This document shows, piece by piece, positions 1 through 64,000 of a DNA stretch of 64,000 bases. The position numbers and the translations under genes are program-made. This DNA comes from Eubacteriales bacterium. GTDB lineage: Bacteria > Bacillota > Clostridia > Oscillospirales > QAKW01. Location of the stretch: assembly GCA_045657265.1 (NCBI GenBank), contig JAZOSU010000035.1, positions 44 to 64,043 of the forward strand, read 5' to 3'. The notes beneath the pieces are model-generated. The model worked only from the letters and a program-made list of their open reading frames with translations, was not told the DNA's origin and did not search any database. Each line of letters opens with the position of its first letter. Within the stretch, counting starts at the first letter, position 1.

Positions 1-70
1 ACTTCTACGCAATTAACCCCGCGTTTGATAGGAAATAAACGGGAGGGCGCAAAGGTCTTCCCTAAAATAT

Positions 71-148
71 AAAAACAGACGGAGGTTTGATATGCACCCC
101 AAAAGTTAGACACTTTTGGAGGTGCATATCAGTTTCCGTCTGTTTTTT
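71..148. terminator. Long nested inverted repeat that can act as a bidirectional rho-independent terminator
   Basis: Outer arms ACAGACGGA (75-83)/TCCGTCTGT (135-143) and TGATATGCACC (88-98)/GGTGCATATCA (121-131). Inner hairpin CCAAAAG (99-105)/CTTTTGG (113-119). A-run before and T-run (143-148) after. Lies just 3' of the minus-strand ORF ending at 151. Confidence 0.5.
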
Positions 149-150
149 GT

Positions 151-369
151 TTAAAGATATTCTCCGTTTCCCAATAACTTTCCTATTTCATAAACGATTT
201 TGCATTTTCTACTGTATGCTGTTATGATACAAGCAATATAATCTCCTATTATCATACGATGTTCATCTGTTAAAGGTAATTGATAATATCTTTTTTCTAA
301 TTCTTGCATAGCTTTCAAGTCTTGCAGGTAGGTTTCGTCATTGGATAACAAATCGTTTAAAAATTTCAT
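151..369 (-). CDS. Hypothetical small protein (72 aa from the internal ATG; the ORF track extends it to 441)
   Basis: ORF 151-441. The ATG at 369 is preceded by GAGAGG with a 5-nt spacer, whereas the 441 start would overlap the divergent XRE gene region. No recognisable motif. Divergent from an XRE regulator. Confidence 0.5.
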   Translation of the reverse strand: MKFLNDLLSNDETYLQDLKAMQELEKRYYQLPLTDEHRMIIGDYIACIITAYSRKCKIVYEIGKLLGNGEYL

Positions 370-468
370 AATTGCCTCTCTTTGACCATTATAGCGGTCA
401 ATATTTTTGATAATAATATCATAAAATATTGTAAATTGCAACCTATATTGGACAAAAAAGAGGTAATT

Positions 469-708
469 ATGGAACAGAAAATTAGATGTGATAAAAATAT
501 GGGTGATAATCTCAAAAAATTGCGTAAAGAGTTTGGAATATCACAGGAGAAACTCTGTCAAAGACTTCAGCTTATGGGTTGCGATATAGGAAGAACGACC
601 TATGCCAAGTATGAAGCAGGTGAACTTAATATTAAAGTTACTGTTATAGTCGCTTTGAGAAAGATATACGATTGTTCGTATGACGTATTTTTTTCAGGTC
701 TGGATTAA
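469..708 (+). CDS. XRE-family helix-turn-helix transcriptional regulator (79 aa)
   Basis: 'LKKLRKEFGISQEKLCQRLQLMGCDIGRTTYAKYEAGE' is a typical Cro/C1 HTH. The ATG at 469 follows AAGAGG. The track start at 382 is an upstream extension without an RBS. Confidence 0.8.
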   Translation: MEQKIRCDKNMGDNLKKLRKEFGISQEKLCQRLQLMGCDIGRTTYAKYEAGELNIKVTVIVALRKIYDCSYDVFFSGLD

Positions 709-727
709 CCTCAAATAGAAAATATAT

Positions 728-781
728 AAAAAGGCAGATGTGAACTATTTGGGGTTCACTTCAAAACTATCTGCCTTTTTT
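728..781 (+). terminator. Rho-independent terminator after the XRE gene
   Basis: AAAAAGGCAGAT (728-739) pairs with ATCTGCCTTTTT (769-780). An inner GTGAAC/GTTCAC hairpin is present, followed by a T-run. Confidence 0.55.
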
Positions 782-905
782 ATTTTTGTGTAATTTTCGT
801 GTCATTAACAGTTTGTACATACTTTTTTGTGCAAACTGACAATTGAAAAATTATATATTATATATTAATATATAATATGAAAAGTTATATAAAAATAAAG
901 TTTAT

Positions 906-947
906 ATAGGGAGAATGGTAAAAAATATAGGGAGAATGGTAAAAAAT
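906..947 (+). repeat. Perfect tandem duplication (2 x 21 bp) covering the RBS of the giant gene
   Basis: ATAGGGAGAATGGTAAAAAAT occurs at 906-926 and again at 927-947. The second copy runs into the ATG at 946. Confidence 0.9.
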
Positions 948-3900
948 GAAACAAGCGAATACTTTCAACAGAATTTTGAGTTCACTTTTAATAATAGCAA
1001 TATTATTATCTGTTTTGCCTGTGCAGATTTTCGGCGCAACTGTAAATTATAATGCTTCAAGATACAGAGCGACCATAACTGTCACGGATAATTCAGGCAG
1101 ACGTGTTACAGGAGCAAAAATAACTGTAACCTGTAGCGGTGATACTCATACCGTGCAGGAAGGCACAAACGGACAGTATTATTTTTCAAGACATGGAAAC
1201 AACCGTAACCATACGTATACTATAACGGTTGAGGCTGACGGTTATGAAACCGGAACTACCACAATGAAAGGTAATTCTACCCGTGCATCAGTTCAGCTTA
1301 CACCTATAGTTACTGAAGTTATTGCGTTCAGAGTTTATTATACGGCAGACGGACATATTCCAAGTAACGGATATTCAGCTACAAATGACCCTGCGGATTA
1401 CGGCCCATCGGCAGATGATACTCCTCTCGTACTTATTAACGTTGATATAACCAAGCTCAAAGAAATAGCAAAACAACCAAATTCACCCGTAGTTTATGGG
1501 GACAGTAATCTTGCATCGGGAAACCAATGGGAGTTTGTTCCCAGAGGAAGCCATACAGATGCAGACTATCTTGAAAAAATCTCAGCGTTCTGGGAAGCGG
1601 TGCTTTCTTGTACAGACGAAGAATCCATCGAAGCATTTAAAGAAACAGGGCTTTTTTCTGAATATAAAGTATACTGTCTTAAAAAACAGTCAGGCGGTTC
1701 TTTCCACGCAGACGGAATACTTGACGTGACACCTCCTGTTTACGTAGTAGAGCTTTATGAGAATACTGTTTTCTTCGGTGGTGGTGTTACTGATAGCGCA
1801 TCAAACAGTAAGTTTTTAACTGCTTATGATATTCTTGACCAGTATGAAGCGCATCTTAAGCAGGTTATTACCTGGGTTGAAGATGAAAACGGCAAACCAA
1901 AGCTTAACGAAAACAATGAATATACAGGTACATACGTAGATACAGCTACAAACAAAATTCATAATATCGCGGTATTCCAGACAAACAAAACCGGCGCAAA
2001 GCCTGTTGAAGGAAGTGAAATTCCTTACGTTAAACAGACAAACACATATTACCTTGCACAGTTCAATATGGATATTGATGAAGGTAAGGTTATCAAATAT
2101 CTTGTTACCTATACCGACGGTGTTGAAAACGAGGTGATATTCAACGAACACGAATATGCCGCTGAAAGATATCAGACAGTTCCTGCATTTACAGGAGTAA
2201 CATTACGTGAAAATTATAATTTTCGGGGTTGGTATCTTGAGGGTTCCACTGACGGAAAGATATATACTGATGCAGAAATTTCACAGATGAGTGTAAATTC
2301 TGATATGACATTCCACGCAGTGTGGGTGCCTGTGCCGAAATATACGGGTACTGTAAAAATTGTTATCAACGGTAAGTATGATGCGCCGACGCAGACATTG
2401 CTTTCAGGTACCATGGCAGATTTGTCAACACCTTTGAAGCTGGAAACCGAACCTACTGTATATCTTTCATCAGATGAACAAGAATATATACTTCTCAGTC
2501 ATACCGAAACAGGCGTGTACAGTGCACAGCTTAAAAACGGAATATACCACGCTTATTATTCTGTTGACGGAGGAGAGACTTATACTAAGCTCAGCGATCA
2601 GCCTCTCATTATGGAAAGTCAGGACAGAACAAGATATATTTTCTATCATACCGTATTACATAATCTCAATGGCGGTATGTTAAATGGGTCGTATGACGAT
2701 ATTCTTGAATATTTCCCAAGTGACGTAAAGGTTATGGTTTGTGACAAAGAACCTGTACGAGAAGGATATATTTTTGATGGATGGCTTACAAACGACGGTA
2801 TTATACATAGACCGGGAGATGTTCTCACAGAATCTATAACAAGACCTTATACCGTTACAGCTCAGTGGATAAAAGCTACAAACGTATATGCACATATAAT
2901 TCTTGACCATTTTGCAGTTGACGGTACAGGCTATAATCCAAGTGATTCAAAACACAATGTTACGTTTACTATCGACCAGAGAGAAAGCGCAGAGGGTGAC
3001 TATACTGAAATTTACCATAAAACAATAAACTGGGATGGTAAGAGCGAATATACAAGTAATGATTATTCATATCGCTACGCAGAAACTTCAAATGAAAACA
3101 AAACAACTTACGTTGCACAGATCCCGAATCTTACAAATGTTTCTTCTGAGTTTGATTATACTGTAACGTCTGCAAAATCAGGTTATATGGTAAAGAGCAT
3201 AGAGAAGGAATATGACCAGAATGGTAATCTTCACATTTACTTTACTATGCAGTTTGATCCCAATGAATTTGACTTTGTATATACAGTAGAGCTTGATGAC
3301 AAGGCAAAAACTTTACCAAAAGAACTTTGGCCTGTGGCAGTTAACGTTAAAGTAACTTGTTTTGAAAACGGTTTGTGGATTCCCATAATCGAACATGCAG
3401 AGACATACGAAAGAGTTACGCTGGGCCAGAACGGTATAGGACATGGTCAATATCCCGTATGGATGGCATCAACTGATGACCTGCCTCAGAACTATTATTA
3501 CCGTATTGAAGTTGTGTCATATGAAATGCCAGACGGCAGAATTGTTGCGGCCGAAAACATAGGTGGCGCCAATACAAATTATGACGCAGTCGATAAAAGC
3601 TATCTTTCTGTTATAGAGATTTCAGGAGGCAAAGACCCTGACACTGCAGATGCCGATGCACTTACAGGTGTTTATTACGAAGATGTTCAGGTAGGTACTG
3701 TCAAGGCAATAGTATCAATCCCTGTTTATACTGTAACATTTATTCCTAACGGTGGTAGGCTTGACGGTTCTTTGGCATCTAAAGTACTTGAAAATCAGAT
3801 AGTTATGCCCAACACTTCCGATTATGTTCCCGAAAGAGACGGCGGATATGTTTTTGAGGGTTGGTATATTCTTGGTGAAAACGGTGAGATGGTGTCAGAA

Positions 3901-6822
3901 GCTGTATCAGGCTCTGCAATAACATCTGATGTTAATCTTATTGCAAAATGGAAAGAACCTGTTACTGTTGAAGGTATAATAACGGTAGGCGCGACCTACG
4001 AACAGCAAAACGATGACGGAAGCGTAACTCTTCATTATGTTCCTGATAATGACAGAGTAACATCTGTTTTGGCTCTTTTACAGAAAAAACACAGCGAGGG
4101 TTACTACGAAACTGTAGACTGGAAAAATATCTCCGTTGATTACAGTAACTACTATTACTATTTCCAGAAAACAGAAGATTTACTTGTGCCTGTAGGCGTT
4201 GGATTCTATTCGTTTTACGGTTTGCCTGACGATGGCAGCGAATACCGCGTATATATTCTTTCGTCAAACTATTCGGCAACATATCAGAATGAGCCAGAAA
4301 GTCTGACTCAGCCTAAAAAATATGATACATACCAAGCTACAGACTATGATGCTCTTTGGGGCACCCAGTTTGAAAAAATTGCAACTGTAAATGCACATAT
4401 GCATTTTGAACCCCAGTCTTTTGACCTTGATTTCAAAGTAGACGCAACCGCTATTGGTGAGAGCTTCCGTCCGGATAAAACAGAAGTTACAGTTACTTGT
4501 GACGTTGACCCTGCTATCACAGAATCTTACAGATGGCCTGTTATTACCCAGATGATATTTGGCGAGGAAATTAAAGGCTGTGACGTTGTTTTGACAGACG
4601 GTGTCGGAAACGGTGTGCAGTCTGTATGGAAAAACGGATTTGACGGTACAACTCTTTACGATTACGGTATATGTATTGTAAATGTTGACGATGCTCCGTT
4701 TGTCGAAGATAATCCTTATTACTATATCGAATATCAGGCTCCTGCTCATTTTGACAGTGTTACAAATGACCAGAGTCAGCTCTTGGTTGCAAACCTTATT
4801 CCAAGAACATATAAGATAAACTACCAGACAAATGGTGGTATTATACTGGGTTCACACGTTTCTTCTCATACCTGGAGTTATGAAACTACCCTTTCACACG
4901 TTGTTCCCGTAAGAGAGGGATATCATTTTATGGGTTGGTATACTGATGAACAGTTGACAACTCCTCTTACCGAAACAACAATAGATGCTTCTGTTGCAAA
5001 TGACATAACTTACTATGCAAAATGGCAACAGACACTTGATGACGTACATATGGAAATTATAATAAACCATAGTACCGATGACGGTGGTATTTGTAACGAT
5101 TACAACAAAAATTTGACAGTATTTTTGACTCACAGACTCAGAGAAGATACACAGTCAGACTTTATCCGTATTGACGGACAGGTCAGAGAATACGATAAAG
5201 GTACATGGCACAATCAAAGCGGTGACCATACTATTGATTATGTTAATGAAGAAGATGTATTTACAGATCTTTCATCAGAATTTGATTATAATCTTTACAT
5301 ACATCTTGATGGCCACTACGTTAACGCTGAAAAATCAACGGTAGTCAAAGAAGTACACGAAGACGGAAGTACAACTCATCACGTTAAAATCTATCTTGAG
5401 TTTGATCCTGATCTTGTTAATATTGATTTCACTGTAGAGATGGCAGAAAATGTGCAAAAAGCACTTTATCCTGTTTATGCAAACGTAAAAGTTACAGCTT
5501 GGACAGGGCTTGAAAACGGAAACTGGCAGACTATTACTCAGCACAGTTCAAAAACAGTAGAAGTTGCCATCGACCAGAGTACAGGTATGGGATACGGAAG
5601 CTATCCTGTATGGCAATGGTACAACAAAGAATTTGAAGTTCCGTATTTCTACAGAATAGAAGTAGCTTCACTCGAACTTATCGACGGCAGTGTTGTTTCT
5701 ATGGAAGAAATTCAAGAGGAAACAGTTTATTCTGCGGCAGGATATACGGCAACGGTATTTGCAGAAAACGGTTGTGAAATCCCGACTGCTATGGACGATG
5801 ACGATAATATTGTCACAGCTGATACAACCCATAAAGGTGCATTCGGCGCATATGAAGACGAAAGCTATAATCAGATAGGTACACTAAGAGCTGTAATTGA
5901 TATCTGCAAGGTTGTATTCCACGCAAACAATACAGAGGCTGACTGCTATGACCAAGCTACGTCAAACGATATGTTCCGTACGTACTATAACAGTGCTGTA
6001 ACTCTTCCACAGGGTGAGTATTACTCACTTAATCAGGACGGAACTATAAATCAGTTTTACGATATTCCTACTTTTGATTATAATACTCACAACGAGTATA
6101 TCTTCAAAGGATGGTATACCGCTCCCGATGACAGCGGAGAAGCTATTGACTGGAGCGAATCATATGAAGGTAATACAGATTTGTATGCTCACTGGATTAA
6201 GGTGGGTTCAGTTATGAAAGATGCCGAAGACACGAAACAGACATCAGGTGATTCATATGCAGGGTATGACCTTATAGGTGCACAGATCCGTGACAGCGCT
6301 CACGATTCAATGCCTCATTACGGTAACCCCGGAAGCGGTCTCAGATTTATAACTGTTCTTAGCGAAGACGTATATAATCAGATAAACGCCATCAAAGGTA
6401 ACCAAGCAGGTGCTGAATACGGTTTTGCGGTTGCAAAAACTTCTTCTGCACAAAGCTATGCGGGAAATACTGAAGGATACGAAATAGAGTATAACGGTAA
6501 AAACGTAAATGGTGTTAACACGACAGCATCTTATAAATACGTGAAAAATATGAAATGCAGCGGTGTTGTAGATCACTTTAACGGCGAAGATTACAGACTT
6601 TATACTGCAGTTATTACATACAACAACCTGCAGGGTGATGCTCTTGAAGCTGCTTACGCAACTCCTTTTGTAGCTCGTTCATATATACGTTATTACGATG
6701 CAAACGGTTTACTTCGTACCTATTACAATAACTATACAGGAACACAGCTCTTTAGCAGTTGTAACACCTCTTTTGCACAGGTACGCGGAATAATTGCAGA
6801 TGGTAACGGAGGCGCTGAGTAA
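946..6822 (+). CDS. Giant secreted/cell-surface protein (1,958 aa) with Listeria-Bacteroides (Flg_new-type) repeats and internally duplicated domains
   Basis: Uninterrupted ORF with signal peptide MKQANTFNRILSSLLIIAILLSVLPVQIFGA. Five repeats of the G(W/Y)...W type: 'YNFRGWYLEG..FHAVW', 'GYIFDGWLTN..VTAQW', 'GYVFEGWYIL..LIAKW', 'GYHFMGWYTD..YYAKW', 'YIFKGWYTAP..LYAHW'. Internal duplication: 'SEFDYTV...FDPNEFDFVYTVE...VNVKVTC...YYYRIEVVSYEMPDGRIV' versus 'SEFDYNL...FDPDLVNIDFTVE...ANVKVTA...YFYRIEVASLELIDGSVV'. No LPXTG, SLH or TM anchor seen. Confidence 0.9.
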   Translation: MKQANTFNRILSSLLIIAILLSVLPVQIFGATVNYNASRYRATITVTDNSGRRVTGAKITVTCSGDTHTVQEGTNGQYYFSRHGNNRNHTYTITVEADGYETGTTTMKGNSTRASVQLTPIVTEVIAFRVYYTADGHIPSNGYSATNDPADYGPSADDTPLVLINVDITKLKEIAKQPNSPVVYGDSNLASGNQWEFVPRGSHTDADYLEKISAFWEAVLSCTDEESIEAFKETGLFSEYKVYCLKKQSGGSFHADGILDVTPPVYVVELYENTVFFGGGVTDSASNSKFLTAYDILDQYEAHLKQVITWVEDENGKPKLNENNEYTGTYVDTATNKIHNIAVFQTNKTGAKPVEGSEIPYVKQTNTYYLAQFNMDIDEGKVIKYLVTYTDGVENEVIFNEHEYAAERYQTVPAFTGVTLRENYNFRGWYLEGSTDGKIYTDAEISQMSVNSDMTFHAVWVPVPKYTGTVKIVINGKYDAPTQTLLSGTMADLSTPLKLETEPTVYLSSDEQEYILLSHTETGVYSAQLKNGIYHAYYSVDGGETYTKLSDQPLIMESQDRTRYIFYHTVLHNLNGGMLNGSYDDILEYFPSDVKVMVCDKEPVREGYIFDGWLTNDGIIHRPGDVLTESITRPYTVTAQWIKATNVYAHIILDHFAVDGTGYNPSDSKHNVTFTIDQRESAEGDYTEIYHKTINWDGKSEYTSNDYSYRYAETSNENKTTYVAQIPNLTNVSSEFDYTVTSAKSGYMVKSIEKEYDQNGNLHIYFTMQFDPNEFDFVYTVELDDKAKTLPKELWPVAVNVKVTCFENGLWIPIIEHAETYERVTLGQNGIGHGQYPVWMASTDDLPQNYYYRIEVVSYEMPDGRIVAAENIGGANTNYDAVDKSYLSVIEISGGKDPDTADADALTGVYYEDVQVGTVKAIVSIPVYTVTFIPNGGRLDGSLASKVLENQIVMPNTSDYVPERDGGYVFEGWYILGENGEMVSEAVSGSAITSDVNLIAKWKEPVTVEGIITVGATYEQQNDDGSVTLHYVPDNDRVTSVLALLQKKHSEGYYETVDWKNISVDYSNYYYYFQKTEDLLVPVGVGFYSFYGLPDDGSEYRVYILSSNYSATYQNEPESLTQPKKYDTYQATDYDALWGTQFEKIATVNAHMHFEPQSFDLDFKVDATAIGESFRPDKTEVTVTCDVDPAITESYRWPVITQMIFGEEIKGCDVVLTDGVGNGVQSVWKNGFDGTTLYDYGICIVNVDDAPFVEDNPYYYIEYQAPAHFDSVTNDQSQLLVANLIPRTYKINYQTNGGIILGSHVSSHTWSYETTLSHVVPVREGYHFMGWYTDEQLTTPLTETTIDASVANDITYYAKWQQTLDDVHMEIIINHSTDDGGICNDYNKNLTVFLTHRLREDTQSDFIRIDGQVREYDKGTWHNQSGDHTIDYVNEEDVFTDLSSEFDYNLYIHLDGHYVNAEKSTVVKEVHEDGSTTHHVKIYLEFDPDLVNIDFTVEMAENVQKALYPVYANVKVTAWTGLENGNWQTITQHSSKTVEVAIDQSTGMGYGSYPVWQWYNKEFEVPYFYRIEVASLELIDGSVVSMEEIQEETVYSAAGYTATVFAENGCEIPTAMDDDDNIVTADTTHKGAFGAYEDESYNQIGTLRAVIDICKVVFHANNTEADCYDQATSNDMFRTYYNSAVTLPQGEYYSLNQDGTINQFYDIPTFDYNTHNEYIFKGWYTAPDDSGEAIDWSESYEGNTDLYAHWIKVGSVMKDAEDTKQTSGDSYAGYDLIGAQIRDSAHDSMPHYGNPGSGLRFITVLSEDVYNQINAIKGNQAGAEYGFAVAKTSSAQSYAGNTEGYEIEYNGKNVNGVNTTASYKYVKNMKCSGVVDHFNGEDYRLYTAVITYNNLQGDALEAAYATPFVARSYIRYYDANGLLRTYYNNYTGTQLFSSCNTSFAQVRGIIADGNGGAE

Positions 6823-6956
6823 TGAAAAAAATCGGATTCCTTTTAATCTGTTTTTGTTTTGTTTTGAATCTTTTAGGCTGTCAGCCTGAAAACAACGATA
6901 AAACTCCCGATAAACCTCAGATAGAAACAGAAATGGATTTTTCGGATTTTGAATAG
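6822..6956 (+). CDS. Small putative lipoprotein (44 aa), below the ORF-track size cutoff
   Basis: The ATG overlaps the stop of the giant gene (TAATG at 6820-6824). Sequence is MKKIGFLLICFCFVLNLLGCQPENNDKTPDKPQIETEMDFSDFE, with lipobox L-L-G-C after a hydrophobic h-region. Confidence 0.55.
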   Translation: MKKIGFLLICFCFVLNLLGCQPENNDKTPDKPQIETEMDFSDFE

Positions 6957-6966
6957 GAGGATGCAG

Positions 6967-7560
6967 ATGAAAAAGACGATATGTTTTTTAGCTATCCTTT
7001 TAATCACATTCTGCGCCGTTTCCTGTACTGATAAAAAAACAGAAATCGGGGATAAAAACAAAAGCGAAATTTCTCAAAGCGCAGATAAAACTCCGATAAC
7101 TGAAGATAATAAAACAGAGCAGTCTGATCCCGAAAATAATAATTCGGGACAGACAACTCCTGAAAACAGTAATTCAGAGCAGATAATATCTCAGCAAGAG
7201 AATAAACCCGAACAGGAGAATAAACCCGAACAGGAAAACAAACCCGAGCAGGAAAACAAACCCGAGCAGGAAAACAAACCTGAGCAGGAAAACAAACCTG
7301 AACAGGAAAACAAATCCGAACAGGAGAATAAACCCGAGCAGGAGAATAAACCCGAGCAGGAAAACAAACCTGAACAGGAAAACAAACCCGAACAGGAGAA
7401 TAAACCCGAGCAGGAAAACAAACCTGAACAGGAAAACAAACCTGAGCAGGAAAACAAACCTGAGCAGGAAAACAAACCTGAACAGGAAAACAAACCCGAG
7501 CAGGAGAATAAACCCGAGCTTGGGAATGACGGATATTACAATCAGGTTATAAAACCGTAG
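6967..7560 (+). CDS. Lipoprotein with a long acidic PEQENK tandem-repeat region (197 aa from ATG 6967)
   Basis: AGGAGG at 6955-6960, then an ATG 6 nt later. MKKTICFLAILLITFCAVSC carries the lipobox A-V-S-C. About 17-18 consecutive P-E-Q-E-N-K hexapeptides follow. The track start at 6949 is an upstream extension. Confidence 0.8.
   Translation: MKKTICFLAILLITFCAVSCTDKKTEIGDKNKSEISQSADKTPITEDNKTEQSDPENNNSGQTTPENSNSEQIISQQENKPEQENKPEQENKPEQENKPEQENKPEQENKPEQENKSEQENKPEQENKPEQENKPEQENKPEQENKPEQENKPEQENKPEQENKPEQENKPEQENKPEQENKPELGNDGYYNQVIKP
7195..7518 (+). repeat. In-frame 18-bp tandem repeat, about 18 copies (encodes PEQENK)
   Basis: Units such as AAACCCGAACAGGAGAAT, AAACCCGAGCAGGAAAAC and AAACCTGAACAGGAAAAC. 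Variation is almost entirely at synonymous third positions. One unit has TCC (Ser) in place of CCC/CCT (Pro). Confidence 0.95.
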
Positions 7561-7574
7561 AATAGGAGGCACGT

Positions 7575-7694
7575 ATGAAAAAACAATATGAAGAGCCTGT
7601 AGTTGAAGTGCTTGTATTAACTGACGAAGCTATAATGTCCAGTGACGACCACGACAACAATTTTGGTGATTTCGGTGATTGGGAAAACTTATAA
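7575..7694 (+). CDS. Unannotated 39-aa peptide, candidate RiPP-type precursor (MKKQYEEPVVEVLVLTDEAIMSSDDHDNNFGDFGDWENL)
   Basis: Perfect AGGAGG (7564-7569) with a 5-nt spacer to the ATG at 7575. The ORF starts 14 nt after the upstream stop. Y5-x-x-P8 leader-like motif followed by an acidic tail. The 3' end overlaps the downstream HPrK-like gene. Confidence 0.5.
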   Translation: MKKQYEEPVVEVLVLTDEAIMSSDDHDNNFGDFGDWENL

Positions 7695-8361
7695 TTATAA
7701 AATTGCGGACATTATCTGGAAGATAAGTCCGCAAAATATATTTACAAAGCAAATGCTTGAGTGCTACAAGACGGAATGTGACAAAGCCGACATAGAAATT
7801 GACATATGTAAGGGCAGTGAGTCAGAAGAGCTTCAGAATCTTCTTTATGAAATCAACAGTCAAATGATTCGCAGTTTTGACGGCGTTATGTTTCACGGCG
7901 CGGCTATTATATATAACGAAAAAGCTTATTTATTTGCGGCGCCCTCAGGTACGGGCAAAACAACGCATATATCTTTGTGGCAAGAATGTTTTTCAGATAA
8001 GGTGACAATTCTTAATGGTGATAAACCTTTTATAAGGTTTACAGACGGAGAATTTTACGTTTACGGAAGTCCGTGGCAGGGTAAGGAAAAGCTTGGGTTT
8101 AACGGCAAAGCACGATTAGGCGGTATTTATCTTTTGCAAAGAGCGGATACAAACAGTATTTGCAAAGCATCGTCAAATCAGATTTTAAACGGACTTGTAA
8201 AATCTGTGCTTATTGAGAAAAATACGCAGGACCGACTTAAAGTTATTGATATTTTAAACCGTATATATAAAACTATTCCCGTAAACGTATTATATTGTAA
8301 TACTGATAAGCAGGCTGCGTATATTGTAAAACAGCATATTGACAGGGAGGCTCCAAAATGA
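7675..8361 (+). CDS. HPr-kinase-like P-loop protein (start uncertain: GTG at 7642, 7666 or 7675)
   Basis: 'FHGAAIIYNEKAYLFAAPSGTGKTTHISLW' places a Walker-A loop after an 'HG..v...g.a.l..G.SG.GK(S/T)T' context, as in HPr kinase C-terminal-domain relatives. The N-terminus 'YNYKIADIIWKISPQN' resembles this family. The gene overlaps the PqqD gene by 4 nt. Confidence 0.65.
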   Translation: MIGKTYNYKIADIIWKISPQNIFTKQMLECYKTECDKADIEIDICKGSESEELQNLLYEINSQMIRSFDGVMFHGAAIIYNEKAYLFAAPSGTGKTTHISLWQECFSDKVTILNGDKPFIRFTDGEFYVYGSPWQGKEKLGFNGKARLGGIYLLQRADTNSICKASSNQILNGLVKSVLIEKNTQDRLKVIDILNRIYKTIPVNVLYCNTDKQAAYIVKQHIDREAPK

Positions 8362-8615
8362 AAATCAAAGACGGTTTTATACTAAGGCCTTTCGGAGATG
8401 CATATATTGCAGTATCTGTATCTGAAGAAAATCCAAACGTTGCGGTGTCGCTTAACAGCGTCGGCGCATTTATCTGGCAAAAGCTTGAAAAAGGCTTGAG
8501 TTTTGAAAATATTTTAAATGATATTACAGATACTTACAACGTTGATTCCGAAAAAGCTAAAAAAGATCTTGAGGTATGTATAGATATATTAAGAAAAGCA
8601 GAAATACTTGAATGA
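8358..8615 (+). CDS. PqqD-family protein (RiPP recognition element-like peptide chaperone), 85 aa
   Basis: 'LNSVGAFIWQKLEKGLSFENILNDITDTYNVDSEKAKKDLEVCIDILRKAEIL' matches the PqqD pattern (LN.tg..iW..l....s..ei...l...y.v....a..D...f...L...gli). Start codon overlaps the upstream stop (ATGA). Confidence 0.8.
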   Translation: MKIKDGFILRPFGDAYIAVSVSEENPNVAVSLNSVGAFIWQKLEKGLSFENILNDITDTYNVDSEKAKKDLEVCIDILRKAEILE

Positions 8616-8639
8616 ATCACTTTAAAGGAGAAAGTATTA

Positions 8640-9548
8640 ATGTTTGTTGAACTTGAATCTATAAATCAGAATATTAAAAAAGATGCATCTTTATTTATTG
8701 CAGAATCTGACAAAATTTATTCTGATAACATTTGTAAAGTTGCAAAAAGTATTATTGCATCTAAGAATAAAAAACCTATAGTTATTATTTCAGGCCCCTC
8801 AGGCTCGGGAAAAACAACAACGGCTCATATTCTTGATTCGTTTCTTGAAAGCGCAGGGATTGTGACTCACACTTTATCTGTTGACGATTATTTTTATCCT
8901 ATGACAGATAAAGAAAAAGAACTGCACAAACAAAATAAACTTAATCTTGAAGGACCTGAAAGGGTTGACAGTGAGCTTCTTAACAGACAGCTGAAAGATA
9001 TAATGAACTGTAAACAGGTTTGTCTGCCAAAATTTGATTTCACTACAAATTCCCGTGAGATGTCAGCGGTGCCGCTTGTTCGTCGTCAGGGTGAGATAGT
9101 AATTATTGAGGGTACGCACGCTCTAAATCCCGACGTTATTTCTTTGCCTGATGAAAACACGGTACGCATTTACGTCAGCGTACGTACACGTGTTAAAACC
9201 AAAGACGGTGAAATGATACATCCCGAATATATAAGGCTTATACGCAGAATGCTTCGTGATAAGCTCTTCAGAGGCAGAAGTTTTACAGATACTGCTCTTA
9301 TGTATCAGAAAGTCCAAGACGGCGAGAACAAATATATTATGCCTTTTAAGAAACGTTCAAGCTTTGATATTGATACGTTTATTCCGTATGAACTCAACGT
9401 ATACAGAGACCTTGTTTTTGAAGGACTTGTAAAAGAGGATATCGTAAGTAAATTTCCTCAGCTTATTTCGCTTATTGAAGATGCGTATCCCTTAGACAGA
9501 AAATATATAACTTCAAAAAATACACTTATTAATGAATTTTTAGGATAA
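8640..9548 (+). CDS. Uridine-kinase/phosphoribulokinase-family P-loop kinase-like protein (302 aa)
   Basis: 'IISGPSGSGKTTTAH', 'SVDDYFY', 'LPKFDFTTNSR', 'VIIEGTHALNP' and 'RLIRRMLRDKLFRGRS' follow the order of uridine kinase motifs. RBS AAAGGAGAAAG lies upstream. Confidence 0.7.
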   Translation: MFVELESINQNIKKDASLFIAESDKIYSDNICKVAKSIIASKNKKPIVIISGPSGSGKTTTAHILDSFLESAGIVTHTLSVDDYFYPMTDKEKELHKQNKLNLEGPERVDSELLNRQLKDIMNCKQVCLPKFDFTTNSREMSAVPLVRRQGEIVIIEGTHALNPDVISLPDENTVRIYVSVRTRVKTKDGEMIHPEYIRLIRRMLRDKLFRGRSFTDTALMYQKVQDGENKYIMPFKKRSSFDIDTFIPYELNVYRDLVFEGLVKEDIVSKFPQLISLIEDAYPLDRKYITSKNTLINEFLG

Positions 9549-9601
9549 AAAAGTGGTGGAATATTATTGATGTGACCCCCCAAAAAAAAGTTAGACTTTA
9601 T

Positions 9602-9639
9602 ATAGCGTAGTAGTTTTAATAACTGCTACGCTATTTTTA
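9602..9639 (+). terminator. Rho-independent terminator closing the 946-9548 plus-strand gene string
   Basis: ATAGCGTAGTAGTT (9602-9615), loop TTAAT, AACTGCTACGCTAT (9621-34), then TTTTT. Confidence 0.65.
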
Positions 9640-9754
9640 TGCAGCCAAGGTGTTGAGACGACAGCGTTTTTGCACTTTAGGAGAAAGACTCGCTCAAAGC
9701 CACGAAATATTAGAAGCTATGGCAAAAAGTCTATGTATAAAAGCAAATAAAAAT

Positions 9755-9786
9755 AGAAAAACATCGCAGGGTTGCGATGTTTTTCT
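9755..9786. terminator. Bidirectional terminator hairpin downstream of the his operon
   Basis: ACATCGCA (9761-68)/TGCGATGT (9773-80), flanked by an A-run and a T-run. About 85 nt 3' of hisIE on the minus strand. Confidence 0.6.
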
Positions 9787-9871
9787 TTCATTTTTTGTTT
9801 GATGGATTTTAATAGTTTAAGTTTCTTTTATTCCTTGCTTTTGGCGTTCCGTGGAATTTTTACATCCCCGA

Positions 9872-10525
9872 TTATACCATTTTTTCTTGTTTGATTTTTT
9901 TATCTATTACGTGTCTTGATGCAAGTTCACGGTGAATATCCTCAAGGGTTATACCCTGTTCTATCATAAGCACCATTGTGTGATAGGCAAGATCTGCTAT
10001 TTCATAAATGGTTTCTTTTTTGTCCTGTGATTTTGAAGCGATTATAACCTCGGTACATTCTTCGCCGACTTTTTTGAGTATTTTATCAATACCTTTTTCA
10101 AAAAGATAAGTCGTATATGACCCTTCTTTTTTGTCGGTTTTTCTGCCCTCGATAAGTTTCATAAGTGCCTCGTATGAAAACTCGGAAAGCTCATCGCTCT
10201 GATAAATTACATCTTCAAAACAGGAGTCTGTTCCTTTGTGACAGGCAGGACCGTCTTTTTCTACCATTACAACAAGAGCGTCTTTGTCACAGTCTGCAGT
10301 AATTGAAACAATATGCTGATAATTACCGCTTGTTTCTCCTTTGAGCCAGAGTTCCTGTCTGGAGCGGCTGTAAAAACAGGTAAGTCCTTTTTCTATTGAG
10401 ATTTTAAGGCTTTCTTTGTTCATATAAGCAAGAGTGAGTACCTTTTTTGTTATACTGTCAACCACTATTGCAGGGATAAGACCTTTATCGTCAAATTTAA
10501 GTGTATCAATATCAAAATTTATCAT
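9872..10525 (-). CDS. hisI: Bifunctional phosphoribosyl-AMP cyclohydrolase / phosphoribosyl-ATP pyrophosphatase
   Basis: 217 aa. The N-terminal half ('[24 protein letters not shown]', '[18 protein letters not shown]', 'DCDKDALV') is HisI. The C-terminal half ('[19 protein letters not shown]') is HisE. Last gene of the his operon. Confidence 0.95.
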
Positions 10526-11280
10526 AATCTTGCAGGAATACCTGCTTTTTTCATCTCCTTTTTAAGATCTTTTATGTCCACTTCACCGAAATGGAATATA
10601 GACGCAGCAAGACCGGCATCAACTTTATCAAGAGCATTGAACAGGTCAATAAAATGCCCAATGTTACCCGCTCCGCCCGATGCAATAACAGGTACATTAA
10701 CAGCATCGCACACCGCAGAGAGCATTTCTATATCAAATCCGCCTTTGACACCGTCGGTATCAATAGAATTGACAACTATTTCTCCCGCTCCGCTATCAAC
10801 GCAACGTTTTATCCATTCGATAGCTTCCATTCCCGTGTTTTCTCTGCCGCCTTTGGCAAAAACGCGGAACACTCCGTCTACTCTTTTTATATCGGCAGAA
10901 AGCACAACACACTGGTCACCGTAAAGCTTTGCCGCCTGATAAACAAGGTCGGGGTTACGTATTGCGCCTGAGTTTACCGAAACTTTATCGGCGCCGCAAC
11001 CTAAAACTCTTTCAAAATCGTCAAGGGTATTTATACCGCCGCCGACAGTCAGCGGAATAAACACGCTTTTTGCAGTTTCGCACAAAATATCAGTAAACAG
11101 CGCTCTTCCCTCAGCCGATGCGGTGATATCGTAAAACACAAGCTCGTCTGCTCCGTGAGAACTATAATATTTAGCAAGTGACACGGGAGAGGACACGTCT
11201 TTAAGTCCTTCAAAATTAACGCCTTTTACCACTCGGCCGTCACGCACATCAAGGCAGGGTATTATTCGTTTGGTTATCAT
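10522..11280 (-). CDS. hisF: Imidazole glycerol phosphate synthase cyclase subunit
   Basis: '[20 protein letters not shown]', '[11 protein letters not shown]' and 'LTVGGGI' are classic HisF motifs. Overlaps its neighbours by 4 nt. Confidence 0.97.
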
Positions 11281-11990
11281 TTTGCCACCTCGATTGCCTC
11301 TTTTAAATCTATGGCGCCTGTATAATAGGCTTTGCCGATAATAGCTCCGTAAATATCAAGCGCTTTGAGTCGTACTATATCGTCCATAGAACTGACACCG
11401 CCTGATGCTATTATCTGCATTGAAAGTTTTTCCGACAGCTGTTTATACAGTTCAACGTTAGTGCCTTGCATTGCGCCGTCTTTTGAAATGTCGGTACAAA
11501 TAACGGTGTTTATGCCTATGCTTTGCATTTTCTCGCAAAAATCGTATACAGTCATATCGGATTTTTCAGTCCAGCCTTTGACTGCAACAAACCCGTCTTT
11601 GATGTCTGCGCCAACTGCAATTTTATCTCCGTATTTTGCCGCAGCTGCTTTAACAAACTCAGCATCCGCAACTGCCGCGGTACCTAAAATCACTCTGTCA
11701 ATACCCGCGCCGATATATCTGTCTATCACTTCCATAGACCGTATACCGCCGCCCACTTCACAAAACAGTCCGCTTTCTTTTTTGAGAGCAATAACCGTTT
11801 GCAAATTGGGAGTATCTCCTGTTTTTGCGCCCTCTAAATCTACTATATGTAAAAACTCTGCGCCTTTTGCCACAAAGTCTTTTGCTACCAAAACGGGATT
11901 GTCATTGTACACGGTCATTTGTTGATAGTCGCCTTTGAAAAGACGTACCGCACGTCCGCCATACAAATCAATAGCAGGGAAAATATTCAT
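11277..11990 (-). CDS. hisA: 1-(5-phosphoribosyl)-5-[(5-phosphoribosylamino)methylideneamino]imidazole-4-carboxamide isomerase
   Basis: 'IFPAIDLYGGRAVRLFKGDY', 'LHIVDLEGA' and 'EVGGGIRS' are HisA motifs in operon context. Confidence 0.95.
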   Translation of the reverse strand: MNIFPAIDLYGGRAVRLFKGDYQQMTVYNDNPVLVAKDFVAKGAEFLHIVDLEGAKTGDTPNLQTVIALKKESGLFCEVGGGIRSMEVIDRYIGAGIDRVILGTAAVADAEFVKAAAAKYGDKIAVGADIKDGFVAVKGWTEKSDMTVYDFCEKMQSIGINTVICTDISKDGAMQGTNVELYKQLSEKLSMQIIASGGVSSMDDIVRLKALDIYGAIIGKAYYTGAIDLKEAIEVAK

Positions 11991-12607
11991 TTGTTACCTC
12001 CCATTTCACAAAAACTTTTAAGAATGGCAAGTCCCACGTCACCGCTTTTTTCGGGGTGGAACTGACAACCCATAACGTTATCTTTTGCAACTGCCGCACA
12101 AACGTCACATCCGTACTCGGAATATGCAATTATATCATCGCAGTCTGTTCCGTAATAGGAATGTACAAAATAAACGCAGTCGCCCTCGTTTACGTATTTG
12201 AACAAAGGATGTTTTTGTCCTTTGAATAATAGCGCATTCCAACCAATATGAGGGATTTTAAGAGTCTTTGGCAAAACGTCGGCAAGAGGCATTATATTGC
12301 CTTTTATAAGTCCGAGGCCTTCGTGTTTGCCGTACTCATAGCTGACATCAAAAAGAAGCTGCATTCCAAGGCATATTCCCATAAGATATTTGCCCTCGTT
12401 TGTCTGCTCGATAATAACTTTATCAAGCCCCGACTGTCTGAGTTTTTTTGCCGCATCTTCAAATGCGCCGACACCCGGCAGAATAATTCTGTCTGCATTT
12501 CTGATAGTGTCAGGGTCTGACGATACTGTAACCTGCTCACCTATTGCCGCAAAAGAGCTTTTAAGGGAAAACAGGTTGCCTACGCCGTAATCTACTATTA
12601 CTGTCAT
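11987..12607 (-). CDS. hisH: Imidazole glycerol phosphate synthase glutamine amidotransferase subunit
   Basis: 'IVDYGVGNLFS', 'LPGVGAF', 'GICLGMQLL' (nucleophile Cys) and 'GCQFHPEKS' are class-I GATase/HisH motifs. Confidence 0.95.
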   Translation of the reverse strand: MTVIVDYGVGNLFSLKSSFAAIGEQVTVSSDPDTIRNADRIILPGVGAFEDAAKKLRQSGLDKVIIEQTNEGKYLMGICLGMQLLFDVSYEYGKHEGLGLIKGNIMPLADVLPKTLKIPHIGWNALLFKGQKHPLFKYVNEGDCVYFVHSYYGTDCDDIIAYSEYGCDVCAAVAKDNVMGCQFHPEKSGDVGLAILKSFCEMGGNK

Positions 12608-13194
12608 TACAGTACTCCCTTCGTGGACGGAATACTGTCTTTGGCAGACTCATCTATTGCAACTGCCTGTTTCATACTGCGTGCAACAGATTTGAATATG
12701 CCCTCAATTATGTGGTGTGAGTTTGCTCCTGCAAGTTCTTTTATATGAAGAGTACATTCCGCATTTCTTGTAAATCCAAGCCAGAATTCCTCACAAAGCT
12801 CGGTATCAAAATCGCCCACTTTATAAGTTGCAAACTGCACATCATATGAAAGAAAGCTTCTGCCTGACAAGTCAACGGCAGAAAGAATAAGCGCTTCGTC
12901 CATAGGAAGAATCATATTACCGTAGCGGAAAATACCTTTTTTATCTGCAAGAGCGGTTTTGAATGCGCATCCAAGAGCAATACCTATATCTTCAGTAGTA
13001 TGGTGATAGTCCACATCTGTATCACCCACGCATTTTACCTCAAGGTCAAACATACCGTGTTTTGCAAACAAGGTGAGCATATGATTTAAAAATCCACAAC
13101 CTGTATCAATTGTGCTTTTGCCTGTACCGTCAAGGTTTAAGCTTAATTTTATATCTGTTTCGCCTGTTTTTCTTTCAATCTGTGCGTATCTCAT
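12607..13194 (-). CDS. hisB: Imidazoleglycerol-phosphate dehydratase (monofunctional, 195 aa)
   Basis: 'RKTGETDIKLSLNLDG', 'GCGFLNHML', 'DYHHTTEDIGIALG' and 'NSHHIIEGIFK' are IGPD motifs. No fused histidinol-phosphatase domain. Confidence 0.95.
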   Translation of the reverse strand: MRYAQIERKTGETDIKLSLNLDGTGKSTIDTGCGFLNHMLTLFAKHGMFDLEVKCVGDTDVDYHHTTEDIGIALGCAFKTALADKKGIFRYGNMILPMDEALILSAVDLSGRSFLSYDVQFATYKVGDFDTELCEEFWLGFTRNAECTLHIKELAGANSHHIIEGIFKSVARSMKQAVAIDESAKDSIPSTKGVL

Positions 13195-14243
13195 ACTATT
13201 TCCTCCAACGCCAATACCAAAGCTTCCATCTGCGACCTGTCACCTATGGTAATACGGTTATAATCGCAAAGACGGTCTTTGTCAAAATGTCTTACCAGAA
13301 TACCTTTTTCTCTCAGCTTTGTATATATTTCTTTGCCTGATATCTTTGGATGTTTTGCAAAAATAAAGTTTGCCATAGACGGCGTCATTTCAAACCCGAT
13401 TCTTTTAAGCTCACTCATTGTATATTCGCGGTTTTCAATTATTTTTTTGCAGTTTTCGAGAGTATACTCCTCGTCTGCCATCACGCCTACTCCCGCAGCT
13501 TCACTCATTTTATTTACGTTATAGGGGTTGGTTGAATATTTTATAGCGTTAAGGTCAGCTATAATATCTGCGTTTGCTACGCCGAAACCGACTCTGGCGC
13601 CTGCCATTGAACGTGATTTTGAAAAGGTCTGCGTTACAAGCAGGTTATCGTATTTATCAATTAAAGATACTGCGCTTTTTCCGCCAAAATCTATATACGC
13701 TTCGTCAACTACCACTATTCTGTCAAGGTCGCTTGAAACAACCTTTTCAATTTCATCAAGCGACAGTAAAATTCCTGTTGGTGCATTGGGGTTTGCAAGG
13801 AAAATTGTTCCTTTGACCGAAATGAGCGCGTCAATATCTATAGAAAAATCTTCATTTAGTGGAATTTCAATATACGGAACTGAGTTGATATCTGCAAATA
13901 CCGAATAAAATCCGTAGGTTATATCGGGAAAAACAGCCGGCGTATCTTTATCGCAAAATGCCATAAACGCAAAATTGAGTATTTCATCAGATCCGTTTGT
14001 CATAAGAACCTGATTTTTTTCAAGCCCGAGATTTTCAGCTACCGCCTTTGTCAGCACGGACACTTCGGGGTCGGAATACAAATTAAGCATTTTTGCAGCT
14101 TCACTTGCCATCTGTTGTGCTTTTTGTGACGGAGGAAACGGTGATTCGTTTGTATTGAGCTTTATATATTTTACGTCTTTTGGCTGTTCGCCGGGGGTAT
14201 AGGGTACAAGGTTTTTATATTTTTTACTTAAAAATTTACTCAT
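13191..14243 (-). CDS. hisC: Histidinol-phosphate aminotransferase
   Basis: 350 aa with 'LNTNESP', 'NPNAPTG', 'VVVDEAY' and 'FSKSRSMAGARVGF' (PLP lysine context). Confidence 0.95.
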   Translation of the reverse strand: MSKFLSKKYKNLVPYTPGEQPKDVKYIKLNTNESPFPPSQKAQQMASEAAKMLNLYSDPEVSVLTKAVAENLGLEKNQVLMTNGSDEILNFAFMAFCDKDTPAVFPDITYGFYSVFADINSVPYIEIPLNEDFSIDIDALISVKGTIFLANPNAPTGILLSLDEIEKVVSSDLDRIVVVDEAYIDFGGKSAVSLIDKYDNLLVTQTFSKSRSMAGARVGFGVANADIIADLNAIKYSTNPYNVNKMSEAAGVGVMADEEYTLENCKKIIENREYTMSELKRIGFEMTPSMANFIFAKHPKISGKEIYTKLREKGILVRHFDKDRLCDYNRITIGDRSQMEALVLALEEIV

Positions 14244-15520
14244 TTATCTTCCTCTGTTCTGATAACTGCCGAACGGGCATGGGCTGTAAGTCCTTCTTTT
14301 TCTGCAAAATACGCAACGTCTTTTGCAACCTTTGCAAGAGCATCATAGGTATAATAAGTATACTGCGTCTTTTTAACAAAATCGTCTACCGAAAGGGGAC
14401 TTGAGAATTTAGCCGTTCCGCTTGTGGGCAGAGTGTGGTTTGGTCCTGCAAAATAATCGCCAAGAGCTTCGGGGCAGTTTTTACCCATAAATATACTACC
14501 TGCATGGCGGATAGAATCAAGATAATCAAATGGATTGTCAACACAAAGTTCAAGATGCTCGGGAGCTATCTCGTTAGCAATTTCTATTGCCGCCGATAAG
14601 TTTTCGGCAACTATTATTTTACCGTTGTTATCTATTGAAGTTCTTGCAATTTCACATCTTAAAAGCTTGGGTATCTGTATTTCAAGCTGATCTGATACTT
14701 TCTTTGCAAGGTCATAGCTATCTGTAACAAGAACCGCACTTGCAAGTTTATCGTGTTCTGCCTGTGACAAAAGGTCTGCCGCAATATGCGCAGGGTTTGA
14801 GGTTTTATCTGCAACGATAAGTATTTCGGAAGGTCCTGCTATCATATCAATAGACACCTGACCGAACACTTGTTTTTTGGCTTCTGCAACAAAAGCGTTA
14901 CCGGGACCTACTATTTTATCTACTTTAGGTACGCTCTGGGTTCCGTATGCCAGAGCGGCAATAGCCTGAGCACCGCCGATTTTGAATATTTTATCAACTC
15001 CTGCAACGTATGCCGCCGCAAGAATAACAGGAGATACGCTTCCGTCCTGTGACGGAGGAGTTACCATTACAACCTCAGGTACTCCTGCAATTTTAGCAGG
15101 AATTGCATCCATAAGAACGGTTGATGGGTAAGCCGCTGTACCCCCCGGCACATAAAGTCCCGCTCTGTCAACAGGAATTACTTTCTGACCTGTTACAATT
15201 CCGCTCTCATCGTTTATTATAAAGCTTGTTCTGACCTGTTTTTCGTGAAATTTGCGGATATTTGCCGCCGCTTTTTTAAGAATTTCCAGAAACTCAGGTT
15301 CAACCTGTGATACCGCATTTTCTATTTCTTCTTTTGTAACTGCAAGAGATTCAAGCTTTGCCTTATCAAACTTTTCGCAGTATTCAAAAAGCGCGCTGTC
15401 ACCGTTTTTTCTGACGTTTTCAATTATATCGCGAACAATTGCCGAAACGTCAGTCTGAGGTACTACCCTTGCAAATATTTCAGATGTGTGGGTCTCACCG
15501 TATTTCATTATTTTTATCAT
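14240..15520 (-). CDS. hisD: Histidinol dehydrogenase
   Basis: 426 aa with 'LYVPGGTAAYPSTVLM', 'IAGPSEILI', 'SQAEHD' and 'GDYFAGPNHTLPTSGTA'. Confidence 0.97.
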   Translation of the reverse strand: MIKIMKYGETHTSEIFARVVPQTDVSAIVRDIIENVRKNGDSALFEYCEKFDKAKLESLAVTKEEIENAVSQVEPEFLEILKKAAANIRKFHEKQVRTSFIINDESGIVTGQKVIPVDRAGLYVPGGTAAYPSTVLMDAIPAKIAGVPEVVMVTPPSQDGSVSPVILAAAYVAGVDKIFKIGGAQAIAALAYGTQSVPKVDKIVGPGNAFVAEAKKQVFGQVSIDMIAGPSEILIVADKTSNPAHIAADLLSQAEHDKLASAVLVTDSYDLAKKVSDQLEIQIPKLLRCEIARTSIDNNGKIIVAENLSAAIEIANEIAPEHLELCVDNPFDYLDSIRHAGSIFMGKNCPEALGDYFAGPNHTLPTSGTAKFSSPLSVDDFVKKTQYTYYTYDALAKVAKDVAYFAEKEGLTAHARSAVIRTEEDK

Positions 15521-16128
15521 TTGCTAAACTCCCTGACTATTTTATCAATAATCTCTTTTTTGAATTTATAACCTGATTTGTTAGCAATAAGTCTTGCGCT
15601 TATAGGCACTATGCTTTCTACTACCTCAAGGTTGTTTTCTTTAAGTGTAGACCCTGTTTCGACAATATCAACAATAACGTCCGAAAGCCCTAAAATAGGC
15701 GCAATTTCTATTGACCCGTTAAGATGAATAATATCAATATCGCGTCCCAGAGACTGATAATAATTTTTTGCAATGTTTGAAAACTTTGTGGCAACTCTGA
15801 GAGTTTTTTCGGCATCGTCCTCAAAATCTTTCATTGCCGCAACTGCCATACGGCATTTACCTATATCAAGGTCAAACAGTTCATACACGTCAGGTTCATA
15901 CTCTAAAAGAATGTCTTTTCCTGCAACGCCTATATCTGCCGCGCCTCTTTCAACGTATATAGCAACGTCAGAGGGTTTCACCCAGAAATAACGGATTCCT
16001 TTTTGCTCGTTTTCAAATATAAGTTTTCTGCCTGTTTCTTTTATTGCAGGACACTCAAACCCTGCTTTTTCAAACATATCATAAACTTTTTCACCGAGTC
16101 TGCCTTTAGGAAGCGCAATATTAAGCAT
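15517..16128 (-). CDS. hisG: ATP phosphoribosyltransferase, short (HisZ-dependent) form
   Basis: 'LNIALPKGRL', 'VKPSDVAIYVERGAADIGVAGKD' and 'DIVETGSTLKEN'. About 203 aa with no C-terminal regulatory domain. The ATG at 16128 follows GAGGTG. The track GTG at 16137 lies inside that RBS. Confidence 0.93.
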   Translation of the reverse strand: MLNIALPKGRLGEKVYDMFEKAGFECPAIKETGRKLIFENEQKGIRYFWVKPSDVAIYVERGAADIGVAGKDILLEYEPDVYELFDLDIGKCRMAVAAMKDFEDDAEKTLRVATKFSNIAKNYYQSLGRDIDIIHLNGSIEIAPILGLSDVIVDIVETGSTLKENNLEVVESIVPISARLIANKSGYKFKKEIIDKIVREFSK

Positions 16129-17173
16129 TATTATCACCTCCGAGATTAATTATTTCTCTGTATTTGTAGTTTTGCGGAAGTGTTTTAAATGCCGCAACGC
16201 TTACGCCTTTTTTTGTGATTTCACTGACTGTTTTATAAACGGTTTCAAGCTCTGTATTGTCTGTATACAAGACGACGGTATCTGCATCGTATTTTTTGTC
16301 ACTTGCAAAAAGTCTTTCAAGACTGTCAAGATAAACCGCAAACCCGATAGCTTTTTCGGTTTTACCCATTTTTTTCATAAGTCCGTCATACTGTCCGCCT
16401 GACAAAACACATTCGGGTACACCTTTTACGAAACCTTTGAACACAAGTCCGTTATAATAACTCATATCTCCCGAAACCGAAAAATCAATGTTTATCATAT
16501 CTGAAAATCCAGCATCGCAAAGGGCAGACGTGATTTTCTCAAGCTGATTTAAAGATTTATTATCACCCAGCAAATCTTTAAGCATAGGTATTACTGTCTC
16601 TGGGTTTCCGCTTACATTCATCAGCTTTGAAATAATATCGGTAACGTAAGTTTTGGGAAGCTCATGAGAGTTTTTGTTTGCAAGACAGCGGAGCATTTCT
16701 TTCTGAACGTCTTTTGAAAGTCCGCTTATGATTTCCATTATTATGCCAAGATGCGATATATCTAAAATCGCAGTATCAGATATACTTTCAAGGCTTTTTG
16801 CCGCAAGAATTATAACCTCAAAAAGATTATAATCGTCCACCTGCCCGATACACTCAATTCCTGCCTGCATAATTTCTTTGAAAGAATGAGTTCCCTTGGA
16901 AACTCTGTATACATTCTCGTTATAGTATACCTTTGAAATGTCTGTGCCACGGTTGTTTTTGATTATTGAAAGAGTAACGTCAGGCTTTAATGCCATAAGC
17001 TTTCCGTTGGTATCGGTAAAGGTTATAACACCGTTTGATATAAGAGAATCGCGGTTTCTGACATAAAGGTCATATTCTTCAAACTTACTCATTTTATATC
17101 TTGAATAACCAAAACTCTCGTATAACGCTCTGAGATTAAACTGTATTTTTTCTTCGTTTCTTATAACGTTCAT
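16121..17173 (-). CDS. hisZ: ATP phosphoribosyltransferase regulatory subunit (HisRS paralogue)
   Basis: 350 aa with a class-II aaRS-like core ('LRALYESFGYSRYKMSKFEEYDLY', 'ALKPDVTLS', 'YYNENVYR', 'QAGIECIG'). Sits immediately upstream of the short hisG. Confidence 0.85.
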   Translation of the reverse strand: MNVIRNEEKIQFNLRALYESFGYSRYKMSKFEEYDLYVRNRDSLISNGVITFTDTNGKLMALKPDVTLSIIKNNRGTDISKVYYNENVYRVSKGTHSFKEIMQAGIECIGQVDDYNLFEVIILAAKSLESISDTAILDISHLGIIMEIISGLSKDVQKEMLRCLANKNSHELPKTYVTDIISKLMNVSGNPETVIPMLKDLLGDNKSLNQLEKITSALCDAGFSDMINIDFSVSGDMSYYNGLVFKGFVKGVPECVLSGGQYDGLMKKMGKTEKAIGFAVYLDSLERLFASDKKYDADTVVLYTDNTELETVYKTVSEITKKGVSVAAFKTLPQNYKYREIINLGGDNNA

Positions 17174-17460
17174 TATTTATCCTCAAGATTTTCTATTACT
17201 TTTTTATATCCGCCGCTTCCGTAATTGAGACATTTGCTGACTCTGCTTATGGTTGCTGTACTGATATTGGTTTTTGCATATATTTCTTTATAGTTTTTGC
17301 CTTCGTGAAGCAGTCTTGCAACTTCCAGACGTTGAGCCATATCCTGTATTTCCTTTATGGTACAGGCATCTTCAAAAAAGTCATAACACTCATCCACAGT
17401 TTTAAGCGTAAGAATTGCTTCAAACAGTTTATCTATAGATTCACAGCGAAATTTACTCAT
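17173..17460 (-). CDS. yerC: TrpR-like YerC/YecD-family DNA-binding protein, first gene of the his operon (HisR-like)
   Basis: 95 aa. 'LFEAILTLKTVDECYDFFEDACTIKEIQDMAQRLEVARLL..G.NY.EI...T.ISTATISRVSKCLNYGSGGY' is the YerC/YecD signature. Its stop overlaps the hisZ start (TAATG). Confidence 0.85.
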   Translation of the reverse strand: MSKFRCESIDKLFEAILTLKTVDECYDFFEDACTIKEIQDMAQRLEVARLLHEGKNYKEIYAKTNISTATISRVSKCLNYGSGGYKKVIENLEDK

Positions 17461-17493
17461 AGTTTTTCTCCGTTTTCATATTAATAGGAACAC

Positions 17494-17522
17494 ATTTTAA
17501 CACTTTATCACGCTAAAGTCAA
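17494..17522 (-). promoter_or_regulatory. Sigma-A-type promoter of the yerC-his operon, with an inverted repeat in the spacer
   Basis: Minus strand reads TTGACT (17522-17517), a 17-nt spacer, then TAAAAT (17499-17494). The spacer contains ACTTTA-N6-TAAAGT (17502-17519). Confidence 0.55.
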
Positions 17523-17542
17523 TAGTTATTTTTAAAAATATT

Positions 17543-17576
17543 AAACCCCGACTTACTAAAATAAAGTCGGGGTTTT
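17543..17576 (-). terminator. Rho-independent terminator of the mini transcription unit upstream of the his promoter
   Basis: CCCCGACTT (17546-54)/AAGTCGGGG (17564-72) with a 9-nt loop, flanked by A/T runs on both sides. Confidence 0.55.
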
Positions 17577-17605
17577 ATCAGCATTTACAAGCAATACGTG
17601 ATCAG

Positions 17606-17701
17606 TTAAAAGCATTGCTTTATGCCCAAGCTCATATGTTTTTCAGGTGTATGCACTCCGTCTGAAAATGTAGAATGCATATGAGTATTTGCAAAATACA
17701 C
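17606..17701 (-). pseudogene. 31-codon ORF encoding only the N-terminal metal-binding motif of a PHP-domain phosphoesterase (remnant or small protein)
   Basis: GTG at 17701 lies 5 nt after GGGAGGGG. Translation is MYFANTHMHSTFSDGVHTPEKHMSLGIKQCF*. 'HMHSTFSDG..TPE' is the typical start of PHP-family phosphatases (about 250+ aa). The ORF stops after 31 codons and no continuation exists in any frame. Confidence 0.4.
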
Positions 17702-17724
17702 AATAACCCCTCCCTTTTTCATTA

Positions 17725-17753
17725 ATTATAATTTTAATCATTATTTGAGTCAA
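17725..17753 (-). promoter_or_regulatory. Near-consensus sigma-A promoter driving the 31-codon ORF
   Basis: Minus strand reads TTGACT (17753-17748), a 17-nt spacer, then TATAAT (17730-17725). Confidence 0.5.
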
Positions 17754-17759
17754 GGTATC

Positions 17760-17788
17760 TTGCAATATATTATAATATTTGTTAAAAT
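17760..17788 (+). promoter_or_regulatory. Candidate promoter of the tagA-thyX-tmk operon
   Basis: TTGCAA (17760-65), a 17-nt spacer, then TAAAAT (17783-88). RBS AAGAGG precedes the ATG at 17821. Back-to-back with the minus-strand promoter. Confidence 0.5.
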
Positions 17789-17820
17789 AAATTGATAAAC
17801 TAATTAATAAGAGGTTTACT

Positions 17821-18558
17821 ATGAAAAAAGATATTTTAGGCGTTATGGTGGACAGCGTTACGATGGATGAGGCAGTTGCCCAGATTTCAGAGTATCTTGA
17901 CACAAATGACGCGCATATTGTTGTAACTCCAAATGCGGAAATTATTAAAGTCTGCGCTGAAAACAAAGAGTTTTGCGATACAGTAAACAAAGCATCTTTT
18001 ATAGCTCCTGACGGCGTAGGCGTTTTATATGCCGCAAAGGTTCTCGGTACTCCTATCAAAGAAAAGGTTGCAGGCTGCGACCTTGGATACAACCTTTTAT
18101 TTGAAGCAGCCAAAAAAGGCAAAGGCGTATTCTTTTTCGGTTCAAAGCCCGGCGTTGCAGAAACTGCCGCCGAAAAACTCAAAGAGAAAGTTGCGAATCT
18201 TATCGTGTCAGGCACAAGAGACGGTTATTTCAAGCCTGAAGACACAGACGATATAATAAAACAAATAAATGACAGCGGCGCTTCGATGCTGTGGGTATGT
18301 CTGGGCGCTCCCAAGCAGGAAAACTGGATGGCAGAAAACAAGGACAAGCTGAATGTCGGCGTTATGCTTGGTCTTGGCGGAAGTCTTGACGTTTATGCAG
18401 GCAACGTAAAACGCGCCCCTAAATTTATGATAAAAATGAAGCTTGAATGGCTCTACAGACTTATAAAAGAACCATGGCGTTTTAGCAGAATGATAAAAAT
18501 ACCCGGTGTGCTTGTAATTGCCCACCGTGAAGCAAAAAGGAGAAAGAAAAATGTCTGA
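17821..18558 (+). CDS. tagA: WecB/TagA/CpsF-family glycosyltransferase (UDP-ManNAc transferase-like)
   Basis: 245 aa with 'VVTPNAEI', 'DGVGVLYAAKVLG', 'VFFFGSKPGVAE', 'LWVCLGAPKQENWM', 'GLGGSLDVYAG' and 'LEWLYRL..EPWR'. Confidence 0.85.
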   Translation: MKKDILGVMVDSVTMDEAVAQISEYLDTNDAHIVVTPNAEIIKVCAENKEFCDTVNKASFIAPDGVGVLYAAKVLGTPIKEKVAGCDLGYNLLFEAAKKGKGVFFFGSKPGVAETAAEKLKEKVANLIVSGTRDGYFKPEDTDDIIKQINDSGASMLWVCLGAPKQENWMAENKDKLNVGVMLGLGGSLDVYAGNVKRAPKFMIKMKLEWLYRLIKEPWRFSRMIKIPGVLVIAHREAKRRKKNV

Positions 18559-19294
18559 ACTTCGTGTAACACTTTTAACTCATACCCCCGAACCGCAGAA
18601 AATTATGGCGGCTGCTGCAAAGCTCTGCTATGCAAGAGCTGATATTGATACCGTTATGGACGGTCTTACCCCTGAAAAAACCGATAATTTTATTGATATG
18701 CTTGCAGGACTCGGTCACGAAAGTCCTATGGAGCATATGACCTTTTCATTCGGTATAGAAAACGTTTCACGTTCACTTCTTGCGCAGATTACACGTCACC
18801 GTATGGCGTCTTTTTCTGTTCAGAGTCAGAGATACGTAGCAGAGCACGATTTTGAGTTTGTAACTCCCCCACAGATAGCAAACGATGCAAAAGCATCAGA
18901 GCTTTATCTTGAGACTATGAAAAACATAACCAAATCATACAATGCTCTTGCAGATTTACTTAAAGAAAAAAACATAGCAGAGGGAATGGAAGCAAAAACT
19001 GCTGAGAAAAAAGCAATTGAAGATGCAAGATACGTTCTTCCCAATGCTTGTACCACAAAAATGATAGTTACAATGAACGCGCGTTCACTTCACAACTTTT
19101 TCAAACTCCGTTGTTGCAACCGCGCACAATGGGAAATCCGCGACCTTGCATGTCAGATGCTTTCTTTGGTAAAAGAGGTTGCTCCCAACGTATTTAAAAA
19201 TGCAGGTCCCGACTGTGTCAGAGGCGCATGTTCAGAGGGCAGAATGACCTGCGGAGAAGCCGCGGCTATGCGCAAAAAATTCAAGGGAGAATAA
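18551..19294 (+). CDS. thyX: FAD-dependent thymidylate synthase
   Basis: ThyX motif 'RHRMASFSVQSQRY'. 'H.SPMEHM.F.F' is also present. The ATG at 18551 (MSELRVTLL) overlaps the tagA end. Confidence 0.95.
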   Translation: MSELRVTLLTHTPEPQKIMAAAAKLCYARADIDTVMDGLTPEKTDNFIDMLAGLGHESPMEHMTFSFGIENVSRSLLAQITRHRMASFSVQSQRYVAEHDFEFVTPPQIANDAKASELYLETMKNITKSYNALADLLKEKNIAEGMEAKTAEKKAIEDARYVLPNACTTKMIVTMNARSLHNFFKLRCCNRAQWEIRDLACQMLSLVKEVAPNVFKNAGPDCVRGACSEGRMTCGEAAAMRKKFKGE

Positions 19295-19299
19295 TTAAA

Positions 19300-19971
19300 A
19301 TGCCTTTAATAGTAATAGAAGGTCTTGACGGAAGCGGCAAAGCTACCAATGCAAATGCCCTTTATCAGAAACTTGAAAGTCTCGGAAAAAAAGTCAAAAA
19401 AATATCTTTTCCCGACTATGACAGTAATTCAAGCGCACTTGTAAAAATGTATCTTGCAGGTAAATTCGGCTCAAAACCCACTGACGTTAATGCTTATGCC
19501 GCATCAGCATTTTACGCTGTAGACAGATTTGCAAGTTTCAAAGCAAACTGGCAGAAAGAATACGAAAACGGTGACTGGATAATTGCAGACCGTTATACCA
19601 CTTCAAATGCAGTTCATCAGGCGTCCAAGCTTTGCGGCAAGGAGCGTGACGATTATTTTGAGTGGCTTTACGATTTTGAATTTAACAAAATGGGTCTTCC
19701 AAAGCCCGATGCCGTTATTTATCTTGACGTTATTCCCGAAGTGTCTCAGAAGCTTATGACAGGACGCTATGACGGTGACGAAAATAAAAAAGACATTCAC
19801 GAAGCTGACACCGAATATCTTAAAAAAAGCAGAGAATCTGCTCTTTATGCGGCTCAGAAACTTGGCTGGAACGTAGTTACTCTTTGCAAGGATGGTCAGA
19901 TGCTTTCAAAAGAAGATGCATTTGCAAAAGTATTTGATAAAATAAAGGAACTTTATGGAGATAAACTTTAA
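19300..19971 (+). CDS. tmk: Thymidylate (dTMP) kinase
   Basis: 'IVIEGLDGSGKAT' P-loop and 'IADRYTTSNAVHQ'. ATG at 19300, 6 nt after the thyX stop. Confidence 0.93.
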   Translation: MPLIVIEGLDGSGKATNANALYQKLESLGKKVKKISFPDYDSNSSALVKMYLAGKFGSKPTDVNAYAASAFYAVDRFASFKANWQKEYENGDWIIADRYTTSNAVHQASKLCGKERDDYFEWLYDFEFNKMGLPKPDAVIYLDVIPEVSQKLMTGRYDGDENKKDIHEADTEYLKKSRESALYAAQKLGWNVVTLCKDGQMLSKEDAFAKVFDKIKELYGDKL

Positions 19972-20824
19972 AAACCCAACTTTTTCCGATAAACCTATAG
20001 TTGACAAACTGCTTTTTGAATCAGAAAAACGGTTTTGCGAGTATACTTTCGGTAATATAATTTGTTGGGGCGCAAAATATGATATAAGCCTCGCAATTAC
20101 CGAAAAGGGATTTATTACAGGTAGTCCCAAAAGAGCATATTTTAGTTTTCCTATAGGAGAGGACAAAGACGAAATAATCCGTGAACTTATAAATAAGTAT
20201 CCCGAGTTTTCTCTCTCCTCGCTTTCTGAAAAAGAAGCGGAATATTTAAAAGATAATTTTGATAATTTTGAAATCACACCCGCTCCTGCCCGTTTTGACT
20301 ACATTTATCTATCTGAAAAACTGTCAACCTTATCAGGCAAAAAACTTGCATCAAAACGCAACCACATAAACGCATTTTTATCAAGCGGAAAGTGGCACAC
20401 TGAAATACTTGAAGCAAAACATATCCCTCTTCTTTATGAGTTCAACAAAGAGTGGTGTATGGGACTTTGCGATGAAAAAGATTCATCTCTTGCCGCTGAA
20501 ATGTGCGCTGTAAATACAGGGCTTGAAAACTATCAAGCTCTCGGTTTTTGCGGTCTTGTTCTTTATAAAGACGGAAAAATCGCAGGATATAGCTACGGTG
20601 AGCCTATCAACAAAGATACTTTTTGCGTTCACGTTGAAAAAGCCGATATAAACATCCGCGGAGCATATCAGATGATAAACCGCGAGTTTGTACGCACCTA
20701 TTGTCAGGACTATACCTACGTCAACCGTGAAGACGATGCAGGTGACGAGGGACTGAGAAAAGCAAAACTCAGCTACTACCCCACAAACGTTGGCAGTAAA
20801 TGGAAGGCGGTATATAAAAAATGA
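19955..20824 (+). CDS. DUF2156-type protein (related to the C-terminal domain of lysyl-phosphatidylglycerol synthase; GNAT-like fold)
   Basis: 289 aa. 'LASKRNHINAF', 'VHVEKADINIRGAYQMINREF' and 'VNREDDAGDEGLRKAKLSYYP' match the DUF2156 pattern as I recall it. Overlaps tmk by 17 nt. Confidence 0.7.
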   Translation: MEINFKNPTFSDKPIVDKLLFESEKRFCEYTFGNIICWGAKYDISLAITEKGFITGSPKRAYFSFPIGEDKDEIIRELINKYPEFSLSSLSEKEAEYLKDNFDNFEITPAPARFDYIYLSEKLSTLSGKKLASKRNHINAFLSSGKWHTEILEAKHIPLLYEFNKEWCMGLCDEKDSSLAAEMCAVNTGLENYQALGFCGLVLYKDGKIAGYSYGEPINKDTFCVHVEKADINIRGAYQMINREFVRTYCQDYTYVNREDDAGDEGLRKAKLSYYPTNVGSKWKAVYKK

Positions 20825-21375
20825 AAAAAGTTTACGTATTTTTAGCAGAAGGCTTTGAAGAGGTTGAAGCTCTTACTCCTGTTGATATTTTAAGAAGAGC
20901 AGGAGCAGATGTTACAATGCTTTCTGTAACAGACTCTCTTACTGTCAAAGGCGCAAGAAACATAGGCGTTCTGGCAGACGGACTGCTTTGCAATACTGAT
21001 ATCTCAGATGCAGATATGATAATTCTGCCCGGCGGATATCCCGGATTTGAAAATCTTGCCAAAAGCAAAGAGGTTATGTCTGCAATAGATTTTATGAATA
21101 AAAACAAAAGATACATTGCATCTATCTGCGGTGCGCCTGCGGCAGTGCTTGGCAAAAACGGATATCTCAAAGACAAAATTGCCGTTTGTTATCCCGATAT
21201 GGAAGATGACCTTAACTGTAAAAGCGTATCTGCAGACGACGTTTGCATATCAGATAATTTTATCACTTCAAAAAGCGCGGCAACTGCAATGAGCTTTTCT
21301 CTTGCACTTACAAAACTGCTTTTCGGACAAGAGAAATATGAAAATATAAAGAAGAGTATAGTATACAATGACTAA
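20821..21375 (+). CDS. DJ-1/PfpI (ThiJ/YajL-like) family protein
   Basis: 'KVYVFLAEGFEEVEALTPVDILRRAG', 'ILPGG' and 'ASICGAPAAVL' (nucleophile-elbow Cys). Confidence 0.85.
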   Translation: MKKVYVFLAEGFEEVEALTPVDILRRAGADVTMLSVTDSLTVKGARNIGVLADGLLCNTDISDADMIILPGGYPGFENLAKSKEVMSAIDFMNKNKRYIASICGAPAAVLGKNGYLKDKIAVCYPDMEDDLNCKSVSADDVCISDNFITSKSAATAMSFSLALTKLLFGQEKYENIKKSIVYND

Positions 21376-22267
21376 AAAAAGCCAGAACACCATAGCAAAA
21401 AAAATATCACTTTTATTGCTTATAATTCTTTCAATGCTTTTCCTGATGGATGCTCTGTCGGGATATCTTTTAAAGAATATAACCAACCTGCACAAGATAC
21501 TCATTTATTGTGTTATTTTTCTGATACCAATTTTTATATATATCAGAAAAAACAAATACAAAGCATCTGAAATCTGCAAACTTTCACACGTTAAACTGCG
21601 CTATCTCCCGTTTATAATCCTTTTCGGACTTTCGGTTTCAATAATAAGCGCGCTTATAAACGCGGCAAGTTCTGCGGTTTTAAGTAATTTCTTCGATATA
21701 AGTATTCCTACGTCAACGGTTGTGTTTGCAAGTGAAAATCCCTTTGTAATAGGACTTACTCACGTGTTTTTACCTGCTTTTTGCGAAGAACTTCTTATAA
21801 GAGGCGTTGCCCTTTCGGAGTACGAAAAATATGGAGTTTCAGTGTCGGTTCTTATAACTGCCCTCATTTTTTCGTTGTTTCACGGCTCGGCAGTTACCTT
21901 CCTTTCGCTTTTTGTGGCAGGTGTATTTTATGCGGTGCTTACACATCTTTTCAAAAGTGTATGGCCCGCAATTTTATGCCACTGCATCAACAACGCTCTT
22001 TCGGTATACATCAGTTATCATTCTGACTACATAAAATATCTTGCTGACGATTTTATTTTTGCGGCAATTTTATGCGTGGTTATCTTTGTAATTCTTTATC
22101 TTACCCTGAGATTTACCGAAAATCTCATTGACGATTTAGGTGACAAAAAACGTCTTAAAACCAATACACGCAAACTGGTTTACGGCGAACCGCTTGCCTC
22201 CTTGTATATTTGGGTTTTCATTATACTCAGCGTAATATTTTCTATTAAAAATACGGGGCTAATATGA
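21368..22267 (+). CDS. CPBP-family (CAAX/Abi) intramembrane glutamic protease
   Basis: Multi-pass hydrophobic protein carrying 'AFCEELLIRG', 'FSLFHG' and 'HCINNAL'. Confidence 0.8.
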   Translation: MTKKSQNTIAKKISLLLLIILSMLFLMDALSGYLLKNITNLHKILIYCVIFLIPIFIYIRKNKYKASEICKLSHVKLRYLPFIILFGLSVSIISALINAASSAVLSNFFDISIPTSTVVFASENPFVIGLTHVFLPAFCEELLIRGVALSEYEKYGVSVSVLITALIFSLFHGSAVTFLSLFVAGVFYAVLTHLFKSVWPAILCHCINNALSVYISYHSDYIKYLADDFIFAAILCVVIFVILYLTLRFTENLIDDLGDKKRLKTNTRKLVYGEPLASLYIWVFIILSVIFSIKNTGLI

Positions 22268-22935
22268 TTAAGAATATTTTATTTGATCTTGACGATACCA
22301 TATTTGATTTCAAAAAATCAGAAGCTGTTGCCATTTCCAATACACTTTCAGAGCTGGGGGCTGTGCCTTCAGCTTTTATTATAAAAAGGTACAGCGAAAT
22401 AAACGACAGTATGTGGAAACAGCTTGAAAAGGGTACACTTACAAGAGAGCAGATTCTCGTTATGAGATTTGCGGTTTTGTTTGAAGAATTCGGTATACAG
22501 GCAAACCCTGCCGAAACCCGAAAGATTTATGAAAAACATCTTTCAAGCGGTCACTTTTTTATAGACGGCGCTTTGGACGTTATTAAAAAGCTTTATAAAA
22601 AATATAATTTATATATTGTATCAAACGGTACCGCAACTGTTCAGAAAGGCAGACTTGAAAGTTCGGGAATTGAAAAATATTTTAAGAAAATATTTATTTC
22701 TCAGAACATAGGATATAATAAGCCTGACATTCGTTTTTTTAAAAAAGTTTTTGAGCAGATAGAAAATTTCAGATCTGATGAAATCATAATAGTAGGCGAC
22801 AGTCTCACCTCCGACATACAAGGCGGAATCAACGCAGGTATAAAAACCGTATGGTACTGTCCCAACGGCTCACCTGATACGTCACCGGCGGATTTTGTTA
22901 TCAGAAATCTTGATGAAATTTTTAATATAGTTTGA
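22264..22935 (+). CDS. HAD-superfamily hydrolase, YjjG-like nucleotidase subfamily
   Basis: 'ILFDLDDTIFDF' (DxD motif I), 'IVSNG' and 'VGDSLTSDIQGGINAG'. Confidence 0.85.
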   Translation: MIKNILFDLDDTIFDFKKSEAVAISNTLSELGAVPSAFIIKRYSEINDSMWKQLEKGTLTREQILVMRFAVLFEEFGIQANPAETRKIYEKHLSSGHFFIDGALDVIKKLYKKYNLYIVSNGTATVQKGRLESSGIEKYFKKIFISQNIGYNKPDIRFFKKVFEQIENFRSDEIIIVGDSLTSDIQGGINAGIKTVWYCPNGSPDTSPADFVIRNLDEIFNIV

Positions 22936-23004
22936 TTTTATTAATAATTTTGTAAAATATATTGCATATAATTATTAGCATAAATTTATTATGAGGTAAA
23001 AGTA

Positions 23005-24228
23005 ATGGCTGAATACAACAATTACAATTCACATGGGTACGGATACGGTTATAACGGATATAATCCTAACAGAAAACCCGAAAAAGAGAAAAAGACGTTA
23101 AAAGCATCGTCTGTTATCGCGATATGCGCAGTTCTTTCTCTCACAATGGGTATAATCGGCGGTTTTACAGGATATCTTATTTCATCGGTGGGAAAAGGAG
23201 AAGGTCTCATAGGTGGCACTACTGTTATATACAGGGACGTCACCGTAAAAGATAGTGAGGGCAAAGAAATTGAAAATCAGATGTCAGTTGGAGAAATTGC
23301 CCAGATGTCAAAAGACAGCGTTGTAGAAATTACAACAGAAGCGGTATCTACAGGCAGTTTTATGATGCAATACGTTGCTGAGGGTGCAGGAAGCGGAGTT
23401 ATTTTGACAGAAGACGGTTACATAGTAACCAACCACCACGTTATTGACGGAGCAACGTCCATATCAGTCAGAACAACCGACGGCAAAAGTCACAAAGCAA
23501 CACTTGTTGGAACAGACGAAAGAACTGACCTTGCAGTTATAAAAATTGATGCAAAAGACCTTAAGAGCGCAGTTGTAGGTGATTTTAAAAACTGCAAACT
23601 CGGTGATACTGTAGTTGCCATAGGCAACCCATTAGGTCAGCTTGGCGGTACCGTTACAGACGGTATCATAAGCGCTCTTGACCGTGAAATCACTATTGAT
23701 AACAACATAATGACTCTTATTCAGACAAACACCGCAATTAATCCCGGTAACTCGGGAGGCGGTCTTTTCAACACAAGCGGCCAGCTTATAGGCATAGTTA
23801 ATGCAAAATCTTCGGGAGAAGACGTAGAAGGTCTCGGCTTTGCAATTCCCATAGACCTTGCGCAAAACGTAATTAAAGACCTCATAGAACACGGCTACGT
23901 TACAGGAAGAGTTGATTCAGGCATAGAAGTCCTTGAAATTTCCGATTTCCAGAGCGCAATGTATTACAGAGTATCTGCAACAGGGCTTTATGTTTACAGC
24001 GTTGCAGAGGGCAGCAAAGCAGCAAACGCAGGATTCCGCTCAGGTGATCTTATCAAATCCATTGACGGCGCAGATATTTCAACTGATGACGAGTACAATA
24101 AAATTATTGAAGAACACAAAATAGGTGACTCCCTTTCTGTAACAGTTATCAGAAAAAATCAAGAGATTACATTAAACCTTGAACTTGTTGAATATAAACC
24201 CACAAGCTCAAATCCATTGATATCTTAA
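23005..24228 (+). CDS. htrA: HtrA/DegP-family serine protease with N-terminal membrane anchor and C-terminal PDZ domain
   Basis: TM segment 'VIAICAVLSLTMGIIGGFTGYLI'. Catalytic triad contexts 'TNHHVI', 'DLAVIKI' and 'GNSGGGLFN'. PDZ-like 'AGFRSGDLIKSIDG'. Confidence 0.9.
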   Translation: MAEYNNYNSHGYGYGYNGYNPNRKPEKEKKTLKASSVIAICAVLSLTMGIIGGFTGYLISSVGKGEGLIGGTTVIYRDVTVKDSEGKEIENQMSVGEIAQMSKDSVVEITTEAVSTGSFMMQYVAEGAGSGVILTEDGYIVTNHHVIDGATSISVRTTDGKSHKATLVGTDERTDLAVIKIDAKDLKSAVVGDFKNCKLGDTVVAIGNPLGQLGGTVTDGIISALDREITIDNNIMTLIQTNTAINPGNSGGGLFNTSGQLIGIVNAKSSGEDVEGLGFAIPIDLAQNVIKDLIEHGYVTGRVDSGIEVLEISDFQSAMYYRVSATGLYVYSVAEGSKAANAGFRSGDLIKSIDGADISTDDEYNKIIEEHKIGDSLSVTVIRKNQEITLNLELVEYKPTSSNPLIS

Positions 24229-24241
24229 AAATTTATAAATC

Positions 24242-24280
24242 AAAAAACAGGTTGAAAGCATTAGTTTCAACCTGTTGTTT
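24242..24280 (+). terminator. Rho-independent terminator of htrA
   Basis: AACAGGTTGAAA (24246-57), loop GCATTAG, TTTCAACCTGTT (24265-76), then a T-rich tail. Confidence 0.65.
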
Positions 24281-24297
24281 ATATGGTAATTTATATT

Positions 24298-24334
24298 AAA
24301 AAAGACGGAACTTCATTTGAAATTCCGTCTTTTT
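24298..24334 (-). terminator. Terminator downstream of the 2,225-aa SLH protein gene (bidirectional shape)
   Basis: AAAGACGGAA (24301-10)/TTCCGTCTTT (24323-32), flanked by an A-run and a T-run. Confidence 0.6.
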
Positions 24335-24338
24335 ATTA

Positions 24339-27300
24339 TTATTTAAGGATATAGTCTTTGTGGAAGATAGATACGATTACAGAAACTTCTGCTCTTGTTG
24401 CTGTATCCTTAGGAGCAAATCCTGTATCTTTACCTGAAACTATACCTGCCATCTGACAAGCGTAAACTTCGTTTTTAGCCCAAGTACTGATTTTAGCATC
24501 GTCAGGGAATGTAACTTTGTTTACAGCTTTCTTGAGTGTAATCTTCTGATAATTTGCATAACCTACAAGCATTACACACATCTGCTCACGTGTAATTACG
24601 TCTGTAGGAGCAAATGTTGTTGCAGATGTACCGTTTACAATACCGTTATCTGAAGCCCATTTAACTGCGGCTGCATACCAAGCGCCTTCTTTAACGTCAG
24701 TAAACTTAGTTTTAACGTTATTGTTTGTTGTTTTAACGCCTGACATATTAGCAAGTACCTGAACGAATTCAGCTCTTGTAATTGTCTTTGTAGGTGCAAA
24801 TGTTGTATCAGATGTACCGTTCATAAGACCGTATGTTACAGCGTAATCAACGTATTCTTTATACCAGCCTTTAGCATCAACGTCTTTGAATGTCTTAGCT
24901 GAGTTTTCAAGACCTGTCTTTGTACCGGTAGCTGTTACTGTGTTTTTATTTCCGCAAAATTCACAAGTAGCTGTCTTTGTACCGTCTTTAAGAGCAGTGG
25001 CATCACCGTTGTACTTATATGCGCCGTATACGTGTGAATCATTCTTAAAGTTGCCTGTTTCTTTAACAGTCTTGGTTTCACTGCAGCCATTTGTATCACA
25101 TTTAGCGGTCATCTTACCGTCAGATACACAGTTTTCAGAACCTTCAATATGTTTATAGTTTGTAAAGCTATGTGTCTTAAGAATGCTCTTAATAGCTTCC
25201 ATATCAGTTATAAGACTGTCATATGCTGCTTTACTTGCTACTGTTTCAAAACGTTCTTTTGCATTTTTCAATGCTGTTTTAAAGTTTTCAAATGTGTTTT
25301 CGCAGTATTTACCGTTATCGTTATTAACTTTTGAAAGTGAAAGTGCAATTTCGTCATATTTTGTACGGGTTAAAGCTTTACCTGCTTTGATAGCTTTTTC
25401 TATTTCAGCAGCAGCTTCTTCCATGGCTTTCTGACCAAGTTTATCTTCAACAGTCTTCCAACCAGTGTAAACTGCATCATCTAAGCTTTCTTTAAGTGCA
25501 GGAAGCCAGTTTGAAGTATCGGTATCATCTGCTTCGTTAAGAACAGGAATAATTACATCTTCTGCTCCCAGTTCGCCTCTTGTTACTACAATTACGTGCT
25601 CAACTTTAGCACCGCCGAATTCAACTGTTACCTTGTACTCTTTTGTTTCGCCAATGCCAACGCTTACGTTTGTAACCTCTTGATTTCTTGCGTTAAAGAA
25701 TTTAACAACTGAACCGGCAATTTTACCTGTACCTACAAGAGCTTCGTCTTTACCGTCTTTACTGAGAAGTACAGAGAATTTTCCGTCCTCTTGTTTTGTA
25801 GCCTCATTGCCGCCAACAGTTACTGTATCCAATACTGCAATAGGCGGAGTTTTTGTAACAATTATGTGATACTCCTTGTACTTTGTAGCATCAGAGTCGA
25901 GAGATAATTTAAGATATACGGGAATCTCATTAAGAGGAGTTGTAGCTTTTGTTGTAATTTTCCAACCGGCAGTAGTTTTCTGATTCGGTCGTGCCGGATG
26001 TGTTACTACTGAAGTTTCAAGCGGGATATCCATTGTTATTTTATGTGAATCAAGAACTTCTTTGTACAAATTCTTAATAACTAATGTATATTCATATTTA
26101 GAAGATGCATTCACTGCTTCTGTATATACCCCATCAGCTGTTTTACCATCTGCATCAAGATTATTTACGTGGTAGTAGTACTTACCGTTTATCTCATAAA
26201 TATCATCGCTTACAAATTCAAGAGGAATAAGTTCGCCGGCTAAAGATTTCTTTTCTGAATCTGTATAGTAGCTATCAGATTGAATAGTTTTGTTTGTTGA
26301 GACAAATTTAAGCTTTACACCATTTGAATCGGGTAATTTTGTAGGAATAGTTGAAATAATATAGTTTTTCTCAGCAACGCTGCTGTCAGATACTTTTCTG
26401 CCAACATCAACAGTTGTATTGAAACCGATAAGTACGTTATCTGTTATTGTAACAACCATATCTTTAACGTTATTACCTGTATAGTCTTTACCAACAAGAG
26501 TCATACCCGCTGTTGATGCATGAATATAGTTGTTTTTAATGGTTAATTCGTTATGGAAATTATGTTTTGCATCAAGAAACATTGATGCCGAATAAAGATT
26601 GTACTTATAGAAAATATTGTTCTCGAGAACAATAGCTTTTCTGTCGGTATTGTTTGGATTGAACTGAGCGTAACGATCGTTATGTCCCTGAATAAGCATT
26701 CTTTCATTAAAGTTTCTGATGTTACTGTTTTTGATTGTAAATGAGTAATCATCATAAGGAACTGTCAGATAACGATCAGCTGATGCCATTTTTGAGTTCT
26801 TCGCATGGTCAACATAAAGTCCGTCAATTGTAACATGTCTCCACAGATAGTTATCTGAATTTGCAAACAGACCAAACTTTGAAGAATTGTCAAGATATAC
26901 GTTCTTGAGTGTCATACTATCGTTATACTGGTTTATATCGGTAGTATGTTTGTTTGATGTTTCTTCTTTATATGTGCTACCGTTTTTTACATATCTTTTC
27001 TTGAAATGATTGCCCAGCAAAAATCCGGCATATTCTTCACCACTAATCGGAGCTTTCTTCCAGTAAAGATTTTCAATTTTAACGTTGATATCATCTTCAG
27101 GTGATCTTTCGGGATCACCGGCATTGCCTAAGTCATCCTGAATAACACCTTTGAGAGTAAATCCGTAAAATTCGTAATTACCTTTAACGGCTGTGTTGAA
27201 TTTAAGCCAGGTAACCGTAATACCTTTGGTTGTATCAAATGCATCTGCTTTACCTGTATTAACGTTTGATACCCAATCAGAGCCGTCCTGTTTTGTGCCT

Positions 27301-30300
27301 TTAACGTACGGCATCTTGTTATAGTTTCTTGTAAAGTATTTACCGGGGTATTTTACTTTCCAGATATTGTAATTTGTATTACCTGAAGCTCCACCAAGGT
27401 CTTTCAAAAGGAAGTTTGGATCTTTAATATTATTTGATTTTGCATATTCAATAGCAGCTTCAAGAGTATCAAAAAGGTTTTTGCCCTTTACAAAGACATA
27501 CACCGTATCATCTGCCCATGTTGTTGAAACCGCATAACCGTCTTCAGTTGATTTAAATTCATTTGTTACAAGAAGAGCTTTTGTTGAATCAATAAGGTCA
27601 TCTGTAAAGTTTGCTACAAATGTATTACCCTGACCTGCTGAGCTGAGTGAATCTTTTGATACAAGGTGTACTTTGTATATAGAATGAAGCTCAGGGTTTG
27701 ATTTAACATAGATTTTAAGATATGCAGGACAGTTATCAACTGTCATATGTGACATCTGAGCCGATGTAATCTCAGTTGTCATAGCCTTGTCGAAATACCA
27801 TTTAGCATCTGCTATTGTCGGAAGTTTGATTTCAAGTTCTGCAAGTGTACCAACACCGTATGTTTCCATACCTGCCATAATCTTGCCGCCAAAGTTATCA
27901 ATTTTAACTAAGGTAGCATCGCCTTTAAACTTAGCAGAAATAGGTATGATATTTGTGTTAAGAATCTTTCTGTCATAATCAAGATAGTAATCTTTACTTA
28001 ATAATCCGTCAAGAACAAGGTTTGAACCTACTATTGATTTATCATCAGTTGAAAGATTTGTTATATAGTTGCCTGAAATTTCTGATGATGTACCGATAGC
28101 TCTTGAAAGTCCGTAACCGTCAATACCAAGAATAATGTTATCTTTAATTTGAAGGTTTAAATCATTTGACGGAACTGATGTTGTTCCTGTAACTGAGAAA
28201 AGTGTTCTTGATGTGCCGTTTGGTGCGGTAATATAGTTATTTGTAAGAACAAAACTTGAATAGTTTGCGTAGTTAGCTGAATAGAAACCGAACAGACCGT
28301 ATTTCTCTTCTTTTGTTATTGTACCTGTTGAGAAGTTATACAAAATGTTGTGGTCAAATGAAATCTTTGAGTTAGCACCATAAGTTTTATCATCTGCATA
28401 ACCCCTGAAATGGAAAGCAAAGCTACTGTCTGCTTTCATATTTCTAATGTTACAGTTTTTAAATGTAATTGAGTTGCTTGAGTTATTCTGTTTAATCAAC
28501 CAGTTACCGGGTGTGTTGCCGTTTCCGAGATTATCAAAGTCGATAAACAAACCGTCGATAACTGTTGTTTGTGGAAGAAAGTTTGCAGTAAACTGCATAT
28601 TTCCTGCTTTGTAAGAAGACTGGAAATACATATTATTAAAGAGCGCTTTATCTCCTGAAATACCTTTGGTACTGCTGAATTTGATAGGCTGATCAAGAGT
28701 ATCATTCATAAGAATGTTTGCAAAAACAAAGTTTGTTGCTTTGTCTGATGCGTTTCTTCCAGTAGCATTAATTCCGCCGCCTACCTGAGATACTGTAGTA
28801 GATGTTTCTGTAACTGTTGTTTTCTTATATGAAACAAGCTCAAGTCCGTGTACTTCAAGAGCAGGATTAACAACACCTGTAATTTTAATACCGCCTACTG
28901 TTCTCTTGTTTTTATCGTAAGCTGTATTATATGTCCAGGCTTTATCTCCTGTACCGTCGTTAAGTCCTGCGTCTTTTGTCCAGCCTTTGTTATCAAAAGG
29001 TGAAACATTATAGTTAGGAGCGTAGATTTTTGCAGAATGTGAAATGATTATTTCTTCTGTAGGTGCATTGTAATCAAAGTAGATTACAGGTGTTGCTACA
29101 TCACAGACATCTGCATATTCAAAAACATCATCAAGATTTGTAAATGCATTTACACCTTTAATAAAGGTATATGTTTTTCCGTCATATGGAAGTTTGTACT
29201 CAAAGGTTGTGTAATCTTTATATCCTGAAACTTTTGCATATCTGTTTGTTACAAGATATATATCTTTTGTAATTGTATCGTCGCCTTCGAATGTTTCTGA
29301 GAAAAGGTTTGTACTTGTAATTACTTTTACAGTATATACAAGTGTTTTTTGAGTTTTACTGCTTGATACTTTTACGTAAAGTGTCTTATCAGTTCCGCCT
29401 TTAACTGTTGAAATATCAACTGCGTTTGTACATTCAGCGTTTGTATACCATTTGTACGTTGCGCCTTCGGGAACAGTAAAGCTGATTTTTGCAGTTTTAT
29501 CTTTGGGAAGATTATAAATTATTGTACGAGTATTCTGATTAAGATTAGCCGAGCCTTCGTTTGCTGTAACATTTGAGATTTCTACAGGCTCAAGGTCTGT
29601 ATTGAGCACAGTCATTTTCTGGTCAATGTAGTATGATGTACACTCGTAATCTGTATCAGCATCTATTATTACTTTTTTACCAACAGCGTTTTCGCTGAGA
29701 GTAAATTTCTTATAAGTATAGTTTTCTTTGATTACTGATTCGGGGCTGATAGTACGACCGGCAGCTTTAGTTTGCAAGGTTGTATCAACGCCGTTAAGAT
29801 AGTTGCCTACGATTTTATATACGCAAGGGTTACCGCCATCAGCCTGTTCTGAAAAAAGCGAAATCGGAACCGAAGATAAAACTCTGTTATTTATAAAATT
29901 AATATGTGAATACGATTTTGATGATACGTGCATCAAAGATTTGCTTGAAAATCTGAAATCAAAGAAAATATTATTTTCAAAATTAAGTGTTCTTGATTCC
30001 ATTGTTGAGGGGTCAAAATTTCCTTCGTTTTTACCCTGGAAAGTAAATTTGTTGTTATAACTTGATCTGAAGTTAGAGTTTTTGAAGGTCATTACAGTCT
30101 GCTGGTTGTTGTTGCCCTGTTTTATCCAGTTATCAGTATATGAGAAATTAACTGTTGGTGTTAAAAACATACCGTCAAAAGTCACTGTATCAACATACCA
30201 CTCTGTCAAAAGACGGATAGTACGTACAGTTGTATTGTTTGAGGTAAGTATAATATTTTTAACTTCAAGTGATGAACCTACAGAAGATTTAGCCTGAGCA

Positions 30301-31016
30301 AGTGCATCTGCTGTAAAGAGCGGATTCAAACTACTTGAAAGAACTGCGCGTGAGTTCTGAAGTTTAACGTTTGTTACAGGCGAACCATCAATAGTTGACA
30401 TATTGAACTGGCCTTTGAAGGTGAAACCGTAAAGACCGATTTCTCCGCCCACTTTGATGTTAATTGCTGATACAGTCTGTGATTTTTTAGTAAATTCAGG
30501 GTTTGCTACCCAGTCAGAGCCGTCAAATTCTATAGGAAGCGCATTACCTTCAGCGTCTTTTGCGCCGATGGTATAAGGCATTGTATTATATGCTTCTGTA
30601 TAGTAGTTTGCAGCACGAGTAATTTTAAGGTCTATCTGTGAGCCGATATTTTTAACAAGGATAGCAGAGCCGTCTCTTGCAAGTTCCTGTACTTCGTTTA
30701 TATCTTTGAAGACAGTCTCGTTTACTTTAAAACCTTCGTATTTTTTGCCGTCCCATTCAAGAATATAGGGTTCAGTTGCGTTTTTGTCTACAACGTAGCA
30801 TTTACCCTGTCCTAAAAGTCCGTTTATATCTATTGTTTCATTGGTTGTGGGGTTTGGTCCTGCTGTAACAGCATTTGAATTTGTTGCACTGCCACTGCTT
30901 AAGTAACCTGCTTCTGTCTCTGTTATAACCTCACCTGCAAAGGCAAAGGATGACAAAGATGACATCAACATAGCAAGGCAAAGCAGTACAGAAAGCAATC
31001 TTTTACTTTTATTCAT
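24339..31016 (-). CDS. Giant SLH-anchored cell-surface protein (2,225 aa) with three beta-helix-like modules; paralogue A
   Basis: Uninterrupted ORF with signal peptide MNKSKRLLSVLLCLAMLMSSLSSFAFA. Three modules, each with 'Y(T/A)x(A/N)YNxxP(Y/F)', 'YGF(T/A)', 'DG(L/M)(F/Y)', 'KN(S/C)N(I/F)R', 'ENNIF(F/Y)', 'NNY(I/L)' and 'DN(I/V)(I/L)(L/I)G'. Cys/His-rich segment, then three SLH repeats ('FKDV..GWYKEYVDYAVTYGLMNGTS..TFAP..ITRAEF', 'FTDV..WYAAAVKWASDNGIVNGTS', 'WAKNEVYACQMAGIVSGK'). Confidence 0.92.
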   Translation of the reverse strand: MNKSKRLLSVLLCLAMLMSSLSSFAFAGEVITETEAGYLSSGSATNSNAVTAGPNPTTNETIDINGLLGQGKCYVVDKNATEPYILEWDGKKYEGFKVNETVFKDINEVQELARDGSAILVKNIGSQIDLKITRAANYYTEAYNTMPYTIGAKDAEGNALPIEFDGSDWVANPEFTKKSQTVSAINIKVGGEIGLYGFTFKGQFNMSTIDGSPVTNVKLQNSRAVLSSSLNPLFTADALAQAKSSVGSSLEVKNIILTSNNTTVRTIRLLTEWYVDTVTFDGMFLTPTVNFSYTDNWIKQGNNNQQTVMTFKNSNFRSSYNNKFTFQGKNEGNFDPSTMESRTLNFENNIFFDFRFSSKSLMHVSSKSYSHINFINNRVLSSVPISLFSEQADGGNPCVYKIVGNYLNGVDTTLQTKAAGRTISPESVIKENYTYKKFTLSENAVGKKVIIDADTDYECTSYYIDQKMTVLNTDLEPVEISNVTANEGSANLNQNTRTIIYNLPKDKTAKISFTVPEGATYKWYTNAECTNAVDISTVKGGTDKTLYVKVSSSKTQKTLVYTVKVITSTNLFSETFEGDDTITKDIYLVTNRYAKVSGYKDYTTFEYKLPYDGKTYTFIKGVNAFTNLDDVFEYADVCDVATPVIYFDYNAPTEEIIISHSAKIYAPNYNVSPFDNKGWTKDAGLNDGTGDKAWTYNTAYDKNKRTVGGIKITGVVNPALEVHGLELVSYKKTTVTETSTTVSQVGGGINATGRNASDKATNFVFANILMNDTLDQPIKFSSTKGISGDKALFNNMYFQSSYKAGNMQFTANFLPQTTVIDGLFIDFDNLGNGNTPGNWLIKQNNSSNSITFKNCNIRNMKADSSFAFHFRGYADDKTYGANSKISFDHNILYNFSTGTITKEEKYGLFGFYSANYANYSSFVLTNNYITAPNGTSRTLFSVTGTTSVPSNDLNLQIKDNIILGIDGYGLSRAIGTSSEISGNYITNLSTDDKSIVGSNLVLDGLLSKDYYLDYDRKILNTNIIPISAKFKGDATLVKIDNFGGKIMAGMETYGVGTLAELEIKLPTIADAKWYFDKAMTTEITSAQMSHMTVDNCPAYLKIYVKSNPELHSIYKVHLVSKDSLSSAGQGNTFVANFTDDLIDSTKALLVTNEFKSTEDGYAVSTTWADDTVYVFVKGKNLFDTLEAAIEYAKSNNIKDPNFLLKDLGGASGNTNYNIWKVKYPGKYFTRNYNKMPYVKGTKQDGSDWVSNVNTGKADAFDTTKGITVTWLKFNTAVKGNYEFYGFTLKGVIQDDLGNAGDPERSPEDDINVKIENLYWKKAPISGEEYAGFLLGNHFKKRYVKNGSTYKEETSNKHTTDINQYNDSMTLKNVYLDNSSKFGLFANSDNYLWRHVTIDGLYVDHAKNSKMASADRYLTVPYDDYSFTIKNSNIRNFNERMLIQGHNDRYAQFNPNNTDRKAIVLENNIFYKYNLYSASMFLDAKHNFHNELTIKNNYIHASTAGMTLVGKDYTGNNVKDMVVTITDNVLIGFNTTVDVGRKVSDSSVAEKNYIISTIPTKLPDSNGVKLKFVSTNKTIQSDSYYTDSEKKSLAGELIPLEFVSDDIYEINGKYYYHVNNLDADGKTADGVYTEAVNASSKYEYTLVIKNLYKEVLDSHKITMDIPLETSVVTHPARPNQKTTAGWKITTKATTPLNEIPVYLKLSLDSDATKYKEYHIIVTKTPPIAVLDTVTVGGNEATKQEDGKFSVLLSKDGKDEALVGTGKIAGSVVKFFNARNQEVTNVSVGIGETKEYKVTVEFGGAKVEHVIVVTRGELGAEDVIIPVLNEADDTDTSNWLPALKESLDDAVYTGWKTVEDKLGQKAMEEAAAEIEKAIKAGKALTRTKYDEIALSLSKVNNDNGKYCENTFENFKTALKNAKERFETVASKAAYDSLITDMEAIKSILKTHSFTNYKHIEGSENCVSDGKMTAKCDTNGCSETKTVKETGNFKNDSHVYGAYKYNGDATALKDGTKTATCEFCGNKNTVTATGTKTGLENSAKTFKDVDAKGWYKEYVDYAVTYGLMNGTSDTTFAPTKTITRAEFVQVLANMSGVKTTNNNVKTKFTDVKEGAWYAAAVKWASDNGIVNGTSATTFAPTDVITREQMCVMLVGYANYQKITLKKAVNKVTFPDDAKISTWAKNEVYACQMAGIVSGKDTGFAPKDTATRAEVSVIVSIFHKDYILK

Positions 31017-31121
31017 TGTTTTCCCTCTTTCTTACAATTTGGTTTATTAAAATTTTCGATCGTTTTTATTCAGATTTCCTGTAAAGCGGCACAAGCCGCT
31101 TTGCAGGAAAATTCAAGGTTT

Positions 31122-34100
31122 TTATCCGACCATATACTTTTCGTGGGAAATGGAAACGATAACAGCAACTTCTGCTCTTGTTGCAGTGTCCTGAGGACAG
31201 AAGCCTGTATCTTTACCTTCTACGATGCCTGCCGCTTTACATGCATAAACAGCGTCTTTTGCCCAGCTGCTTATTTTTGCATCATCTACAAATTTTGCAA
31301 CTTTAGCCGATGTATCTACTTCTACTTTTGCATAAGCTGCATATCCAACAAGCATTACACACATCTGTTCACGAGTGATTACTGCTGTCGGTGCAAATGT
31401 TGTATCAGATGTACCGCTTACGATACCTTTTTCTGATGCCCATTTAACAGCCGATGCATACCAAGCGCCCGATTCAACGTCTGTGAATTTACATGTCACT
31501 TTATTGTTTGATGTGTCAACACCTGACATATTTGCAAGTACCTGTACAAATTCAGCTCTTGTTATTGTCTTTGTTGGTTCGAATGTGTCTTTTGATGTAC
31601 CGTTAAGAAGACCGTATGTTACTGCGTAATCAACGTAGTCTTTATACCAGCTCTTTGCAGGAACGTCTTTGAATTTCTTAGACGAATCTATAGTTGTAAG
31701 TTTTGTATTTTCAGCAACTACTGTATCTTTTGCTTTTTTACATACAGTACATGTTGCTGTTTTTGTTCCGTCTTTTTCAAATGTTGCGTCGTTATTGTAT
31801 ACATATTTGTCAAATGTATGTTTGCCTGTTGCAAATTTTTCTGTTTCTGCAACTGTATCTTTTTCTTCACAACCTTTGGTTTCACATTTTGCTGATTTTG
31901 TACCGTGGCCAACACAAGTTTCAGTGCCTTCGTCGTGCGTATATGTCTTGAACGTATGTTCGCATACGCCGTCAATAGCTTTCTGAAGATTTGTCATTAC
32001 TGCGTTGTATTCACTCGCTGTTGAAAGTGTTTTTACTTTGCTTTCGGTGTTTTCAATGGTTGTCTGTAATGCTTTGAATGTAGGCGTACAGTATTTACCG
32101 TCTTTATTCTTGATTCTCTTTGCGTTCTTTATAAGAACTTTATACTCGTCTTCTGAAACAGCATCATTAAGAATCTGTTCCATCTGTGAAGCATAAGCAT
32201 CTGCCTGTGCCTGAGTAATGGAATCTCTGCCTGTTTCAAGAACGACTTTCATTTTAGCTCTGAGAGTCTGATATGCTCTGTTAAAGCCTTCAAGCCAGTC
32301 TTCTGGGTCTATTGCATTGGTTTTGTTGTAAACTTCTTCAAATTTTTCAAGGTCAGCGCCGCCTCTTGTAATATCAAGGTCAAGAACCAAAGTAATACCG
32401 TTATATGTTACAGAAACTTTGTACTGCGCAGATTCAAAGTTTGAAATGTTTACTGTATCTGTAGGATTACCGTTTGCATCAGTTATTGCAACTGTTGAGC
32501 CTTCCATAACGGGAGTTGCAACTATTTTTTCTCCGCTTCCTCTGCCGCCGAGAACTACTGAATATTTACCGTCTTTAAACTCAGCAGTTTCACCGCCTAC
32601 AGTAAGAGTATCTACTGCGGGACCTTCTTTAACAAATTTCACTTTATATTCAATAGGTGTCGCTTCGCTCTTATCATCAGGAGCGCATACTGAAAGATCA
32701 AGCTCGATAGGATAGTTAAGCTCCACATCTGTATCTATCCACATAATATATTGCATATAACCGGTAAATATCTTATTATCCGCCTCAGTACTTCCGAGTA
32801 ATACATAATCAAGAAGAAGTCTGTTGCCGTATTTATTGCTGACGATATGTGAAAGGTTGATTTTGTATGTATAACCTTTTTCTGAATTTTTAATTTTCGT
32901 GATACCGGCATCGTCATCGCCTTTTACAACGTAAGTAATAGTTTTGTTTTCTTCGTCAACTATAACGTTTTCACCTGAGAAGCTGTATTTATTAATATCT
33001 GTAGGACGTCCTCTCATTTCGGAGTCGATATAATACTTACCCCAGTCTTCGCTGTCAGCTTTAGGAAGTGATATTGAAGATCCGCTCATTGCTTTAAGTT
33101 GCATACCGTCGTATGTCACTTCGTCAGTTGAGTAACTTTCTCTTACGTAGTTGTTACGTACGTAAGATGTATTTGTAAGTGTTCTCAAACTACCTATAGG
33201 CATACGGTCTGAACCGCAGTTGATTTTATTGCCTTCAACCTGAAATTCAAGCTTAACTGAAGATGAACCATCACTTATGTTTCTGAAAAGATACATATCT
33301 TCTTTCTGATTTATGATGGTGTTGTTTTTAATTATAATTTTTGACCATGCTTTGCCGTACGCAGGGAAAATAGTATCTGAGAAGAAGTAAGAGTTGTTCA
33401 TAATGTTATTTGAGAACTCTAAAAGTTTATCTTCGCCTGAGGCAATTGTTTCGTTGTTCGCCTGATTATGAAATGCATTCTGACCAAAATTTTTAAAGTG
33501 TGAATTTATAATACGGAATGAGGCTGTTGCTGTATTCTGCTTCATATATGTTTCACCTGATGTATGGTGACCGCCTACAAAGTACACGCCGTCAAACAAA
33601 ATGTCAGATGCCTGCCAACCTGTTGTAAATCTTGCAGCTGTACCGTTTGAGTTAAGGTAGCAGTTTTTAAATGTAAGATAATCTTCAGTGCTTCCTTTTG
33701 CAGCATTTGTATCGCTGTTACCACTCATCAGGAAAGCATCGCTCCAATTAAATGAGTAATAACAGTTTTCAAAATAGAGGTTTACGCAGTTAAGTCTTGC
33801 AGTCGATCTGGTGTTATCTTTAATACCGCCTTTGAAAGCAAAACCGTAGAATTTATAATCACCTGCTGGAACGTTACCGTCTAATGTAACTGTACCGAGA
33901 GTAATACCTTTTTGGGTATCAAACTGACCTGCGTTTGAACCGATATTTTCTTTCCACTGGTCAGCTTCCATTGTAGGATCGCCGATATAAGGTTTGGTTG
34001 CGTAATTTACTGTATAGTATGATGCAGGATATGTGGGTTTCCAATTACCTGTAACTGTATTTGAACCACCAATATCCATAAGAACAATTTCAGGATTTTC

Positions 34101-35987
34101 AAGTGCGCTGTTTTTAGCGTAATTAATAGCATTTTCAAGACTCTCGAAAATGTTTATGTCTTTAATAAAAGCGTATTCCGTGCCTTGCCAGTCAAGATAG
34201 ATAATACCGCCGTCTGCAGCGTATCCGCAGTCTACGTAGCAGAAAAGAGCTTTGTTTGAAAGAAGCGGATCACTTGTATACACGTCACTGAAATAATCTG
34301 ATCTGGGTTTTTCTGTAACTACAATTAAGCTGTAAACTTCTGATTCAAAATTATCATCAATTCCTGTATAGAAGTTTTTCATATAATAAACTTTACTTGA
34401 ATCAATATCATTATATTTAATGTCAGTTGCAGCTATCTGTGTTTTACAGTTTATATCTTTATAGAGTTTGTATGTTGTGTTTGAACTGTTGAATGTAAAG
34501 GATGCGCTACTTGCATCGCCTTCAGTCATCATATAGTAGATTTTGCCTGTTTCGTTATTTAAGAAAATTTTACCGTTTGAAGCAGTAACTGATTTGATAT
34601 CAACGTTAGGTGTGCAGTGTGTTGAAACTTTTTCACCGTCAAACGCTGTGTAGTAGCAGTCATTCATAACACCGTGTTCTGTTGCATTAAGAGTTCTGCC
34701 CTTTGCAAGAGTTATGTCAGCATAATATTTATCTGTCAAAAAGTTATCTGCTATATTGATTTTGCATTTACGAAGTGTATTTTCATTTACTCTGACAGCA
34801 ATTTCATCAGAAACACCGTCAAAAACGTTTCTATTGATTTCAATATTCATTGAACTTGAATTGAAAGTATCTGATAAAATAACGCTTTCTATTAACTGAA
34901 TATTGTCAACGCCTGTGGAAACATAGTTATCGTTAAACACAAGAGAGGTATATTTTGAAGGAGCTATTTTAACAACTCCGGAGTTGTTAGTTCCGCCGAT
35001 GAAAGTATTGTTTACAATAGCAACAGTCTTTTTATTACTGTTTTTCATAGCAGCTGTATCGCCTACAAAAGAGAAAAGCGTGGCGGTATTATCTTTAACA
35101 AAGCTGTTTTTGAAAACAAACTCTGTCTCAGAACCTGCCTGAGATATTTTTGAAACGGCAACGTCTGCAATTTCTGTATCAACGTATATACCGTCAATTG
35201 TTGTGAATGCAGGAACGTATCCGTTTATCAGAGAACCTGAGTCTTTTGTCTTGGCAACATAAAGGTTTTTAATGAGTAGTTTGTCTGTGTTTTCACCTTT
35301 TGTTTTGTTATTGGTAAAATCAAATACATTACTCATATCACCTTTAACCATTGAGTTTACAATTTCAATATCAAGGTTCCCGCTTCTGTATATATCCAGA
35401 ACGTCCTGAGTAAAAGTAAATCCGTAAAGGCCTACTTTCCCTGTAACTCCTTCACCGATATTGATTTTCGGAAGAGTATGAGTAAGTTTTTCAAACTCGG
35501 TATTTACACTCCATTCACCGTCAACACCCTCACCTTTGATAAAAGGCATTGTGTTGTATGCTTCTGAATAAAGCGCAGCTGCAATATTAATATTGATTTC
35601 GTCGCTTACTTCTTTTTTCAAAAGGATTACAGGATTTTTAATTCCGTTTGAAACAGCGTAATATTCAGCCGCTTCGTAGTTTTTGAAAACTTTTGTCATT
35701 GCATCAATGTCTTTATACTCTTCGTTGTTCCAGGTAAGAGTATATTTAAGTTCTTCATCGGGACCTTTGATGCCGACGTTTTCGTCAACTACCAATACAT
35801 TTTTTGATGTAACAACAACGTCAGCAATATTTGTTGAAAGCTGTGCTCCCAACTTGCCTGTTCCGTCGATGTCTGAGGTTGCTGCAGTGGCACGTGAAAA
35901 GTCAAATGCAAAGCCGTAGCCTGACACTAAGGTCATAAGCATAATGACACACATAACCAAAGAAAGCAGTCTTTTTGCGTTGTTCAT
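31122..35987 (-). CDS. Giant SLH-anchored cell-surface protein (1,621 aa) with two beta-helix-like modules; paralogue B
   Basis: Signal peptide MNNAKRLLSLVMCVIMLMTLVSGYGFA. Modules are marked by 'LYSEAYNTMPFIKG' and 'SYYTVNYATKPYIG'. The C-terminal third is collinear with paralogue A, including the Cys/His segment and three SLH repeats (high identity by eye). Confidence 0.92.
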   Translation of the reverse strand: MNNAKRLLSLVMCVIMLMTLVSGYGFAFDFSRATAATSDIDGTGKLGAQLSTNIADVVVTSKNVLVVDENVGIKGPDEELKYTLTWNNEEYKDIDAMTKVFKNYEAAEYYAVSNGIKNPVILLKKEVSDEININIAAALYSEAYNTMPFIKGEGVDGEWSVNTEFEKLTHTLPKINIGEGVTGKVGLYGFTFTQDVLDIYRSGNLDIEIVNSMVKGDMSNVFDFTNNKTKGENTDKLLIKNLYVAKTKDSGSLINGYVPAFTTIDGIYVDTEIADVAVSKISQAGSETEFVFKNSFVKDNTATLFSFVGDTAAMKNSNKKTVAIVNNTFIGGTNNSGVVKIAPSKYTSLVFNDNYVSTGVDNIQLIESVILSDTFNSSSMNIEINRNVFDGVSDEIAVRVNENTLRKCKINIADNFLTDKYYADITLAKGRTLNATEHGVMNDCYYTAFDGEKVSTHCTPNVDIKSVTASNGKIFLNNETGKIYYMMTEGDASSASFTFNSSNTTYKLYKDINCKTQIAATDIKYNDIDSSKVYYMKNFYTGIDDNFESEVYSLIVVTEKPRSDYFSDVYTSDPLLSNKALFCYVDCGYAADGGIIYLDWQGTEYAFIKDINIFESLENAINYAKNSALENPEIVLMDIGGSNTVTGNWKPTYPASYYTVNYATKPYIGDPTMEADQWKENIGSNAGQFDTQKGITLGTVTLDGNVPAGDYKFYGFAFKGGIKDNTRSTARLNCVNLYFENCYYSFNWSDAFLMSGNSDTNAAKGSTEDYLTFKNCYLNSNGTAARFTTGWQASDILFDGVYFVGGHHTSGETYMKQNTATASFRIINSHFKNFGQNAFHNQANNETIASGEDKLLEFSNNIMNNSYFFSDTIFPAYGKAWSKIIIKNNTIINQKEDMYLFRNISDGSSSVKLEFQVEGNKINCGSDRMPIGSLRTLTNTSYVRNNYVRESYSTDEVTYDGMQLKAMSGSSISLPKADSEDWGKYYIDSEMRGRPTDINKYSFSGENVIVDEENKTITYVVKGDDDAGITKIKNSEKGYTYKINLSHIVSNKYGNRLLLDYVLLGSTEADNKIFTGYMQYIMWIDTDVELNYPIELDLSVCAPDDKSEATPIEYKVKFVKEGPAVDTLTVGGETAEFKDGKYSVVLGGRGSGEKIVATPVMEGSTVAITDANGNPTDTVNISNFESAQYKVSVTYNGITLVLDLDITRGGADLEKFEEVYNKTNAIDPEDWLEGFNRAYQTLRAKMKVVLETGRDSITQAQADAYASQMEQILNDAVSEDEYKVLIKNAKRIKNKDGKYCTPTFKALQTTIENTESKVKTLSTASEYNAVMTNLQKAIDGVCEHTFKTYTHDEGTETCVGHGTKSAKCETKGCEEKDTVAETEKFATGKHTFDKYVYNNDATFEKDGTKTATCTVCKKAKDTVVAENTKLTTIDSSKKFKDVPAKSWYKDYVDYAVTYGLLNGTSKDTFEPTKTITRAEFVQVLANMSGVDTSNNKVTCKFTDVESGAWYASAVKWASEKGIVSGTSDTTFAPTAVITREQMCVMLVGYAAYAKVEVDTSAKVAKFVDDAKISSWAKDAVYACKAAGIVEGKDTGFCPQDTATRAEVAVIVSISHEKYMVG

Positions 35988-36049
35988 ATTAATACCTCTC
36001 TAAAGTTGATTTCTCTCACATAGTATAGTTGTGGGAATTATACAGTTTT

Positions 36050-36078
36050 ATTATAAAAAATCTAATTGCAAATGTCAA
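36050..36078 (-). promoter_or_regulatory. Consensus sigma-A promoter of paralogue B
   Basis: Minus strand reads TTGACA (36078-73), a 17-nt spacer, then TATAAT (36055-50). About 60 nt upstream of the ATG at 35987, which is preceded by AGAGAGG. Confidence 0.6.
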
Positions 36079-36294
36079 GAAAATATATAACTTTAGTGGT
36101 GCTGAAAAGTACGTTCATATATTGTGCAAAATGCCCTGTAACAATGCGGTTTTTAAGGTGTCACAACTATATTTTGTGTATGATATTTATATGCACACAA
36201 AAAGACTGTAAAAAGTTATAAAAGCATACGGCTTTTGCGATATTATATTAGTGCCATTTGGCACGTCAAAAGCCGTATATCGCATCGAATATAG

Positions 36295-36326
36295 AAGAGG
36301 CACACTTCTTAAGAAGTGTGCCTCTT
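36295..36326 (-). terminator. Perfect 32-nt palindrome downstream of paralogue C (terminator-like)
   Basis: AAGAGGCACACTTCTT|AAGAAGTGTGCCTCTT. A second nested hairpin follows at 36227-36279 (ATACGGCTTTTG ... CAAAAGCCGTAT with inner GTGCC/GGCAC). Confidence 0.5.
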
Positions 36327-36358
36327 TTGGTAAACGCTGTTTTTATTTAGTTTAAGGT

Positions 36359-39300
36359 TTACTGCATTGCTTTATATTCTATTGCTGAGTTTACATAGTT
36401 CATCATTGCATTTGTCACGAGTTTGAGTGCGCTGTCGCTTGACTGCTTTGCAAGATATGCATATGACTCAACATTGTATGCAACTGTATTACTTACAGCT
36501 GTATTTCCACGCATTAATGTGAAATAGAATATATCTTTTGTCTCACAAACGTTGAAGTTATCAAAGTTGAAGAAGTATTTACCATTTTGTCTGTAAATAC
36601 AGTTTTTAAGTGTTTCAACTGTACCGTCAGATTTTTCAACTTTAACTGAAAGGTCTGAGATAACGTCATTTGATTCAAAGCCAAGTCTCATATCCATTGC
36701 AGCATCAAGATAGAGACCAAAAGATTTCCACTCTGCTTTTGGTGAAGAAATAACTTTGTATTCCTTATCAATGCAGTTATAAAGAGTAGGAGCTGTTATT
36801 GTCTGGTCAATTGCAGAAAGATTCTTGTTTGCAAGATTATTTGTCTTATATGACTTATATTTCTGTGAAGCTGCGCCGTAATTAAGAATATCTCTGCAAA
36901 GAGCATAGAGTTCAAAATCTTCCTCTTCCTCTGCAGGCATTATTGTTTCGCAATATGTCGCAAGAGATGTTGTATATGTTGCAAGAGCAGCGTTCTTTCC
37001 GTCTTTTGTTCCGTAAAGAGTACCTGTAACTTCATCTATCATACGGTGTGGAGCAAGGTTACGGAATGTAAATACTTTGAAATCACCGTCAACAGTATAA
37101 TCAGTTACTTTAACTGTTTCGTCGCCCATTGTGAATTGCATATATACATCTGTGTAGTTTGTTGCACCGGCAACTTTATAATTAAGAGCGATATCGTTGT
37201 AAAGAGTTGCTGAAACGTAAGTTATATCTGCCGTGTCAACGTCTCTTGCCATTGAAATCATGCGTGTTTCTACTGCGCCTTTGCCGTCATTTGATTCAAC
37301 TGTAAGATAAAGAAGTTTGCCTTCCTGATATTCAAGTGCAGTTACGTCTTCAATAACTTGTGTAAAGTTGGAATCTGCATAAACAGTTACTTTATTATGC
37401 GGGTTATACAGATAATCGTTAAGGTTTACAACACTTACTGCATAAGGAACAAGCATATCGCAAACCTGAGCGTTTGTATTAAACGGTTTGCCTGAAAGTG
37501 TCATATCCTGAATTACGTTTGCGCTGAGTGTTTTAGCGCTGTCAAGCCAGTAATGACCGTCTGTCTGGTAATCGTAGATATTAACGCCGTTTTCTGTTCT
37601 GTAGTTATTACAGTCAAGAACAAATTTAACGCCGCCGAAGCTTACTGTATCTGTTGATGCAGGTCTCGACGCTACGCAGTAGTTATCTTTAACAAATACT
37701 TCATGCCAGGTTACCAAACGGTCTATATCGTAGTATGGATTAATTCCCATAAATACGTTATCTGTTATTGTAACGTAAGGTTCGGGATGAACATCATCGC
37801 CTCCCTTACCTGTAGCAAGGTTAAGGTTATCGTTTGGTGCATAAATGTAGTTATTCTTTACTACAAAATAGTTATAATATGTCTGTTTGTAATAAATGAA
37901 CGCTGAATTTTTGTTAAAGAATGTAAAGTTATAGAAAATGTTATCCTCAAGAATTATACTTCTTGATTTAGGTGATTGAGGGTATGTATTCTGATGGTAA
38001 TCAACACCGTAGCTGTTATGTCCTTCAAAATGGATATAGTTGGATGAAGGAGCAAGATTACGCAGGTTAGAATTTTTAATAGTAAATCTGTATTCTTTAC
38101 CGTACCAACCGATATATCTCGGTTCTATTGTAATGTTTCTGTCTGCATAGTCTGCAAACATACCGTCAATTGTAAGATTGGTCCAGAGATTGATATCGCC
38201 GTTAAACCAGTCAACTGTTGAGTTGTTTACATAGTAGGTATTTTTAACAGTAATATTGTCGTTATAAAGAGTTGCATCGTCAGCAGTTGTTTTAAAGTGA
38301 GTACCTGTATTGAAAAATCCTGCGCTACTGTAATTCTTTTCAACGTATGTGTTATTGAAAAGTACGTTTATATCGTTATCAGATGAACGTGTGCCGTAGC
38401 TATTCGCAGTATCATCCTGAATACAGTTGGTAATTGTGAATCCGTGGAATTCGTAATCACCTGCTTTGCACTTGTTAAGGATAAAGCATTTAACTTCGAT
38501 ACCGTCTTTGGTATTGAACGAGTTATCAAGACCTGTATTGATATTAGCTGTCCATTCAGAACCGTCGGGATCGAGGTTTCTGTCTGATGCAATATAAGGA
38601 GCTTTGTTATAGTTCTGAGTATAGTATTTACCCGGTGTTGTGGGAATGAAAGTGTTTACTTCAGTTTCACCGCTTACACCGCCTATATCTTTAATAAGGA
38701 ATGATGGGTTTGCGCCTGCGGCAGCTATTGCCTGATCAAGAGTTGCAAATACGTTTTTGCCTACAACGAATGAGTACATTTTTCCTGACCATTCAGTATC
38801 ATAGTATTTACCTGACGTATCAACTTTTGAGTCAACAAGTATAGCGTCGTCTGCGATTATATCATCATTAAAGTGCGGATACTTAGCATCTGCAACGCTT
38901 ACGTTTACTGTGTAAACGTCACCCGACCATGTTTTTGCATCATCAGCTGTATATTCACCTCTGAGGTAATACGTACCTGATGTTATTGAACCGAGAGTTG
39001 CGGCTGTTGTACAAGCAGAAGTTGTATAAACCTTACCTGTCACTTTATCTGAAGCAAAGCCAAAGTCAACCTCATCAAGAGTATATCCTGAAATAAGTGA
39101 AAGCGTAATTGATGTGCCGTTTATAGTTGAATCAAACACAGCGTCTGAATCTGATGTTACGCTTGATACGGCAAAACCGGATTTATACATCGGGTCAAAG
39201 CTGTTATCAAGAGCAAAGTCTGATTCGGTAATTGTTGATGCGCCTGTAACAGTTATTGCTGTACCTGATTTTTCAGTTGAAACCACCGAAGTTGTATGAT

Positions 39301-42300
39301 TGCCTTTTACAACTGAGTTTGCAGTATCAAGAGCTGTTGTTCCAAGGCTTATTGCAGGGTTAACACCAAGCAAGAGGTTATCGGTTATTGAAACTTTAAC
39401 TCCTACAGTGTTATCTGCATTTCTTTCTTGATAAATAAGATTTGTATTTGCAGCAGATGCAATTACAACGTTGTTATCAATGACTATATCGGAATATTTT
39501 CCTGTCTGTACAGGAATTATACCGTTCTTTGCCATTGAGAACTTATAGATTATTGAATCTTCTATAATAAGTTTCTTTGTTTCGCCTGATTCGATAACTG
39601 TATCGTCACCTTGGAAAAGGAAATCATAGCTTGTTCCTACAGGTGTGAAATTACGGAGGTTAGAGTTTCTGAAAACAATTGAGGTTGTTTTTCCTGAATT
39701 TTTAATATAGTTTACGTTGTATATATCAAAAGTATTGCCATCAACGTAAAGTCCGTCAAATATCACATTTGCAGGATAGAACTCATAAAGAAGTCTTGTT
39801 TTTGATGCGCTCTTCACGTAGCAGTTTTTAACTGTGAAGGTCTCACTGTTACTTGCATATTTTGCATTATTACCGTTAAGGTCAAACAGACATCTGGTAT
39901 CTGCATCTGTTTTGTTTACAAGAGTATTTTCCAAAGTTACGTTAAGCTTTGAAGTTTCTGCACGTCTGATGTCAAGATAATATCCTGTAAGCTCAACACC
40001 GCCGATGTATACGGAGCCTGTTGCATCAGGACCTATCTGAATAACAGATACGCTTGTTTTGTTCGCATTGTAAGCTGTATTGTAATCCCAGTCGTAGTCT
40101 GCATCAGCAGTTTTAACGTAAGGAACTGTACTATGGTTTGCTGTATAAATTTTAGCAGCAACGGGAATAGAAAGGATTCCGCCGTAGTTTCCTAAAAGGA
40201 TAGTCGGATTAGCTTTTCCTGCGTTTTTAGCTGAGTTTACAGCATCTGCCACGTTTGCAAAGGCATCTATACCTGCTACAAATGAATAGTCTCTGCCGTT
40301 CCACTTGGTTGTGAAACGTGTACCGTAATCTGCTGTTTCAATATCGCTCGTTACAAACAACGCATCGCTTGTGAAAGTGTTGTCTGTGAAAGTAGTTTTA
40401 TAATCAATATCAGTTGCAGGGCTTACAAGCACGTTGTAAACAAGTGTTGCGCCTTTGAATTTCACTTTCATAAAGTATCTGCCGTTTGCTGAAATAGTTG
40501 CAGGTACTGTACAGATAGAATCGGCATAAATTTCATATTCTGCGCCGCTTGTCATATTGAATACAGGATTTGTTGCACCTGTCATATGAATTGTGCGGTT
40601 TACATTATCAATAGTAACGTTTTCTCCGCCTGTTACTGATGAAACTGTAAATTCTGTGTTTTTGAGTTTGAGCGCAGGGTCAAGGAAGTAGGTTGAACCG
40701 TAAGGTTTACCGTTTGCAACTTCATCTGCATCCAAAGAATAAGGCGCGTAGTAGTTGTTTGCTTTAAGGTCGCCTATATTGCCCATTTCAACACCGATAA
40801 GACGGTTGTTATCAAAAGTGATACTTCCGCTCGTATCTGCCATTACTGAGTAATAGCCTGCGCCTGAGTTTACAAACCAGTTATCTTCGATATTAAGCGA
40901 TTTGATTTTAGATGCATCAAACGCCAACATTGAACCGTATGTTCTGATGCCTCTTGCGGCAGTTACTGTATTGCCTGTAAAGTTTACAGTTGCGTTTGAC
41001 ATTGCCACGCCTTTTGTTATATTTCCGAAAATTGAAGCATCAATTCCGTTAAATCTACAACCTGTAACGTTAAGAGCAAGCGTTTTTGATGAAAGACCTG
41101 ATGCCCATCCGTCAAACACTGAGGTTGTAATTATACCTGAAGCAAATTCAGAGTTTTTAATCGTAATTGTTGCAGGAGCAGCAGTTCCTGTAATAAATGA
41201 ACCTGTTGAACCTACTGAATTAATTTTTACGCCCTCAGCAGTAAACGTATTGTTTGTATCGCTGTTGTTATTTGAGCTTGAAAGTACAACGCTTCCGTTA
41301 ACTACTGAGTTTTTAAGTGAAAGTGTTATGGGGTATGAACCGCGGGAAGCATCTTTAAGATCTCCCTGAAGAACGATACCTGAAATTTCTACATTGTTTG
41401 TACTACCGCTTTGTGAAACTCCTGAATTAAGAGTAATTCCTTTTATAACTGTAAGCTGTGATTTTTTCCAGTCATCACCTGCGGTTGTACTGTCAAGACC
41501 ACCGTCCATTGTTGCGGGAGATGTCCAACATTCGCCATAAATTTCTGCGGCTCTTGAAAGTGAAATTGCCTCATATGTACCTGCAGGAATGATAATCTGC
41601 GGTTTGATTTTCACAAGACCCATCAAAGAAGTGGCAGCAGATTCCAATGAAGAAATTGTTGTATAGGTTCTGCCTGTAAAGTCATAAGTTACGCCGTTCC
41701 AAACAACAGTTTTTGCACCCGAAGGAGAATACAGATAAAGTCTGTCAGCTTCAAAAACATCGGGATAGTCAAGAGCAAGCTGAGTATATGAAACAGGTGT
41801 TGTAACCTGTGCCTCTGTGATTATTGTATATTTTACTGTGCTTCCCCCGATATTAACAGTCATTGTTGATTCGGAAGCTGCGGCTGTAAATGATGTTTTT
41901 GAATATGTAACAGATGTGGGGTTTGAACGGAATCTGAATCCGTAATCCTTTGAAACACCTGAAATAGTTGCGCCTTCTGCAACCTTGAATCTGATGATTC
42001 TGTTTTTATTGTCTATACTGATGGTGTCAAGATCATCATAGAAATCTGTTTCCATTACGTCAAACATATCAGATGACTTTGTCATTTTATAGTCAGTATA
42101 GTAAAAAGATGAATCATACTGGGTTTTATTTGAATCAGATGTATACCATAAACTGTTAAATTTATAATGATCTATCTGAGAACCGAAGTAACAAGGAGCC
42201 ACACCTTTTTCGTCATTTACGCTTGTAAGAGTAGGAGCAAAATAGTTATATGCAACCATACCTTTTACGCTGTAATTCTGATTTGAGGCTGCTCCCGCTG

Positions 42301-43588
42301 TCATTGTAGGAAGCATTGTCTTGAAACCGATAATTCTGTTATAAAGCAAATTAAGGGTATACGGTCCCGGCAAATGCGAACCGCCTTCAAACAATGTATC
42401 ATTAAGGTATACCGGAGTTTTTTCTGTACTGGTTTCAGCAAGATCTGATATAACAGTATTATGTGTGAAATCTACAGTCTGTGTTGTATAGTTATAGTCT
42501 TCACTTGATTGGAAAGTAATAATACCCCACTGATATACTGTTCTGTTGAAAATATTGTTGTCAAATATAATGTGGTTTTTGCCTTTTGAAAGACCGATTC
42601 TGAAAAGTCTTGAACTGTTAGTTGCGCCGGGGTCTTTGAAATAAGAATTTCTCACTTCAAAAGTATAACCCTCTTTTACACCTGCTACGTTTATGTTGCT
42701 TATAATGGGTTTGCTTGATTCATAAAACATACCGTCTATATATACGTGAGCAGGAACGTTGTCAAAGAGCGCTTTCTGAACAGTCTGGGTATTTATTCCG
42801 CGTTCTGTTGCCATACGCACGTCTGTAAAAGAAACATTATGTCTGTTATATGTATCGTCCGTACAGTTTATAGCGCAAACATAAGCACTGTTAAAATCGA
42901 GTATACTGTTTTTAACGTATACGTTTATGGTTTTCTCAGTAGAGTTAGCATTAACTTCATGTGTAGATTTATATAAAGGAGCTGTTGCTTCCGAGAGTCT
43001 GATACCGTCAATTATGATATTGTATTGCTTAACTCCGTTATTAAGCGCACCTTTATCATAGGTTGATTTATTTCCTAATGTAAAGGTACCTGAAACAACA
43101 GTTTCTGTATATCTTGTGCCTTTTTCCCAATAGCCCTCAGGGTCATTTGCCTGTTTCTGAGCCATATCCATCTGCGCATTTGGTGAAATACCTGCGTTAG
43201 CACCGAGAATTATAGCATTACTATACATTGTTGTACTTACAGAAACGTTACCGATTAATACAAATACAGGTGTCAGGTTTACAATGTTTGCACCTTTTTT
43301 GGTAAACCGAGAGTACGCTTGTTCAAAGGATGTAAAGCATTTTGTTGAAGAATACTTAACGCTGACAGTCTTACCGCGGAAAGCAAACGTCCAGTTGGTA
43401 GCGCTTGTACTTCCTGACGGCCATACAATATAAGTATTTTCGCTGTCAAAGAGCGCGTCGTAATCAAGCTCTATCTTTCCGTCAAATTCTTCTGCCTTGG
43501 CAAAAGCGGTGAGAGAAAATGCCGGAATTGAAGATATAAGCATTACAACGAGTGTTAAAAATGCCAATGTCTTTTTAAATCTAAACAT
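36359..43588 (-). CDS. Giant secreted protein (2,409 aa) with four beta-helix-like modules and a non-SLH C-terminal domain; paralogue C
   Basis: Signal peptide MFRFKKTLAFLTLVVMLISSIPAFSLTAFAKA. Two clear modules ('KIYTANHSTVPYVK', 'KYYTQNYNKAPYIA') and two more divergent N-terminal ones. Motifs 'VFRNSNLRNF', 'TIKNSNLRNL', 'LEDNIFYNF' and 'TDNVFMGI'. The last ~325 aa are shared with paralogue D. Confidence 0.9.
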   Translation of the reverse strand: MFRFKKTLAFLTLVVMLISSIPAFSLTAFAKAEEFDGKIELDYDALFDSENTYIVWPSGSTSATNWTFAFRGKTVSVKYSSTKCFTSFEQAYSRFTKKGANIVNLTPVFVLIGNVSVSTTMYSNAIILGANAGISPNAQMDMAQKQANDPEGYWEKGTRYTETVVSGTFTLGNKSTYDKGALNNGVKQYNIIIDGIRLSEATAPLYKSTHEVNANSTEKTINVYVKNSILDFNSAYVCAINCTDDTYNRHNVSFTDVRMATERGINTQTVQKALFDNVPAHVYIDGMFYESSKPIISNINVAGVKEGYTFEVRNSYFKDPGATNSSRLFRIGLSKGKNHIIFDNNIFNRTVYQWGIITFQSSEDYNYTTQTVDFTHNTVISDLAETSTEKTPVYLNDTLFEGGSHLPGPYTLNLLYNRIIGFKTMLPTMTAGAASNQNYSVKGMVAYNYFAPTLTSVNDEKGVAPCYFGSQIDHYKFNSLWYTSDSNKTQYDSSFYYTDYKMTKSSDMFDVMETDFYDDLDTISIDNKNRIIRFKVAEGATISGVSKDYGFRFRSNPTSVTYSKTSFTAAASESTMTVNIGGSTVKYTIITEAQVTTPVSYTQLALDYPDVFEADRLYLYSPSGAKTVVWNGVTYDFTGRTYTTISSLESAATSLMGLVKIKPQIIIPAGTYEAISLSRAAEIYGECWTSPATMDGGLDSTTAGDDWKKSQLTVIKGITLNSGVSQSGSTNNVEISGIVLQGDLKDASRGSYPITLSLKNSVVNGSVVLSSSNNNSDTNNTFTAEGVKINSVGSTGSFITGTAAPATITIKNSEFASGIITTSVFDGWASGLSSKTLALNVTGCRFNGIDASIFGNITKGVAMSNATVNFTGNTVTAARGIRTYGSMLAFDASKIKSLNIEDNWFVNSGAGYYSVMADTSGSITFDNNRLIGVEMGNIGDLKANNYYAPYSLDADEVANGKPYGSTYFLDPALKLKNTEFTVSSVTGGENVTIDNVNRTIHMTGATNPVFNMTSGAEYEIYADSICTVPATISANGRYFMKVKFKGATLVYNVLVSPATDIDYKTTFTDNTFTSDALFVTSDIETADYGTRFTTKWNGRDYSFVAGIDAFANVADAVNSAKNAGKANPTILLGNYGGILSIPVAAKIYTANHSTVPYVKTADADYDWDYNTAYNANKTSVSVIQIGPDATGSVYIGGVELTGYYLDIRRAETSKLNVTLENTLVNKTDADTRCLFDLNGNNAKYASNSETFTVKNCYVKSASKTRLLYEFYPANVIFDGLYVDGNTFDIYNVNYIKNSGKTTSIVFRNSNLRNFTPVGTSYDFLFQGDDTVIESGETKKLIIEDSIIYKFSMAKNGIIPVQTGKYSDIVIDNNVVIASAANTNLIYQERNADNTVGVKVSITDNLLLGVNPAISLGTTALDTANSVVKGNHTTSVVSTEKSGTAITVTGASTITESDFALDNSFDPMYKSGFAVSSVTSDSDAVFDSTINGTSITLSLISGYTLDEVDFGFASDKVTGKVYTTSACTTAATLGSITSGTYYLRGEYTADDAKTWSGDVYTVNVSVADAKYPHFNDDIIADDAILVDSKVDTSGKYYDTEWSGKMYSFVVGKNVFATLDQAIAAAGANPSFLIKDIGGVSGETEVNTFIPTTPGKYYTQNYNKAPYIASDRNLDPDGSEWTANINTGLDNSFNTKDGIEVKCFILNKCKAGDYEFHGFTITNCIQDDTANSYGTRSSDNDINVLFNNTYVEKNYSSAGFFNTGTHFKTTADDATLYNDNITVKNTYYVNNSTVDWFNGDINLWTNLTIDGMFADYADRNITIEPRYIGWYGKEYRFTIKNSNLRNLAPSSNYIHFEGHNSYGVDYHQNTYPQSPKSRSIILEDNIFYNFTFFNKNSAFIYYKQTYYNYFVVKNNYIYAPNDNLNLATGKGGDDVHPEPYVTITDNVFMGINPYYDIDRLVTWHEVFVKDNYCVASRPASTDTVSFGGVKFVLDCNNYRTENGVNIYDYQTDGHYWLDSAKTLSANVIQDMTLSGKPFNTNAQVCDMLVPYAVSVVNLNDYLYNPHNKVTVYADSNFTQVIEDVTALEYQEGKLLYLTVESNDGKGAVETRMISMARDVDTADITYVSATLYNDIALNYKVAGATNYTDVYMQFTMGDETVKVTDYTVDGDFKVFTFRNLAPHRMIDEVTGTLYGTKDGKNAALATYTTSLATYCETIMPAEEEEDFELYALCRDILNYGAASQKYKSYKTNNLANKNLSAIDQTITAPTLYNCIDKEYKVISSPKAEWKSFGLYLDAAMDMRLGFESNDVISDLSVKVEKSDGTVETLKNCIYRQNGKYFFNFDNFNVCETKDIFYFTLMRGNTAVSNTVAYNVESYAYLAKQSSDSALKLVTNAMMNYVNSAIEYKAMQ

Positions 43589-43625
43589 ACCTTTTCTCCT
43601 TTAAAGATATTATTTATTTTATATA

Positions 43626-44204
43626 TTATTCTGAAAGCTCATCAAGAGTTTTGGAATACAAAGGAAGTATATTGTTCATAAAATACTTTACCGAGGAAAG
43701 AGGACTGCTCTCCAGATTTTTTTGAACAGTTTTTTCCGCGCTTTCAAAATCGCGGTTGCCGATCCCAATCTCCTCCTGACACTTTATAAGCGCAGAAAGT
43801 TTATCGGCAGCTTTGATTATATCGTAATCTTCTGTATCTTCATAATCAAGATACTCTTCATATATATCATACAAACAAGGCTCGGTGCCTGCAAGAAGTG
43901 TTTTTTTTGCGGCATCTTCCACCTGTGAATAAGCCCCTGTTATTTCCGAATGTTTATATTTTACAGGTGTGGGAAGATCTCCCGTTATTATCTCGGCGCA
44001 GTCATGGAAAAGAGCCCTTGTAGTTATACGCTCCACATCATAGTTTCCGCCGAACATCTGATTTTCAATATTTGCAAGTGCATTTGCTATATACGCTGTT
44101 TCAAAGCTATGCTCAGAGAGATTTTCGTATCTCGAGTTATGCATAAGCCCCCAACGGTTTATATATTTCATTCTCGAAAGAAATGCAAAAAAGGAGTTTT
44201 TCAT
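43626..44204 (-). CDS. yfbR: HD-domain 5'-deoxynucleotidase (YfbR-like)
   Basis: 'MKYINRWGLM....ENLSEHSFETAYIA' and 'ALFHDCAEIITGDLPTPVKY' are the YfbR HD motif contexts. Confidence 0.8.
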   Translation of the reverse strand: MKNSFFAFLSRMKYINRWGLMHNSRYENLSEHSFETAYIANALANIENQMFGGNYDVERITTRALFHDCAEIITGDLPTPVKYKHSEITGAYSQVEDAAKKTLLAGTEPCLYDIYEEYLDYEDTEDYDIIKAADKLSALIKCQEEIGIGNRDFESAEKTVQKNLESSPLSSVKYFMNNILPLYSKTLDELSE

Positions 44205-44512
44205 TTATTTTCTATTCCTTTTGTGTAGTAAGCAACGTATGACTCACCGTCATACACAAGGTTAATTCCCGAAAGATTCATAAGCTCATACGCTTTTATC
44301 ATATTTATGGGTGCGCGGAAAACTATATCGTTGTCACAGCTTATAACAAGCTCGTTTTCAACAATGTTAAGAACACCGTCTTTTGCTATAACAGTTTCAT
44401 TATTTGTGGCTCTGTCCCTGCGTGTCATATACTGTATCGTTCTGCCGTGACGGGCTCTGATAAGTATCTCCGATTCGCTCAAAGCCTGTTTTTTTCTTTT
44501 TCCGAATAACAT
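44201..44512 (-). CDS. Hypothetical protein (103 aa from MLFGKRKK)
   Basis: ORF lies in operon position between ogg and yfbR and overlaps yfbR by 4 nt. No recognisable motif. Confidence 0.5.
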   Translation of the reverse strand: MLFGKRKKQALSESEILIRARHGRTIQYMTRRDRATNNETVIAKDGVLNIVENELVISCDNDIVFRAPINMIKAYELMNLSGINLVYDGESYVAYYTKGIENK

Positions 44513-44519
44513 ATTGATT

Positions 44520-45371
44520 TTAACCTTTTTGCGTGATATCATTTAGGCGGGCATAGTAGAAAAGATACTGTTGGGCGATACCGCCGTATCCGTAAAAATC
44601 TATTCCCTCATCAGTCTGCGCAGAGTAAAGAATACCAAGTATTCTTTTTATCCATACGTCTTTGGGGAAACTTTCAATAAACCCGAATCCGTAAAGCAAA
44701 GCACAGTCGGCAACCTTTCTGCCGATGCCTTTGACGCTCATAAGCATCTTAGCGGCAGTTTCATAATCGCTTTTTGCAACTTTGTCAAGCTCAAGCTCAC
44801 CCGATGCAACTTTTTTTGCACAGTCAAGTATATATTTGTCTCTGTATCCTGCGCGGATAACCGCAAGGTCCGAAAGTTCAAGATCTGCAAGTTTTTTGGC
44901 AGACGGAAAACCGTAGTATACTTTATCTTCAAAAGTATATCTCGGTCCGAAATTTTCACACAGAGACGCAATTATTTTTTTAATACGCGGAATGTTGTTT
45001 GAAGCCGAGATTATAAAAGAAATCAGTGTTTCAAAGGGCTCTTGTTTCAATATACGTATCCCTGTGGAAAAAGGAACAATATTGCAAAGCACACTGTCTT
45101 TCAAAAAGACGTCGTCTATTTGTCTGTAATCTCTGCCAAGGTCAAAGAAATCATAAAACAAGTTTTCAAATTCTTCTTTGGAAATACCCGATATACTTAT
45201 TTCATTGCCGTTTTGACAAACACTCAGCAGTTTATCAAAAGCAACTCCCGAATAACTTCCGTCAGGCATTTTATCAAAGCGGAAACATTGACCGCACTCA
45301 AAAGTCTTTTGAATATCAAACCCATAAATGTCTGAAATTACTATATTTTTTGGTGTATATACTACTATCAT
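44520..45371 (-). CDS. ogg: 8-oxoguanine DNA glycosylase / HhH-GPD superfamily base-excision repair enzyme
   Basis: OGG-N-like 'FDIQKTFECGQCFRF' and the HhH-GPD region 'LMSVKGIGRKVADCALLYGFG...FPKDVWIKR'. Start chosen at the second ATG (MIVVYTPK); the track start is 45389. Confidence 0.8.
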   Translation of the reverse strand: MIVVYTPKNIVISDIYGFDIQKTFECGQCFRFDKMPDGSYSGVAFDKLLSVCQNGNEISISGISKEEFENLFYDFFDLGRDYRQIDDVFLKDSVLCNIVPFSTGIRILKQEPFETLISFIISASNNIPRIKKIIASLCENFGPRYTFEDKVYYGFPSAKKLADLELSDLAVIRAGYRDKYILDCAKKVASGELELDKVAKSDYETAAKMLMSVKGIGRKVADCALLYGFGFIESFPKDVWIKRILGILYSAQTDEGIDFYGYGGIAQQYLFYYARLNDITQKG

Positions 45372-45406
45372 TATATAATTATAACACATAAAAAGGAAAA
45401 TTTAAA

Positions 45407-46090
45407 GTGGAAAATCAAAAAATTTATACTATCCGAATTACAGAAGCGTTAAACGAGAAATGCGGCTGTCCTCTTTGCACAGTTGCGGAAAAAACCAAAA
45501 GAGACGAAATTGAGCGTATTTTAGGCGCGGCTATGATGGAACCCGACGTTCGTATCAAAACAAACGAACAGGGTTTTTGCAACAGCCATCTTGAAGATTT
45601 GCTTAAAGAATCAAACAGACTGTCTCTTGCTCTTATGATGCAGACACATATTACTGAGTTTGCAAAAAAACTGTATGCAAACGCTCTTTTGCAAAACACA
45701 CCCGACCCCAAACGTCAGGTGTCACTTCTTACGCAGAAAAAAGACAGTTGTTATCTTTGTTCAAGAATAGACACCTTTATGGCGGCAACAATATCAACGT
45801 TTTTGCATATGTACAAAACAGACGAACAGATGGATGCCAAAATAAAACAGCAGCCTTATATCTGTATGGGACATACAAGACAGCTTTTTGCTCTTGCACA
45901 AAAAGCGCTTCCTAAAGATTTATATAAAAAGTTCTGCAAAACTGTAAACGAACTTAACCTTGCTTATACCGAAGAACTTATAGGTGACATTGACTGGTTC
46001 TGTAAAAAATTTGATTACAGATACCGCGATGAAGACTGGAAAAATTCAAAAGACTCAGTTGAACGCGCAGTTAAGTTTATGAAAGAGTGA
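45407..46090 (+). CDS. Cysteine-rich hypothetical protein (227 aa), putative zinc-binding
   Basis: GTG start after AAAAGGA. Paired motifs 'CGCPLC' ... 'CNSH' and 'CYLC' ... 'CMGH'. No family recognised with confidence. Confidence 0.6.
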   Translation: MENQKIYTIRITEALNEKCGCPLCTVAEKTKRDEIERILGAAMMEPDVRIKTNEQGFCNSHLEDLLKESNRLSLALMMQTHITEFAKKLYANALLQNTPDPKRQVSLLTQKKDSCYLCSRIDTFMAATISTFLHMYKTDEQMDAKIKQQPYICMGHTRQLFALAQKALPKDLYKKFCKTVNELNLAYTEELIGDIDWFCKKFDYRYRDEDWKNSKDSVERAVKFMKE

Positions 46091-46157
46091 TAAAGCTATG
46101 ATTAAAGCGTCACTTTTTGGCAATGTTTACAAAAAGTAATATTTAATACAAATTATA

Positions 46158-46192
46158 CAAAAAGGAGATACTTTGAAAGTATCTCCTTTTTA
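46158..46192. terminator. Bidirectional terminator between convergent genes
   Basis: AAAGGAGATACTTT (46161-74)/AAAGTATCTCCTTT (46176-89), flanked by an A-run and a T-run. Confidence 0.6.
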
Positions 46193-48010
46193 TTTGTTTC
46201 TCATTGAATTAAGTATAGCAATTACTGCAACGCCTACGTCTGCAAAAACCGCCGCCCACATTCCCAAGACTCCAAACGTCCCAAGAACAATAGCTGCAAA
46301 TTTTACCGCCAAAACGAAATAGATGTTCTGATAGACAATACCTACTGTTTTTTTGCATTTTTCAATAGCTACTGCGATTTTTTCAGGGTCGTCGTCCATA
46401 AGCACAATATCTGCAGCCTCAACTGCGGCATCACTACCCATAGCGCCCATTGCAATACCGACATCTGCTCTTGCAAGAGCAGGAGCATCGTTAATTCCGT
46501 CGCCCACAAAAGCAACCTTGCCCTTTGCGTTTTCAATTATTGATTCGGTTATATCAAGTTTATCTTTAGGAAGAAGCTCGGCATAAACAGTTTTTATATC
46601 GGTCTTCTTTGCTACCTCACGGGCAGTTTTTTCACTGTCACCGCTGAGCATTACAGCTTCTGTTATTCCCATACTGTAAAGCTTGTTTACAGCTTTTTTA
46701 GCCGACTGTTTAACTGTGTCGGTAAATTCAATATACCCCAGATATTCTCCGTTTTTGGAAACGTGCATACAGGTTTTATCACAAAGCTGATACATAGCGC
46801 CAACGTACTCCATAAGCTTCACGTTACCTACCGCAACTGTATCGTTTCCAAACTTTGCTATAACGCCCATTCCTGCAAGTTCTTTTGTTTGGGTTGGAAT
46901 ATCTTTTTCTTTGCAGATTTCTTTTACTGCTTTAGAAAGAGGATGGTCAGAGTAATATTCAGCCGATGCGGCATATTTTATAAGCTCGTTTTCGGTTACG
47001 TTTACTGCCGATGCCGAGCTTACTTTGTTTTTACCTTCCGTAAGCGTACCTGTTTTGTCAAAAATTACAGTTTTGCACCTCGCAAGTGATTCGATAAAAC
47101 TGCCGCCTTTTACGAGTATTCCTTTTCTTGACATCGCTCCTATTCCTGCAAAAAACGAAAGAGGTACTGAAATTACAAGGGCGCAGGGGCAGGATATAAC
47201 AAGCAAAGTCATTGCTCTATAAAGCCATATTTTCCAGATTTCAAAATCCGATACCGATATAAACACAGGCGGTAATACTGCCAACAGAAACGCAAGTATT
47301 ACAACCGCCGGAGTGTAAACCGACGCAAAACGGGTAATGAATTTTTCGCTTTTCGCCTTGTTTATTGTGGCATTTTCGGTCAGTTCGAGTATTTTTGAAA
47401 CAGTTGACTCGCTGTATTCTTTTGTGACTTTAATTTTAATGGTTCCCGAAAGATTTACGCATCCGGAAATTACCGTGTCACCCTCGTTTAAATCTCTCGG
47501 CAGACTTTCGCCTGTGATAGCGGCTGTGTTAACCGATGTTGCCCCTTCGGTTATAATACCGTCAAGCGGTATTTTTTCACCGGCTTTGGCAACTATTATA
47601 TCTCCTGCCTTTATCTCGTAAGGGTCAACCGCTTCAAGTTCGCCGTTTTTTTCTATGTTTGCATAATCAGGACAAATTTCCATAAGCTTTGCAATGGATT
47701 TTCTGCTTTTACCAACTGCGATAGACTGAAAAAGCTCTCCTGTCTGATAGAAAATCATTACAAATACAGCTTCGTGATATTCACCCGTAACAACTGCGCT
47801 TATCGTAGCAAGTGCCATCAGAAAATTCTCGTCAAAGGCTTTGCCTCTCACGGTGTTACGGATAGCTTTCCACAATACGTCATACCCTGCAATAATATAA
47901 GCGCTCAGAAGCAGTATTATACCGATATATCCCCTGCAAATCAGACTGATTAAAAAAACAAGAGCGGATATGATAATTCTGTATAATATTTTCTTTTGTT
48001 TTTTGTTCAT
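46190..48010 (-). CDS. cadA: Heavy-metal (Cd/Zn/Pb-type, P1B) translocating P-type ATPase lacking a fused N-terminal metal-binding domain
   Basis: 606 aa with 'TGES', the transmembrane 'SCPCALVISVP' (CPC), 'FDKTGTLT' and 'VGDGINDAPALA'. Confidence 0.92.
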   Translation of the reverse strand: MNKKQKKILYRIIISALVFLISLICRGYIGIILLLSAYIIAGYDVLWKAIRNTVRGKAFDENFLMALATISAVVTGEYHEAVFVMIFYQTGELFQSIAVGKSRKSIAKLMEICPDYANIEKNGELEAVDPYEIKAGDIIVAKAGEKIPLDGIITEGATSVNTAAITGESLPRDLNEGDTVISGCVNLSGTIKIKVTKEYSESTVSKILELTENATINKAKSEKFITRFASVYTPAVVILAFLLAVLPPVFISVSDFEIWKIWLYRAMTLLVISCPCALVISVPLSFFAGIGAMSRKGILVKGGSFIESLARCKTVIFDKTGTLTEGKNKVSSASAVNVTENELIKYAASAEYYSDHPLSKAVKEICKEKDIPTQTKELAGMGVIAKFGNDTVAVGNVKLMEYVGAMYQLCDKTCMHVSKNGEYLGYIEFTDTVKQSAKKAVNKLYSMGITEAVMLSGDSEKTAREVAKKTDIKTVYAELLPKDKLDITESIIENAKGKVAFVGDGINDAPALARADVGIAMGAMGSDAAVEAADIVLMDDDPEKIAVAIEKCKKTVGIVYQNIYFVLAVKFAAIVLGTFGVLGMWAAVFADVGVAVIAILNSMRNK

Positions 48011-48225
48011 TATTTTATTTTGCAGTCAGGCTCTATTTTTTTGCACACTTTAAGTACGTCCTGCATAACTGCATCAAATTTATCGTCGTCAATGTCTATT
48101 ATAAGCTTCTGCGCAAAGAAATTTACGGTAGCTGTATTAACACCCTCAACTTTTTTAATTGCATTTTCAAGCTTTGCGGCGCAGTTTGCGCAGTCGATTT
48201 CGTCTAATACGTAAGTTTTTCTCAT
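48010..48225 (-). CDS. Stand-alone heavy-metal-associated (HMA) domain protein (71 aa)
   Basis: 'YVLDEIDCANCAAKLENAIKKVEGV..A.VNF' is the ferredoxin-like HMA pattern with a CxxC pair (C-A-N-C). The ATG at 48225 follows AGGAGA. Its stop overlaps the ATPase start. Confidence 0.8.
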   Translation of the reverse strand: MRKTYVLDEIDCANCAAKLENAIKKVEGVNTATVNFFAQKLIIDIDDDKFDAVMQDVLKVCKKIEPDCKIK

Positions 48226-48238
48226 ATTTTTTCTCCTC

Positions 48239-48586
48239 TTATTCTCCAAGATGTTCCATTCCCTGAGCAAGTATACTGCAAACGTGATTATCCGCAAGAG
48301 AATAAAACATCGTTTTTCCGTCTCTTCTGAATCTTACAAGATTTGCGCTTTTAAGTACCCTGAGCTGATGCGATACCGCAGAAACAGTCATTTCAAGTGC
48401 TTCCGCAATTCCGCAAACGCACATTTCACGGCTTTCAAGAAGCAAATACAGTATTCTGATTCTGGTGGAGTCGCCAAAAACCTTAAAAAGCTCTGCAAGA
48501 TCGTAAAGACTGTCAATGTCAGGCATCTGCCCAACCACTTTTTTAATAAAATTGCCATGCTCGTGAGTATGCTTTTCAATCTCCAT
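48239..48586 (-). CDS. ArsR/SmtB-family metal-sensing repressor (CadC/CzrA-like)
   Basis: 'LFKVFGDSTRIRILYLLLE.EMCVCGIAEAL.MTVSAVSHQLRVLK.ANLV...R.GK...YSL'. His-rich N-terminus 'EKHTHEHG'. The start chosen at 48586 lies downstream of the operator. Confidence 0.88.
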   Translation of the reverse strand: MEIEKHTHEHGNFIKKVVGQMPDIDSLYDLAELFKVFGDSTRIRILYLLLESREMCVCGIAEALEMTVSAVSHQLRVLKSANLVRFRRDGKTMFYSLADNHVCSILAQGMEHLGE

Positions 48587-48616
48587 ATTTTCCCCTGCCA
48601 AACACATTTGAAACTT

Positions 48617-48667
48617 ATTTGAACAGTTGTTCAAATGTTATTATATCACTAATGGCGTATAAGTCAA
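48617..48667 (-). promoter_or_regulatory. Promoter plus 12-2-12-type ArsR/SmtB operator of the metal operon
   Basis: Inverted repeat ATTTGAACA-GT-TGTTCAAAT (48617-48636) lies immediately downstream of a minus-strand TATAAT (48645-40). TTGACT (48667-62) sits 16 nt upstream of that. Confidence 0.6.
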
Positions 48668-48711
48668 TTACATTTGCAAAAAATATTATAAATGTAGAAA
48701 GGAAAAAGATT

Positions 48712-48912
48712 ATGGGTAAAAAAAGAATAAACACCGAAACTCCTCAGTCGGTACAAGGTCAGCCGAATAACAGTTTTGAGCTTATAAACAAGTACGGCAC
48801 TTATAATATTCAGCCGACAAACGATTCAGACAACGAATATCCCGCTATAGCGCAGGGGATATCGGAAATTTCAAAAAAAGAGCGAAGACGTGACGAAACT
48901 ACAAGTCCGTAA
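48712..48912 (+). CDS. Hypothetical small protein (66 aa)
   Basis: The ATG at 48712 follows AAAGGAAAAAG. Sequence is MGKKRINTETPQSVQGQPNNSFELINKYGTYNIQPTNDSDNEYPAIAQG..., hydrophilic with no recognised family. Confidence 0.4.
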   Translation: MGKKRINTETPQSVQGQPNNSFELINKYGTYNIQPTNDSDNEYPAIAQGISEISKKERRRDETTSP

Positions 48913-49028
48913 TTTATAGCATTGGCTTTATATCGAGTTGCGTCAATTCGCCTCCATCTGATCAGGGAGGTGGGTTTTTGCCTTTGGCAAAAAGACGGAG
49001 GGAGAGAAAGAAAACTGATACCGAACTA

Positions 49029-49081
49029 CCCCTCAGTCAAAACCTTTGGTTTTGACAGCTCCCCAGACAAGTGGAGCCAAG
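49029..49081 (+). repeat. Copy of the REP-like element CCCCTCAGTC-N15-GACAGCTCCCC-N8-GGAGCCAAG
   Basis: Same ordered blocks as at 57948-58002. Reverse-complement cores occur at 57474-57506 and 58074-58106. Confidence 0.6.
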
Positions 49082-49123
49082 CAATTTTTTTGCGATTAAG
49101 GATTGAAAAAAATAAAAGAAAAA

Positions 49124-49158
49124 TAAAAAAACGGGACCATCCGAGTGGATGGTGCCGT
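49124..49158 (-). terminator. Rho-independent terminator of paralogue D
   Basis: On the minus strand: ACGGCACCATCC, loop ACTC, GGATGGTCCCGT, then TTTTTTT (the plus-strand A-run at 49124-49130). Confidence 0.6.
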
Positions 49159-49183
49159 GTGGGAAATTATCAGATTATTCTGA

Positions 49184-52100
49184 TTATAAGCTTTCGCTGT
49201 AAGCACGAGCTGATCTACCGTAGTTCATGAGAGCTTTAGCAATGTTCTGGAGATTTTCGTTGCCGAGTGTGATAGCTTTATTAGCGTAAGATTCAACACT
49301 GTATGCAACTGTATCACTTACATATGTATCGCCGTTCATGAGTGTGAAGTAGAATACGTCGTCTACCTGTGATACGTTGAAGTCATCGAAGTAGATCTGG
49401 AATTTGCCGTCTCTGTATACGAAGCAGTCTGTAAGAACTTCTTCGTAGCCGTAATCGTCATAAACTTCGAGGCTGAGGTCAGAGAGAGTAGCAGCATCTT
49501 TATCTGTGATATCGAAACCAAGTTTTATATCGATAGCTTCGTCAAGGTAAAGACCTATTGATTTCCATTCTGTCTGTTTATCAGCTTCATCAACGTACAT
49601 AAATTCTTTGTTGAGGTTATCTTCTGTTTCAACGTCTGCGATAACTTTTTCAGCATCTGTAAGACCTGCGTTAGCAAGGTTTTCAACGTTGTAACCTCTG
49701 TACTGCTGAGCAGCAGCGCCATAGTTGAGTGTATCAACTACGAGTTTTGTAAGAGTTTCATTATCTGTGATAGTTTCTTTGATCTGATAGAGGTAATCAG
49801 CCATTGAAGTTTCGTATGTTGCGATAGATGTATCTGCTACTTCGTCAACAGTTGCGTAGATAGTAGCTTTAATAACATCTTTCATACGGTGAGGAGCAAG
49901 ACCGTCGAAGCTGTATACGATGTAATCACCGTCTACAGTACCTTCTGTTACTTTATATGTCTTACCGCAAACTTCAAATACAGCATATACGTCTTTGTAC
50001 AATTCAGTACCAAGAGTCTTGAAGTTCATTGAAATGTCGTTGTAAAGTGTAGCTGAAACTTTTTCAATTTCAGGTGTCGGCATTTCGCCAACTACGAATT
50101 TAATTGTACGTGTCTGAACGTCGCTTTCGCCGTCAGCTGCCATTACTTTGAGGTAGATAGCTGCTGTATCAAGAGCAATAGCTGTTACGTCTTCGATAGC
50201 CTGAGTCATCTCAGCATCAGCGTAGAATTCTACAACGTTGTATTTGTTAACAAGATATTTGTTAAGGTCGATTTCTGTTTCTGTGTACTTAACTTCTACG
50301 TTAGCAACAGCGCCGTCTTCGTCGAATGCTTCGCCGTTTACTGTCATAGCGTGAACAACATTACCTGCCATTGTATCTTCGATGTCAACACGGAAGTTTG
50401 CATCTTTGATAACTGTTTCGCCTGAGATGAAGGTAAGAACTTTACCACCCATATCAACGAGTGCAGTCATATTGTTGTCAAGTGATGAAGCGCTATCAAG
50501 AGCGCGGTCTGTAACGTGAATGTTTTCAAAACCGATAAGTACGTTATCTTCTACAGTAATCTTAAGAGGTGTAGCTGAAGTTGCATCTTCTTCAAATACT
50601 TCGTCTTCTCTTACGAAACCATCTTCATCAAGATCGTCGTAATCTGCGTGAGGTACAACTTTGATAAGTTCAGAGTTGATATCGTTAACGATTGTGTTGT
50701 TAACGAGTGATACGTCTGTGTACTGTCCGTCAATTTCAATAAATGCATCCTGACCGAACCAAACGTTTCTCATAATGTTGTTTTCAAGCACGATAGCGTG
50801 TTTTGAAGCTGTTGTATCAGTTTCACCTGAAATTACAGCAAATGTCATTGCCTGTTTGAAGTTTGCAAGGTTAGAATTCTTAATAGTAATTGTACTGTTA
50901 AGAAGGTGCATATGAGTTGCAGGTTTTTCATCAAATGTAACGCCTGCTTCTACGTTTTTATCAGTGTCGTTTGTATCGTCATCCCAGTCACTGTCGTCAA
51001 GACCTTTACCGTCAAGGAAGATACCGTCGAGTGTAAGGTTTGCTGCTGTGTCTGATGGATAAACAAGCGCACGTTTCTGGTCATTAGCTTCAACGTAAGA
51101 ATTCTTAACGTAGAGTGAACCGACAGCTTCTCCGCCTGTTGTTCTTGCATAGTCACTGTGTGAATGGAACGGATATTCCTCTGTTTTGTGGTTTGTAGGA
51201 TCAGCGGCATAACCGTTTTCAATGTACATGTCTACAGCACCGAGGGCATCGCCTTTGCCACAGCTATTCTGGAATGCACCGGTTACTGCAAAACCGTAAA
51301 GCTCGATTGTACCGTAAGCCATATTTGGAGTAGGTTTAATCCATCTTGCAACGATGCCGTTAGCGAGTTCGTATGCAGGATTAACTGACCATGTGCCGTC
51401 TTGTGCAACAACGTAAGGAACGATGTTGTAGTTTTCTGTGTAGTAAGCGCCGTGGTATTTAATCTGCCATTCGCGTATACCTTTTGTTCCGTAATCATTT
51501 ATATCAGGTTCGCCTGTTGCATCAGAACTGATTGTCTTAAGAAGTATGTGCGGGAATTCTACGTTTGCAGTAGCAAGATATGTGTTAAGTTCTGCAATTG
51601 TTGCGAATACGTTAATACCTTTAAGGAAGTCGTATTCAACACCCTGCCATGTTGTTGTATAAAGTGAACCGTAACCGGCACCATTTGAACCAAAGTCAAC
51701 GAGGAATGCTTTAGAAGCATCTATCTTAGTTTTGATAGCATCTGTAGCAGGTGCTTCGTATACGTCAACAAACATATTGTCTGTTTCAACGATAATTACT
51801 ACGTCGTATACGTTGTAAACTTCAAAGCCTTCGCTGTTTGTAGCAGAAAGTTTAAGGTAAACTGTACCTGAAACTGCATTTATGTCTTCAACTTCTTCTG
51901 TAAGAGCTTTGTCAACGTACCATGTAGTTGTTACGTCTTTATCTGTATTGTAAACAATGTTTGATTCATCAAACTTAGGTGCTGTATAAACTGCAGTAAA
52001 TTTGTTGCCAACTACTGAAAGTTCAGCGCCTGACCATTCTTTAATGGTAAGGTCTGATGCAAGGATTTCTTTAGCAGGATCAAGGTAGTAGTCACCGCCA

Positions 52101-55100
52101 ACTACGTTAGAAACGCCGTTGAAGAATTTACCCATTTCATCTGCTGAAGATGCTGTATAGTTGTTAGCTATCTGTGAATCTGATGTACAGTTACGAACAG
52201 ATGCACCAACTTTACCGTTAAAGCCGATAAGTGTATTGTTGCTGATGTCAAGTTTTAAATCAGCAGAATCAATAACATCATTCTCTTTAGTTGCTGTAAC
52301 CATAAAGTTGTAGTTTTTGCCTTCGTTGTTTACATAGTTATTTGTAAATGAGAATTCATTGATAAACTGTGGTTTAACCGGTATGAATTCTGCTCCGCCG
52401 AAGTCATAATTTACAAAGATATTGTTGTCAAAGATATATTTCTTTGAACCCTCGCCAATAGCTTCACCATCAGCGCCCTTAAGACTGTTGTAACCTTCAA
52501 AGTATGTTTGTGCTTTGTCGGTACCGCCTGTAAAGAATGAGTTTTTGAATGTAAGTGAGAACTCATTGTATACCTGCTGGAAGTATCTTGTAGCGTTTTC
52601 TGTATCCTCTTTAACAACGTTTTCCTGTTCGTAAACAGGGTTACCCTTGTCGTCTATTTTTTGTTCGCCTGTTTCTTCATCAATAACAGGAATAGGTTGG
52701 CCGTTTTCATCAAGCTTATTCTGTTTTTCAGTTTTGGTAAGATACTGTTCTGAGAAGTCAGCATAAAGACCGTCAAAGGTCATATCTGCCCAGCCCTGAT
52801 TTCTGAGGAATGTTCTTGAACCTTTACCAAGGTAGTAAGAATTTTCAATTGTAAGTGAATCACGGTTTTCTGTGTTTGCAATTCTTTTTGAATTTTTAAC
52901 AGTAAGGATGTATTCCGGTGCGCCTGTACCTTCAAAGTAAGAGTTTTTGATTACAAGGTCAATTTCACTTGTATCGTCTGAATGATAACGATCATCAAGA
53001 ACGTAACCTGCAATAGTAAATCCGTACAATTCGTATTTACCTGAAACAGGTGGAGCTTCTTCTTTCTGTTTATCTGTTTTATCGCTGCTCTTGAAAGTTA
53101 TGTTACCTGCTTTGATTGAGTTGTCAGGATTGAACTGGCCTTCGCCTGTGCCTATGTTGGATACCCAACCGTTACCTTCGCCATCACCCTTAATGTAAGG
53201 ATTTGTAGCGTAGTTAGGTGTGAAGTATTTACCCGGTCTGCGAAGAATATATTCAGATTGTTTACCACCGTAGTAGTCACCGATATACTGACCCCATTCA
53301 CTTGCACCGATGAGGTATTCGTCCTTGCCTTTATTGTAAGCATTTTCAACTGTACCGAAGAGGTTTGTATTGTAAACAGCAATATACTGCTGACCATTCC
53401 AGGTCATTGCTTTATAATCACCGCTACTGAGTGTTTTTCCGCCTTCGATAAATTTACCGTAGTAACCCGATGCAGCTTCGTATGTTATGTCACCGTCGAT
53501 AAATGCAGCATTTGAAGGATCTATAAGACCTGCTTCGTCTACAAAACCACCTGAAAGATGAGGAATATCTTCAAGAGTTGTTTTTGCTGAAGGATGTGTA
53601 GGTACGTTAAGACCTTTATCATTACGAGCGTATGTTGATGCTGCGTAACCTGTAATTGTATTAGGAAGCACTGTTACATTCATTGTGATTATAATATCAC
53701 CCATTGTAACTTTAGCTTTGTAGTTTTTACCTGTACCTACAGATTCTTTTGTAACAGTCGCTGCATCAAGGGCTGAACCGTCTATATTTGCCCAAGTAAG
53801 AACTGCATCATCGCTTAATGTTTCTACGTCAGCAAGAGTTTTACCTGTTGAGAGATAGATTGTAGCTTTTAAACCGTCTTTGTAGAAACCACCGCCGGGT
53901 ACTGTAAATTTAAGAGCAGATACATACTGCTTAGAAAGTACAGCTTTCTCATAATCAAGATAATAATCTTCTGAATACAAGTTAGCTTTCTGTGGTGAAT
54001 TATTTGTTACTGTGAAATCTTCACCTGTAGCTGTTACGCCGTCAGCAGGGTCGTCACGTGTTGATGTAAGGAAGTTGTAACCAACTTCTGATTTTGCTTT
54101 GTCGTGATAACGGTTGATACCGATTGAATCTTTGATACCGATAAGAGTGTTGTCCTTAACTGACACTATGATATCAGGATGTGTATCGCCCGTGGTATCA
54201 CTTGCGTTAAGTAACGGGGTATTTGCTTTTCTTGAATAAATTTTATTTCCGTCGAAAACAAATTTATTAAAGTTACCAAGGTGGAAGTCACCAAAAGTAT
54301 CCTCAGTGTAAAGTGAGAAATTATAGAAGATATTGTCAGAAATGTTAAGAACTCTGCTTTCCGGTTTATCTCTATAATCTGCACCTTTACCGTAACGTCC
54401 TCTGATATAAAGAGGCATTACGCCGTTTCTGAAGTTAGAGTTTTTAATTGTAAATGAATATTCAGCACCGAGCTGATGGAGATAAGCAGCATGCGTACTT
54501 GTATATGTTCCTGTAAAGTCTGCAAATACACCGTCAAAGGTAATATGTTTTGCAGGATACTCATCACCGTGGAATATACCTCTGTAAGATGCTGATTTAT
54601 CTGATTTAGTTGTTAATTCAAGATATGAATCTTTGAATGTCAAACTATCATTATAAGCATCTGCGCCAGCAACAGAGTCGTATTCTCCGCTTGCGATAAA
54701 TGCTTCTGTTGTAGGTTTAAGATATGAATTAATTAACGAAAGATTGATTGGTTTATCGGATTTTCTTGTAGTTTGACTTGTACTGCACATTTCAATTGTA
54801 AGTGCAAAAGCAAATCCGTAAAGTTCAAAATCGCCGCCTCTGTGTGCTGTACCAAAGCCAACGTATTTACCTGTAATACCGTCTGCTGTGTTGAATGAAT
54901 CAGCATTGTCTGTATTTATGTTTGATTTCCACTCGAGACCGAATGGGTCTGTAGCAGCGTCTGATTTTGTATAAGGTTTTTTGTTATAGTTTCTTGTAAA
55001 GTACTTACCTGGCATTCTCGGTTGAAATGTAGCCGGAGTATCGCCTTTTGTACCGCCTATATCAAGAATAAGATAATGTGCGTCTGTAATATCGTTTGTA

Positions 55101-57028
55101 TTTGTATATGTCGTAGCATCGTCAAGGGTTTTGAACGCATTGACACCTTTTACAAATGTATAAGATTTACCGTTCCATTCAGCTGTAATTGTTGAAAGGT
55201 TTGCTTGGGTAAATGCATTTGAAACGATAATTGCTTTTTTAGCGTCGATAAGCTCTGCTTCATCCACGAATGAATTTGCAAAGTGTGTACCGTCATCAGC
55301 TGCAACAGTTACTGTGTAATCTGCTGAACATGTTGTACCGCCGATTTCAGCAGATGCAGTTACTGTGTATGTACCTGATGTGATGTCAGAAGCAGCAACA
55401 GTTGCACCTGTTGAATCTTTCCAGGTAAGTGTTTTGCCTGCAAACGCAACGTCAGCAGCAGAACCACCGTTTGCGATATACGCATTAACTTTAAAGCCAT
55501 TAGCATAAGCAAGACCGTTTGCAACAGTTATGTCTGAAGCTTTAACAAACTGTGAAACTTTAATTGACATACCTTCATCGAGATACCAGTCAGAAGCTGT
55601 TACTTTTGATGTATCTTTGCTTGATTTAAGTACGTACTGTTTGCCATCTGTATAGTTATCATAAATCTCATTGCCAAAACCTGTTGATGTAGCAACAGTT
55701 GCATTAAGGGTATCAGGAAGTGTTGTTCCCTTTGCATAGTTATTATATACTCTGAGACTGATTCTTTCAGCATAAGTTGTTCCGGCGATGAAAGGCTTTG
55801 CAGTATCCATAATTACACGGTTTCCTGTAATTATTGTTTTTGAGTAATAGTTATTTGCCACATAAAATGCAGAATTTTTGTTGTATGTACCAGCATTATG
55901 GAACGTATTATTTTCAAAACTAAGAACTCTCAGATCTTCATTTGTTTTATAGCCTGAAACACTTTTATCATTTGCACCGATATACCAGTTCTTTTTTTCA
56001 TAACCCTGTGGAATAAGATCAAGGCCAATGTTCTGAAGGTTCATATTCTTAAATACGCCTTTAGTATTAATTCCTGAACCAAGGCGATCCTGTTTGAAGG
56101 AAGTATTATTATCTGCGTTACCGCTCATTGTTTTGCTTGTCATATAAAGACCGTCAACAATAAAGTTTGATACGCAGTATCCAGTAAAAAGATATTGTGC
56201 TGAACCTGTAATATAGGTGTTTTTCATCAAGAATGTTCTGCCTTCAGATGCTGATTTATTAGCATATGAAGCCATTGCAACAGCAGGTTTTGAACTTGAA
56301 AGCTTATAGCGTGAGTTATAAACTGTAACATCAACAGGAACTGATATAGTATTAAGGTTTATTACTATATTTCCTGAATAAGTAAAACCGTAAAGTTCTA
56401 CTGCGCCTGCATGAGCGTTTTCTATTACATCTACATCGAGTACACCGATATCTGCGGTTTTTGCAGTAAATTCAGCGTTTTCTGACCAGTCAGAACCGTC
56501 AAATGCTGTGCCTGTAACGAAAGGCATTGTGTTATATGCCTCTGTGTACATTTTAACTCTTGTAAATATTTTAGCTGTTTCAGCTGTTACATTTGATTTA
56601 ACAAGAATTGTAGGAGTTTCAACCCATTCTTCATCAACCATAACCTTTGCTAATGCTAAAGCATCCTCAATTGTTGTTGCGAGGTTATAACCAATTTCAA
56701 ACCACGAATATGATTCCGGTTCAGGATCGTCCGGAGTTGGTTCCGGTGTCCACATAGGACCATATTCCTGTCCGTTCCAGTTGAGGATATATTCTTCGTC
56801 CTCTTTTGCATCAGCATCTACAACGATGGTGTTCTCGTCGATTACCGGCGCAGCAACATCTGTTGTAGGATTGGCACCGGTAAGTTCAGCTGCGTTGTTT
56901 ACAACGGGCTCTGCCACGTCACCGGTTGCATCTGTCACTGTCTGGGCGCTTGCAAATGATGTAGCCATCATTGAAAGAACCATTACAAGACAGATAAGAA
57001 CAGATAACAATCTTTTGCTTGTGTTCAT
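49184..57028 (-). CDS. Giant secreted protein (2,614 aa) with four beta-helix-like modules and a non-SLH C-terminal domain; paralogue D
   Basis: Signal peptide MNTSKRLLSVLICLVMVLSMMATSFASA. Module markers 'KMYTEAYNTMPFVTG', 'KYFTRNYNKKPYTK', 'KYFTPNYATNPYIKG' and 'AYYTENYNIVPYVV'. Motifs 'TIKNSNFRNG', 'ISDNIFYNF', 'TIKNSNLANF' and 'EDNVLIGF'. The C-terminal ~320 aa are collinear with paralogue C. Confidence 0.9.
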   Translation of the reverse strand: MNTSKRLLSVLICLVMVLSMMATSFASAQTVTDATGDVAEPVVNNAAELTGANPTTDVAAPVIDENTIVVDADAKEDEEYILNWNGQEYGPMWTPEPTPDDPEPESYSWFEIGYNLATTIEDALALAKVMVDEEWVETPTILVKSNVTAETAKIFTRVKMYTEAYNTMPFVTGTAFDGSDWSENAEFTAKTADIGVLDVDVIENAHAGAVELYGFTYSGNIVINLNTISVPVDVTVYNSRYKLSSSKPAVAMASYANKSASEGRTFLMKNTYITGSAQYLFTGYCVSNFIVDGLYMTSKTMSGNADNNTSFKQDRLGSGINTKGVFKNMNLQNIGLDLIPQGYEKKNWYIGANDKSVSGYKTNEDLRVLSFENNTFHNAGTYNKNSAFYVANNYYSKTIITGNRVIMDTAKPFIAGTTYAERISLRVYNNYAKGTTLPDTLNATVATSTGFGNEIYDNYTDGKQYVLKSSKDTSKVTASDWYLDEGMSIKVSQFVKASDITVANGLAYANGFKVNAYIANGGSAADVAFAGKTLTWKDSTGATVAASDITSGTYTVTASAEIGGTTCSADYTVTVAADDGTHFANSFVDEAELIDAKKAIIVSNAFTQANLSTITAEWNGKSYTFVKGVNAFKTLDDATTYTNTNDITDAHYLILDIGGTKGDTPATFQPRMPGKYFTRNYNKKPYTKSDAATDPFGLEWKSNINTDNADSFNTADGITGKYVGFGTAHRGGDFELYGFAFALTIEMCSTSQTTRKSDKPINLSLINSYLKPTTEAFIASGEYDSVAGADAYNDSLTFKDSYLELTTKSDKSASYRGIFHGDEYPAKHITFDGVFADFTGTYTSTHAAYLHQLGAEYSFTIKNSNFRNGVMPLYIRGRYGKGADYRDKPESRVLNISDNIFYNFSLYTEDTFGDFHLGNFNKFVFDGNKIYSRKANTPLLNASDTTGDTHPDIIVSVKDNTLIGIKDSIGINRYHDKAKSEVGYNFLTSTRDDPADGVTATGEDFTVTNNSPQKANLYSEDYYLDYEKAVLSKQYVSALKFTVPGGGFYKDGLKATIYLSTGKTLADVETLSDDAVLTWANIDGSALDAATVTKESVGTGKNYKAKVTMGDIIITMNVTVLPNTITGYAASTYARNDKGLNVPTHPSAKTTLEDIPHLSGGFVDEAGLIDPSNAAFIDGDITYEAASGYYGKFIEGGKTLSSGDYKAMTWNGQQYIAVYNTNLFGTVENAYNKGKDEYLIGASEWGQYIGDYYGGKQSEYILRRPGKYFTPNYATNPYIKGDGEGNGWVSNIGTGEGQFNPDNSIKAGNITFKSSDKTDKQKEEAPPVSGKYELYGFTIAGYVLDDRYHSDDTSEIDLVIKNSYFEGTGAPEYILTVKNSKRIANTENRDSLTIENSYYLGKGSRTFLRNQGWADMTFDGLYADFSEQYLTKTEKQNKLDENGQPIPVIDEETGEQKIDDKGNPVYEQENVVKEDTENATRYFQQVYNEFSLTFKNSFFTGGTDKAQTYFEGYNSLKGADGEAIGEGSKKYIFDNNIFVNYDFGGAEFIPVKPQFINEFSFTNNYVNNEGKNYNFMVTATKENDVIDSADLKLDISNNTLIGFNGKVGASVRNCTSDSQIANNYTASSADEMGKFFNGVSNVVGGDYYLDPAKEILASDLTIKEWSGAELSVVGNKFTAVYTAPKFDESNIVYNTDKDVTTTWYVDKALTEEVEDINAVSGTVYLKLSATNSEGFEVYNVYDVVIIVETDNMFVDVYEAPATDAIKTKIDASKAFLVDFGSNGAGYGSLYTTTWQGVEYDFLKGINVFATIAELNTYLATANVEFPHILLKTISSDATGEPDINDYGTKGIREWQIKYHGAYYTENYNIVPYVVAQDGTWSVNPAYELANGIVARWIKPTPNMAYGTIELYGFAVTGAFQNSCGKGDALGAVDMYIENGYAADPTNHKTEEYPFHSHSDYARTTGGEAVGSLYVKNSYVEANDQKRALVYPSDTAANLTLDGIFLDGKGLDDSDWDDDTNDTDKNVEAGVTFDEKPATHMHLLNSTITIKNSNLANFKQAMTFAVISGETDTTASKHAIVLENNIMRNVWFGQDAFIEIDGQYTDVSLVNNTIVNDINSELIKVVPHADYDDLDEDGFVREDEVFEEDATSATPLKITVEDNVLIGFENIHVTDRALDSASSLDNNMTALVDMGGKVLTFISGETVIKDANFRVDIEDTMAGNVVHAMTVNGEAFDEDGAVANVEVKYTETEIDLNKYLVNKYNVVEFYADAEMTQAIEDVTAIALDTAAIYLKVMAADGESDVQTRTIKFVVGEMPTPEIEKVSATLYNDISMNFKTLGTELYKDVYAVFEVCGKTYKVTEGTVDGDYIVYSFDGLAPHRMKDVIKATIYATVDEVADTSIATYETSMADYLYQIKETITDNETLTKLVVDTLNYGAAAQQYRGYNVENLANAGLTDAEKVIADVETEDNLNKEFMYVDEADKQTEWKSIGLYLDEAIDIKLGFDITDKDAATLSDLSLEVYDDYGYEEVLTDCFVYRDGKFQIYFDDFNVSQVDDVFYFTLMNGDTYVSDTVAYSVESYANKAITLGNENLQNIAKALMNYGRSARAYSESL

Positions 57029-57433
57029 ATTTTTTCCCTCTTTTCAAAAAATTTTTTTGTTAAGAATTATAGGCATCGCTGCCTGAGTTTGAATTCTATA
57101 CAGTTTAATTATATAGGGAGAACAGCCCAAAGCACAGTCTGTATATTTATACAGGTGTATGCAAAAATACTCAACTTTTGTCAATATTATACACATAAAG
57201 ACAAGTATTTGTTTTTTAAAGATAAACTAATTGTAATATTGCACAAATATTTCAACAAATGTTTGTATGCTATTGATATATACGTGCAAAAACTTTAGCG
57301 TAGTGATGTAGCAGAGTTATTAAGACACAATATATAGTTTCAGTCCTTAGCATACGACTATTTATGAGATAAAATAGCAGTTCTGTTGTTTCAAAAGGTA
57401 GTGAAATAAAAGATTCCTTATTTACTATGAGTC

Positions 57434-57518
57434 AAGGGGAGAAGTACAAAACCATAAGTTCCTCTTATGCAAAGGGGAGCTGTCGAGCATCAGCGAGACT
57501 GAGGGGTTGCCCTAAGGG
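57434..57518 (+). repeat. Left copy of an ~85-bp direct repeat; contains the reverse-orientation REP-like core
   Basis: CAAGGGGAGAAGTACAAAACCATAAG..CTTATGCAAAGGGGAGCTGTCGAGCATCAGCGAGACTGAGGGG recurs almost identically at 58033-58119. The 3' end of the DUF559 ORF lies inside it. Confidence 0.8.
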
Positions 57519-57885
57519 TTGTTCTTTTTTCGTTCATTCTGCTTTTGACTTCATTGTCTAAAAATTCACAAACGCCATCAAAGTTACGCATTATCTGATT
57601 ATTAGGTATACGAATGACATCTACTCCAAATTTTTCAAGTTCCGCTGTACGCCTGATATCTTTTTTCATAAATACATCCTCATAATGTTGAGAACCGTCA
57701 AGTTCTATTACCAGTTTTGCATCTGAACAATAAAAATCTGCAACATAATTCCCAAAAGGCTGTTGCCGACGAAATCTGACAGGATATCTTCTCAAAAAAC
57801 AATACCACAGTTTATTTTCTTCTTTAGTCATATTTTTTCTGAGGTTCCTCGCTATCTGTGTTATCGTTTTATTGTATTTCTTCAT
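57490..57885 (-). CDS. DUF559 (Vsr-like endonuclease fold) domain protein
   Basis: 'AR.LRKNMT.EE..LW..LRR...RFRRQ.P.G.Y.ADFYC...KLVIELDGSQH' is the DUF559 signature. Start taken at MKKYNK (57885). The last residues are encoded by the flanking repeat. Confidence 0.8.
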   Translation of the reverse strand: MKKYNKTITQIARNLRKNMTKEENKLWYCFLRRYPVRFRRQQPFGNYVADFYCSDAKLVIELDGSQHYEDVFMKKDIRRTAELEKFGVDVIRIPNNQIMRNFDGVCEFLDNEVKSRMNEKRTTLRATPQSR

Positions 57886-57947
57886 AAATGCCACCCCTTT
57901 TACATATTTTATCACAAATATTGTTTTTTTACATCTTTTATTTTCAA

Positions 57948-58119
57948 CCCCTCAGTCACCTATGGTGACAGCTCCCCTTTATTCCAAATAAGGGGAGCCA
58001 AGGGAGAAGTACAAATCAAGGCTCCTCTTATGCCAAGGGAGAAGTACAAAACCATAAGCTCCCCTTATGCAAAGGGGAGCTGTCGAGCATCAGCGAGACT
58101 GAGAGGCTTTCCTAAGTGG
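57948..58119 (+). repeat. Composite repeat block: forward REP-like core with hairpin, a ~35-bp sub-repeat x2, and the right copy of the 85-bp direct repeat
   Basis: CCCCTCAGTC (57948-57), N9, GACAGCTCCCC (57967-77). Hairpin GCTCCCCTT/AAGGGGAGC (57971-57998). GGGAGAAGTACAAA occurs at 58003 and 58037. The 85-bp copy spans 58033-58119. Confidence 0.8.
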
Positions 58120-58177
58120 AGCCAGGTGGGGTGCAAACAAAAAAGTTCCCCTTTCGGCAAGAGGAACTTTCATTTTA

Positions 58178-58610
58178 TTATATTTTAAGGAATTCTTTAA
58201 AGTCTTTGATATAGTTTGCGGCAGTTGAGCGGTTTGAGCTTTCAGCGAAGATACGAAGAAGGGGTTCTGTACCTGAAAATCTGCAAATAACAAAGCTATC
58301 GTCTTCAAAATACACTTTACAACCGTCTTCATAGCTTACTTTCTTGATTTTCACACCGAACTGGGGAAGTTTTTTCTGATTAAATACTATATCGTGAATA
58401 ACTTCTTTATATTCGGGTGCGAAATGGAGGTTATCCTCCACCATTACTGTACGCATAACAAACGGGGGTAGGAGCGGAACGATTAAAAAATCAGATTTTA
58501 ATTCCGCCTGCCGCAAGAACTTTTGCAACTCATTTAGCAGCACTATCTGACAAAAATCTACGGTCATAGCCGATTATTACAGGTTTATCGGTTTTGTTCT
58601 GCGACTGCAT
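58178..58610 (-). pseudogene. Degraded phosphoglucomutase/phosphomannomutase gene (nonsense mutation, frameshifts, large internal deletion)
   Basis: From the ATG at 58610: MQSQNKTDKPVIIGYDRRFLSDSAAK-TGA-VAKVLAAGGIKI-TGA (PGM domain I, with TGA where Trp is expected). Another frame carries '..APEYKEV..' and the C-terminal 'CRFSGTEPLLRIFAES' motif. Total is about 140 codons versus about 450-570 for an intact enzyme. Confidence 0.75.
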
Positions 58611-58727
58611 TATAACATATTATTTTTTGGGTTTTCTTACAATTTTGGTTTCTCATTTAATAATTTTGGTTGTTTTATTGCATTTTTTGATATAAAATGT
58701 ATAATAAAGTTAATCGAGATGAATTGA

Positions 58728-59145
58728 ATGAAGTACAAACGGATATCGCTTAGCGACTGTCTGACAATTGACGGATTTTTTCGTTCATTATTTTGAATAT
58801 ATGAAAGATTTTGTATTTCATGGAGAAAGCCATCCTTTCTGGGAGCTTATGTACTCGGACAGAAAAAATCTTATTACAACAGCAGGGAACAAGGAGTTTG
58901 AGCTGACGTCGGGGCATTTATTCATTCACAAGCCCGACGAGTTTCACACGGTACGTTGCGATGACGGCGCGGCAAAGCAGATGATACGTGAGCAGAGCTA
59001 CAATTTCACCGAAATTGCAGACAGGCTTTCCTTTAACACGTCGCAGTATTTCACAACGGTTTTCCGCCGAATTGCAGGTATGACACCTTCGGAATACGAA
59101 GATTCCGTTAAATCAAAATTTACAACAGGAACAGGTATATTATAA
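58728..59145 (+). pseudogene. AraC-family regulator remnant (frameshift in a T-run plus internal deletion)
   Basis: The ATG at 58728 gives MKYKRISLSDCLTIDGFF, then a stop. The +1 frame continues 'VHYFEYMKDFVFHGESHPFWELMY...' (cupin-type N-domain). That joins directly to a single HTH 'YNFTEIADRLSFNTSQYFTTVFRRIAGMTPSEY'. About 130 aa of a normal AraC protein are missing. Confidence 0.7.
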
Positions 59146-59651
59146 TGAATGAATTTGAATCTGATTTTTTAAACTCGGCAACGGTACGGTTTTTGTCAAT
59201 AATAAGACGGTTCGGTAAACCATCAGCTGATATTATGCTCAATTCTGACCTTTTGGAGCGAGGCAAAAACTACATTATGTCATGGCTTCGCGACGTTAAT
59301 CTGAAAGAAAGATTCCAAAACGAGCCTATAATGTTTTACTACAACATAGCTTGTTTTGCCTTTGATGCAGGAGTTGCTTATGCTGATGCCTGGCAAAAAG
59401 ACATAAGTCAGGTCAAAATCGGCGTTGTTGACACTCTCATTGCCTCACAGCCCGACATAAACGCTCTCGCAACAGACATTCTGGCGCTTGACGATGACGG
59501 AAAAGTAGTCTACAGACAGCTCAAAGACGATATGTTTTCCGAGTTTTTGAACATAATGGAGCCTTATTGGGAAAAAGAAGACCCGAGACCGTTTTTGTTT
59601 CAGGGATTACTTGCATTTTTCCAGAGCGGTATAAACTACAAAATGAATTAA
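59145..59651 (+). CDS. Hypothetical protein (168 aa)
   Basis: Intact ORF whose ATG overlaps the upstream stop (TAATG). No recognised motifs. Confidence 0.55.
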   Translation: MNEFESDFLNSATVRFLSIIRRFGKPSADIMLNSDLLERGKNYIMSWLRDVNLKERFQNEPIMFYYNIACFAFDAGVAYADAWQKDISQVKIGVVDTLIASQPDINALATDILALDDDGKVVYRQLKDDMFSEFLNIMEPYWEKEDPRPFLFQGLLAFFQSGINYKMN

Positions 59652-59685
59652 AAAAGCGGTGTACGACTGTACACCGTTTATTTTA
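59651..59685. terminator. Bidirectional terminator between convergent genes
   Basis: CGGTGTAC (59657-64), loop GACT, GTACACCG (59669-76), with an A-run before and TTTATTTT after. Confidence 0.55.
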
Positions 59686-60250
59686 TTATAGGTTGGATTT
59701 GTTTGCCCAAAAGCGCAGATTCTACCGTCTTTTCAAGCATTGACATATCTGCTATGCAGGATCTGGGTTTGCCGTTTGCATCATCCTGCGAAAAGGGTAC
59801 GAAATATACGTTTTTACAGTTGAGCAGATACCCTATATTTTTAGCGGAAGCAGACAGCGCATCGTTTGTTGCAAGGCAGATAACAAGGGGTTTATTGTTT
59901 CTCAGGTGTGCCTTTGCCGCCATTGTTACCGATGTATCTGTTATGCCCATGGCAAGTTTGGCAAGAGTATTTCCCGTACAGGGGGCAATTACCATTACGT
60001 CTGTCAGGTTTTTGGGGCCTATAGGCTCTGCCTGAGCTATTGTATGGATTACGTCTTTGCTACATATATCCGTTATGGTTTTAATAAAATCGGATGCTTT
60101 GCCGAATCTTGTATCGGTAGAATAAGCGTTTTGTGACATTATGGGTAATATCTCATAAGTTTCATTTAGTTTTTTAAGGCACTCCACCGCATTTTTCAGC
60201 GTACAAAAAGAACCGCACATAGCAAAGCCCAGAACTGTTTTTTCTTTCAT
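59678..60250 (-). CDS. spoVFB: Dipicolinate synthase subunit B (flavoprotein)
   Basis: 190 aa. 'GFAMCGSFCT', 'IMSQNAY.TDTRFG', 'IAPCTGNTLAKLA.GITD' and 'NDALSASAKNIG.LLN.KN.YFVPF.QDD' form the SpoVFB pattern. Confidence 0.9.
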   Translation of the reverse strand: MKEKTVLGFAMCGSFCTLKNAVECLKKLNETYEILPIMSQNAYSTDTRFGKASDFIKTITDICSKDVIHTIAQAEPIGPKNLTDVMVIAPCTGNTLAKLAMGITDTSVTMAAKAHLRNNKPLVICLATNDALSASAKNIGYLLNCKNVYFVPFSQDDANGKPRSCIADMSMLEKTVESALLGKQIQPIIK

Positions 60251-60251
60251 T

Positions 60252-60950
60252 TTACACCTCTAACATCGAAAGAACTGTATTTTTCAGTATCTCTCCTGCA
60301 GTTTCTGGAGCGTATCTTGCGGGAATTCCAAGCTCGTGCATACATCTGATACCGCAAACGGCGGCATAATCAAAATCAACTCCGCCGGGTTTTGAAGAAA
60401 CGTCGATAATCGTCGGTTTTTGTCGATAATTGGTCAAAACCTCTTTTGTGACAACCATCGCAGGTACGGTATTAAACAAAGCTTCACCCTTGAACGTACA
60501 AAGCTCTGATATATCTTTATCACCTTTTGAGTTTCTTGCATATGTTGTTACAAAAGCGCCAAGCCCTAACAAAATCCGAACAAGCTCTTTTGCAATACAT
60601 CCCGACCCGACAATGCCGATTTCCATACCGGACACCGTCTTTTCACTGTTTGCCATCAAAGCAAACACTGCCCCTTCTGCAGAAGGTACCGCATTTTGTC
60701 TTTTAAAATAGTCACACTTAATATAATTTTCACATCCTACGTTGTCAAAAGGCGCAAACACTTTTTTGCCCTGACATTTTTGCTTTATCCTTTTATAGTC
60801 ACATCCCATGGGCAATATTATTACGTTAAAACCGTCAAAATCGCTGTCATAGCCCAGCATTTTTGCAAAATAACCGTCTTTTTCAAGTTTATCCCTTGCA
60901 TTTATCATTCTTTTGTCTGAGCCAAGCAACCCAAAACGGTACATATTCAT
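60252..60950 (-). CDS. spoVFA: Dipicolinate synthase subunit A (short, 232 aa)
   Basis: 'GLLGSDKR' N-terminus and Rossmann 'IGIVGSGCIAKELVRILLGLGAFVTTYARN'. Lies directly upstream of spoVFB. Shorter than the ~290-aa Bacillus protein. Confidence 0.75.
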   Translation of the reverse strand: MNMYRFGLLGSDKRMINARDKLEKDGYFAKMLGYDSDFDGFNVIILPMGCDYKRIKQKCQGKKVFAPFDNVGCENYIKCDYFKRQNAVPSAEGAVFALMANSEKTVSGMEIGIVGSGCIAKELVRILLGLGAFVTTYARNSKGDKDISELCTFKGEALFNTVPAMVVTKEVLTNYRQKPTIIDVSSKPGGVDFDYAAVCGIRCMHELGIPARYAPETAGEILKNTVLSMLEV

Positions 60951-61040
60951 TCCCCTTTTCAGTTTATCATATGCAAGTTATTGTAATTTGGTAATTAATA
61001 TGATAAAATATTTATTTGAAATTTATTTTTGGAGTTTAAA

Positions 61041-62933
61041 ATGTATCACGTACAGGATTATGACATAGCAGTTATAGGCGCAGGTCACGCAGGAATCGAA
61101 GCAGGTCTTGCGGCGGCAAGACTGGGTCTTTCAACTGCGGTTTTTACAATTAATCTCGATGCAGTGGGCAATATGCCCTGCAACCCCTCTATCGGCGGTA
61201 CTGCAAAAGGACATCTCGTTTGCGAAATTGACGCTCTGGGCGGTGAAATGGGCAAGGCGGCTGACGCTACCTTTTTACAAAGCCGTATGCTCAACCTTGG
61301 CAAAGGTCCTGCAGTTCATTCTCTGCGTGTTCAGTCTGACAGACGCAAGTATGCCGAGTATATGAAGCATACTCTGGAAAAAACCGAAGGTCTTGCTCTC
61401 ATTCAGGCAGAAATCGTTGATATCACTACCGAAAACGGCGAAATAACAGGCGTTGTTACACATCTTGGCGCACATTACGGTGCAAAGGCAGTCATAATTG
61501 CAAGCGGTACTTTCCTTGCGGGTAAAATTATTATCGGCGACAGTATGTATGACAGCGGTCCTGACGGTATGTTTGCCGCAAACAAGTTATCTGCAAGACT
61601 TATAGAGCTTGGCGTTCCCGTAAGAAGATTCAAAACGGGTACACCTGCGAGAGTTAACCGCAGATCTATTAATTTTGATTCTCTTGAGCCTCAATACGGT
61701 GACGAGGAAATTGTACCCTTTTCATTTGAAAACGATTATATAGGGGAAAATCAGGTGGTTTGTCACCTTACCCATACAAACGAACAAACCCACAAGGTAA
61801 TTACAGACAACATTCATCTTTCGCCTCTTTACAGCGGAAAGATAGTAGGTGTCGGTCCGAGATACTGTCCGAGTATTGAAGACAAGGTAATGAGATTTGC
61901 CGACAAGAAATCCCATCAGCTTTTCATTGAACCTTGCGGAAAAGACACCGAAGAGATGTACATTCAGGGACTTTCATCTTCACTGCCTGAATTTGTTCAG
62001 CGTGAGTTTATAAAAACAATAAAAGGTCTTGAAAACGCACAGATAATGCGCGTTGCATACGCTATTGAATATGATTGCACCGACCCTCTCGCTCTCGCTC
62101 CGACTCTTGAGTTCAAAGACATTTCCGGTCTGTACGGAGCAGGGCAGTTCAACGGGTCATCAGGCTACGAAGAAGCCGCCGCGCAGGGTCTTGTGGCAGG
62201 TGTAAATGCAGCTCTCAAGCTTCTTGGCCGTGAGCCTTTCGTTCTTGACAGAGCAAGTTCTTACATAGGTACACTTATTGACGATCTTACAACAAAAGGT
62301 ACTCCCGAACCTTACAGAATGATGACCTCACGCAGTGAGTACAGACTTATTCTCCGTCAGGATAATGCGGATTTACGTCTGACACCCATGGGATATGAAA
62401 TAGGTCTTATAAGCGAGGAAAGATATCAGAAGTTTCTTAGCAAAAAAGCGCAGATTGAAGCAGAAACCCAAAGGCTCAGACAGGTAAGCGCAACACCTAA
62501 AAACGAGGAGCTTCGTAAGCTTTTAGAGCAAAGAGAAACCCCTGCTCTCAAAAGCGGCGCAAAGCTTTACGATTTACTTTCGCGTCCCCAGATTTCATAC
62601 GACGATTTGTCTGTTGCCGACCCCGAAAGACCAAGTCTTCCAAAGGCGGTTACAAAACAGGTGGAAATTTCAATAAAATACAAAGGGTATATTGAAAAGC
62701 AGATAGCCGCCGCAAAGGAATTTTCAAGGCTTGAAAAGAAACTGCTTCCCGATGATATTGATTACCAAGGCATAAAAGGTCTTCGCATTGAAGCTATGCA
62801 GAAGCTTTCTAAAATAATGCCCAGAAGTCTCGGACAGGCAAGCAGAATCTCAGGCGTAAGCCCTGCCGATATTACGGTACTTATGATATATCTGGAACAA
62901 AAGGAAAGAGAAAACAATGAAAAACGAAATTAA
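61041..62933 (+). CDS. mnmG: tRNA uridine-5-carboxymethylaminomethyl(34) synthesis enzyme MnmG (GidA)
   Basis: 'YDIAVIGAGHAGIEAGLAAARLG', 'NPSIGG.AKGHLV.EIDALGG', 'GPRYCPSIEDK' and 'GQ.NG.SGYEEAAAQGL'. The ATG at 61041 follows GGAG. Confidence 0.97.
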   Translation: MYHVQDYDIAVIGAGHAGIEAGLAAARLGLSTAVFTINLDAVGNMPCNPSIGGTAKGHLVCEIDALGGEMGKAADATFLQSRMLNLGKGPAVHSLRVQSDRRKYAEYMKHTLEKTEGLALIQAEIVDITTENGEITGVVTHLGAHYGAKAVIIASGTFLAGKIIIGDSMYDSGPDGMFAANKLSARLIELGVPVRRFKTGTPARVNRRSINFDSLEPQYGDEEIVPFSFENDYIGENQVVCHLTHTNEQTHKVITDNIHLSPLYSGKIVGVGPRYCPSIEDKVMRFADKKSHQLFIEPCGKDTEEMYIQGLSSSLPEFVQREFIKTIKGLENAQIMRVAYAIEYDCTDPLALAPTLEFKDISGLYGAGQFNGSSGYEEAAAQGLVAGVNAALKLLGREPFVLDRASSYIGTLIDDLTTKGTPEPYRMMTSRSEYRLILRQDNADLRLTPMGYEIGLISEERYQKFLSKKAQIEAETQRLRQVSATPKNEELRKLLEQRETPALKSGAKLYDLLSRPQISYDDLSVADPERPSLPKAVTKQVEISIKYKGYIEKQIAAAKEFSRLEKKLLPDDIDYQGIKGLRIEAMQKLSKIMPRSLGQASRISGVSPADITVLMIYLEQKERENNEKRN

Positions 62934-63648
62934 GACTCTTACCGAGCTTTTAAACAAGGACAGAATTATATTTTCAGAGGATTTTGCTGACAAAATAGAG
63001 CAGTTTTCCGATATTTTTATCGAAACCTCAAAACACCTTAATCTTACCGCCATCAAAGAACCTCACGACATTATGATAAAACATTATTACGATAGCATTT
63101 ATCCGCTGTCAACAGGTGTTTTCAAAAAAGACGCAAAGGTGATTGACATCGGTTGCGGAGGCGGTTTTCCAAGCATTCCCTTGAAACTTGCACGGCCTGA
63201 CCTTGATTTTACTTTACTTGATTCACTCAAAAAACGCCTCACTTTTTTAGACGGAGTCATAAACGAGCTGTCACTTGATAAAATCACAACTCTTCACGCA
63301 AGAGCCGAAGAAGCATCAAGAAAAGAAGATCTTCGCGATAGCTTCGATATTGCCGTTTCAAGAGCGGTTGCGCCTCTTAACGTACTTTGCGAATATTGTC
63401 TGCCTTTTGTCAAACAGGGCGGAATTTTCATAGCTTATAAAGGCATTCCCGACGATGCGGAGATGGAATCGGCAATGGTTGCAATTTCCAAGCTTTCTTC
63501 AAGGGCTGAGGGTATGATTTCTTATAAACTGCCCGAGGGAATGGGTGAGCGTACCCTTATTATAATAAGGAAAACTGCTCCCACGCACCCGATGTACCCG
63601 AGAAGTACAAAAAATATGGCTAAATCACCACTTGGCACAGAGAAATAA
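62917..63648 (+). CDS. rsmG: 16S rRNA (guanine527-N7)-methyltransferase RsmG (GidB)
   Basis: 'NLTAIKEP.D...KH..DS', SAM motif 'VIDIGCGGGFPSIPLK' and 'V.SRAVA.L'. Overlaps mnmG by 17 nt. Confidence 0.93.
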   Translation: MKNEIKTLTELLNKDRIIFSEDFADKIEQFSDIFIETSKHLNLTAIKEPHDIMIKHYYDSIYPLSTGVFKKDAKVIDIGCGGGFPSIPLKLARPDLDFTLLDSLKKRLTFLDGVINELSLDKITTLHARAEEASRKEDLRDSFDIAVSRAVAPLNVLCEYCLPFVKQGGIFIAYKGIPDDAEMESAMVAISKLSSRAEGMISYKLPEGMGERTLIIIRKTAPTHPMYPRSTKNMAKSPLGTEK

Positions 63649-63709
63649 AATACTCCGGAACAAAACAGTAAATATAGACTTAATAAAGCTAAAATTAATA
63701 GAATAATAT

Positions 63710-63738
63710 AAAAAACATCGCAAATTGCGATGTTTTTT
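63710..63738 (+). terminator. Rho-independent terminator after rsmG
   Basis: ACATCGCAA (63715-23)/TTGCGATGT (63725-33), with an A-run before and TTTTT after. The stem sequence resembles the hairpin at 9761-9780. Confidence 0.65.
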
Positions 63739-63866
63739 CTTATTCATATAGTAATGTTTCGCGCCACGTAAGCAACATATCGAGCGACGTCAGTCGTATA
63801 TCGCATTGCGATAGCAACATCTTCATCTTTGGTCGGCTTTCGTCGAACTCTGTCGAATGGTATTTG

Positions 63867-63895
63867 TTGACATTATTTACATAATATGGTAAACT
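63867..63895 (+). promoter_or_regulatory. Candidate sigma-A promoter for the ParB/Noc-like gene
   Basis: TTGACA (63867-72), a 17-nt spacer, then TAAACT (63890-95). Confidence 0.5.
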
Positions 63896-63916
63896 CTAAT
63901 CAAAGAGGGAAGAAAA

Positions 63917-64000
63917 ATGCCATTTTTATTTGTAAAAAACGAAAAACAAATAGCGCAGATAGAAACGGACAAACTTATGCCGTCAAAAAATCAGCCGAGA
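63917..64000 (+). CDS. 5' end (28 codons) of a ParB/Noc-family protein, truncated by the window edge
   Basis: MPFLFVKNEKQIAQIETDKLMPSKNQPR. The 'I..I....L.P...QPR' pattern is the N-terminal ParB box. Its position after mnmG-rsmG matches the Firmicute origin region. Confidence 0.5.
   Translation, partial: MPFLFVKNEKQIAQIETDKLMPSKNQPR

Follow-up and report, generated by a model that had tools for sequence, protein, structure and literature searches.

The analysed window (the whole stretch of 64,000 nucleotides, contig JAZOSU010000035.1) contains a string of co-oriented genes between positions 946 and 9548 in which a 39-aa ORF is followed by genes for a P-loop protein and a PqqD-family protein. 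The features were as follows.

946 to 6822 (+): 1,958-aa secreted surface protein with Listeria-Bacteroides (Flg_new) repeats (Pfam Flg_new, 1e-31).
6822 to 6956 (+): 44-aa lipoprotein (lipobox LLGC) with the C-terminus EMDFSDFE.
6949 to 7560 (+): lipoprotein (lipobox AVSC) of about 200 aa with roughly 20 EQENKP repeats, ending in GNDGYYNQVIKP, with its stop 14 nt before the peptide gene.
7564 to 7569 (+): Shine-Dalgarno sequence AGGAGG, 5 nt upstream of the peptide's ATG.
7575 to 7694 (+): precursor-like peptide gene, ATG to TAA, encoding the 39 residues MKKQYEEPVVEVLVLTDEAIMSSDDHDNNFGDFGDWENL.
7675 to 8361 (+): P-loop enzyme of predicted HprK/PEPCK fold carrying FHGAAIIYNEKAYLFAAPSGTGKTTHISLW, a predicted peptide Ser kinase (start codon uncertain).
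8358 to 8615 (+): PqqD-family RiPP recognition element (85 aa), lasso-B1-like, its ATG overlapping the kinase stop (ATGA).
8640 to 9548 (+): nucleoside (uridine-kinase-family) kinase, 302 aa, starting 24 nt after the PqqD ORF and probably co-transcribed.
9602 to 9642 (+): intrinsic terminator closing the co-oriented gene string 946-9548.

The sequence features described in the initial annotation were all confirmed, with two corrections. The 39-aa ORF had been called unannotated, but it is present as a called protein (P0226) in a public NCBI-derived protein collection. The overlap of its 3' end with the kinase gene depends on the kinase start codon: NCBI calls ATG 7753 (202 aa, no overlap), but given that homologues align from YNYKIADIIW the start is more likely GTG 7675 (20-nt overlap) or TTG 7663, and GTG 7642 is also possible. 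The terminator (14-bp stem, 5-nt loop and T-run, with stem and T-run at 9602-9634) is the only strong plus-strand terminator between 946 and 9700, and none separates the surface protein gene from the cassette.

Identity of the encoded proteins

The kinase was assigned by several comparisons. In the family alignment (A1) the residues H74, S91-G-T-G-K95, T97, D116, P118, P133, G136 and K137 are invariant, and all are present in the window protein. An hhalign comparison of A1 with BsfK, a validated lasso-precursor Ser kinase, gave 96.9% (E = 1.6e-10) over 142 columns including LHGSAV…GRSGAGKST. The AF2 model had a pLDDT of 95.3 and its top Foldseek hits were only PEPCK and HprK/P. Precomputed annotation lists Pfam ScmC (PF27840) for the window protein (P0001) and most homologues, often flagged as weak, whereas a Pfam search with a copy lacking this model gave no hit. 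The kinase misses the curated cut-offs of every NCBIfam relative (ScmC 19.5 bits against 125; HprK_rel_A only in a homologue).

The PqqD protein matched Pfam PqqD (PF05402) at E = 1.7e-12, 47.9 bits against a cut-off of 23.4. Its best solved relatives are lasso B1 chaperones: the profile of its family (A5) hit TbiB1 at 3.6e-10 and TfuB1 at 8.8e-9 but true PqqD only at 0.048, and hhalign to BsfB1 gave 97.1%. The NCBIfam lasso_PqqD models scored below their cut-offs (30 against 70 and 27 against 80).

The 39-aa peptide consists of a leader-like part, residues 1-22 (MKKQYEEPVVEVLVLTDEAIMS), a junction Ser (S22/S23) and an acidic tail without hydroxyl residues (DDHDNNFGDFGDWENL). Y5 and P8 of a lasso-type leader are present. 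A Thr at position -2 or -3 is found in most of the family but not in the window (IMSS), and the tail lacks Asp or Glu at positions 7-9 if the core starts at S23. The NCBIfam model lasso_PadeA_fam scored 13.6 bits against 27 (E = 0.041), and the family's leader profile scored real lasso precursors at no more than 7.5 bits while shuffled sequences reached 10.5. The likeness to lasso YxxP leaders that had been proposed is at pattern level only, and homology was not demonstrable.

The gene at 8640-9548, previously proposed as a second P-loop kinase of the system, was judged a housekeeping neighbour and rejected as a component. It matched the Pfam PRK family (PF00485, E = 4e-18, 66 bits against 22) but scored only 75 bits against 220 for uridine kinase (udk, TIGR00235). 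It has 2,265 homologues at E<=1e-20, and NCBI names a 72%-identical homologue 'nucleoside kinase'. A 55%-identical homologue sits in an unrelated context (P0116), two unrelated genes (PHP and EutH) separate it from PqqD in the related contig L083, and only 1 of 80 kinase loci has a homologue nearby.

Conservation and composition of related clusters

The peptide is conserved in two related contigs, L081 and L083 (L numbers denote the related loci examined, P numbers proteins of the public collection), at least as well as the enzymes. In L081, which also keeps GGAGG, 31/39 residues are identical (79%), with 6 synonymous and 8 non-synonymous codon changes, all to chemically similar residues; identity to L083 is 59%. 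The peptide belongs to a family of at least 107 small proteins, found at E<=0.01 against 5.8 billion sequences, with a conserved leader (MKxxYxxPxxE…EDIITAS) and a short, hypervariable acidic tail. These results indicated that the ORF is more than a chance occurrence and is a genuine conserved gene. In five of six look-ups centred on a peptide, ScmC lay directly downstream, and in four of these a Pfam PqqD hit followed it. The family therefore shows the generic arrangement of a RiPP cluster, a short precursor with a conserved leader and a variable core next to an RRE and a modifying enzyme.

A gene-neighbourhood survey, one of the checks named beforehand, showed that the full cluster consists of peptide, kinase, PqqD, a soluble S26/SipW-type peptidase, an NTP_transf_5 nucleotidyltransferase and sometimes an ABC exporter. 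The cassette is not a unique orphan but a reduced member of a very large family (3,773 kinase clusters at 50% identity, E<=1e-30). PqqD directly follows the kinase in 52 of 81 loci, S26 is present in 43 and the nucleotidyltransferase in 17. A peptide of this family was detected in 14 of 81 kinase loci, in nine of the 17 with the nucleotidyltransferase and in 5 of the 64 without it. In 21 loci the kinase is alone among housekeeping genes, and it may therefore have other substrates. In 27 loci with kinase and S26 but no family peptide, a scan for small ORFs anchored on ribosome-binding sites found nothing convincing; the precursor may there be unlinked or of another type. Natural fusions link these proteins: kinase-PqqD (P0077, P0468, P0475), kinase-S24/S26 peptidase, kinase-NTP_transf_5 and S26-NTP_transf_5. 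The recurrent protein of about 150 aa after PqqD had no Pfam hit at E<=0.01, but its invariant motifs GxSMxP, LHRI and GDN match SipW/archaeal-type boxes rather than a Cys protease, and it has no N-terminal membrane anchor.

No lasso cyclase was found in 89 related loci (about 1.1 Mb) or in the window. A scan for the PP-loop SGGxDS motif of Asn-synthetase-like cyclases returned only a ThiI-like protein in L065, and neighbourhood clustering gave no recurrent candidate for cyclase or B2 and no recurrent protein of about 600 aa other than the ABC transporter. Within the 64 kb no B2 protease, radical SAM enzyme, S26 peptidase, NTP_transf_5 or ABC exporter was found; S26, nucleotidyltransferase and ABC profiles gave no hit, and Pfam searches of nearly all other ORFs showed housekeeping genes. 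The nearest full cluster, L013, carries the orthologue of the 1,958-aa protein together with peptide, kinase, PqqD, S26 and nucleotidyltransferase, and the window, L081 and L083 lack the last two.

The linkage to the surface protein and the lipoproteins, which had been noted from the single sequence, is conserved in relatives. Orthologues of the 1,958-aa protein lie next to the same cassette in L083 and L013, and giant secreted proteins sit directly upstream of the peptide gene in L008, L039, L045, L055, L070, L071, L078, L087, L089, L091 and L092, in L092 with a 4-nt overlap. This arrangement was found in at least 7 of 13 independent lineages against a background of 5.6% (binomial p≈2e-6). 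The upstream giants have varied domains (Flg_new, MBG, beta-helix, CBM, LRR_5), none has an SLH domain or another recognised wall anchor, and no shared motif or C-terminal domain was found among them beyond close relatives. Lipoproteins with the same C-terminus as that at 6949-7560 occupy the same position in L081 and L083, and similar low-complexity lipoproteins flank the cassette in L014, L022, L059, L070, L074 and L088. Of six comparisons of lipoprotein C-termini with the peptide tail of the same locus, only L070 was significant (RFGPIIDG against GFGPIIG, p≈0.003), the window (EMDFSDFE against FGDFGDWE, p≈0.03) and L088 were marginal, and no similarity was seen in the other three.

Interpretation and comparison with known systems

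The interpretation given in the initial annotation, a leader-guided peptide phosphorylation or similar system, was partly supported. We consider it somewhat more likely than not that the cassette is a reduced member of a widespread clostridial peptide-modification system that is built from lasso-type tailoring parts but makes no lasso. In this view the 39-aa peptide is a ribosomal precursor, its leader would be bound by the PqqD/B1-like chaperone, and the chaperone would present it to the ScmC/HprK-like kinase, which would use ATP to phosphorylate a Ser at the leader-core junction (S22/S23), these being the only hydroxyl residues other than Y5 and T16. In complete relatives the S26/SipW-type peptidase would then remove the leader, the NTP_transf_5 enzyme, of the family of PsmN, would decorate the phosphate, and an ABC exporter would sometimes secrete the short acidic peptide. 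The lineage of the window would have lost or relocated those three genes while keeping peptide, kinase and chaperone in one transcription unit with a giant surface protein and two lipoproteins. The homology of kinase and chaperone, the conservation of the peptide, the cluster composition, the gene fusions, the absence of a cyclase and the synteny with giant proteins rest directly on our data, whereas leader binding, ATP- and B1-dependent phosphorylation and its site, cleavage, export and any role linked to the surface protein are inferred without experimental support. Given that no peptidase or exporter lies within the 64 kb, the fate of a modified peptide in this organism is unexplained, and if the target Ser lies in the leader the modification would be removed on cleavage.

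Other explanations appeared less likely. The kinase and chaperone might serve the giant surface protein or the lipoproteins, with the peptide as an adaptor, competitor or regulator, for example a soluble copy of the acidic/aromatic lipoprotein tail that binds or releases the anchor-less giant protein. The positional association, the lack of wall anchors, the tail similarities and the solo kinases are compatible with this, but an RRE with a leader-bearing small peptide is the classic enzyme-substrate arrangement, the tail similarity was significant in only one of six comparisons, giant proteins are common in these genomes (five in this window), the giants share no motif, and no precedent is known for an HprK-like/B1 pair acting on a large secreted protein. 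We regard this as unlikely. Similarly unlikely is that the cassette is a drifting remnant without a current product after loss of the peptidase, nucleotidyltransferase and exporter. The contrast with L013, the lineage's junction (IMSS|D, IMTS|D), which departs from the family consensus ITAS|G, and the absence of Ser or Thr from the window's tail would fit. However, the three ORFs are intact with every family-invariant kinase residue kept, the same gene set is kept in three diverged genomes (kinase identity 66% to L081, with the L083 kinase also diverged), the peptide's changes are to similar residues, and the ribosome-binding site and translational coupling are retained.

A true lasso precursor whose B2 and cyclase are encoded elsewhere in the genome is very unlikely. 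The kinase and PqqD protein are most similar to lasso-pathway proteins, the leader pattern MKKxYxxPxxE…T-x-x resembles leaders of lasso precursors predicted or known in Firmicutes (PMC7533575), and some family members have G or S followed by Asp at position 8-9, for example L045 SGFGLSVFD. Against this stand the absence of an Asn-synthetase-like protein from the 89 loci and the window, the S26 peptidase in the place of B2 and fused to the nucleotidyltransferase as B2 is in real lasso clusters (PMC8498205), cores of in many cases only 8-12 residues, too short for a lasso, and the leader profile that does not score real lasso precursors. The alternative core start of the window's peptide would give an N-terminal Asp, which is not known from lasso peptides.

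No paper was found on PF27840 or on cyclase-less HprK/PqqD/S26 clusters, although one search on ScmC was swamped by unrelated acronyms. The data leave room for a more far-reaching but doubtful possibility, that gut and rumen Clostridia carry a widespread, undescribed class of cyclase-less linear RiPPs in which a B1-type chaperone and an HprK-like kinase phosphorylate a junction Ser, a PsmN-like transferase decorates it and an S26 peptidase that has displaced B2 removes the leader. The precursor genes are coupled to genes for giant, anchor-less surface proteins, in places with overlapping or closely spaced coding regions, and the short acidic peptide and the similar lipoprotein tails would act as ligands that tether, mature or release these proteins. 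If the system works as proposed, the lasso tailoring module (kinase, B1, nucleotidyltransferase) would be shown to function as a free-standing pathway with a different leader peptidase and no lasso, defining a new linear phospho- or phosphoglyco-peptide product type. The kinase family is concentrated in uncultured gut and rumen Clostridia, where almost nothing is characterised, and the coupling to giant proteins hints at a role in cell-surface biology rather than, or as well as, antibiosis. Full clusters in two cultured carriers, Anaerotaenia torta DSM 100431 (L045) and Blautia aquisgranensis CLA-JM-H16 (L078), make the system directly testable.

Among known systems, HPr kinase/phosphorylase (HprK/P) and ATP-dependent PEPCK share the P-loop fold, and the His-x(n)-GxSGxGKS/T arrangement aligns, but sequence identity is about 10% with TM-scores of 0.3-0.56, the HprK N-terminal domain is absent, there was no Pfam Hpr_kinase_C hit and the genomic context differs. 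The HPr-rel-A system is defined by the same three protein types, an HprK-like kinase (TIGR04352), a PqqD-like protein (TIGR04353) and a PF14907 nucleotidyltransferase. Hits to it were below threshold and only in homologues (21 bits against 200 and 19.4 against 35), with none for the window proteins at E<=1. With the SynChlorMet cassette (ScmC TIGR04249, ScmD TIGR04248) the system shares the precomputed ScmC annotation of kinase homologues and a weak match of the PqqD protein to ScmD (21.1 bits against 100), and two related loci (L032, L072) pair the kinase with a radical SAM enzyme and a Cys-containing peptide; there are no ScmE/ScmF radical SAM/SPASM proteins in the window or in most relatives.

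The closest systems are the kinase-containing lasso-peptide clusters, paeninodin PadeK/PadeB1, Bradymonas BsfK/BsfB1 and pseudomycoidin PsmK/PsmN. BsfK phosphorylates Ser3 of its precursor and its B1 protein accelerates the reaction (PMC10368454), and PsmN adds hexose to the phospho-Ser (PMC8498205). Shared features are a kinase homologous to BsfK, a chaperone homologous to BsfB1, TbiB1 and TfuB1, a short precursor with an N-terminal MKKxYxxP-type leader and, in full relatives, an NTP_transf_5 enzyme, an ABC exporter and a fusion of the nucleotidyltransferase to the leader peptidase, as reported for B2 in Firmicutes. In contrast, no lasso cyclase or transglutaminase-type B2 was found in the family, the leader peptidase slot is filled by a soluble S26/SipW-type serine peptidase, cores are often too short for a lasso and lack any Ser, and there is no C-terminal Ser, which is the PadeK target. 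The cluster is instead coupled to giant surface-protein genes, and in the window it comprises only peptide, kinase and chaperone.

The peptide gene and the three proteins encoded beside it

All of the sequence features described in the initial annotation were found in the sequence, and its observation therefore holds. They are arranged as follows.

7174 to 7560: about 20 tandem copies of an 18-nt unit encoding EQENKP within a lipoprotein gene (6949 to 7560), which also create long spurious ORFs on the opposite strand (7174 to 7572 and 7191 to 7493).
7575 (ATG) to 7694 (TAA): the 39-aa ORF, encoding MKKQYEEPVVEVLVLTDEAIMSSDDHDNNFGDFGDWENL, with AGGAGG 5 nt upstream and its start 14 nt after the stop of the repeat-rich lipoprotein ORF.
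Next ORF: the P-loop protein, carrying FHGAAIIYNEKAYLFAAPSGTGKTTHISLW, with an uncertain start codon.
From 8358: an ORF of 85 aa, which overlaps the stop of the P-loop ORF by ATGA.
24 nt further on: a 302-aa P-loop ORF.
9602 to 9634, plus strand: the only strong plus-strand terminator between 946 and 9700.

For the first P-loop protein NCBI calls ATG 7753 as the start (protein record P0001, 202 aa), but homologues of 230-250 aa align from 'YNYKIADIIW'. GTG 7675 is therefore the most plausible start, which gives a 20-nt overlap with the peptide gene. The 39-aa ORF is itself a called protein in the public collection (record P0226).

The 85-aa protein matched Pfam PF05402 (PqqD) at E=1.7e-12, above the gathering score. 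A profile built from 30 orthologues found lasso B1 chaperones as the best solved relatives, with TbiB1 at 3.6e-10, TfuB1 at 8.8e-9 and a 'lasso peptide biosynthesis PqqD family chaperone' at 3.7e-8, while genuine PqqD scored only 0.048. Comparison with BsfB1 by hhalign gave 97.1%.

The first P-loop protein had no hit in the Pfam copy searched and only sub-threshold NCBIfam hits to ScmC, but its homologues carry the newer Pfam family PF27840, 'ScmC'. An alignment of 36 sequences showed invariant H74, SGTGK(91-95), T97, D116, P118, P133, G136 and K137. The AF2 model was confident (pLDDT 95.3) and its Foldseek hits in the PDB were exclusively ATP-dependent PEPCK and HprK/P; the sequence profile also picked PEPCK and HprK across the segment from the His to the P-loop. 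When the family was compared by hhalign with BsfK, using the sequence given in PMC10368454, the result was 96.9%, E=1.6e-10 over 142 columns. In that study BsfK was shown to phosphorylate Ser3 of its precursor, and BsfB1 to accelerate the reaction.

The third protein, a nucleoside kinase, is a PRK/uridine-kinase-family protein. The initial annotation had included it in the cassette as a second P-loop kinase, but this was rejected on several grounds. It has 2,265 homologues at E<=1e-20, typically 47-72% identical, and a 55%-identical homologue follows an RNase J-like gene with no ScmC or PqqD nearby. In the related locus L083 (L numbers designate related loci), PHP and EutH genes separate it from PqqD, and only 1 of 80 kinase loci has a homologue nearby, which is about what chance predicts.

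The peptide is a real gene, and two relatives keep both the peptide and the gene order. In L081, whose kinase is 66% identical, the peptide is MKKEYQEPMVEIIVLTDEAIMTSDDHDNSFGDFGDWDNL, with six synonymous and eight non-synonymous codon differences, all to chemically similar residues, and the RBS and the order lipoprotein-peptide-kinase-PqqD-nucleoside kinase are retained. In L083, a more distant relative, the peptide MKMEYEQPIIEVLIISDEKIMTSGEHDNSFGDFEDWEDDFDL sits between a lipoprotein and the kinase, downstream of a 1,950-aa Flg_new protein. An HMM built from small ORFs next to kinase homologues found family members in 14 of 81 loci, and a profile search of 5.8 billion proteins returned 107 small proteins of 31-71 aa at E<=0.01. 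Their consensus is MKEKY(T/L)xPE(M/I)E(I/V)xEFExEDIITAS-G, followed by a hypervariable, mostly acidic tail of 8-25 residues. A conserved leader with a variable core is the usual signature of a RiPP precursor or a pheromone precursor.

Composition of the related clusters

A genome scan gave at least 581 species with a kinase relative, and 80 loci were kept. The kinase family has 3,773 clusters (50% identity) at E<=1e-30 and 18,927 at E<=1e-3.

Table. Features next to the kinase in 81 loci, counting the window.
Feature: number of loci
PqqD directly after the kinase: 52
Protein of about 150 aa after PqqD: 43
NTP_transf_5 (PF14907): 17
ABC exporter: 14
Kinase alone among housekeeping genes: 21

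The protein of about 150 aa has invariant GxSMxP, LHRI and GDN motifs and no membrane anchor, and it weakly matches archaeal/SipW-type signal peptidase I; we read it as a soluble S26-type leader peptidase. The nucleotidyltransferase belongs to the family of PsmN, which glycosylates the phospho-Ser of pseudomycoidin (PMC8498205). Natural fusions tie the parts together: kinase-PqqD (protein records P0077, P0468 and P0475), kinase-Peptidase_S24 (P0433 and P0440), kinase-NTP_transf_5 (P0340) and S26-NTP_transf_5 (locus L079), the last of which mirrors the B2-nucleotidyltransferase fusions reported in Firmicutes lasso clusters (PMC8498205).

Peptides were enriched where the nucleotidyltransferase is present (9 of 17 loci, against 5 of 64 without it). 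When loci were instead looked up from the peptide, five of six had ScmC directly downstream. Four of those five had a Pfam PqqD hit after it, and three continued with a protein of about 140-153 aa with no Pfam hit on record (the length and position of the S26 protein) and then a full-length NTP_transf_5 protein; in L090 an extra 115-aa gene intervenes and the NTP_transf_5 hit is on a shorter, 273-aa product. No Asn-synthetase-like cyclase was found in about 1.1 Mb of related loci or in the window, and no recurrent B2-like protein appeared.

Other arrangements of the kinase were also seen. In L032 (531-3648) and L072 (210-2513) a sub-family of peptides (MKYTAPVAEL…, with Cys in the core) sits before the kinase, which is followed by a radical SAM enzyme (PF04055/Fer4_12) instead of PqqD and S26. 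This is a different pathway built on the same kinase and leader and is reminiscent of the SynChlorMet cassette. In the Christensenellaceae-type loci L007, L026, L031, L044, L049, L056, L061 and L063 (around 8000-9000), kinase-PqqD pairs have no peptide, peptidase or transferase nearby and are followed by DUF1846 and, in most of these loci, groES/groEL; the 21 loci with a kinase standing alone among housekeeping genes are additional to these. Rce1-like genes directly follow solo kinase copies in L012, L024 and L043, and HAD genes do so in L016 and L047. A CAAX/Rce1-like intramembrane protease and a HAD hydrolase also lie 12 kb from the cassette in the window (21368-22935), although this may be coincidental synteny.

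Compared with the fuller clusters, the window carries a reduced version, as profiles for S26 and the nucleotidyltransferase found nothing in the 64 kb. The other ORFs are histidine biosynthesis, thyX/tmk, gidA/gidB and similar genes, together with four further giant proteins. The locus L013, which carries a 52%-identical orthologue of the 1,958-aa surface protein, has peptide-kinase-PqqD-S26-nucleotidyltransferase. The window, L081 and L083 therefore look like a lineage that lost or relocated the peptidase and the transferase. Given that all three retained genes are intact and conserved, simple decay is argued against. In this lineage the locus probably lies near the chromosomal replication origin, with gidA/gidB at the window's end (61029-63648) and trmE, jag, yidC and rnpA next to the syntenic cassette in L083 (6101-10204).

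Association with genes for giant secreted proteins

The initial annotation had remarked that the cassette appeared co-transcribed with the 1,958-aa surface protein and two lipoproteins, and an unexpected association in the related loci supports this remark. The peptide gene lies 0-100 nt downstream of a gene for a secreted protein of 659 to more than 2,563 aa on the same strand in L008, L039, L045 (Anaerotaenia torta DSM 100431), L055, L070, L071, L078 (Blautia aquisgranensis), L087, L089, L091 and L092, and in L092 the two genes overlap by 4 nt. In the window and L083, lipoproteins lie in between. The stretches in the window and in eight of these loci are listed below.

Window: 946 to 7694
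L087: 725 to 7102
L071: 239 to 6628
L089: 4769 to 7108
L092: 1644 to 7135
L091: 3305 to 7141
L045: 4085 to 7915
L008: 3 to 7856
L078: 9937 to 14371

Only 5.6% of ORFs of at least 100 aa in these loci are that large. After close relatives were collapsed, 7 of 13 lineages showed the arrangement, which is far more frequent than this background (p≈2e-6). The giants have varied domains (Flg_new, MBG, beta-helix, CBM, FIVAR and LRR_5), and none has an SLH domain or another recognised wall anchor.

The four further giant ORFs of the window are all on the minus strand: 24339-31016, 31122-35987, 36359-43588 and 49184-57028, of 2,225, 1,621, 2,409 and 2,614 aa. Two have C-terminal SLH triplets and two have no Pfam domain at all. 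About half of the window encodes giant proteins, but no second peptide of the family lies next to these four.

Lipoproteins with long low-complexity linkers flank the cassette in many loci, including the window (6822-6956 and 6949-7560), L070 (7484-8005), L088 (305-754), L083 (1470-1946), L022 (7505-7960), L074 (7525-7992) and L014 (113-670). Some of their C-terminal tails resemble the peptide tail of the same locus, as in L070 (…RFGPIIDG against …GFGPIIG, p≈0.003) and the window (…EMDFSDFE against …FGDFGDWENL, p≈0.03). The resemblance was judged significant only in L070, and other pairs were not significant.

Inferred mechanism and comparison with lasso-peptide clusters

The best-supported reading is chaperone-guided phosphorylation of the peptide. 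The interpretation offered in the initial annotation is partly supported, without its second kinase. The leader would be expected to bind the PqqD protein by beta-strand addition, as in the TbiB1-leader complex (PDB 5V1V). Many cores contain no Ser, Thr or Tyr, for example DDHDNNFGDFGDWENL in the window and GDIDGDID and GNDLPEIGL in other members. The only hydroxyls available across the family are therefore Y5 and the junction T-x-S, which is S22/S23 in the window, and this makes the junction Ser the most likely target. The consensus TAS|G is also a good signal-peptidase-type site, given that S26 enzymes prefer small residues at -3 and -1, and cleavage by the S26 protein is predicted around it; phosphorylation may therefore gate or follow cleavage. 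None of this is shown experimentally: the homologies, the conservation of the peptide and the gene arrangements come from the sequence comparisons, whereas the phosphorylation, its guidance by the chaperone, its site and the cleavage are inferred.

Within the limits of the library searched, no paper was found that describes a cyclase-less HprK/PqqD/S26/nucleotidyltransferase cluster or its link to giant surface proteins. The kinase and the chaperone are homologous to those of lasso clusters, but the likeness of the leader is not statistically demonstrable and membership of the lasso class fails on its two defining enzymes. We regard the system as differing in this respect from the lasso clusters already described, with a plausible route to a new RiPP class.

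Follow-up and report, generated by a model that had tools for sequence, protein, structure and literature searches.

Tandem modules of predicted β-helix fold in four giant secreted proteins encoded at a single Clostridia locus

The pectin-lyase-like superfamily (Beta_helix PF13229, NosD PF05048, Pectate_lyase; PbH1) is characterized by coils that are about 25-35 residues long, by a ladder of asparagines and by a coil motif resembling xNNxIxN. Surface-displayed, non-catalytic binders with a β-helix are found in gut and mucosal Firmicutes, among them the binding region of the L. reuteri SRRP (5nxk/5ny0), a β-solenoid with glycoproteins and polysaccharides as its ligands (PMC5866549), and PfbA of S. 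pneumoniae (4mr0). A cluster of giants has been described in Apilactobacillus kunkeei, where the consecutive genes for the extracellular proteins Giant1-5 lie beside rsmG and were read as adhesins; Giant1-4 combine one N-terminal solenoid, a long α-helical rod and an SH3b-like wall-binding end (PMC12863079). The locus described here resembles that of A. kunkeei in the large share taken by the giants, the adjacency to rsmG, the β-solenoid domains and the divergence of the paralogues (PMC12863079), while no kinship in sequence is expected. The architecture of the A. kunkeei giants is not that of the proteins in this study, which consist of tandem solenoids with β-rich linkers and end in SLH domains or in a C-terminal domain of another type.

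The window (the whole 64-kb stretch of DNA analysed) carries four giant minus-strand ORFs, herein designated A to D (Table 1), for which the lengths and coordinates given in the initial annotation were reproduced. A to D occupy about 40% of the window and, together with a 1,958-aa ORF at 946-6822, 32,496 bp or 50.8%, as estimated before (32.5 kb, 51%). The 1,958-aa protein, previously counted alongside the giants, turned out to be a module-free and unrelated Flg_new/Listeria-Bacteroides-repeat protein, and was removed from the family. The giants, of 175-290 kDa, all carry a signal peptide (2-3 basic residues, a hydrophobic 15-mer with a Kyte-Doolittle value of 2.4-2.9 and an AxA-like cleavage site), and the near-identical start noted earlier for three of them, MN(K/N/T)(S/A)KRLLS(V/L), is that of A, B and D. 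A strong Shine-Dalgarno sequence (AGAGGG, GAGAGG or AAGGAG) is located 6-9 nt 5′ of the ATG of each gene. Since the contig is metagenome-assembled and each giant forms a singleton cluster known from one contig, we considered whether they might be functionless long ORFs, produced by misassembly or left by decaying pseudogenes. Reading frames that stay open for 4.9-7.8 kb in DNA of 38% GC cannot be due to chance, however, and the start signals and signal peptides of all four genes, as well as the confident AlphaFold2 (AF2) models described below, speak against that view; it is effectively refuted, and in our judgement extremely improbable, because collinear orthologues with syntenic flanks exist in independent assemblies.

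After an iterative HMM search seeded with one module, we identified 13 homologous modules, three in A, two in B and four each in C and D. Eleven are unambiguous, with domain E values from 1e-50 to 1e-249, and two, C1 and C2, are degenerate, in exact agreement with the initial count, including the placement of both degenerate copies at the N-terminus of C. The earlier figure of 2-4 modules per protein also stands; the size then proposed, 450-650 aa, is corrected to about 400-500 aa, because the pitch of about 520-590 aa comprises one β-helix module plus a separate β-rich linker of 85-160 aa. The module alignment displays the ordered motifs W.G..Y.F, YNxxPY, YGF, DG(L/M)Y.D, KNSN, ENNIF.N, NNY and DN.LIG that had been read from the sequence, and likewise the two subtypes: A, B and D each have YTEAYNTMP(F/Y) in their first module, and GKY(F/Y)T.NY is represented by A3, C4, D2 and D3 and, more loosely, by B2 and D4.

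Table 1. Positions of the giant genes, their modules and tails, and nearby regulatory elements in the window
Feature	Protein position (aa)	Window position	Strand	Remarks
Giant A		24339..31016	-	2,225 aa; signal peptide, 3 modules + linkers, helical/Cys-rich region, 3 SLH
Module A1	76-522	29451..30791	-	N-terminal YTEAYNTMP type
Module A2	594-1043	27888..29237	-	clusters with C3
Module A3	1151-1640	26097..27566	-	GKYFT type; AF2 model 1
A, region between last module and SLH	1641-2040	24897..26096	-	β-rich, helical, Cys-rich
SLH triplet of A	~2042-2225	24342..24893	-	PF00395, E 1.7e-35, 3 stretches
Giant B		31122..35987	-	1,621 aa; signal peptide, 2 modules, helical/Cys-rich region, 3 SLH
Module B1	71-506	34470..35777	-	N-terminal type
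Module B2	585-1047	32847..34235	-	
SLH triplet of B	~1440-1621	31125..31670	-	PF00395, E 7.8e-39, 3 stretches; N-terminal boundary approximate
Giant C		36359..43588	-	2,409 aa; signal peptide, 4 modules, C-terminal domain without SLH
Module C1	60-548	41945..43411	-	degenerate; 46% identity to orthologous P0009 m1
Module C2	623-1007	40568..41722	-	degenerate; 45% identity to orthologous P0009 m2
Module C3	1080-1489	39122..40351	-	
Module C4	1585-2052	37433..38836	-	GKYFT type
C-terminal domain of C	2053-2409	36362..37432	-	44% identity to that of D
Giant D		49184..57028	-	2,614 aa; signal peptide, 4 modules, C-type C-terminal domain, without SLH
Module D1	80-533	55430..56791	-	N-terminal type
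Module D2	604-1072	53813..55219	-	GKYFT type; AF2 model 2
Module D3	1196-1700	51929..53443	-	~40-aa acidic insert
Module D4	1777-2255	50264..51700	-	
C-terminal domain of D	2256-2614	49187..50263	-	same family as tail of C
Terminator hairpin, bidirectional		24246..24276	.	12-bp stem; directly past A stop codon
σ70 promoter		36050..36078	-	TTGACA-17-TATAAT, perfect 12/12; upstream of B
17-nt inverted repeat		36017..36178	.	36017-36033 + 36162-36178; 15/17 complementary; flanks B promoter
Palindrome, perfect 16+16 nt		36295..36326	.	directly past C stop codon; candidate terminator

The distribution of the module was then determined. A word-indexed protein search matched nothing, whether started from a single module or from the 13-module profile, even though the collection contains the exact proteins; the family members were found by an exhaustive HMMER search, which gave 134 representatives among 1.84 billion proteins. 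The largest members carry up to 9 modules and reach 5,410 aa, and a total of 280 family modules was collected. No Pfam family matched the modules, either in searches of the whole proteins at E<=0.01 or in searches of single modules and tails at E<=10 (noise only), and NCBIfam gave no module match, in accord with the first impression that no characterised family could be named. Comparison of the module profile by HHalign with P0130 (canonical Beta_helix/NosD domains) gave a probability of 4.5%; on this value and the empty Pfam result at E<=10, membership of the modules in Beta_helix, NosD or Pectate_lyase was rejected at the sequence level. No module is encoded in 80 mnmG neighbourhoods, taken from genome contigs searched with MnmG, and a metagenome search with protein A returned generic SLH matches only. 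The sequence family is real, rare and uncatalogued, its fold is of a known class and its role most likely a known one too. In gut anaerobes, few genes are as poorly annotated or evolve as fast as those for giant surface proteins, which probably set adhesion, diet and recognition; for this rare β-helix module (about 134 proteins, 280 modules), the boundaries, confident model, conservation map and orthologous loci are sufficient to seed a domain-family entry and to plan constructs.

The right-handed parallel β-helix, initially proposed from the sequence, is also the fold predicted for the module by AF2 (model 1 for A3, pLDDT 74.9, pTM 0.80; model 2 for D2, pLDDT 85.3, pTM 0.88), both models showing short periodic strands. 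In Foldseek searches of PDB and BFVD, nearly all the matches were pectate-lyase-fold proteins, every one with E >= 0.01; the structure prediction and Foldseek comparison suggested at the outset thus returned a β-helix for both modules. The predicted fold, the coil length, the Asn ladder and the xNNxIxN-like coil motif are in common with the pectin-lyase-like superfamily, but no Pfam model of that clan matches the modules, and no close structure was found (best E about 0.01-0.02, TM <= 0.37 to any solved member). Most of the solved β-helix matches are enzymes (PL1, PL6, GH28/49/55/87/110 and tailspike depolymerases), and the lists also include two adhesins of Gram-positive bacteria, the L. reuteri SRRP (5nxk), ranked first for model 1, and PfbA (4mr0), listed for model 2. 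The lowest E values, 0.019 in PDB and 0.010 in BFVD, belong to phage tailspikes and capsule depolymerases (HK620, P22, Klebsiella phage), but the TM-scores are 0.2-0.26, and the giants have signal peptides and SLH anchors in place of a particle-binding N-terminal domain. A phage tailspike or depolymerase was ruled out by the signal-peptide starts and the chromosomal housekeeping neighbours near mnmG and rsmG.

Since the β-helix is the scaffold of PL1/3/6/9, GH28/49/55/87/110 and the phage depolymerases that dominate the Foldseek lists, the modules might be catalytic domains of undescribed PL or GH families, and the giants multi-catalytic, wall-anchored depolymerases of dietary, host or microbial glycans. 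The best sequence-profile match in PDB was with PL6 lyases (AlyF-OU02 5z9t, AlyGC 5gkd, Patl3640 7o7t), which are also among the higher Foldseek probabilities (0.72-0.75) and include, in AlyGC, a protein likewise with two β-helix domains. The match of the 13-sequence profile to AlyF is marginal, E 0.009 over about 120 residues, and was lost with the 52-sequence profile; that to GH110 is also marginal (E 0.086). The PL6 alignment spans only four generic coils, and the sequence matches depend on the generic coil motif. The catalytic Lys and Arg of PL6, which we take to lie in the SxKS motif (ISIKS in AlyF) and the RHG motif (LRHG in AlyF), align to weakly conserved or gapped columns of the module, and PL6 membership was rejected because these catalytic motifs are absent.

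Across the 280 modules, the Asn ladder (HMM positions 147, 182, 237, 272, 300, 331 and 356) is conserved at 76-98%, together with G121, P78 and W90, and conservation of Lys, Arg, His and Glu stays at or below 53% in every column. Judged from this alignment, the conserved residues are structural, with no acidic or basic residue maintained from one module type to another and no catalytic signature common to the modules. A subtype-specific active site in the GKYFT clade is possible on the sequence evidence, because K675, E735, D794, D832, D837, R973 and D1025 are more than 90% conserved within that clade; these charged residues are, however, scattered and unclustered over about 350 solenoid residues. 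No sugar transporter, PUL, CBM, dockerin or regulator was detected near the giants. The novel depolymerase nevertheless stays in contention, because several relatives carry the module fused to GDSL/SGNH esterase (one with CE2_N), Metallophos or Exo_endo_phos domains, fusions that hint at substrate processing; we consider it possible but doubtful. Its more elaborate version, in which beads-on-a-string depolymerases of new CAZyme families would devote one module type to each linkage, with fused esterases or phosphoesterases and perhaps a phase-variable SLH paralogue under an invertible promoter, seems to us unlikely.

We prefer, at about even confidence, to regard the giants as wall-anchored or secreted β-helix fibres that serve as glycan-binding adhesins or as a surface coat. 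On the surface of the host, an uncultured, Gram-positive Clostridia bacterium of gut or rumen, the giants would form long rigid fibres. Each giant would be exported by Sec and then present 2-4 tandem units, each consisting of a right-handed parallel β-helix of about 11 coils, capped at its N-terminus by a hairpin-helix, and then a small β-sandwich-like spacer. The modules would bind glycans or other ligands, on food particles, host mucus or other microbes, through surfaces that vary, or would form a protective coat, and would not be one conserved enzyme, because the conserved residues hold the solenoid and the exposed faces diverge fast. Surface display in vivo, fibre geometry and binding function are what we infer; the SRRP (PMC5866549) and the A. 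kunkeei giants (PMC12863079) offer analogies for this reading. The structural match of the SRRP to the module is weak (E 0.2), and an SRRP combines a single solenoid with serine-rich repeats, export by aSec and an LPXTG anchor, whereas the giants have 2-4 tandem solenoids, Sec signals and, in A and B, SLH. With a Ser content of 6-9%, no serine-rich tracts, ordinary signal peptides and C-termini lacking LPXTG, the giants were rejected as SRRPs. If the modules bind glycans, they represent a new adhesin scaffold for SLH-bearing Clostridia, and if catalytic, new CAZy families in an unusual multi-catalytic layout; either reading extends known themes (β-solenoid adhesins or depolymerases, SLH display) without adding a new kind of system.

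As to the mode of attachment, a Sec signal plus an SLH triplet, the combination taken here to define an SLH-anchored surface protein, is present in A and B, while C and D have the signal only and no recognised anchor in their sequence. These findings bear out the initial description of the giants as secreted. A and B would be held non-covalently to a cell-wall polymer through the three C-terminal SLH domains; C and D, with their other C-terminal domain of about 350 aa, may be released or retained by another partner. Among 139 family proteins no other tail is as frequent as SLH (54 proteins), and the tails of A and B are 47% identical over 535 aa, SLH included. The helical, Cys-rich region of the A type occurs in 30 of the 139 proteins and has no Pfam match. 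The C/D-type domain, which gave no match in Pfam or PDB, is found in 8 family proteins, never alongside SLH. [quoted passage not shown]

An all-against-all comparison and a neighbour-joining tree of the modules, both proposed in the initial annotation, showed an inter-module identity of 13-37%, and each window module was matched best by its positional counterpart in an orthologue of a different genome (C1-4 with P0009 m1-4, D1-4 with P0006/P0005 m1-4, B1-2 with P0018 m1-2). In the tree, the GKYFT type occupies the third position of A, the fourth of C and the second of D, and the two-module block A2-A3 parallels C3-C4 behind differing N-terminal modules. From these alignments the module architectures are old and vertically inherited, and an ancient block rearrangement is plausible. 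Of the shuffling proposed earlier, this ancient rearrangement is the plausible part; recent shuffling or gene conversion was ruled out, and shuffling is ancient at most, because the modules are so diverged and their order is collinear with the orthologues. Identity between D and its collinear orthologue is 38%, against 65-83% for the flanking genes; the giants thus appear to diverge much faster than their flanks, the pattern expected of a fast-evolving exposed protein.

The neighbours of the giants are housekeeping genes, with mnmG and rsmG at 61029-63648. The perfect σ70 promoter upstream of B has an equally perfect counterpart 5′ of the SLH paralogue in locus L086, and is therefore seen in two species. 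This promoter, the inverted repeat around it, the SLH triplets of A and B, the tandem paralogues and their rapid divergence are all consistent with one or more giants, especially B, being the main S-layer or surface-coat protein, the paralogues then acting as alternative or accessory subunits, possibly phase-variable. We judge this quite improbable: at their size the giants exceed typical S-layer subunits, and the inverted repeat, which chance would yield in about 1.7% of trials, lacks conservation in L086 and has no recombinase gene nearby. The repeat, real and moderately improbable by chance, is a candidate invertible switch and for these reasons no more than a lead. The c-di-GMP riboswitch controls some clostridial surface proteins; Rfam detected neither this nor any other riboswitch or element in the window. 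The hairpin past the stop codon of A is likely to mark the end of a B-A transcription unit.

The four giant genes A, B, C and D were recovered as uninterrupted minus-strand ORFs of the lengths given in the initial annotation (coordinates in the table), and together with a 1,958-aa ORF (946-6822, +) they take up 50.8% of the window (32,496 bp), in agreement with the earlier estimate of 51%. Each of the four is preceded by a strong Shine-Dalgarno sequence 6-9 nt 5' of the ATG and begins with a Sec signal peptide of classical type, in which 2-3 basic residues precede a hydrophobic core (Kyte-Doolittle 2.4-2.9) and an AxA-like site; the near-identical start noticed before in three giants is the MNxxKRLLS of A, B and D, present too in orthologues elsewhere. 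A jackhmmer search seeded with a single module identified 13 modules (three in A, two in B and four each in C and D), 11 strong and two, at the N-terminus of C, degenerate, exactly as counted previously, and the signature motifs then described are visible in the 13-module alignment. By the same search and by motif inspection, the module is absent from the 1,958-aa protein, which carries a signal peptide, a CarboxypepD_reg-like domain and Flg_new (Listeria-Bacteroides) repeats and is unrelated to the module family. Flg_new was found beside the module in two relatives, P0075 and P0080. Just 3' of the 1,958-aa gene lies a low-complexity 203-aa ORF (6949-7560, +) of glutenin-like composition, with a sub-threshold Pfam match only.

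Giant genes and expression signals in the window
Feature	Position	Strand	Description
Giant A	24339-31016	-	2,225 aa, uninterrupted ORF
Giant B	31122-35987	-	1,621 aa, uninterrupted ORF
Giant C	36359-43588	-	2,409 aa, uninterrupted ORF
Giant D	49184-57028	-	2,614 aa, uninterrupted ORF
Sigma-70 promoter	36078-36050	-	perfect 12/12, just upstream of B
Hairpin	24246-24276		strong, after A
17-nt inverted repeat	36017-36033 and 36162-36178		around B promoter; 15/17 complementary, arms 128 nt apart

The giants gave no family match in Pfam or NCBIfam, and single modules gave none in Pfam even at E<=10. Sequence-profile matches were marginal (PL6 AlyF, E 0.009; a GH110 enzyme, E 0.086) and depend on a generic coil motif, so that the module, for which the initial annotation could name no characterised family, is to be regarded by its sequence as a member of no described family. 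Its fold was predicted with AlphaFold2 for A3 (pLDDT 74.9, pTM 0.80, with an alignment of only the 13 window paralogues) and D2 (pLDDT 85.3, pTM 0.88, with a 51-sequence alignment including modules of related loci). Both models show short periodic beta-strands after a hairpin-helix cap, which is built by the W.G..Y.F..G.N.F...A flank. The Foldseek matches in PDB and BFVD, at best E values of about 0.01-0.02 and TM of at most 0.37, were almost exclusively right-handed parallel beta-helix proteins, including HK620/P22-type tailspikes, PL1 and PL6 lyases, GH28/49/55/87/110 enzymes and the adhesins SRRP and PfbA. Structure prediction of single modules followed by Foldseek, the check proposed in the initial annotation, thus supports its assignment of the modules to this fold class. 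The strand pattern of the models gives an estimate of about 11 coils per module and, since the beta-helix rises 4.8 Å per coil, each module would be about 5 nm long and each protein tens of nanometres. Every module is followed by a beta-rich linker of 85-160 aa with a 'Y.V.V'-type strand pattern at its end, probably a small beta-sandwich spacer; one relative gives a faint Cadherin-like match.

We propose, with belief and doubt about evenly balanced, that the giants are exported tandem beta-helix fibres offering glycan or ligand binding surfaces or forming a coat. The fibres would be exported by the Sec pathway, A and B would be anchored by SLH domains, C and D would be released or retained through their own C-terminal tail, and the fast-evolving solenoid faces would be displayed as binding surfaces or as a coat. 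The main rival, that the modules are novel depolymerase domains, agrees with the enzyme-rich set of fold neighbours and with the fusion of relatives to esterase and phosphoesterase domains (accessory domains of relatives comprise SLH, Metallophos, Exo_endo_phos, Laminin_G_3, Flg_new, Glug, FIVAR and GDSL/SGNH esterases, one of these with a CE2_N domain), but we consider it rather unlikely, as the modules have no catalytic residues in common and no carbohydrate-utilisation context. In an alignment of 280 family modules, conservation is highest in an asparagine ladder at about one-coil spacing (HMM positions 147, 182, 237, 272, 300, 331 and 356; 76-98% Asn) and at G121, P78, W90 and aromatics. 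Only two acidic columns, D206 in DG-Y-D and D390 in YYLD, come near 78%, and conservation stays at or below 53% in every Lys, Arg, His and Glu column. The AlyF motifs 'ISIKS' and 'LRHG', catalytic in PL6, fall on module columns that are unconserved or gapped, and the charged residues conserved to at least 90% within the 10 modules of the GKYFT clade (K675, E735, D794, D832, D837, R973 and D1025) are scattered over the whole solenoid. On these grounds no catalytic signature is common to the modules; an active site specific to one module subtype is conceivable.

A and B end in a common helical/Cys-rich region followed by three SLH domains (tails 47% identical). C and D end in another common domain, about 350 aa long and 44% identical between the two, that has no relative in Pfam or PDB. 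Among 139 family proteins, SLH was found in 54 and the C/D tail in 8, never both together. That B-type proteins constitute the major S-layer or coat subunit we regard as improbable. The closest functional analogues of the giants are the Gram-positive beta-solenoid adhesins SRRP (PMC5866549) and PfbA; another is the Giant1-5 cluster of A. kunkeei, in which tandem giant genes adjoining rsmG encode N-terminal solenoids (PMC12863079). Unlike these, the module family strings 2-9 solenoids together in each protein, carries SLH or a novel tail in place of LPXTG or SH3b, lacks a serine-rich or alpha-helical rod, and is not detectably related in sequence to any described family. The fold, display mode and likely role are of a familiar kind; the sequence family is new and its tandem layout unusual.

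The initial annotation also proposed module duplication and shuffling. Pairwise identity among window modules is 13-37%, and the best match of each is the same-position module of an orthologue: C1-4 with modules 1-4 of P0009 (45-51% identity), D1-4 with modules 1-4 of P0006/P0005 and 1-3 of P0010 (33-47%), and B1-2 with modules 1-2 of P0018 (39-41%). In a neighbour-joining tree, tentative because its branches are deep and it was made without bootstrap, A1, B1 and D1 group with the first modules of orthologues, in accord with the N-terminal place noted for the YTEAYNTMP type; A3, C4 and D2 with orthologues make up the GKYFT clade, and A2 and C3 a third. From these groupings the A2-A3 block parallels C3-C4, the N-terminal modules differing. 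This pattern fits duplication and rearrangement of blocks in the distant past, with vertical inheritance since then; ongoing shuffling was rejected in view of the low identities and collinear orthologues. At the orthologous locus L086/L087, D aligns collinearly over its full length at only 38% identity against 65-83% for the syntenic flanks, indicating that the giants diverge much faster than neighbouring genes.

An exhaustive profile search of 1.84 billion proteins (E<=1e-3) detected 134 family representatives, with 1-9 modules and a maximum length of 5,410 aa. Each of the giants A to D forms a singleton cluster; all four come from one 131.5-kb NCBI contig and have no protein name attached. 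A word-indexed homology search gave no family match although the exact proteins sit in its collection; the Asn/Thr-rich, low-complexity divergent repeats seem to escape its 5-mer prefilter. The host belongs to an uncultured Clostridia lineage of the gut or rumen, its MnmG reaching 73% identity at best with any species representative. In the closest relative found (L085, MnmG 80%) module giants likewise adjoin mnmG/rsmG/parB, and modules occur in 0 of 80 other MnmG neighbourhoods; the distribution of the family is narrow. Relatives of 4,482 and 5,410 aa (P0004 and P0003) carry 7 and 9 modules plus Metallophos, and 3' of both (loci L082 and L083) lie the same four small ORFs (172, 158-171, 161 and 228-234 aa; no Pfam match), which may be a conserved accessory cassette.

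The perfect promoter before B, the hairpin after A and the 105-bp gap between the two genes suggest that B and A form one transcription unit; in L086, too, a perfect 12/12 promoter lies about 60 nt 5' of the start of the SLH paralogue. With the inverted repeat around it, the B promoter is laid out like an invertible phase-variation switch, a candidate only: by chance about 1.7% of random intergenic sequences of equal composition would contain such a repeat, the repeat has no conserved counterpart in L086, and no recombinase gene lies nearby. An Rfam scan of the window gave no match. Intergenic regions around the giants of the related MAG (L086 9470-9542, 17824-18352 and 24383-24780) hold dense GC-rich palindromic repeats, GGGAGGACCTATGTGTCCTCCC and GGAACGACACACAGGTCGTTCC, which resemble a REP-type element family; none was seen in the equivalent regions of the window.

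Among neighbouring genes, ORFs at 9872-17173 (-) look from their sizes like a histidine biosynthesis operon; the two that were scanned, encoding histidinol dehydrogenase and a HisZ-like (tRNA-synt_His) protein, were confirmed. The 17821-24228 (+) region encodes a WecG/TagA-type glycosyltransferase, ThyX, thymidylate kinase, an LPG_synthase_C protein, DJ-1/PfpI, a CAAX protease, a HAD hydrolase and an HtrA-type protease; the TagA-like gene would fit synthesis of a wall polymer, a possible SLH ligand. Between D and the C-B-A cluster (43626-48634) lie housekeeping genes for YfbR-like 5'-deoxynucleotidase, OGG glycosylase, DUF6062 and a heavy-metal P-type ATPase with HMA and ArsR partners. In L086/L087 other giants follow the D orthologue, with nothing but intergenic DNA and a single small ORF in between. 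The genes for phosphoglucomutase and an AraC-family regulator, both intact 5' of the D orthologue in L086/L087, are truncated remnants in the window. The former (58178-58567, -) retains just the C-terminal domain, which shares 83% identity with aa 384-472 encoded by the intact gene of L087; the latter (58768-59145, +) has an internal deletion. Between D and the decayed phosphoglucomutase gene, a DUF559 ORF (Vsr-like endonuclease fold; 57490-57915, -) is flanked by perfect 13-14-nt inverted repeats (57471-57484/57967-57980 and 57497-57509/57945-57957) and may be a small inserted element tied to the local gene decay.
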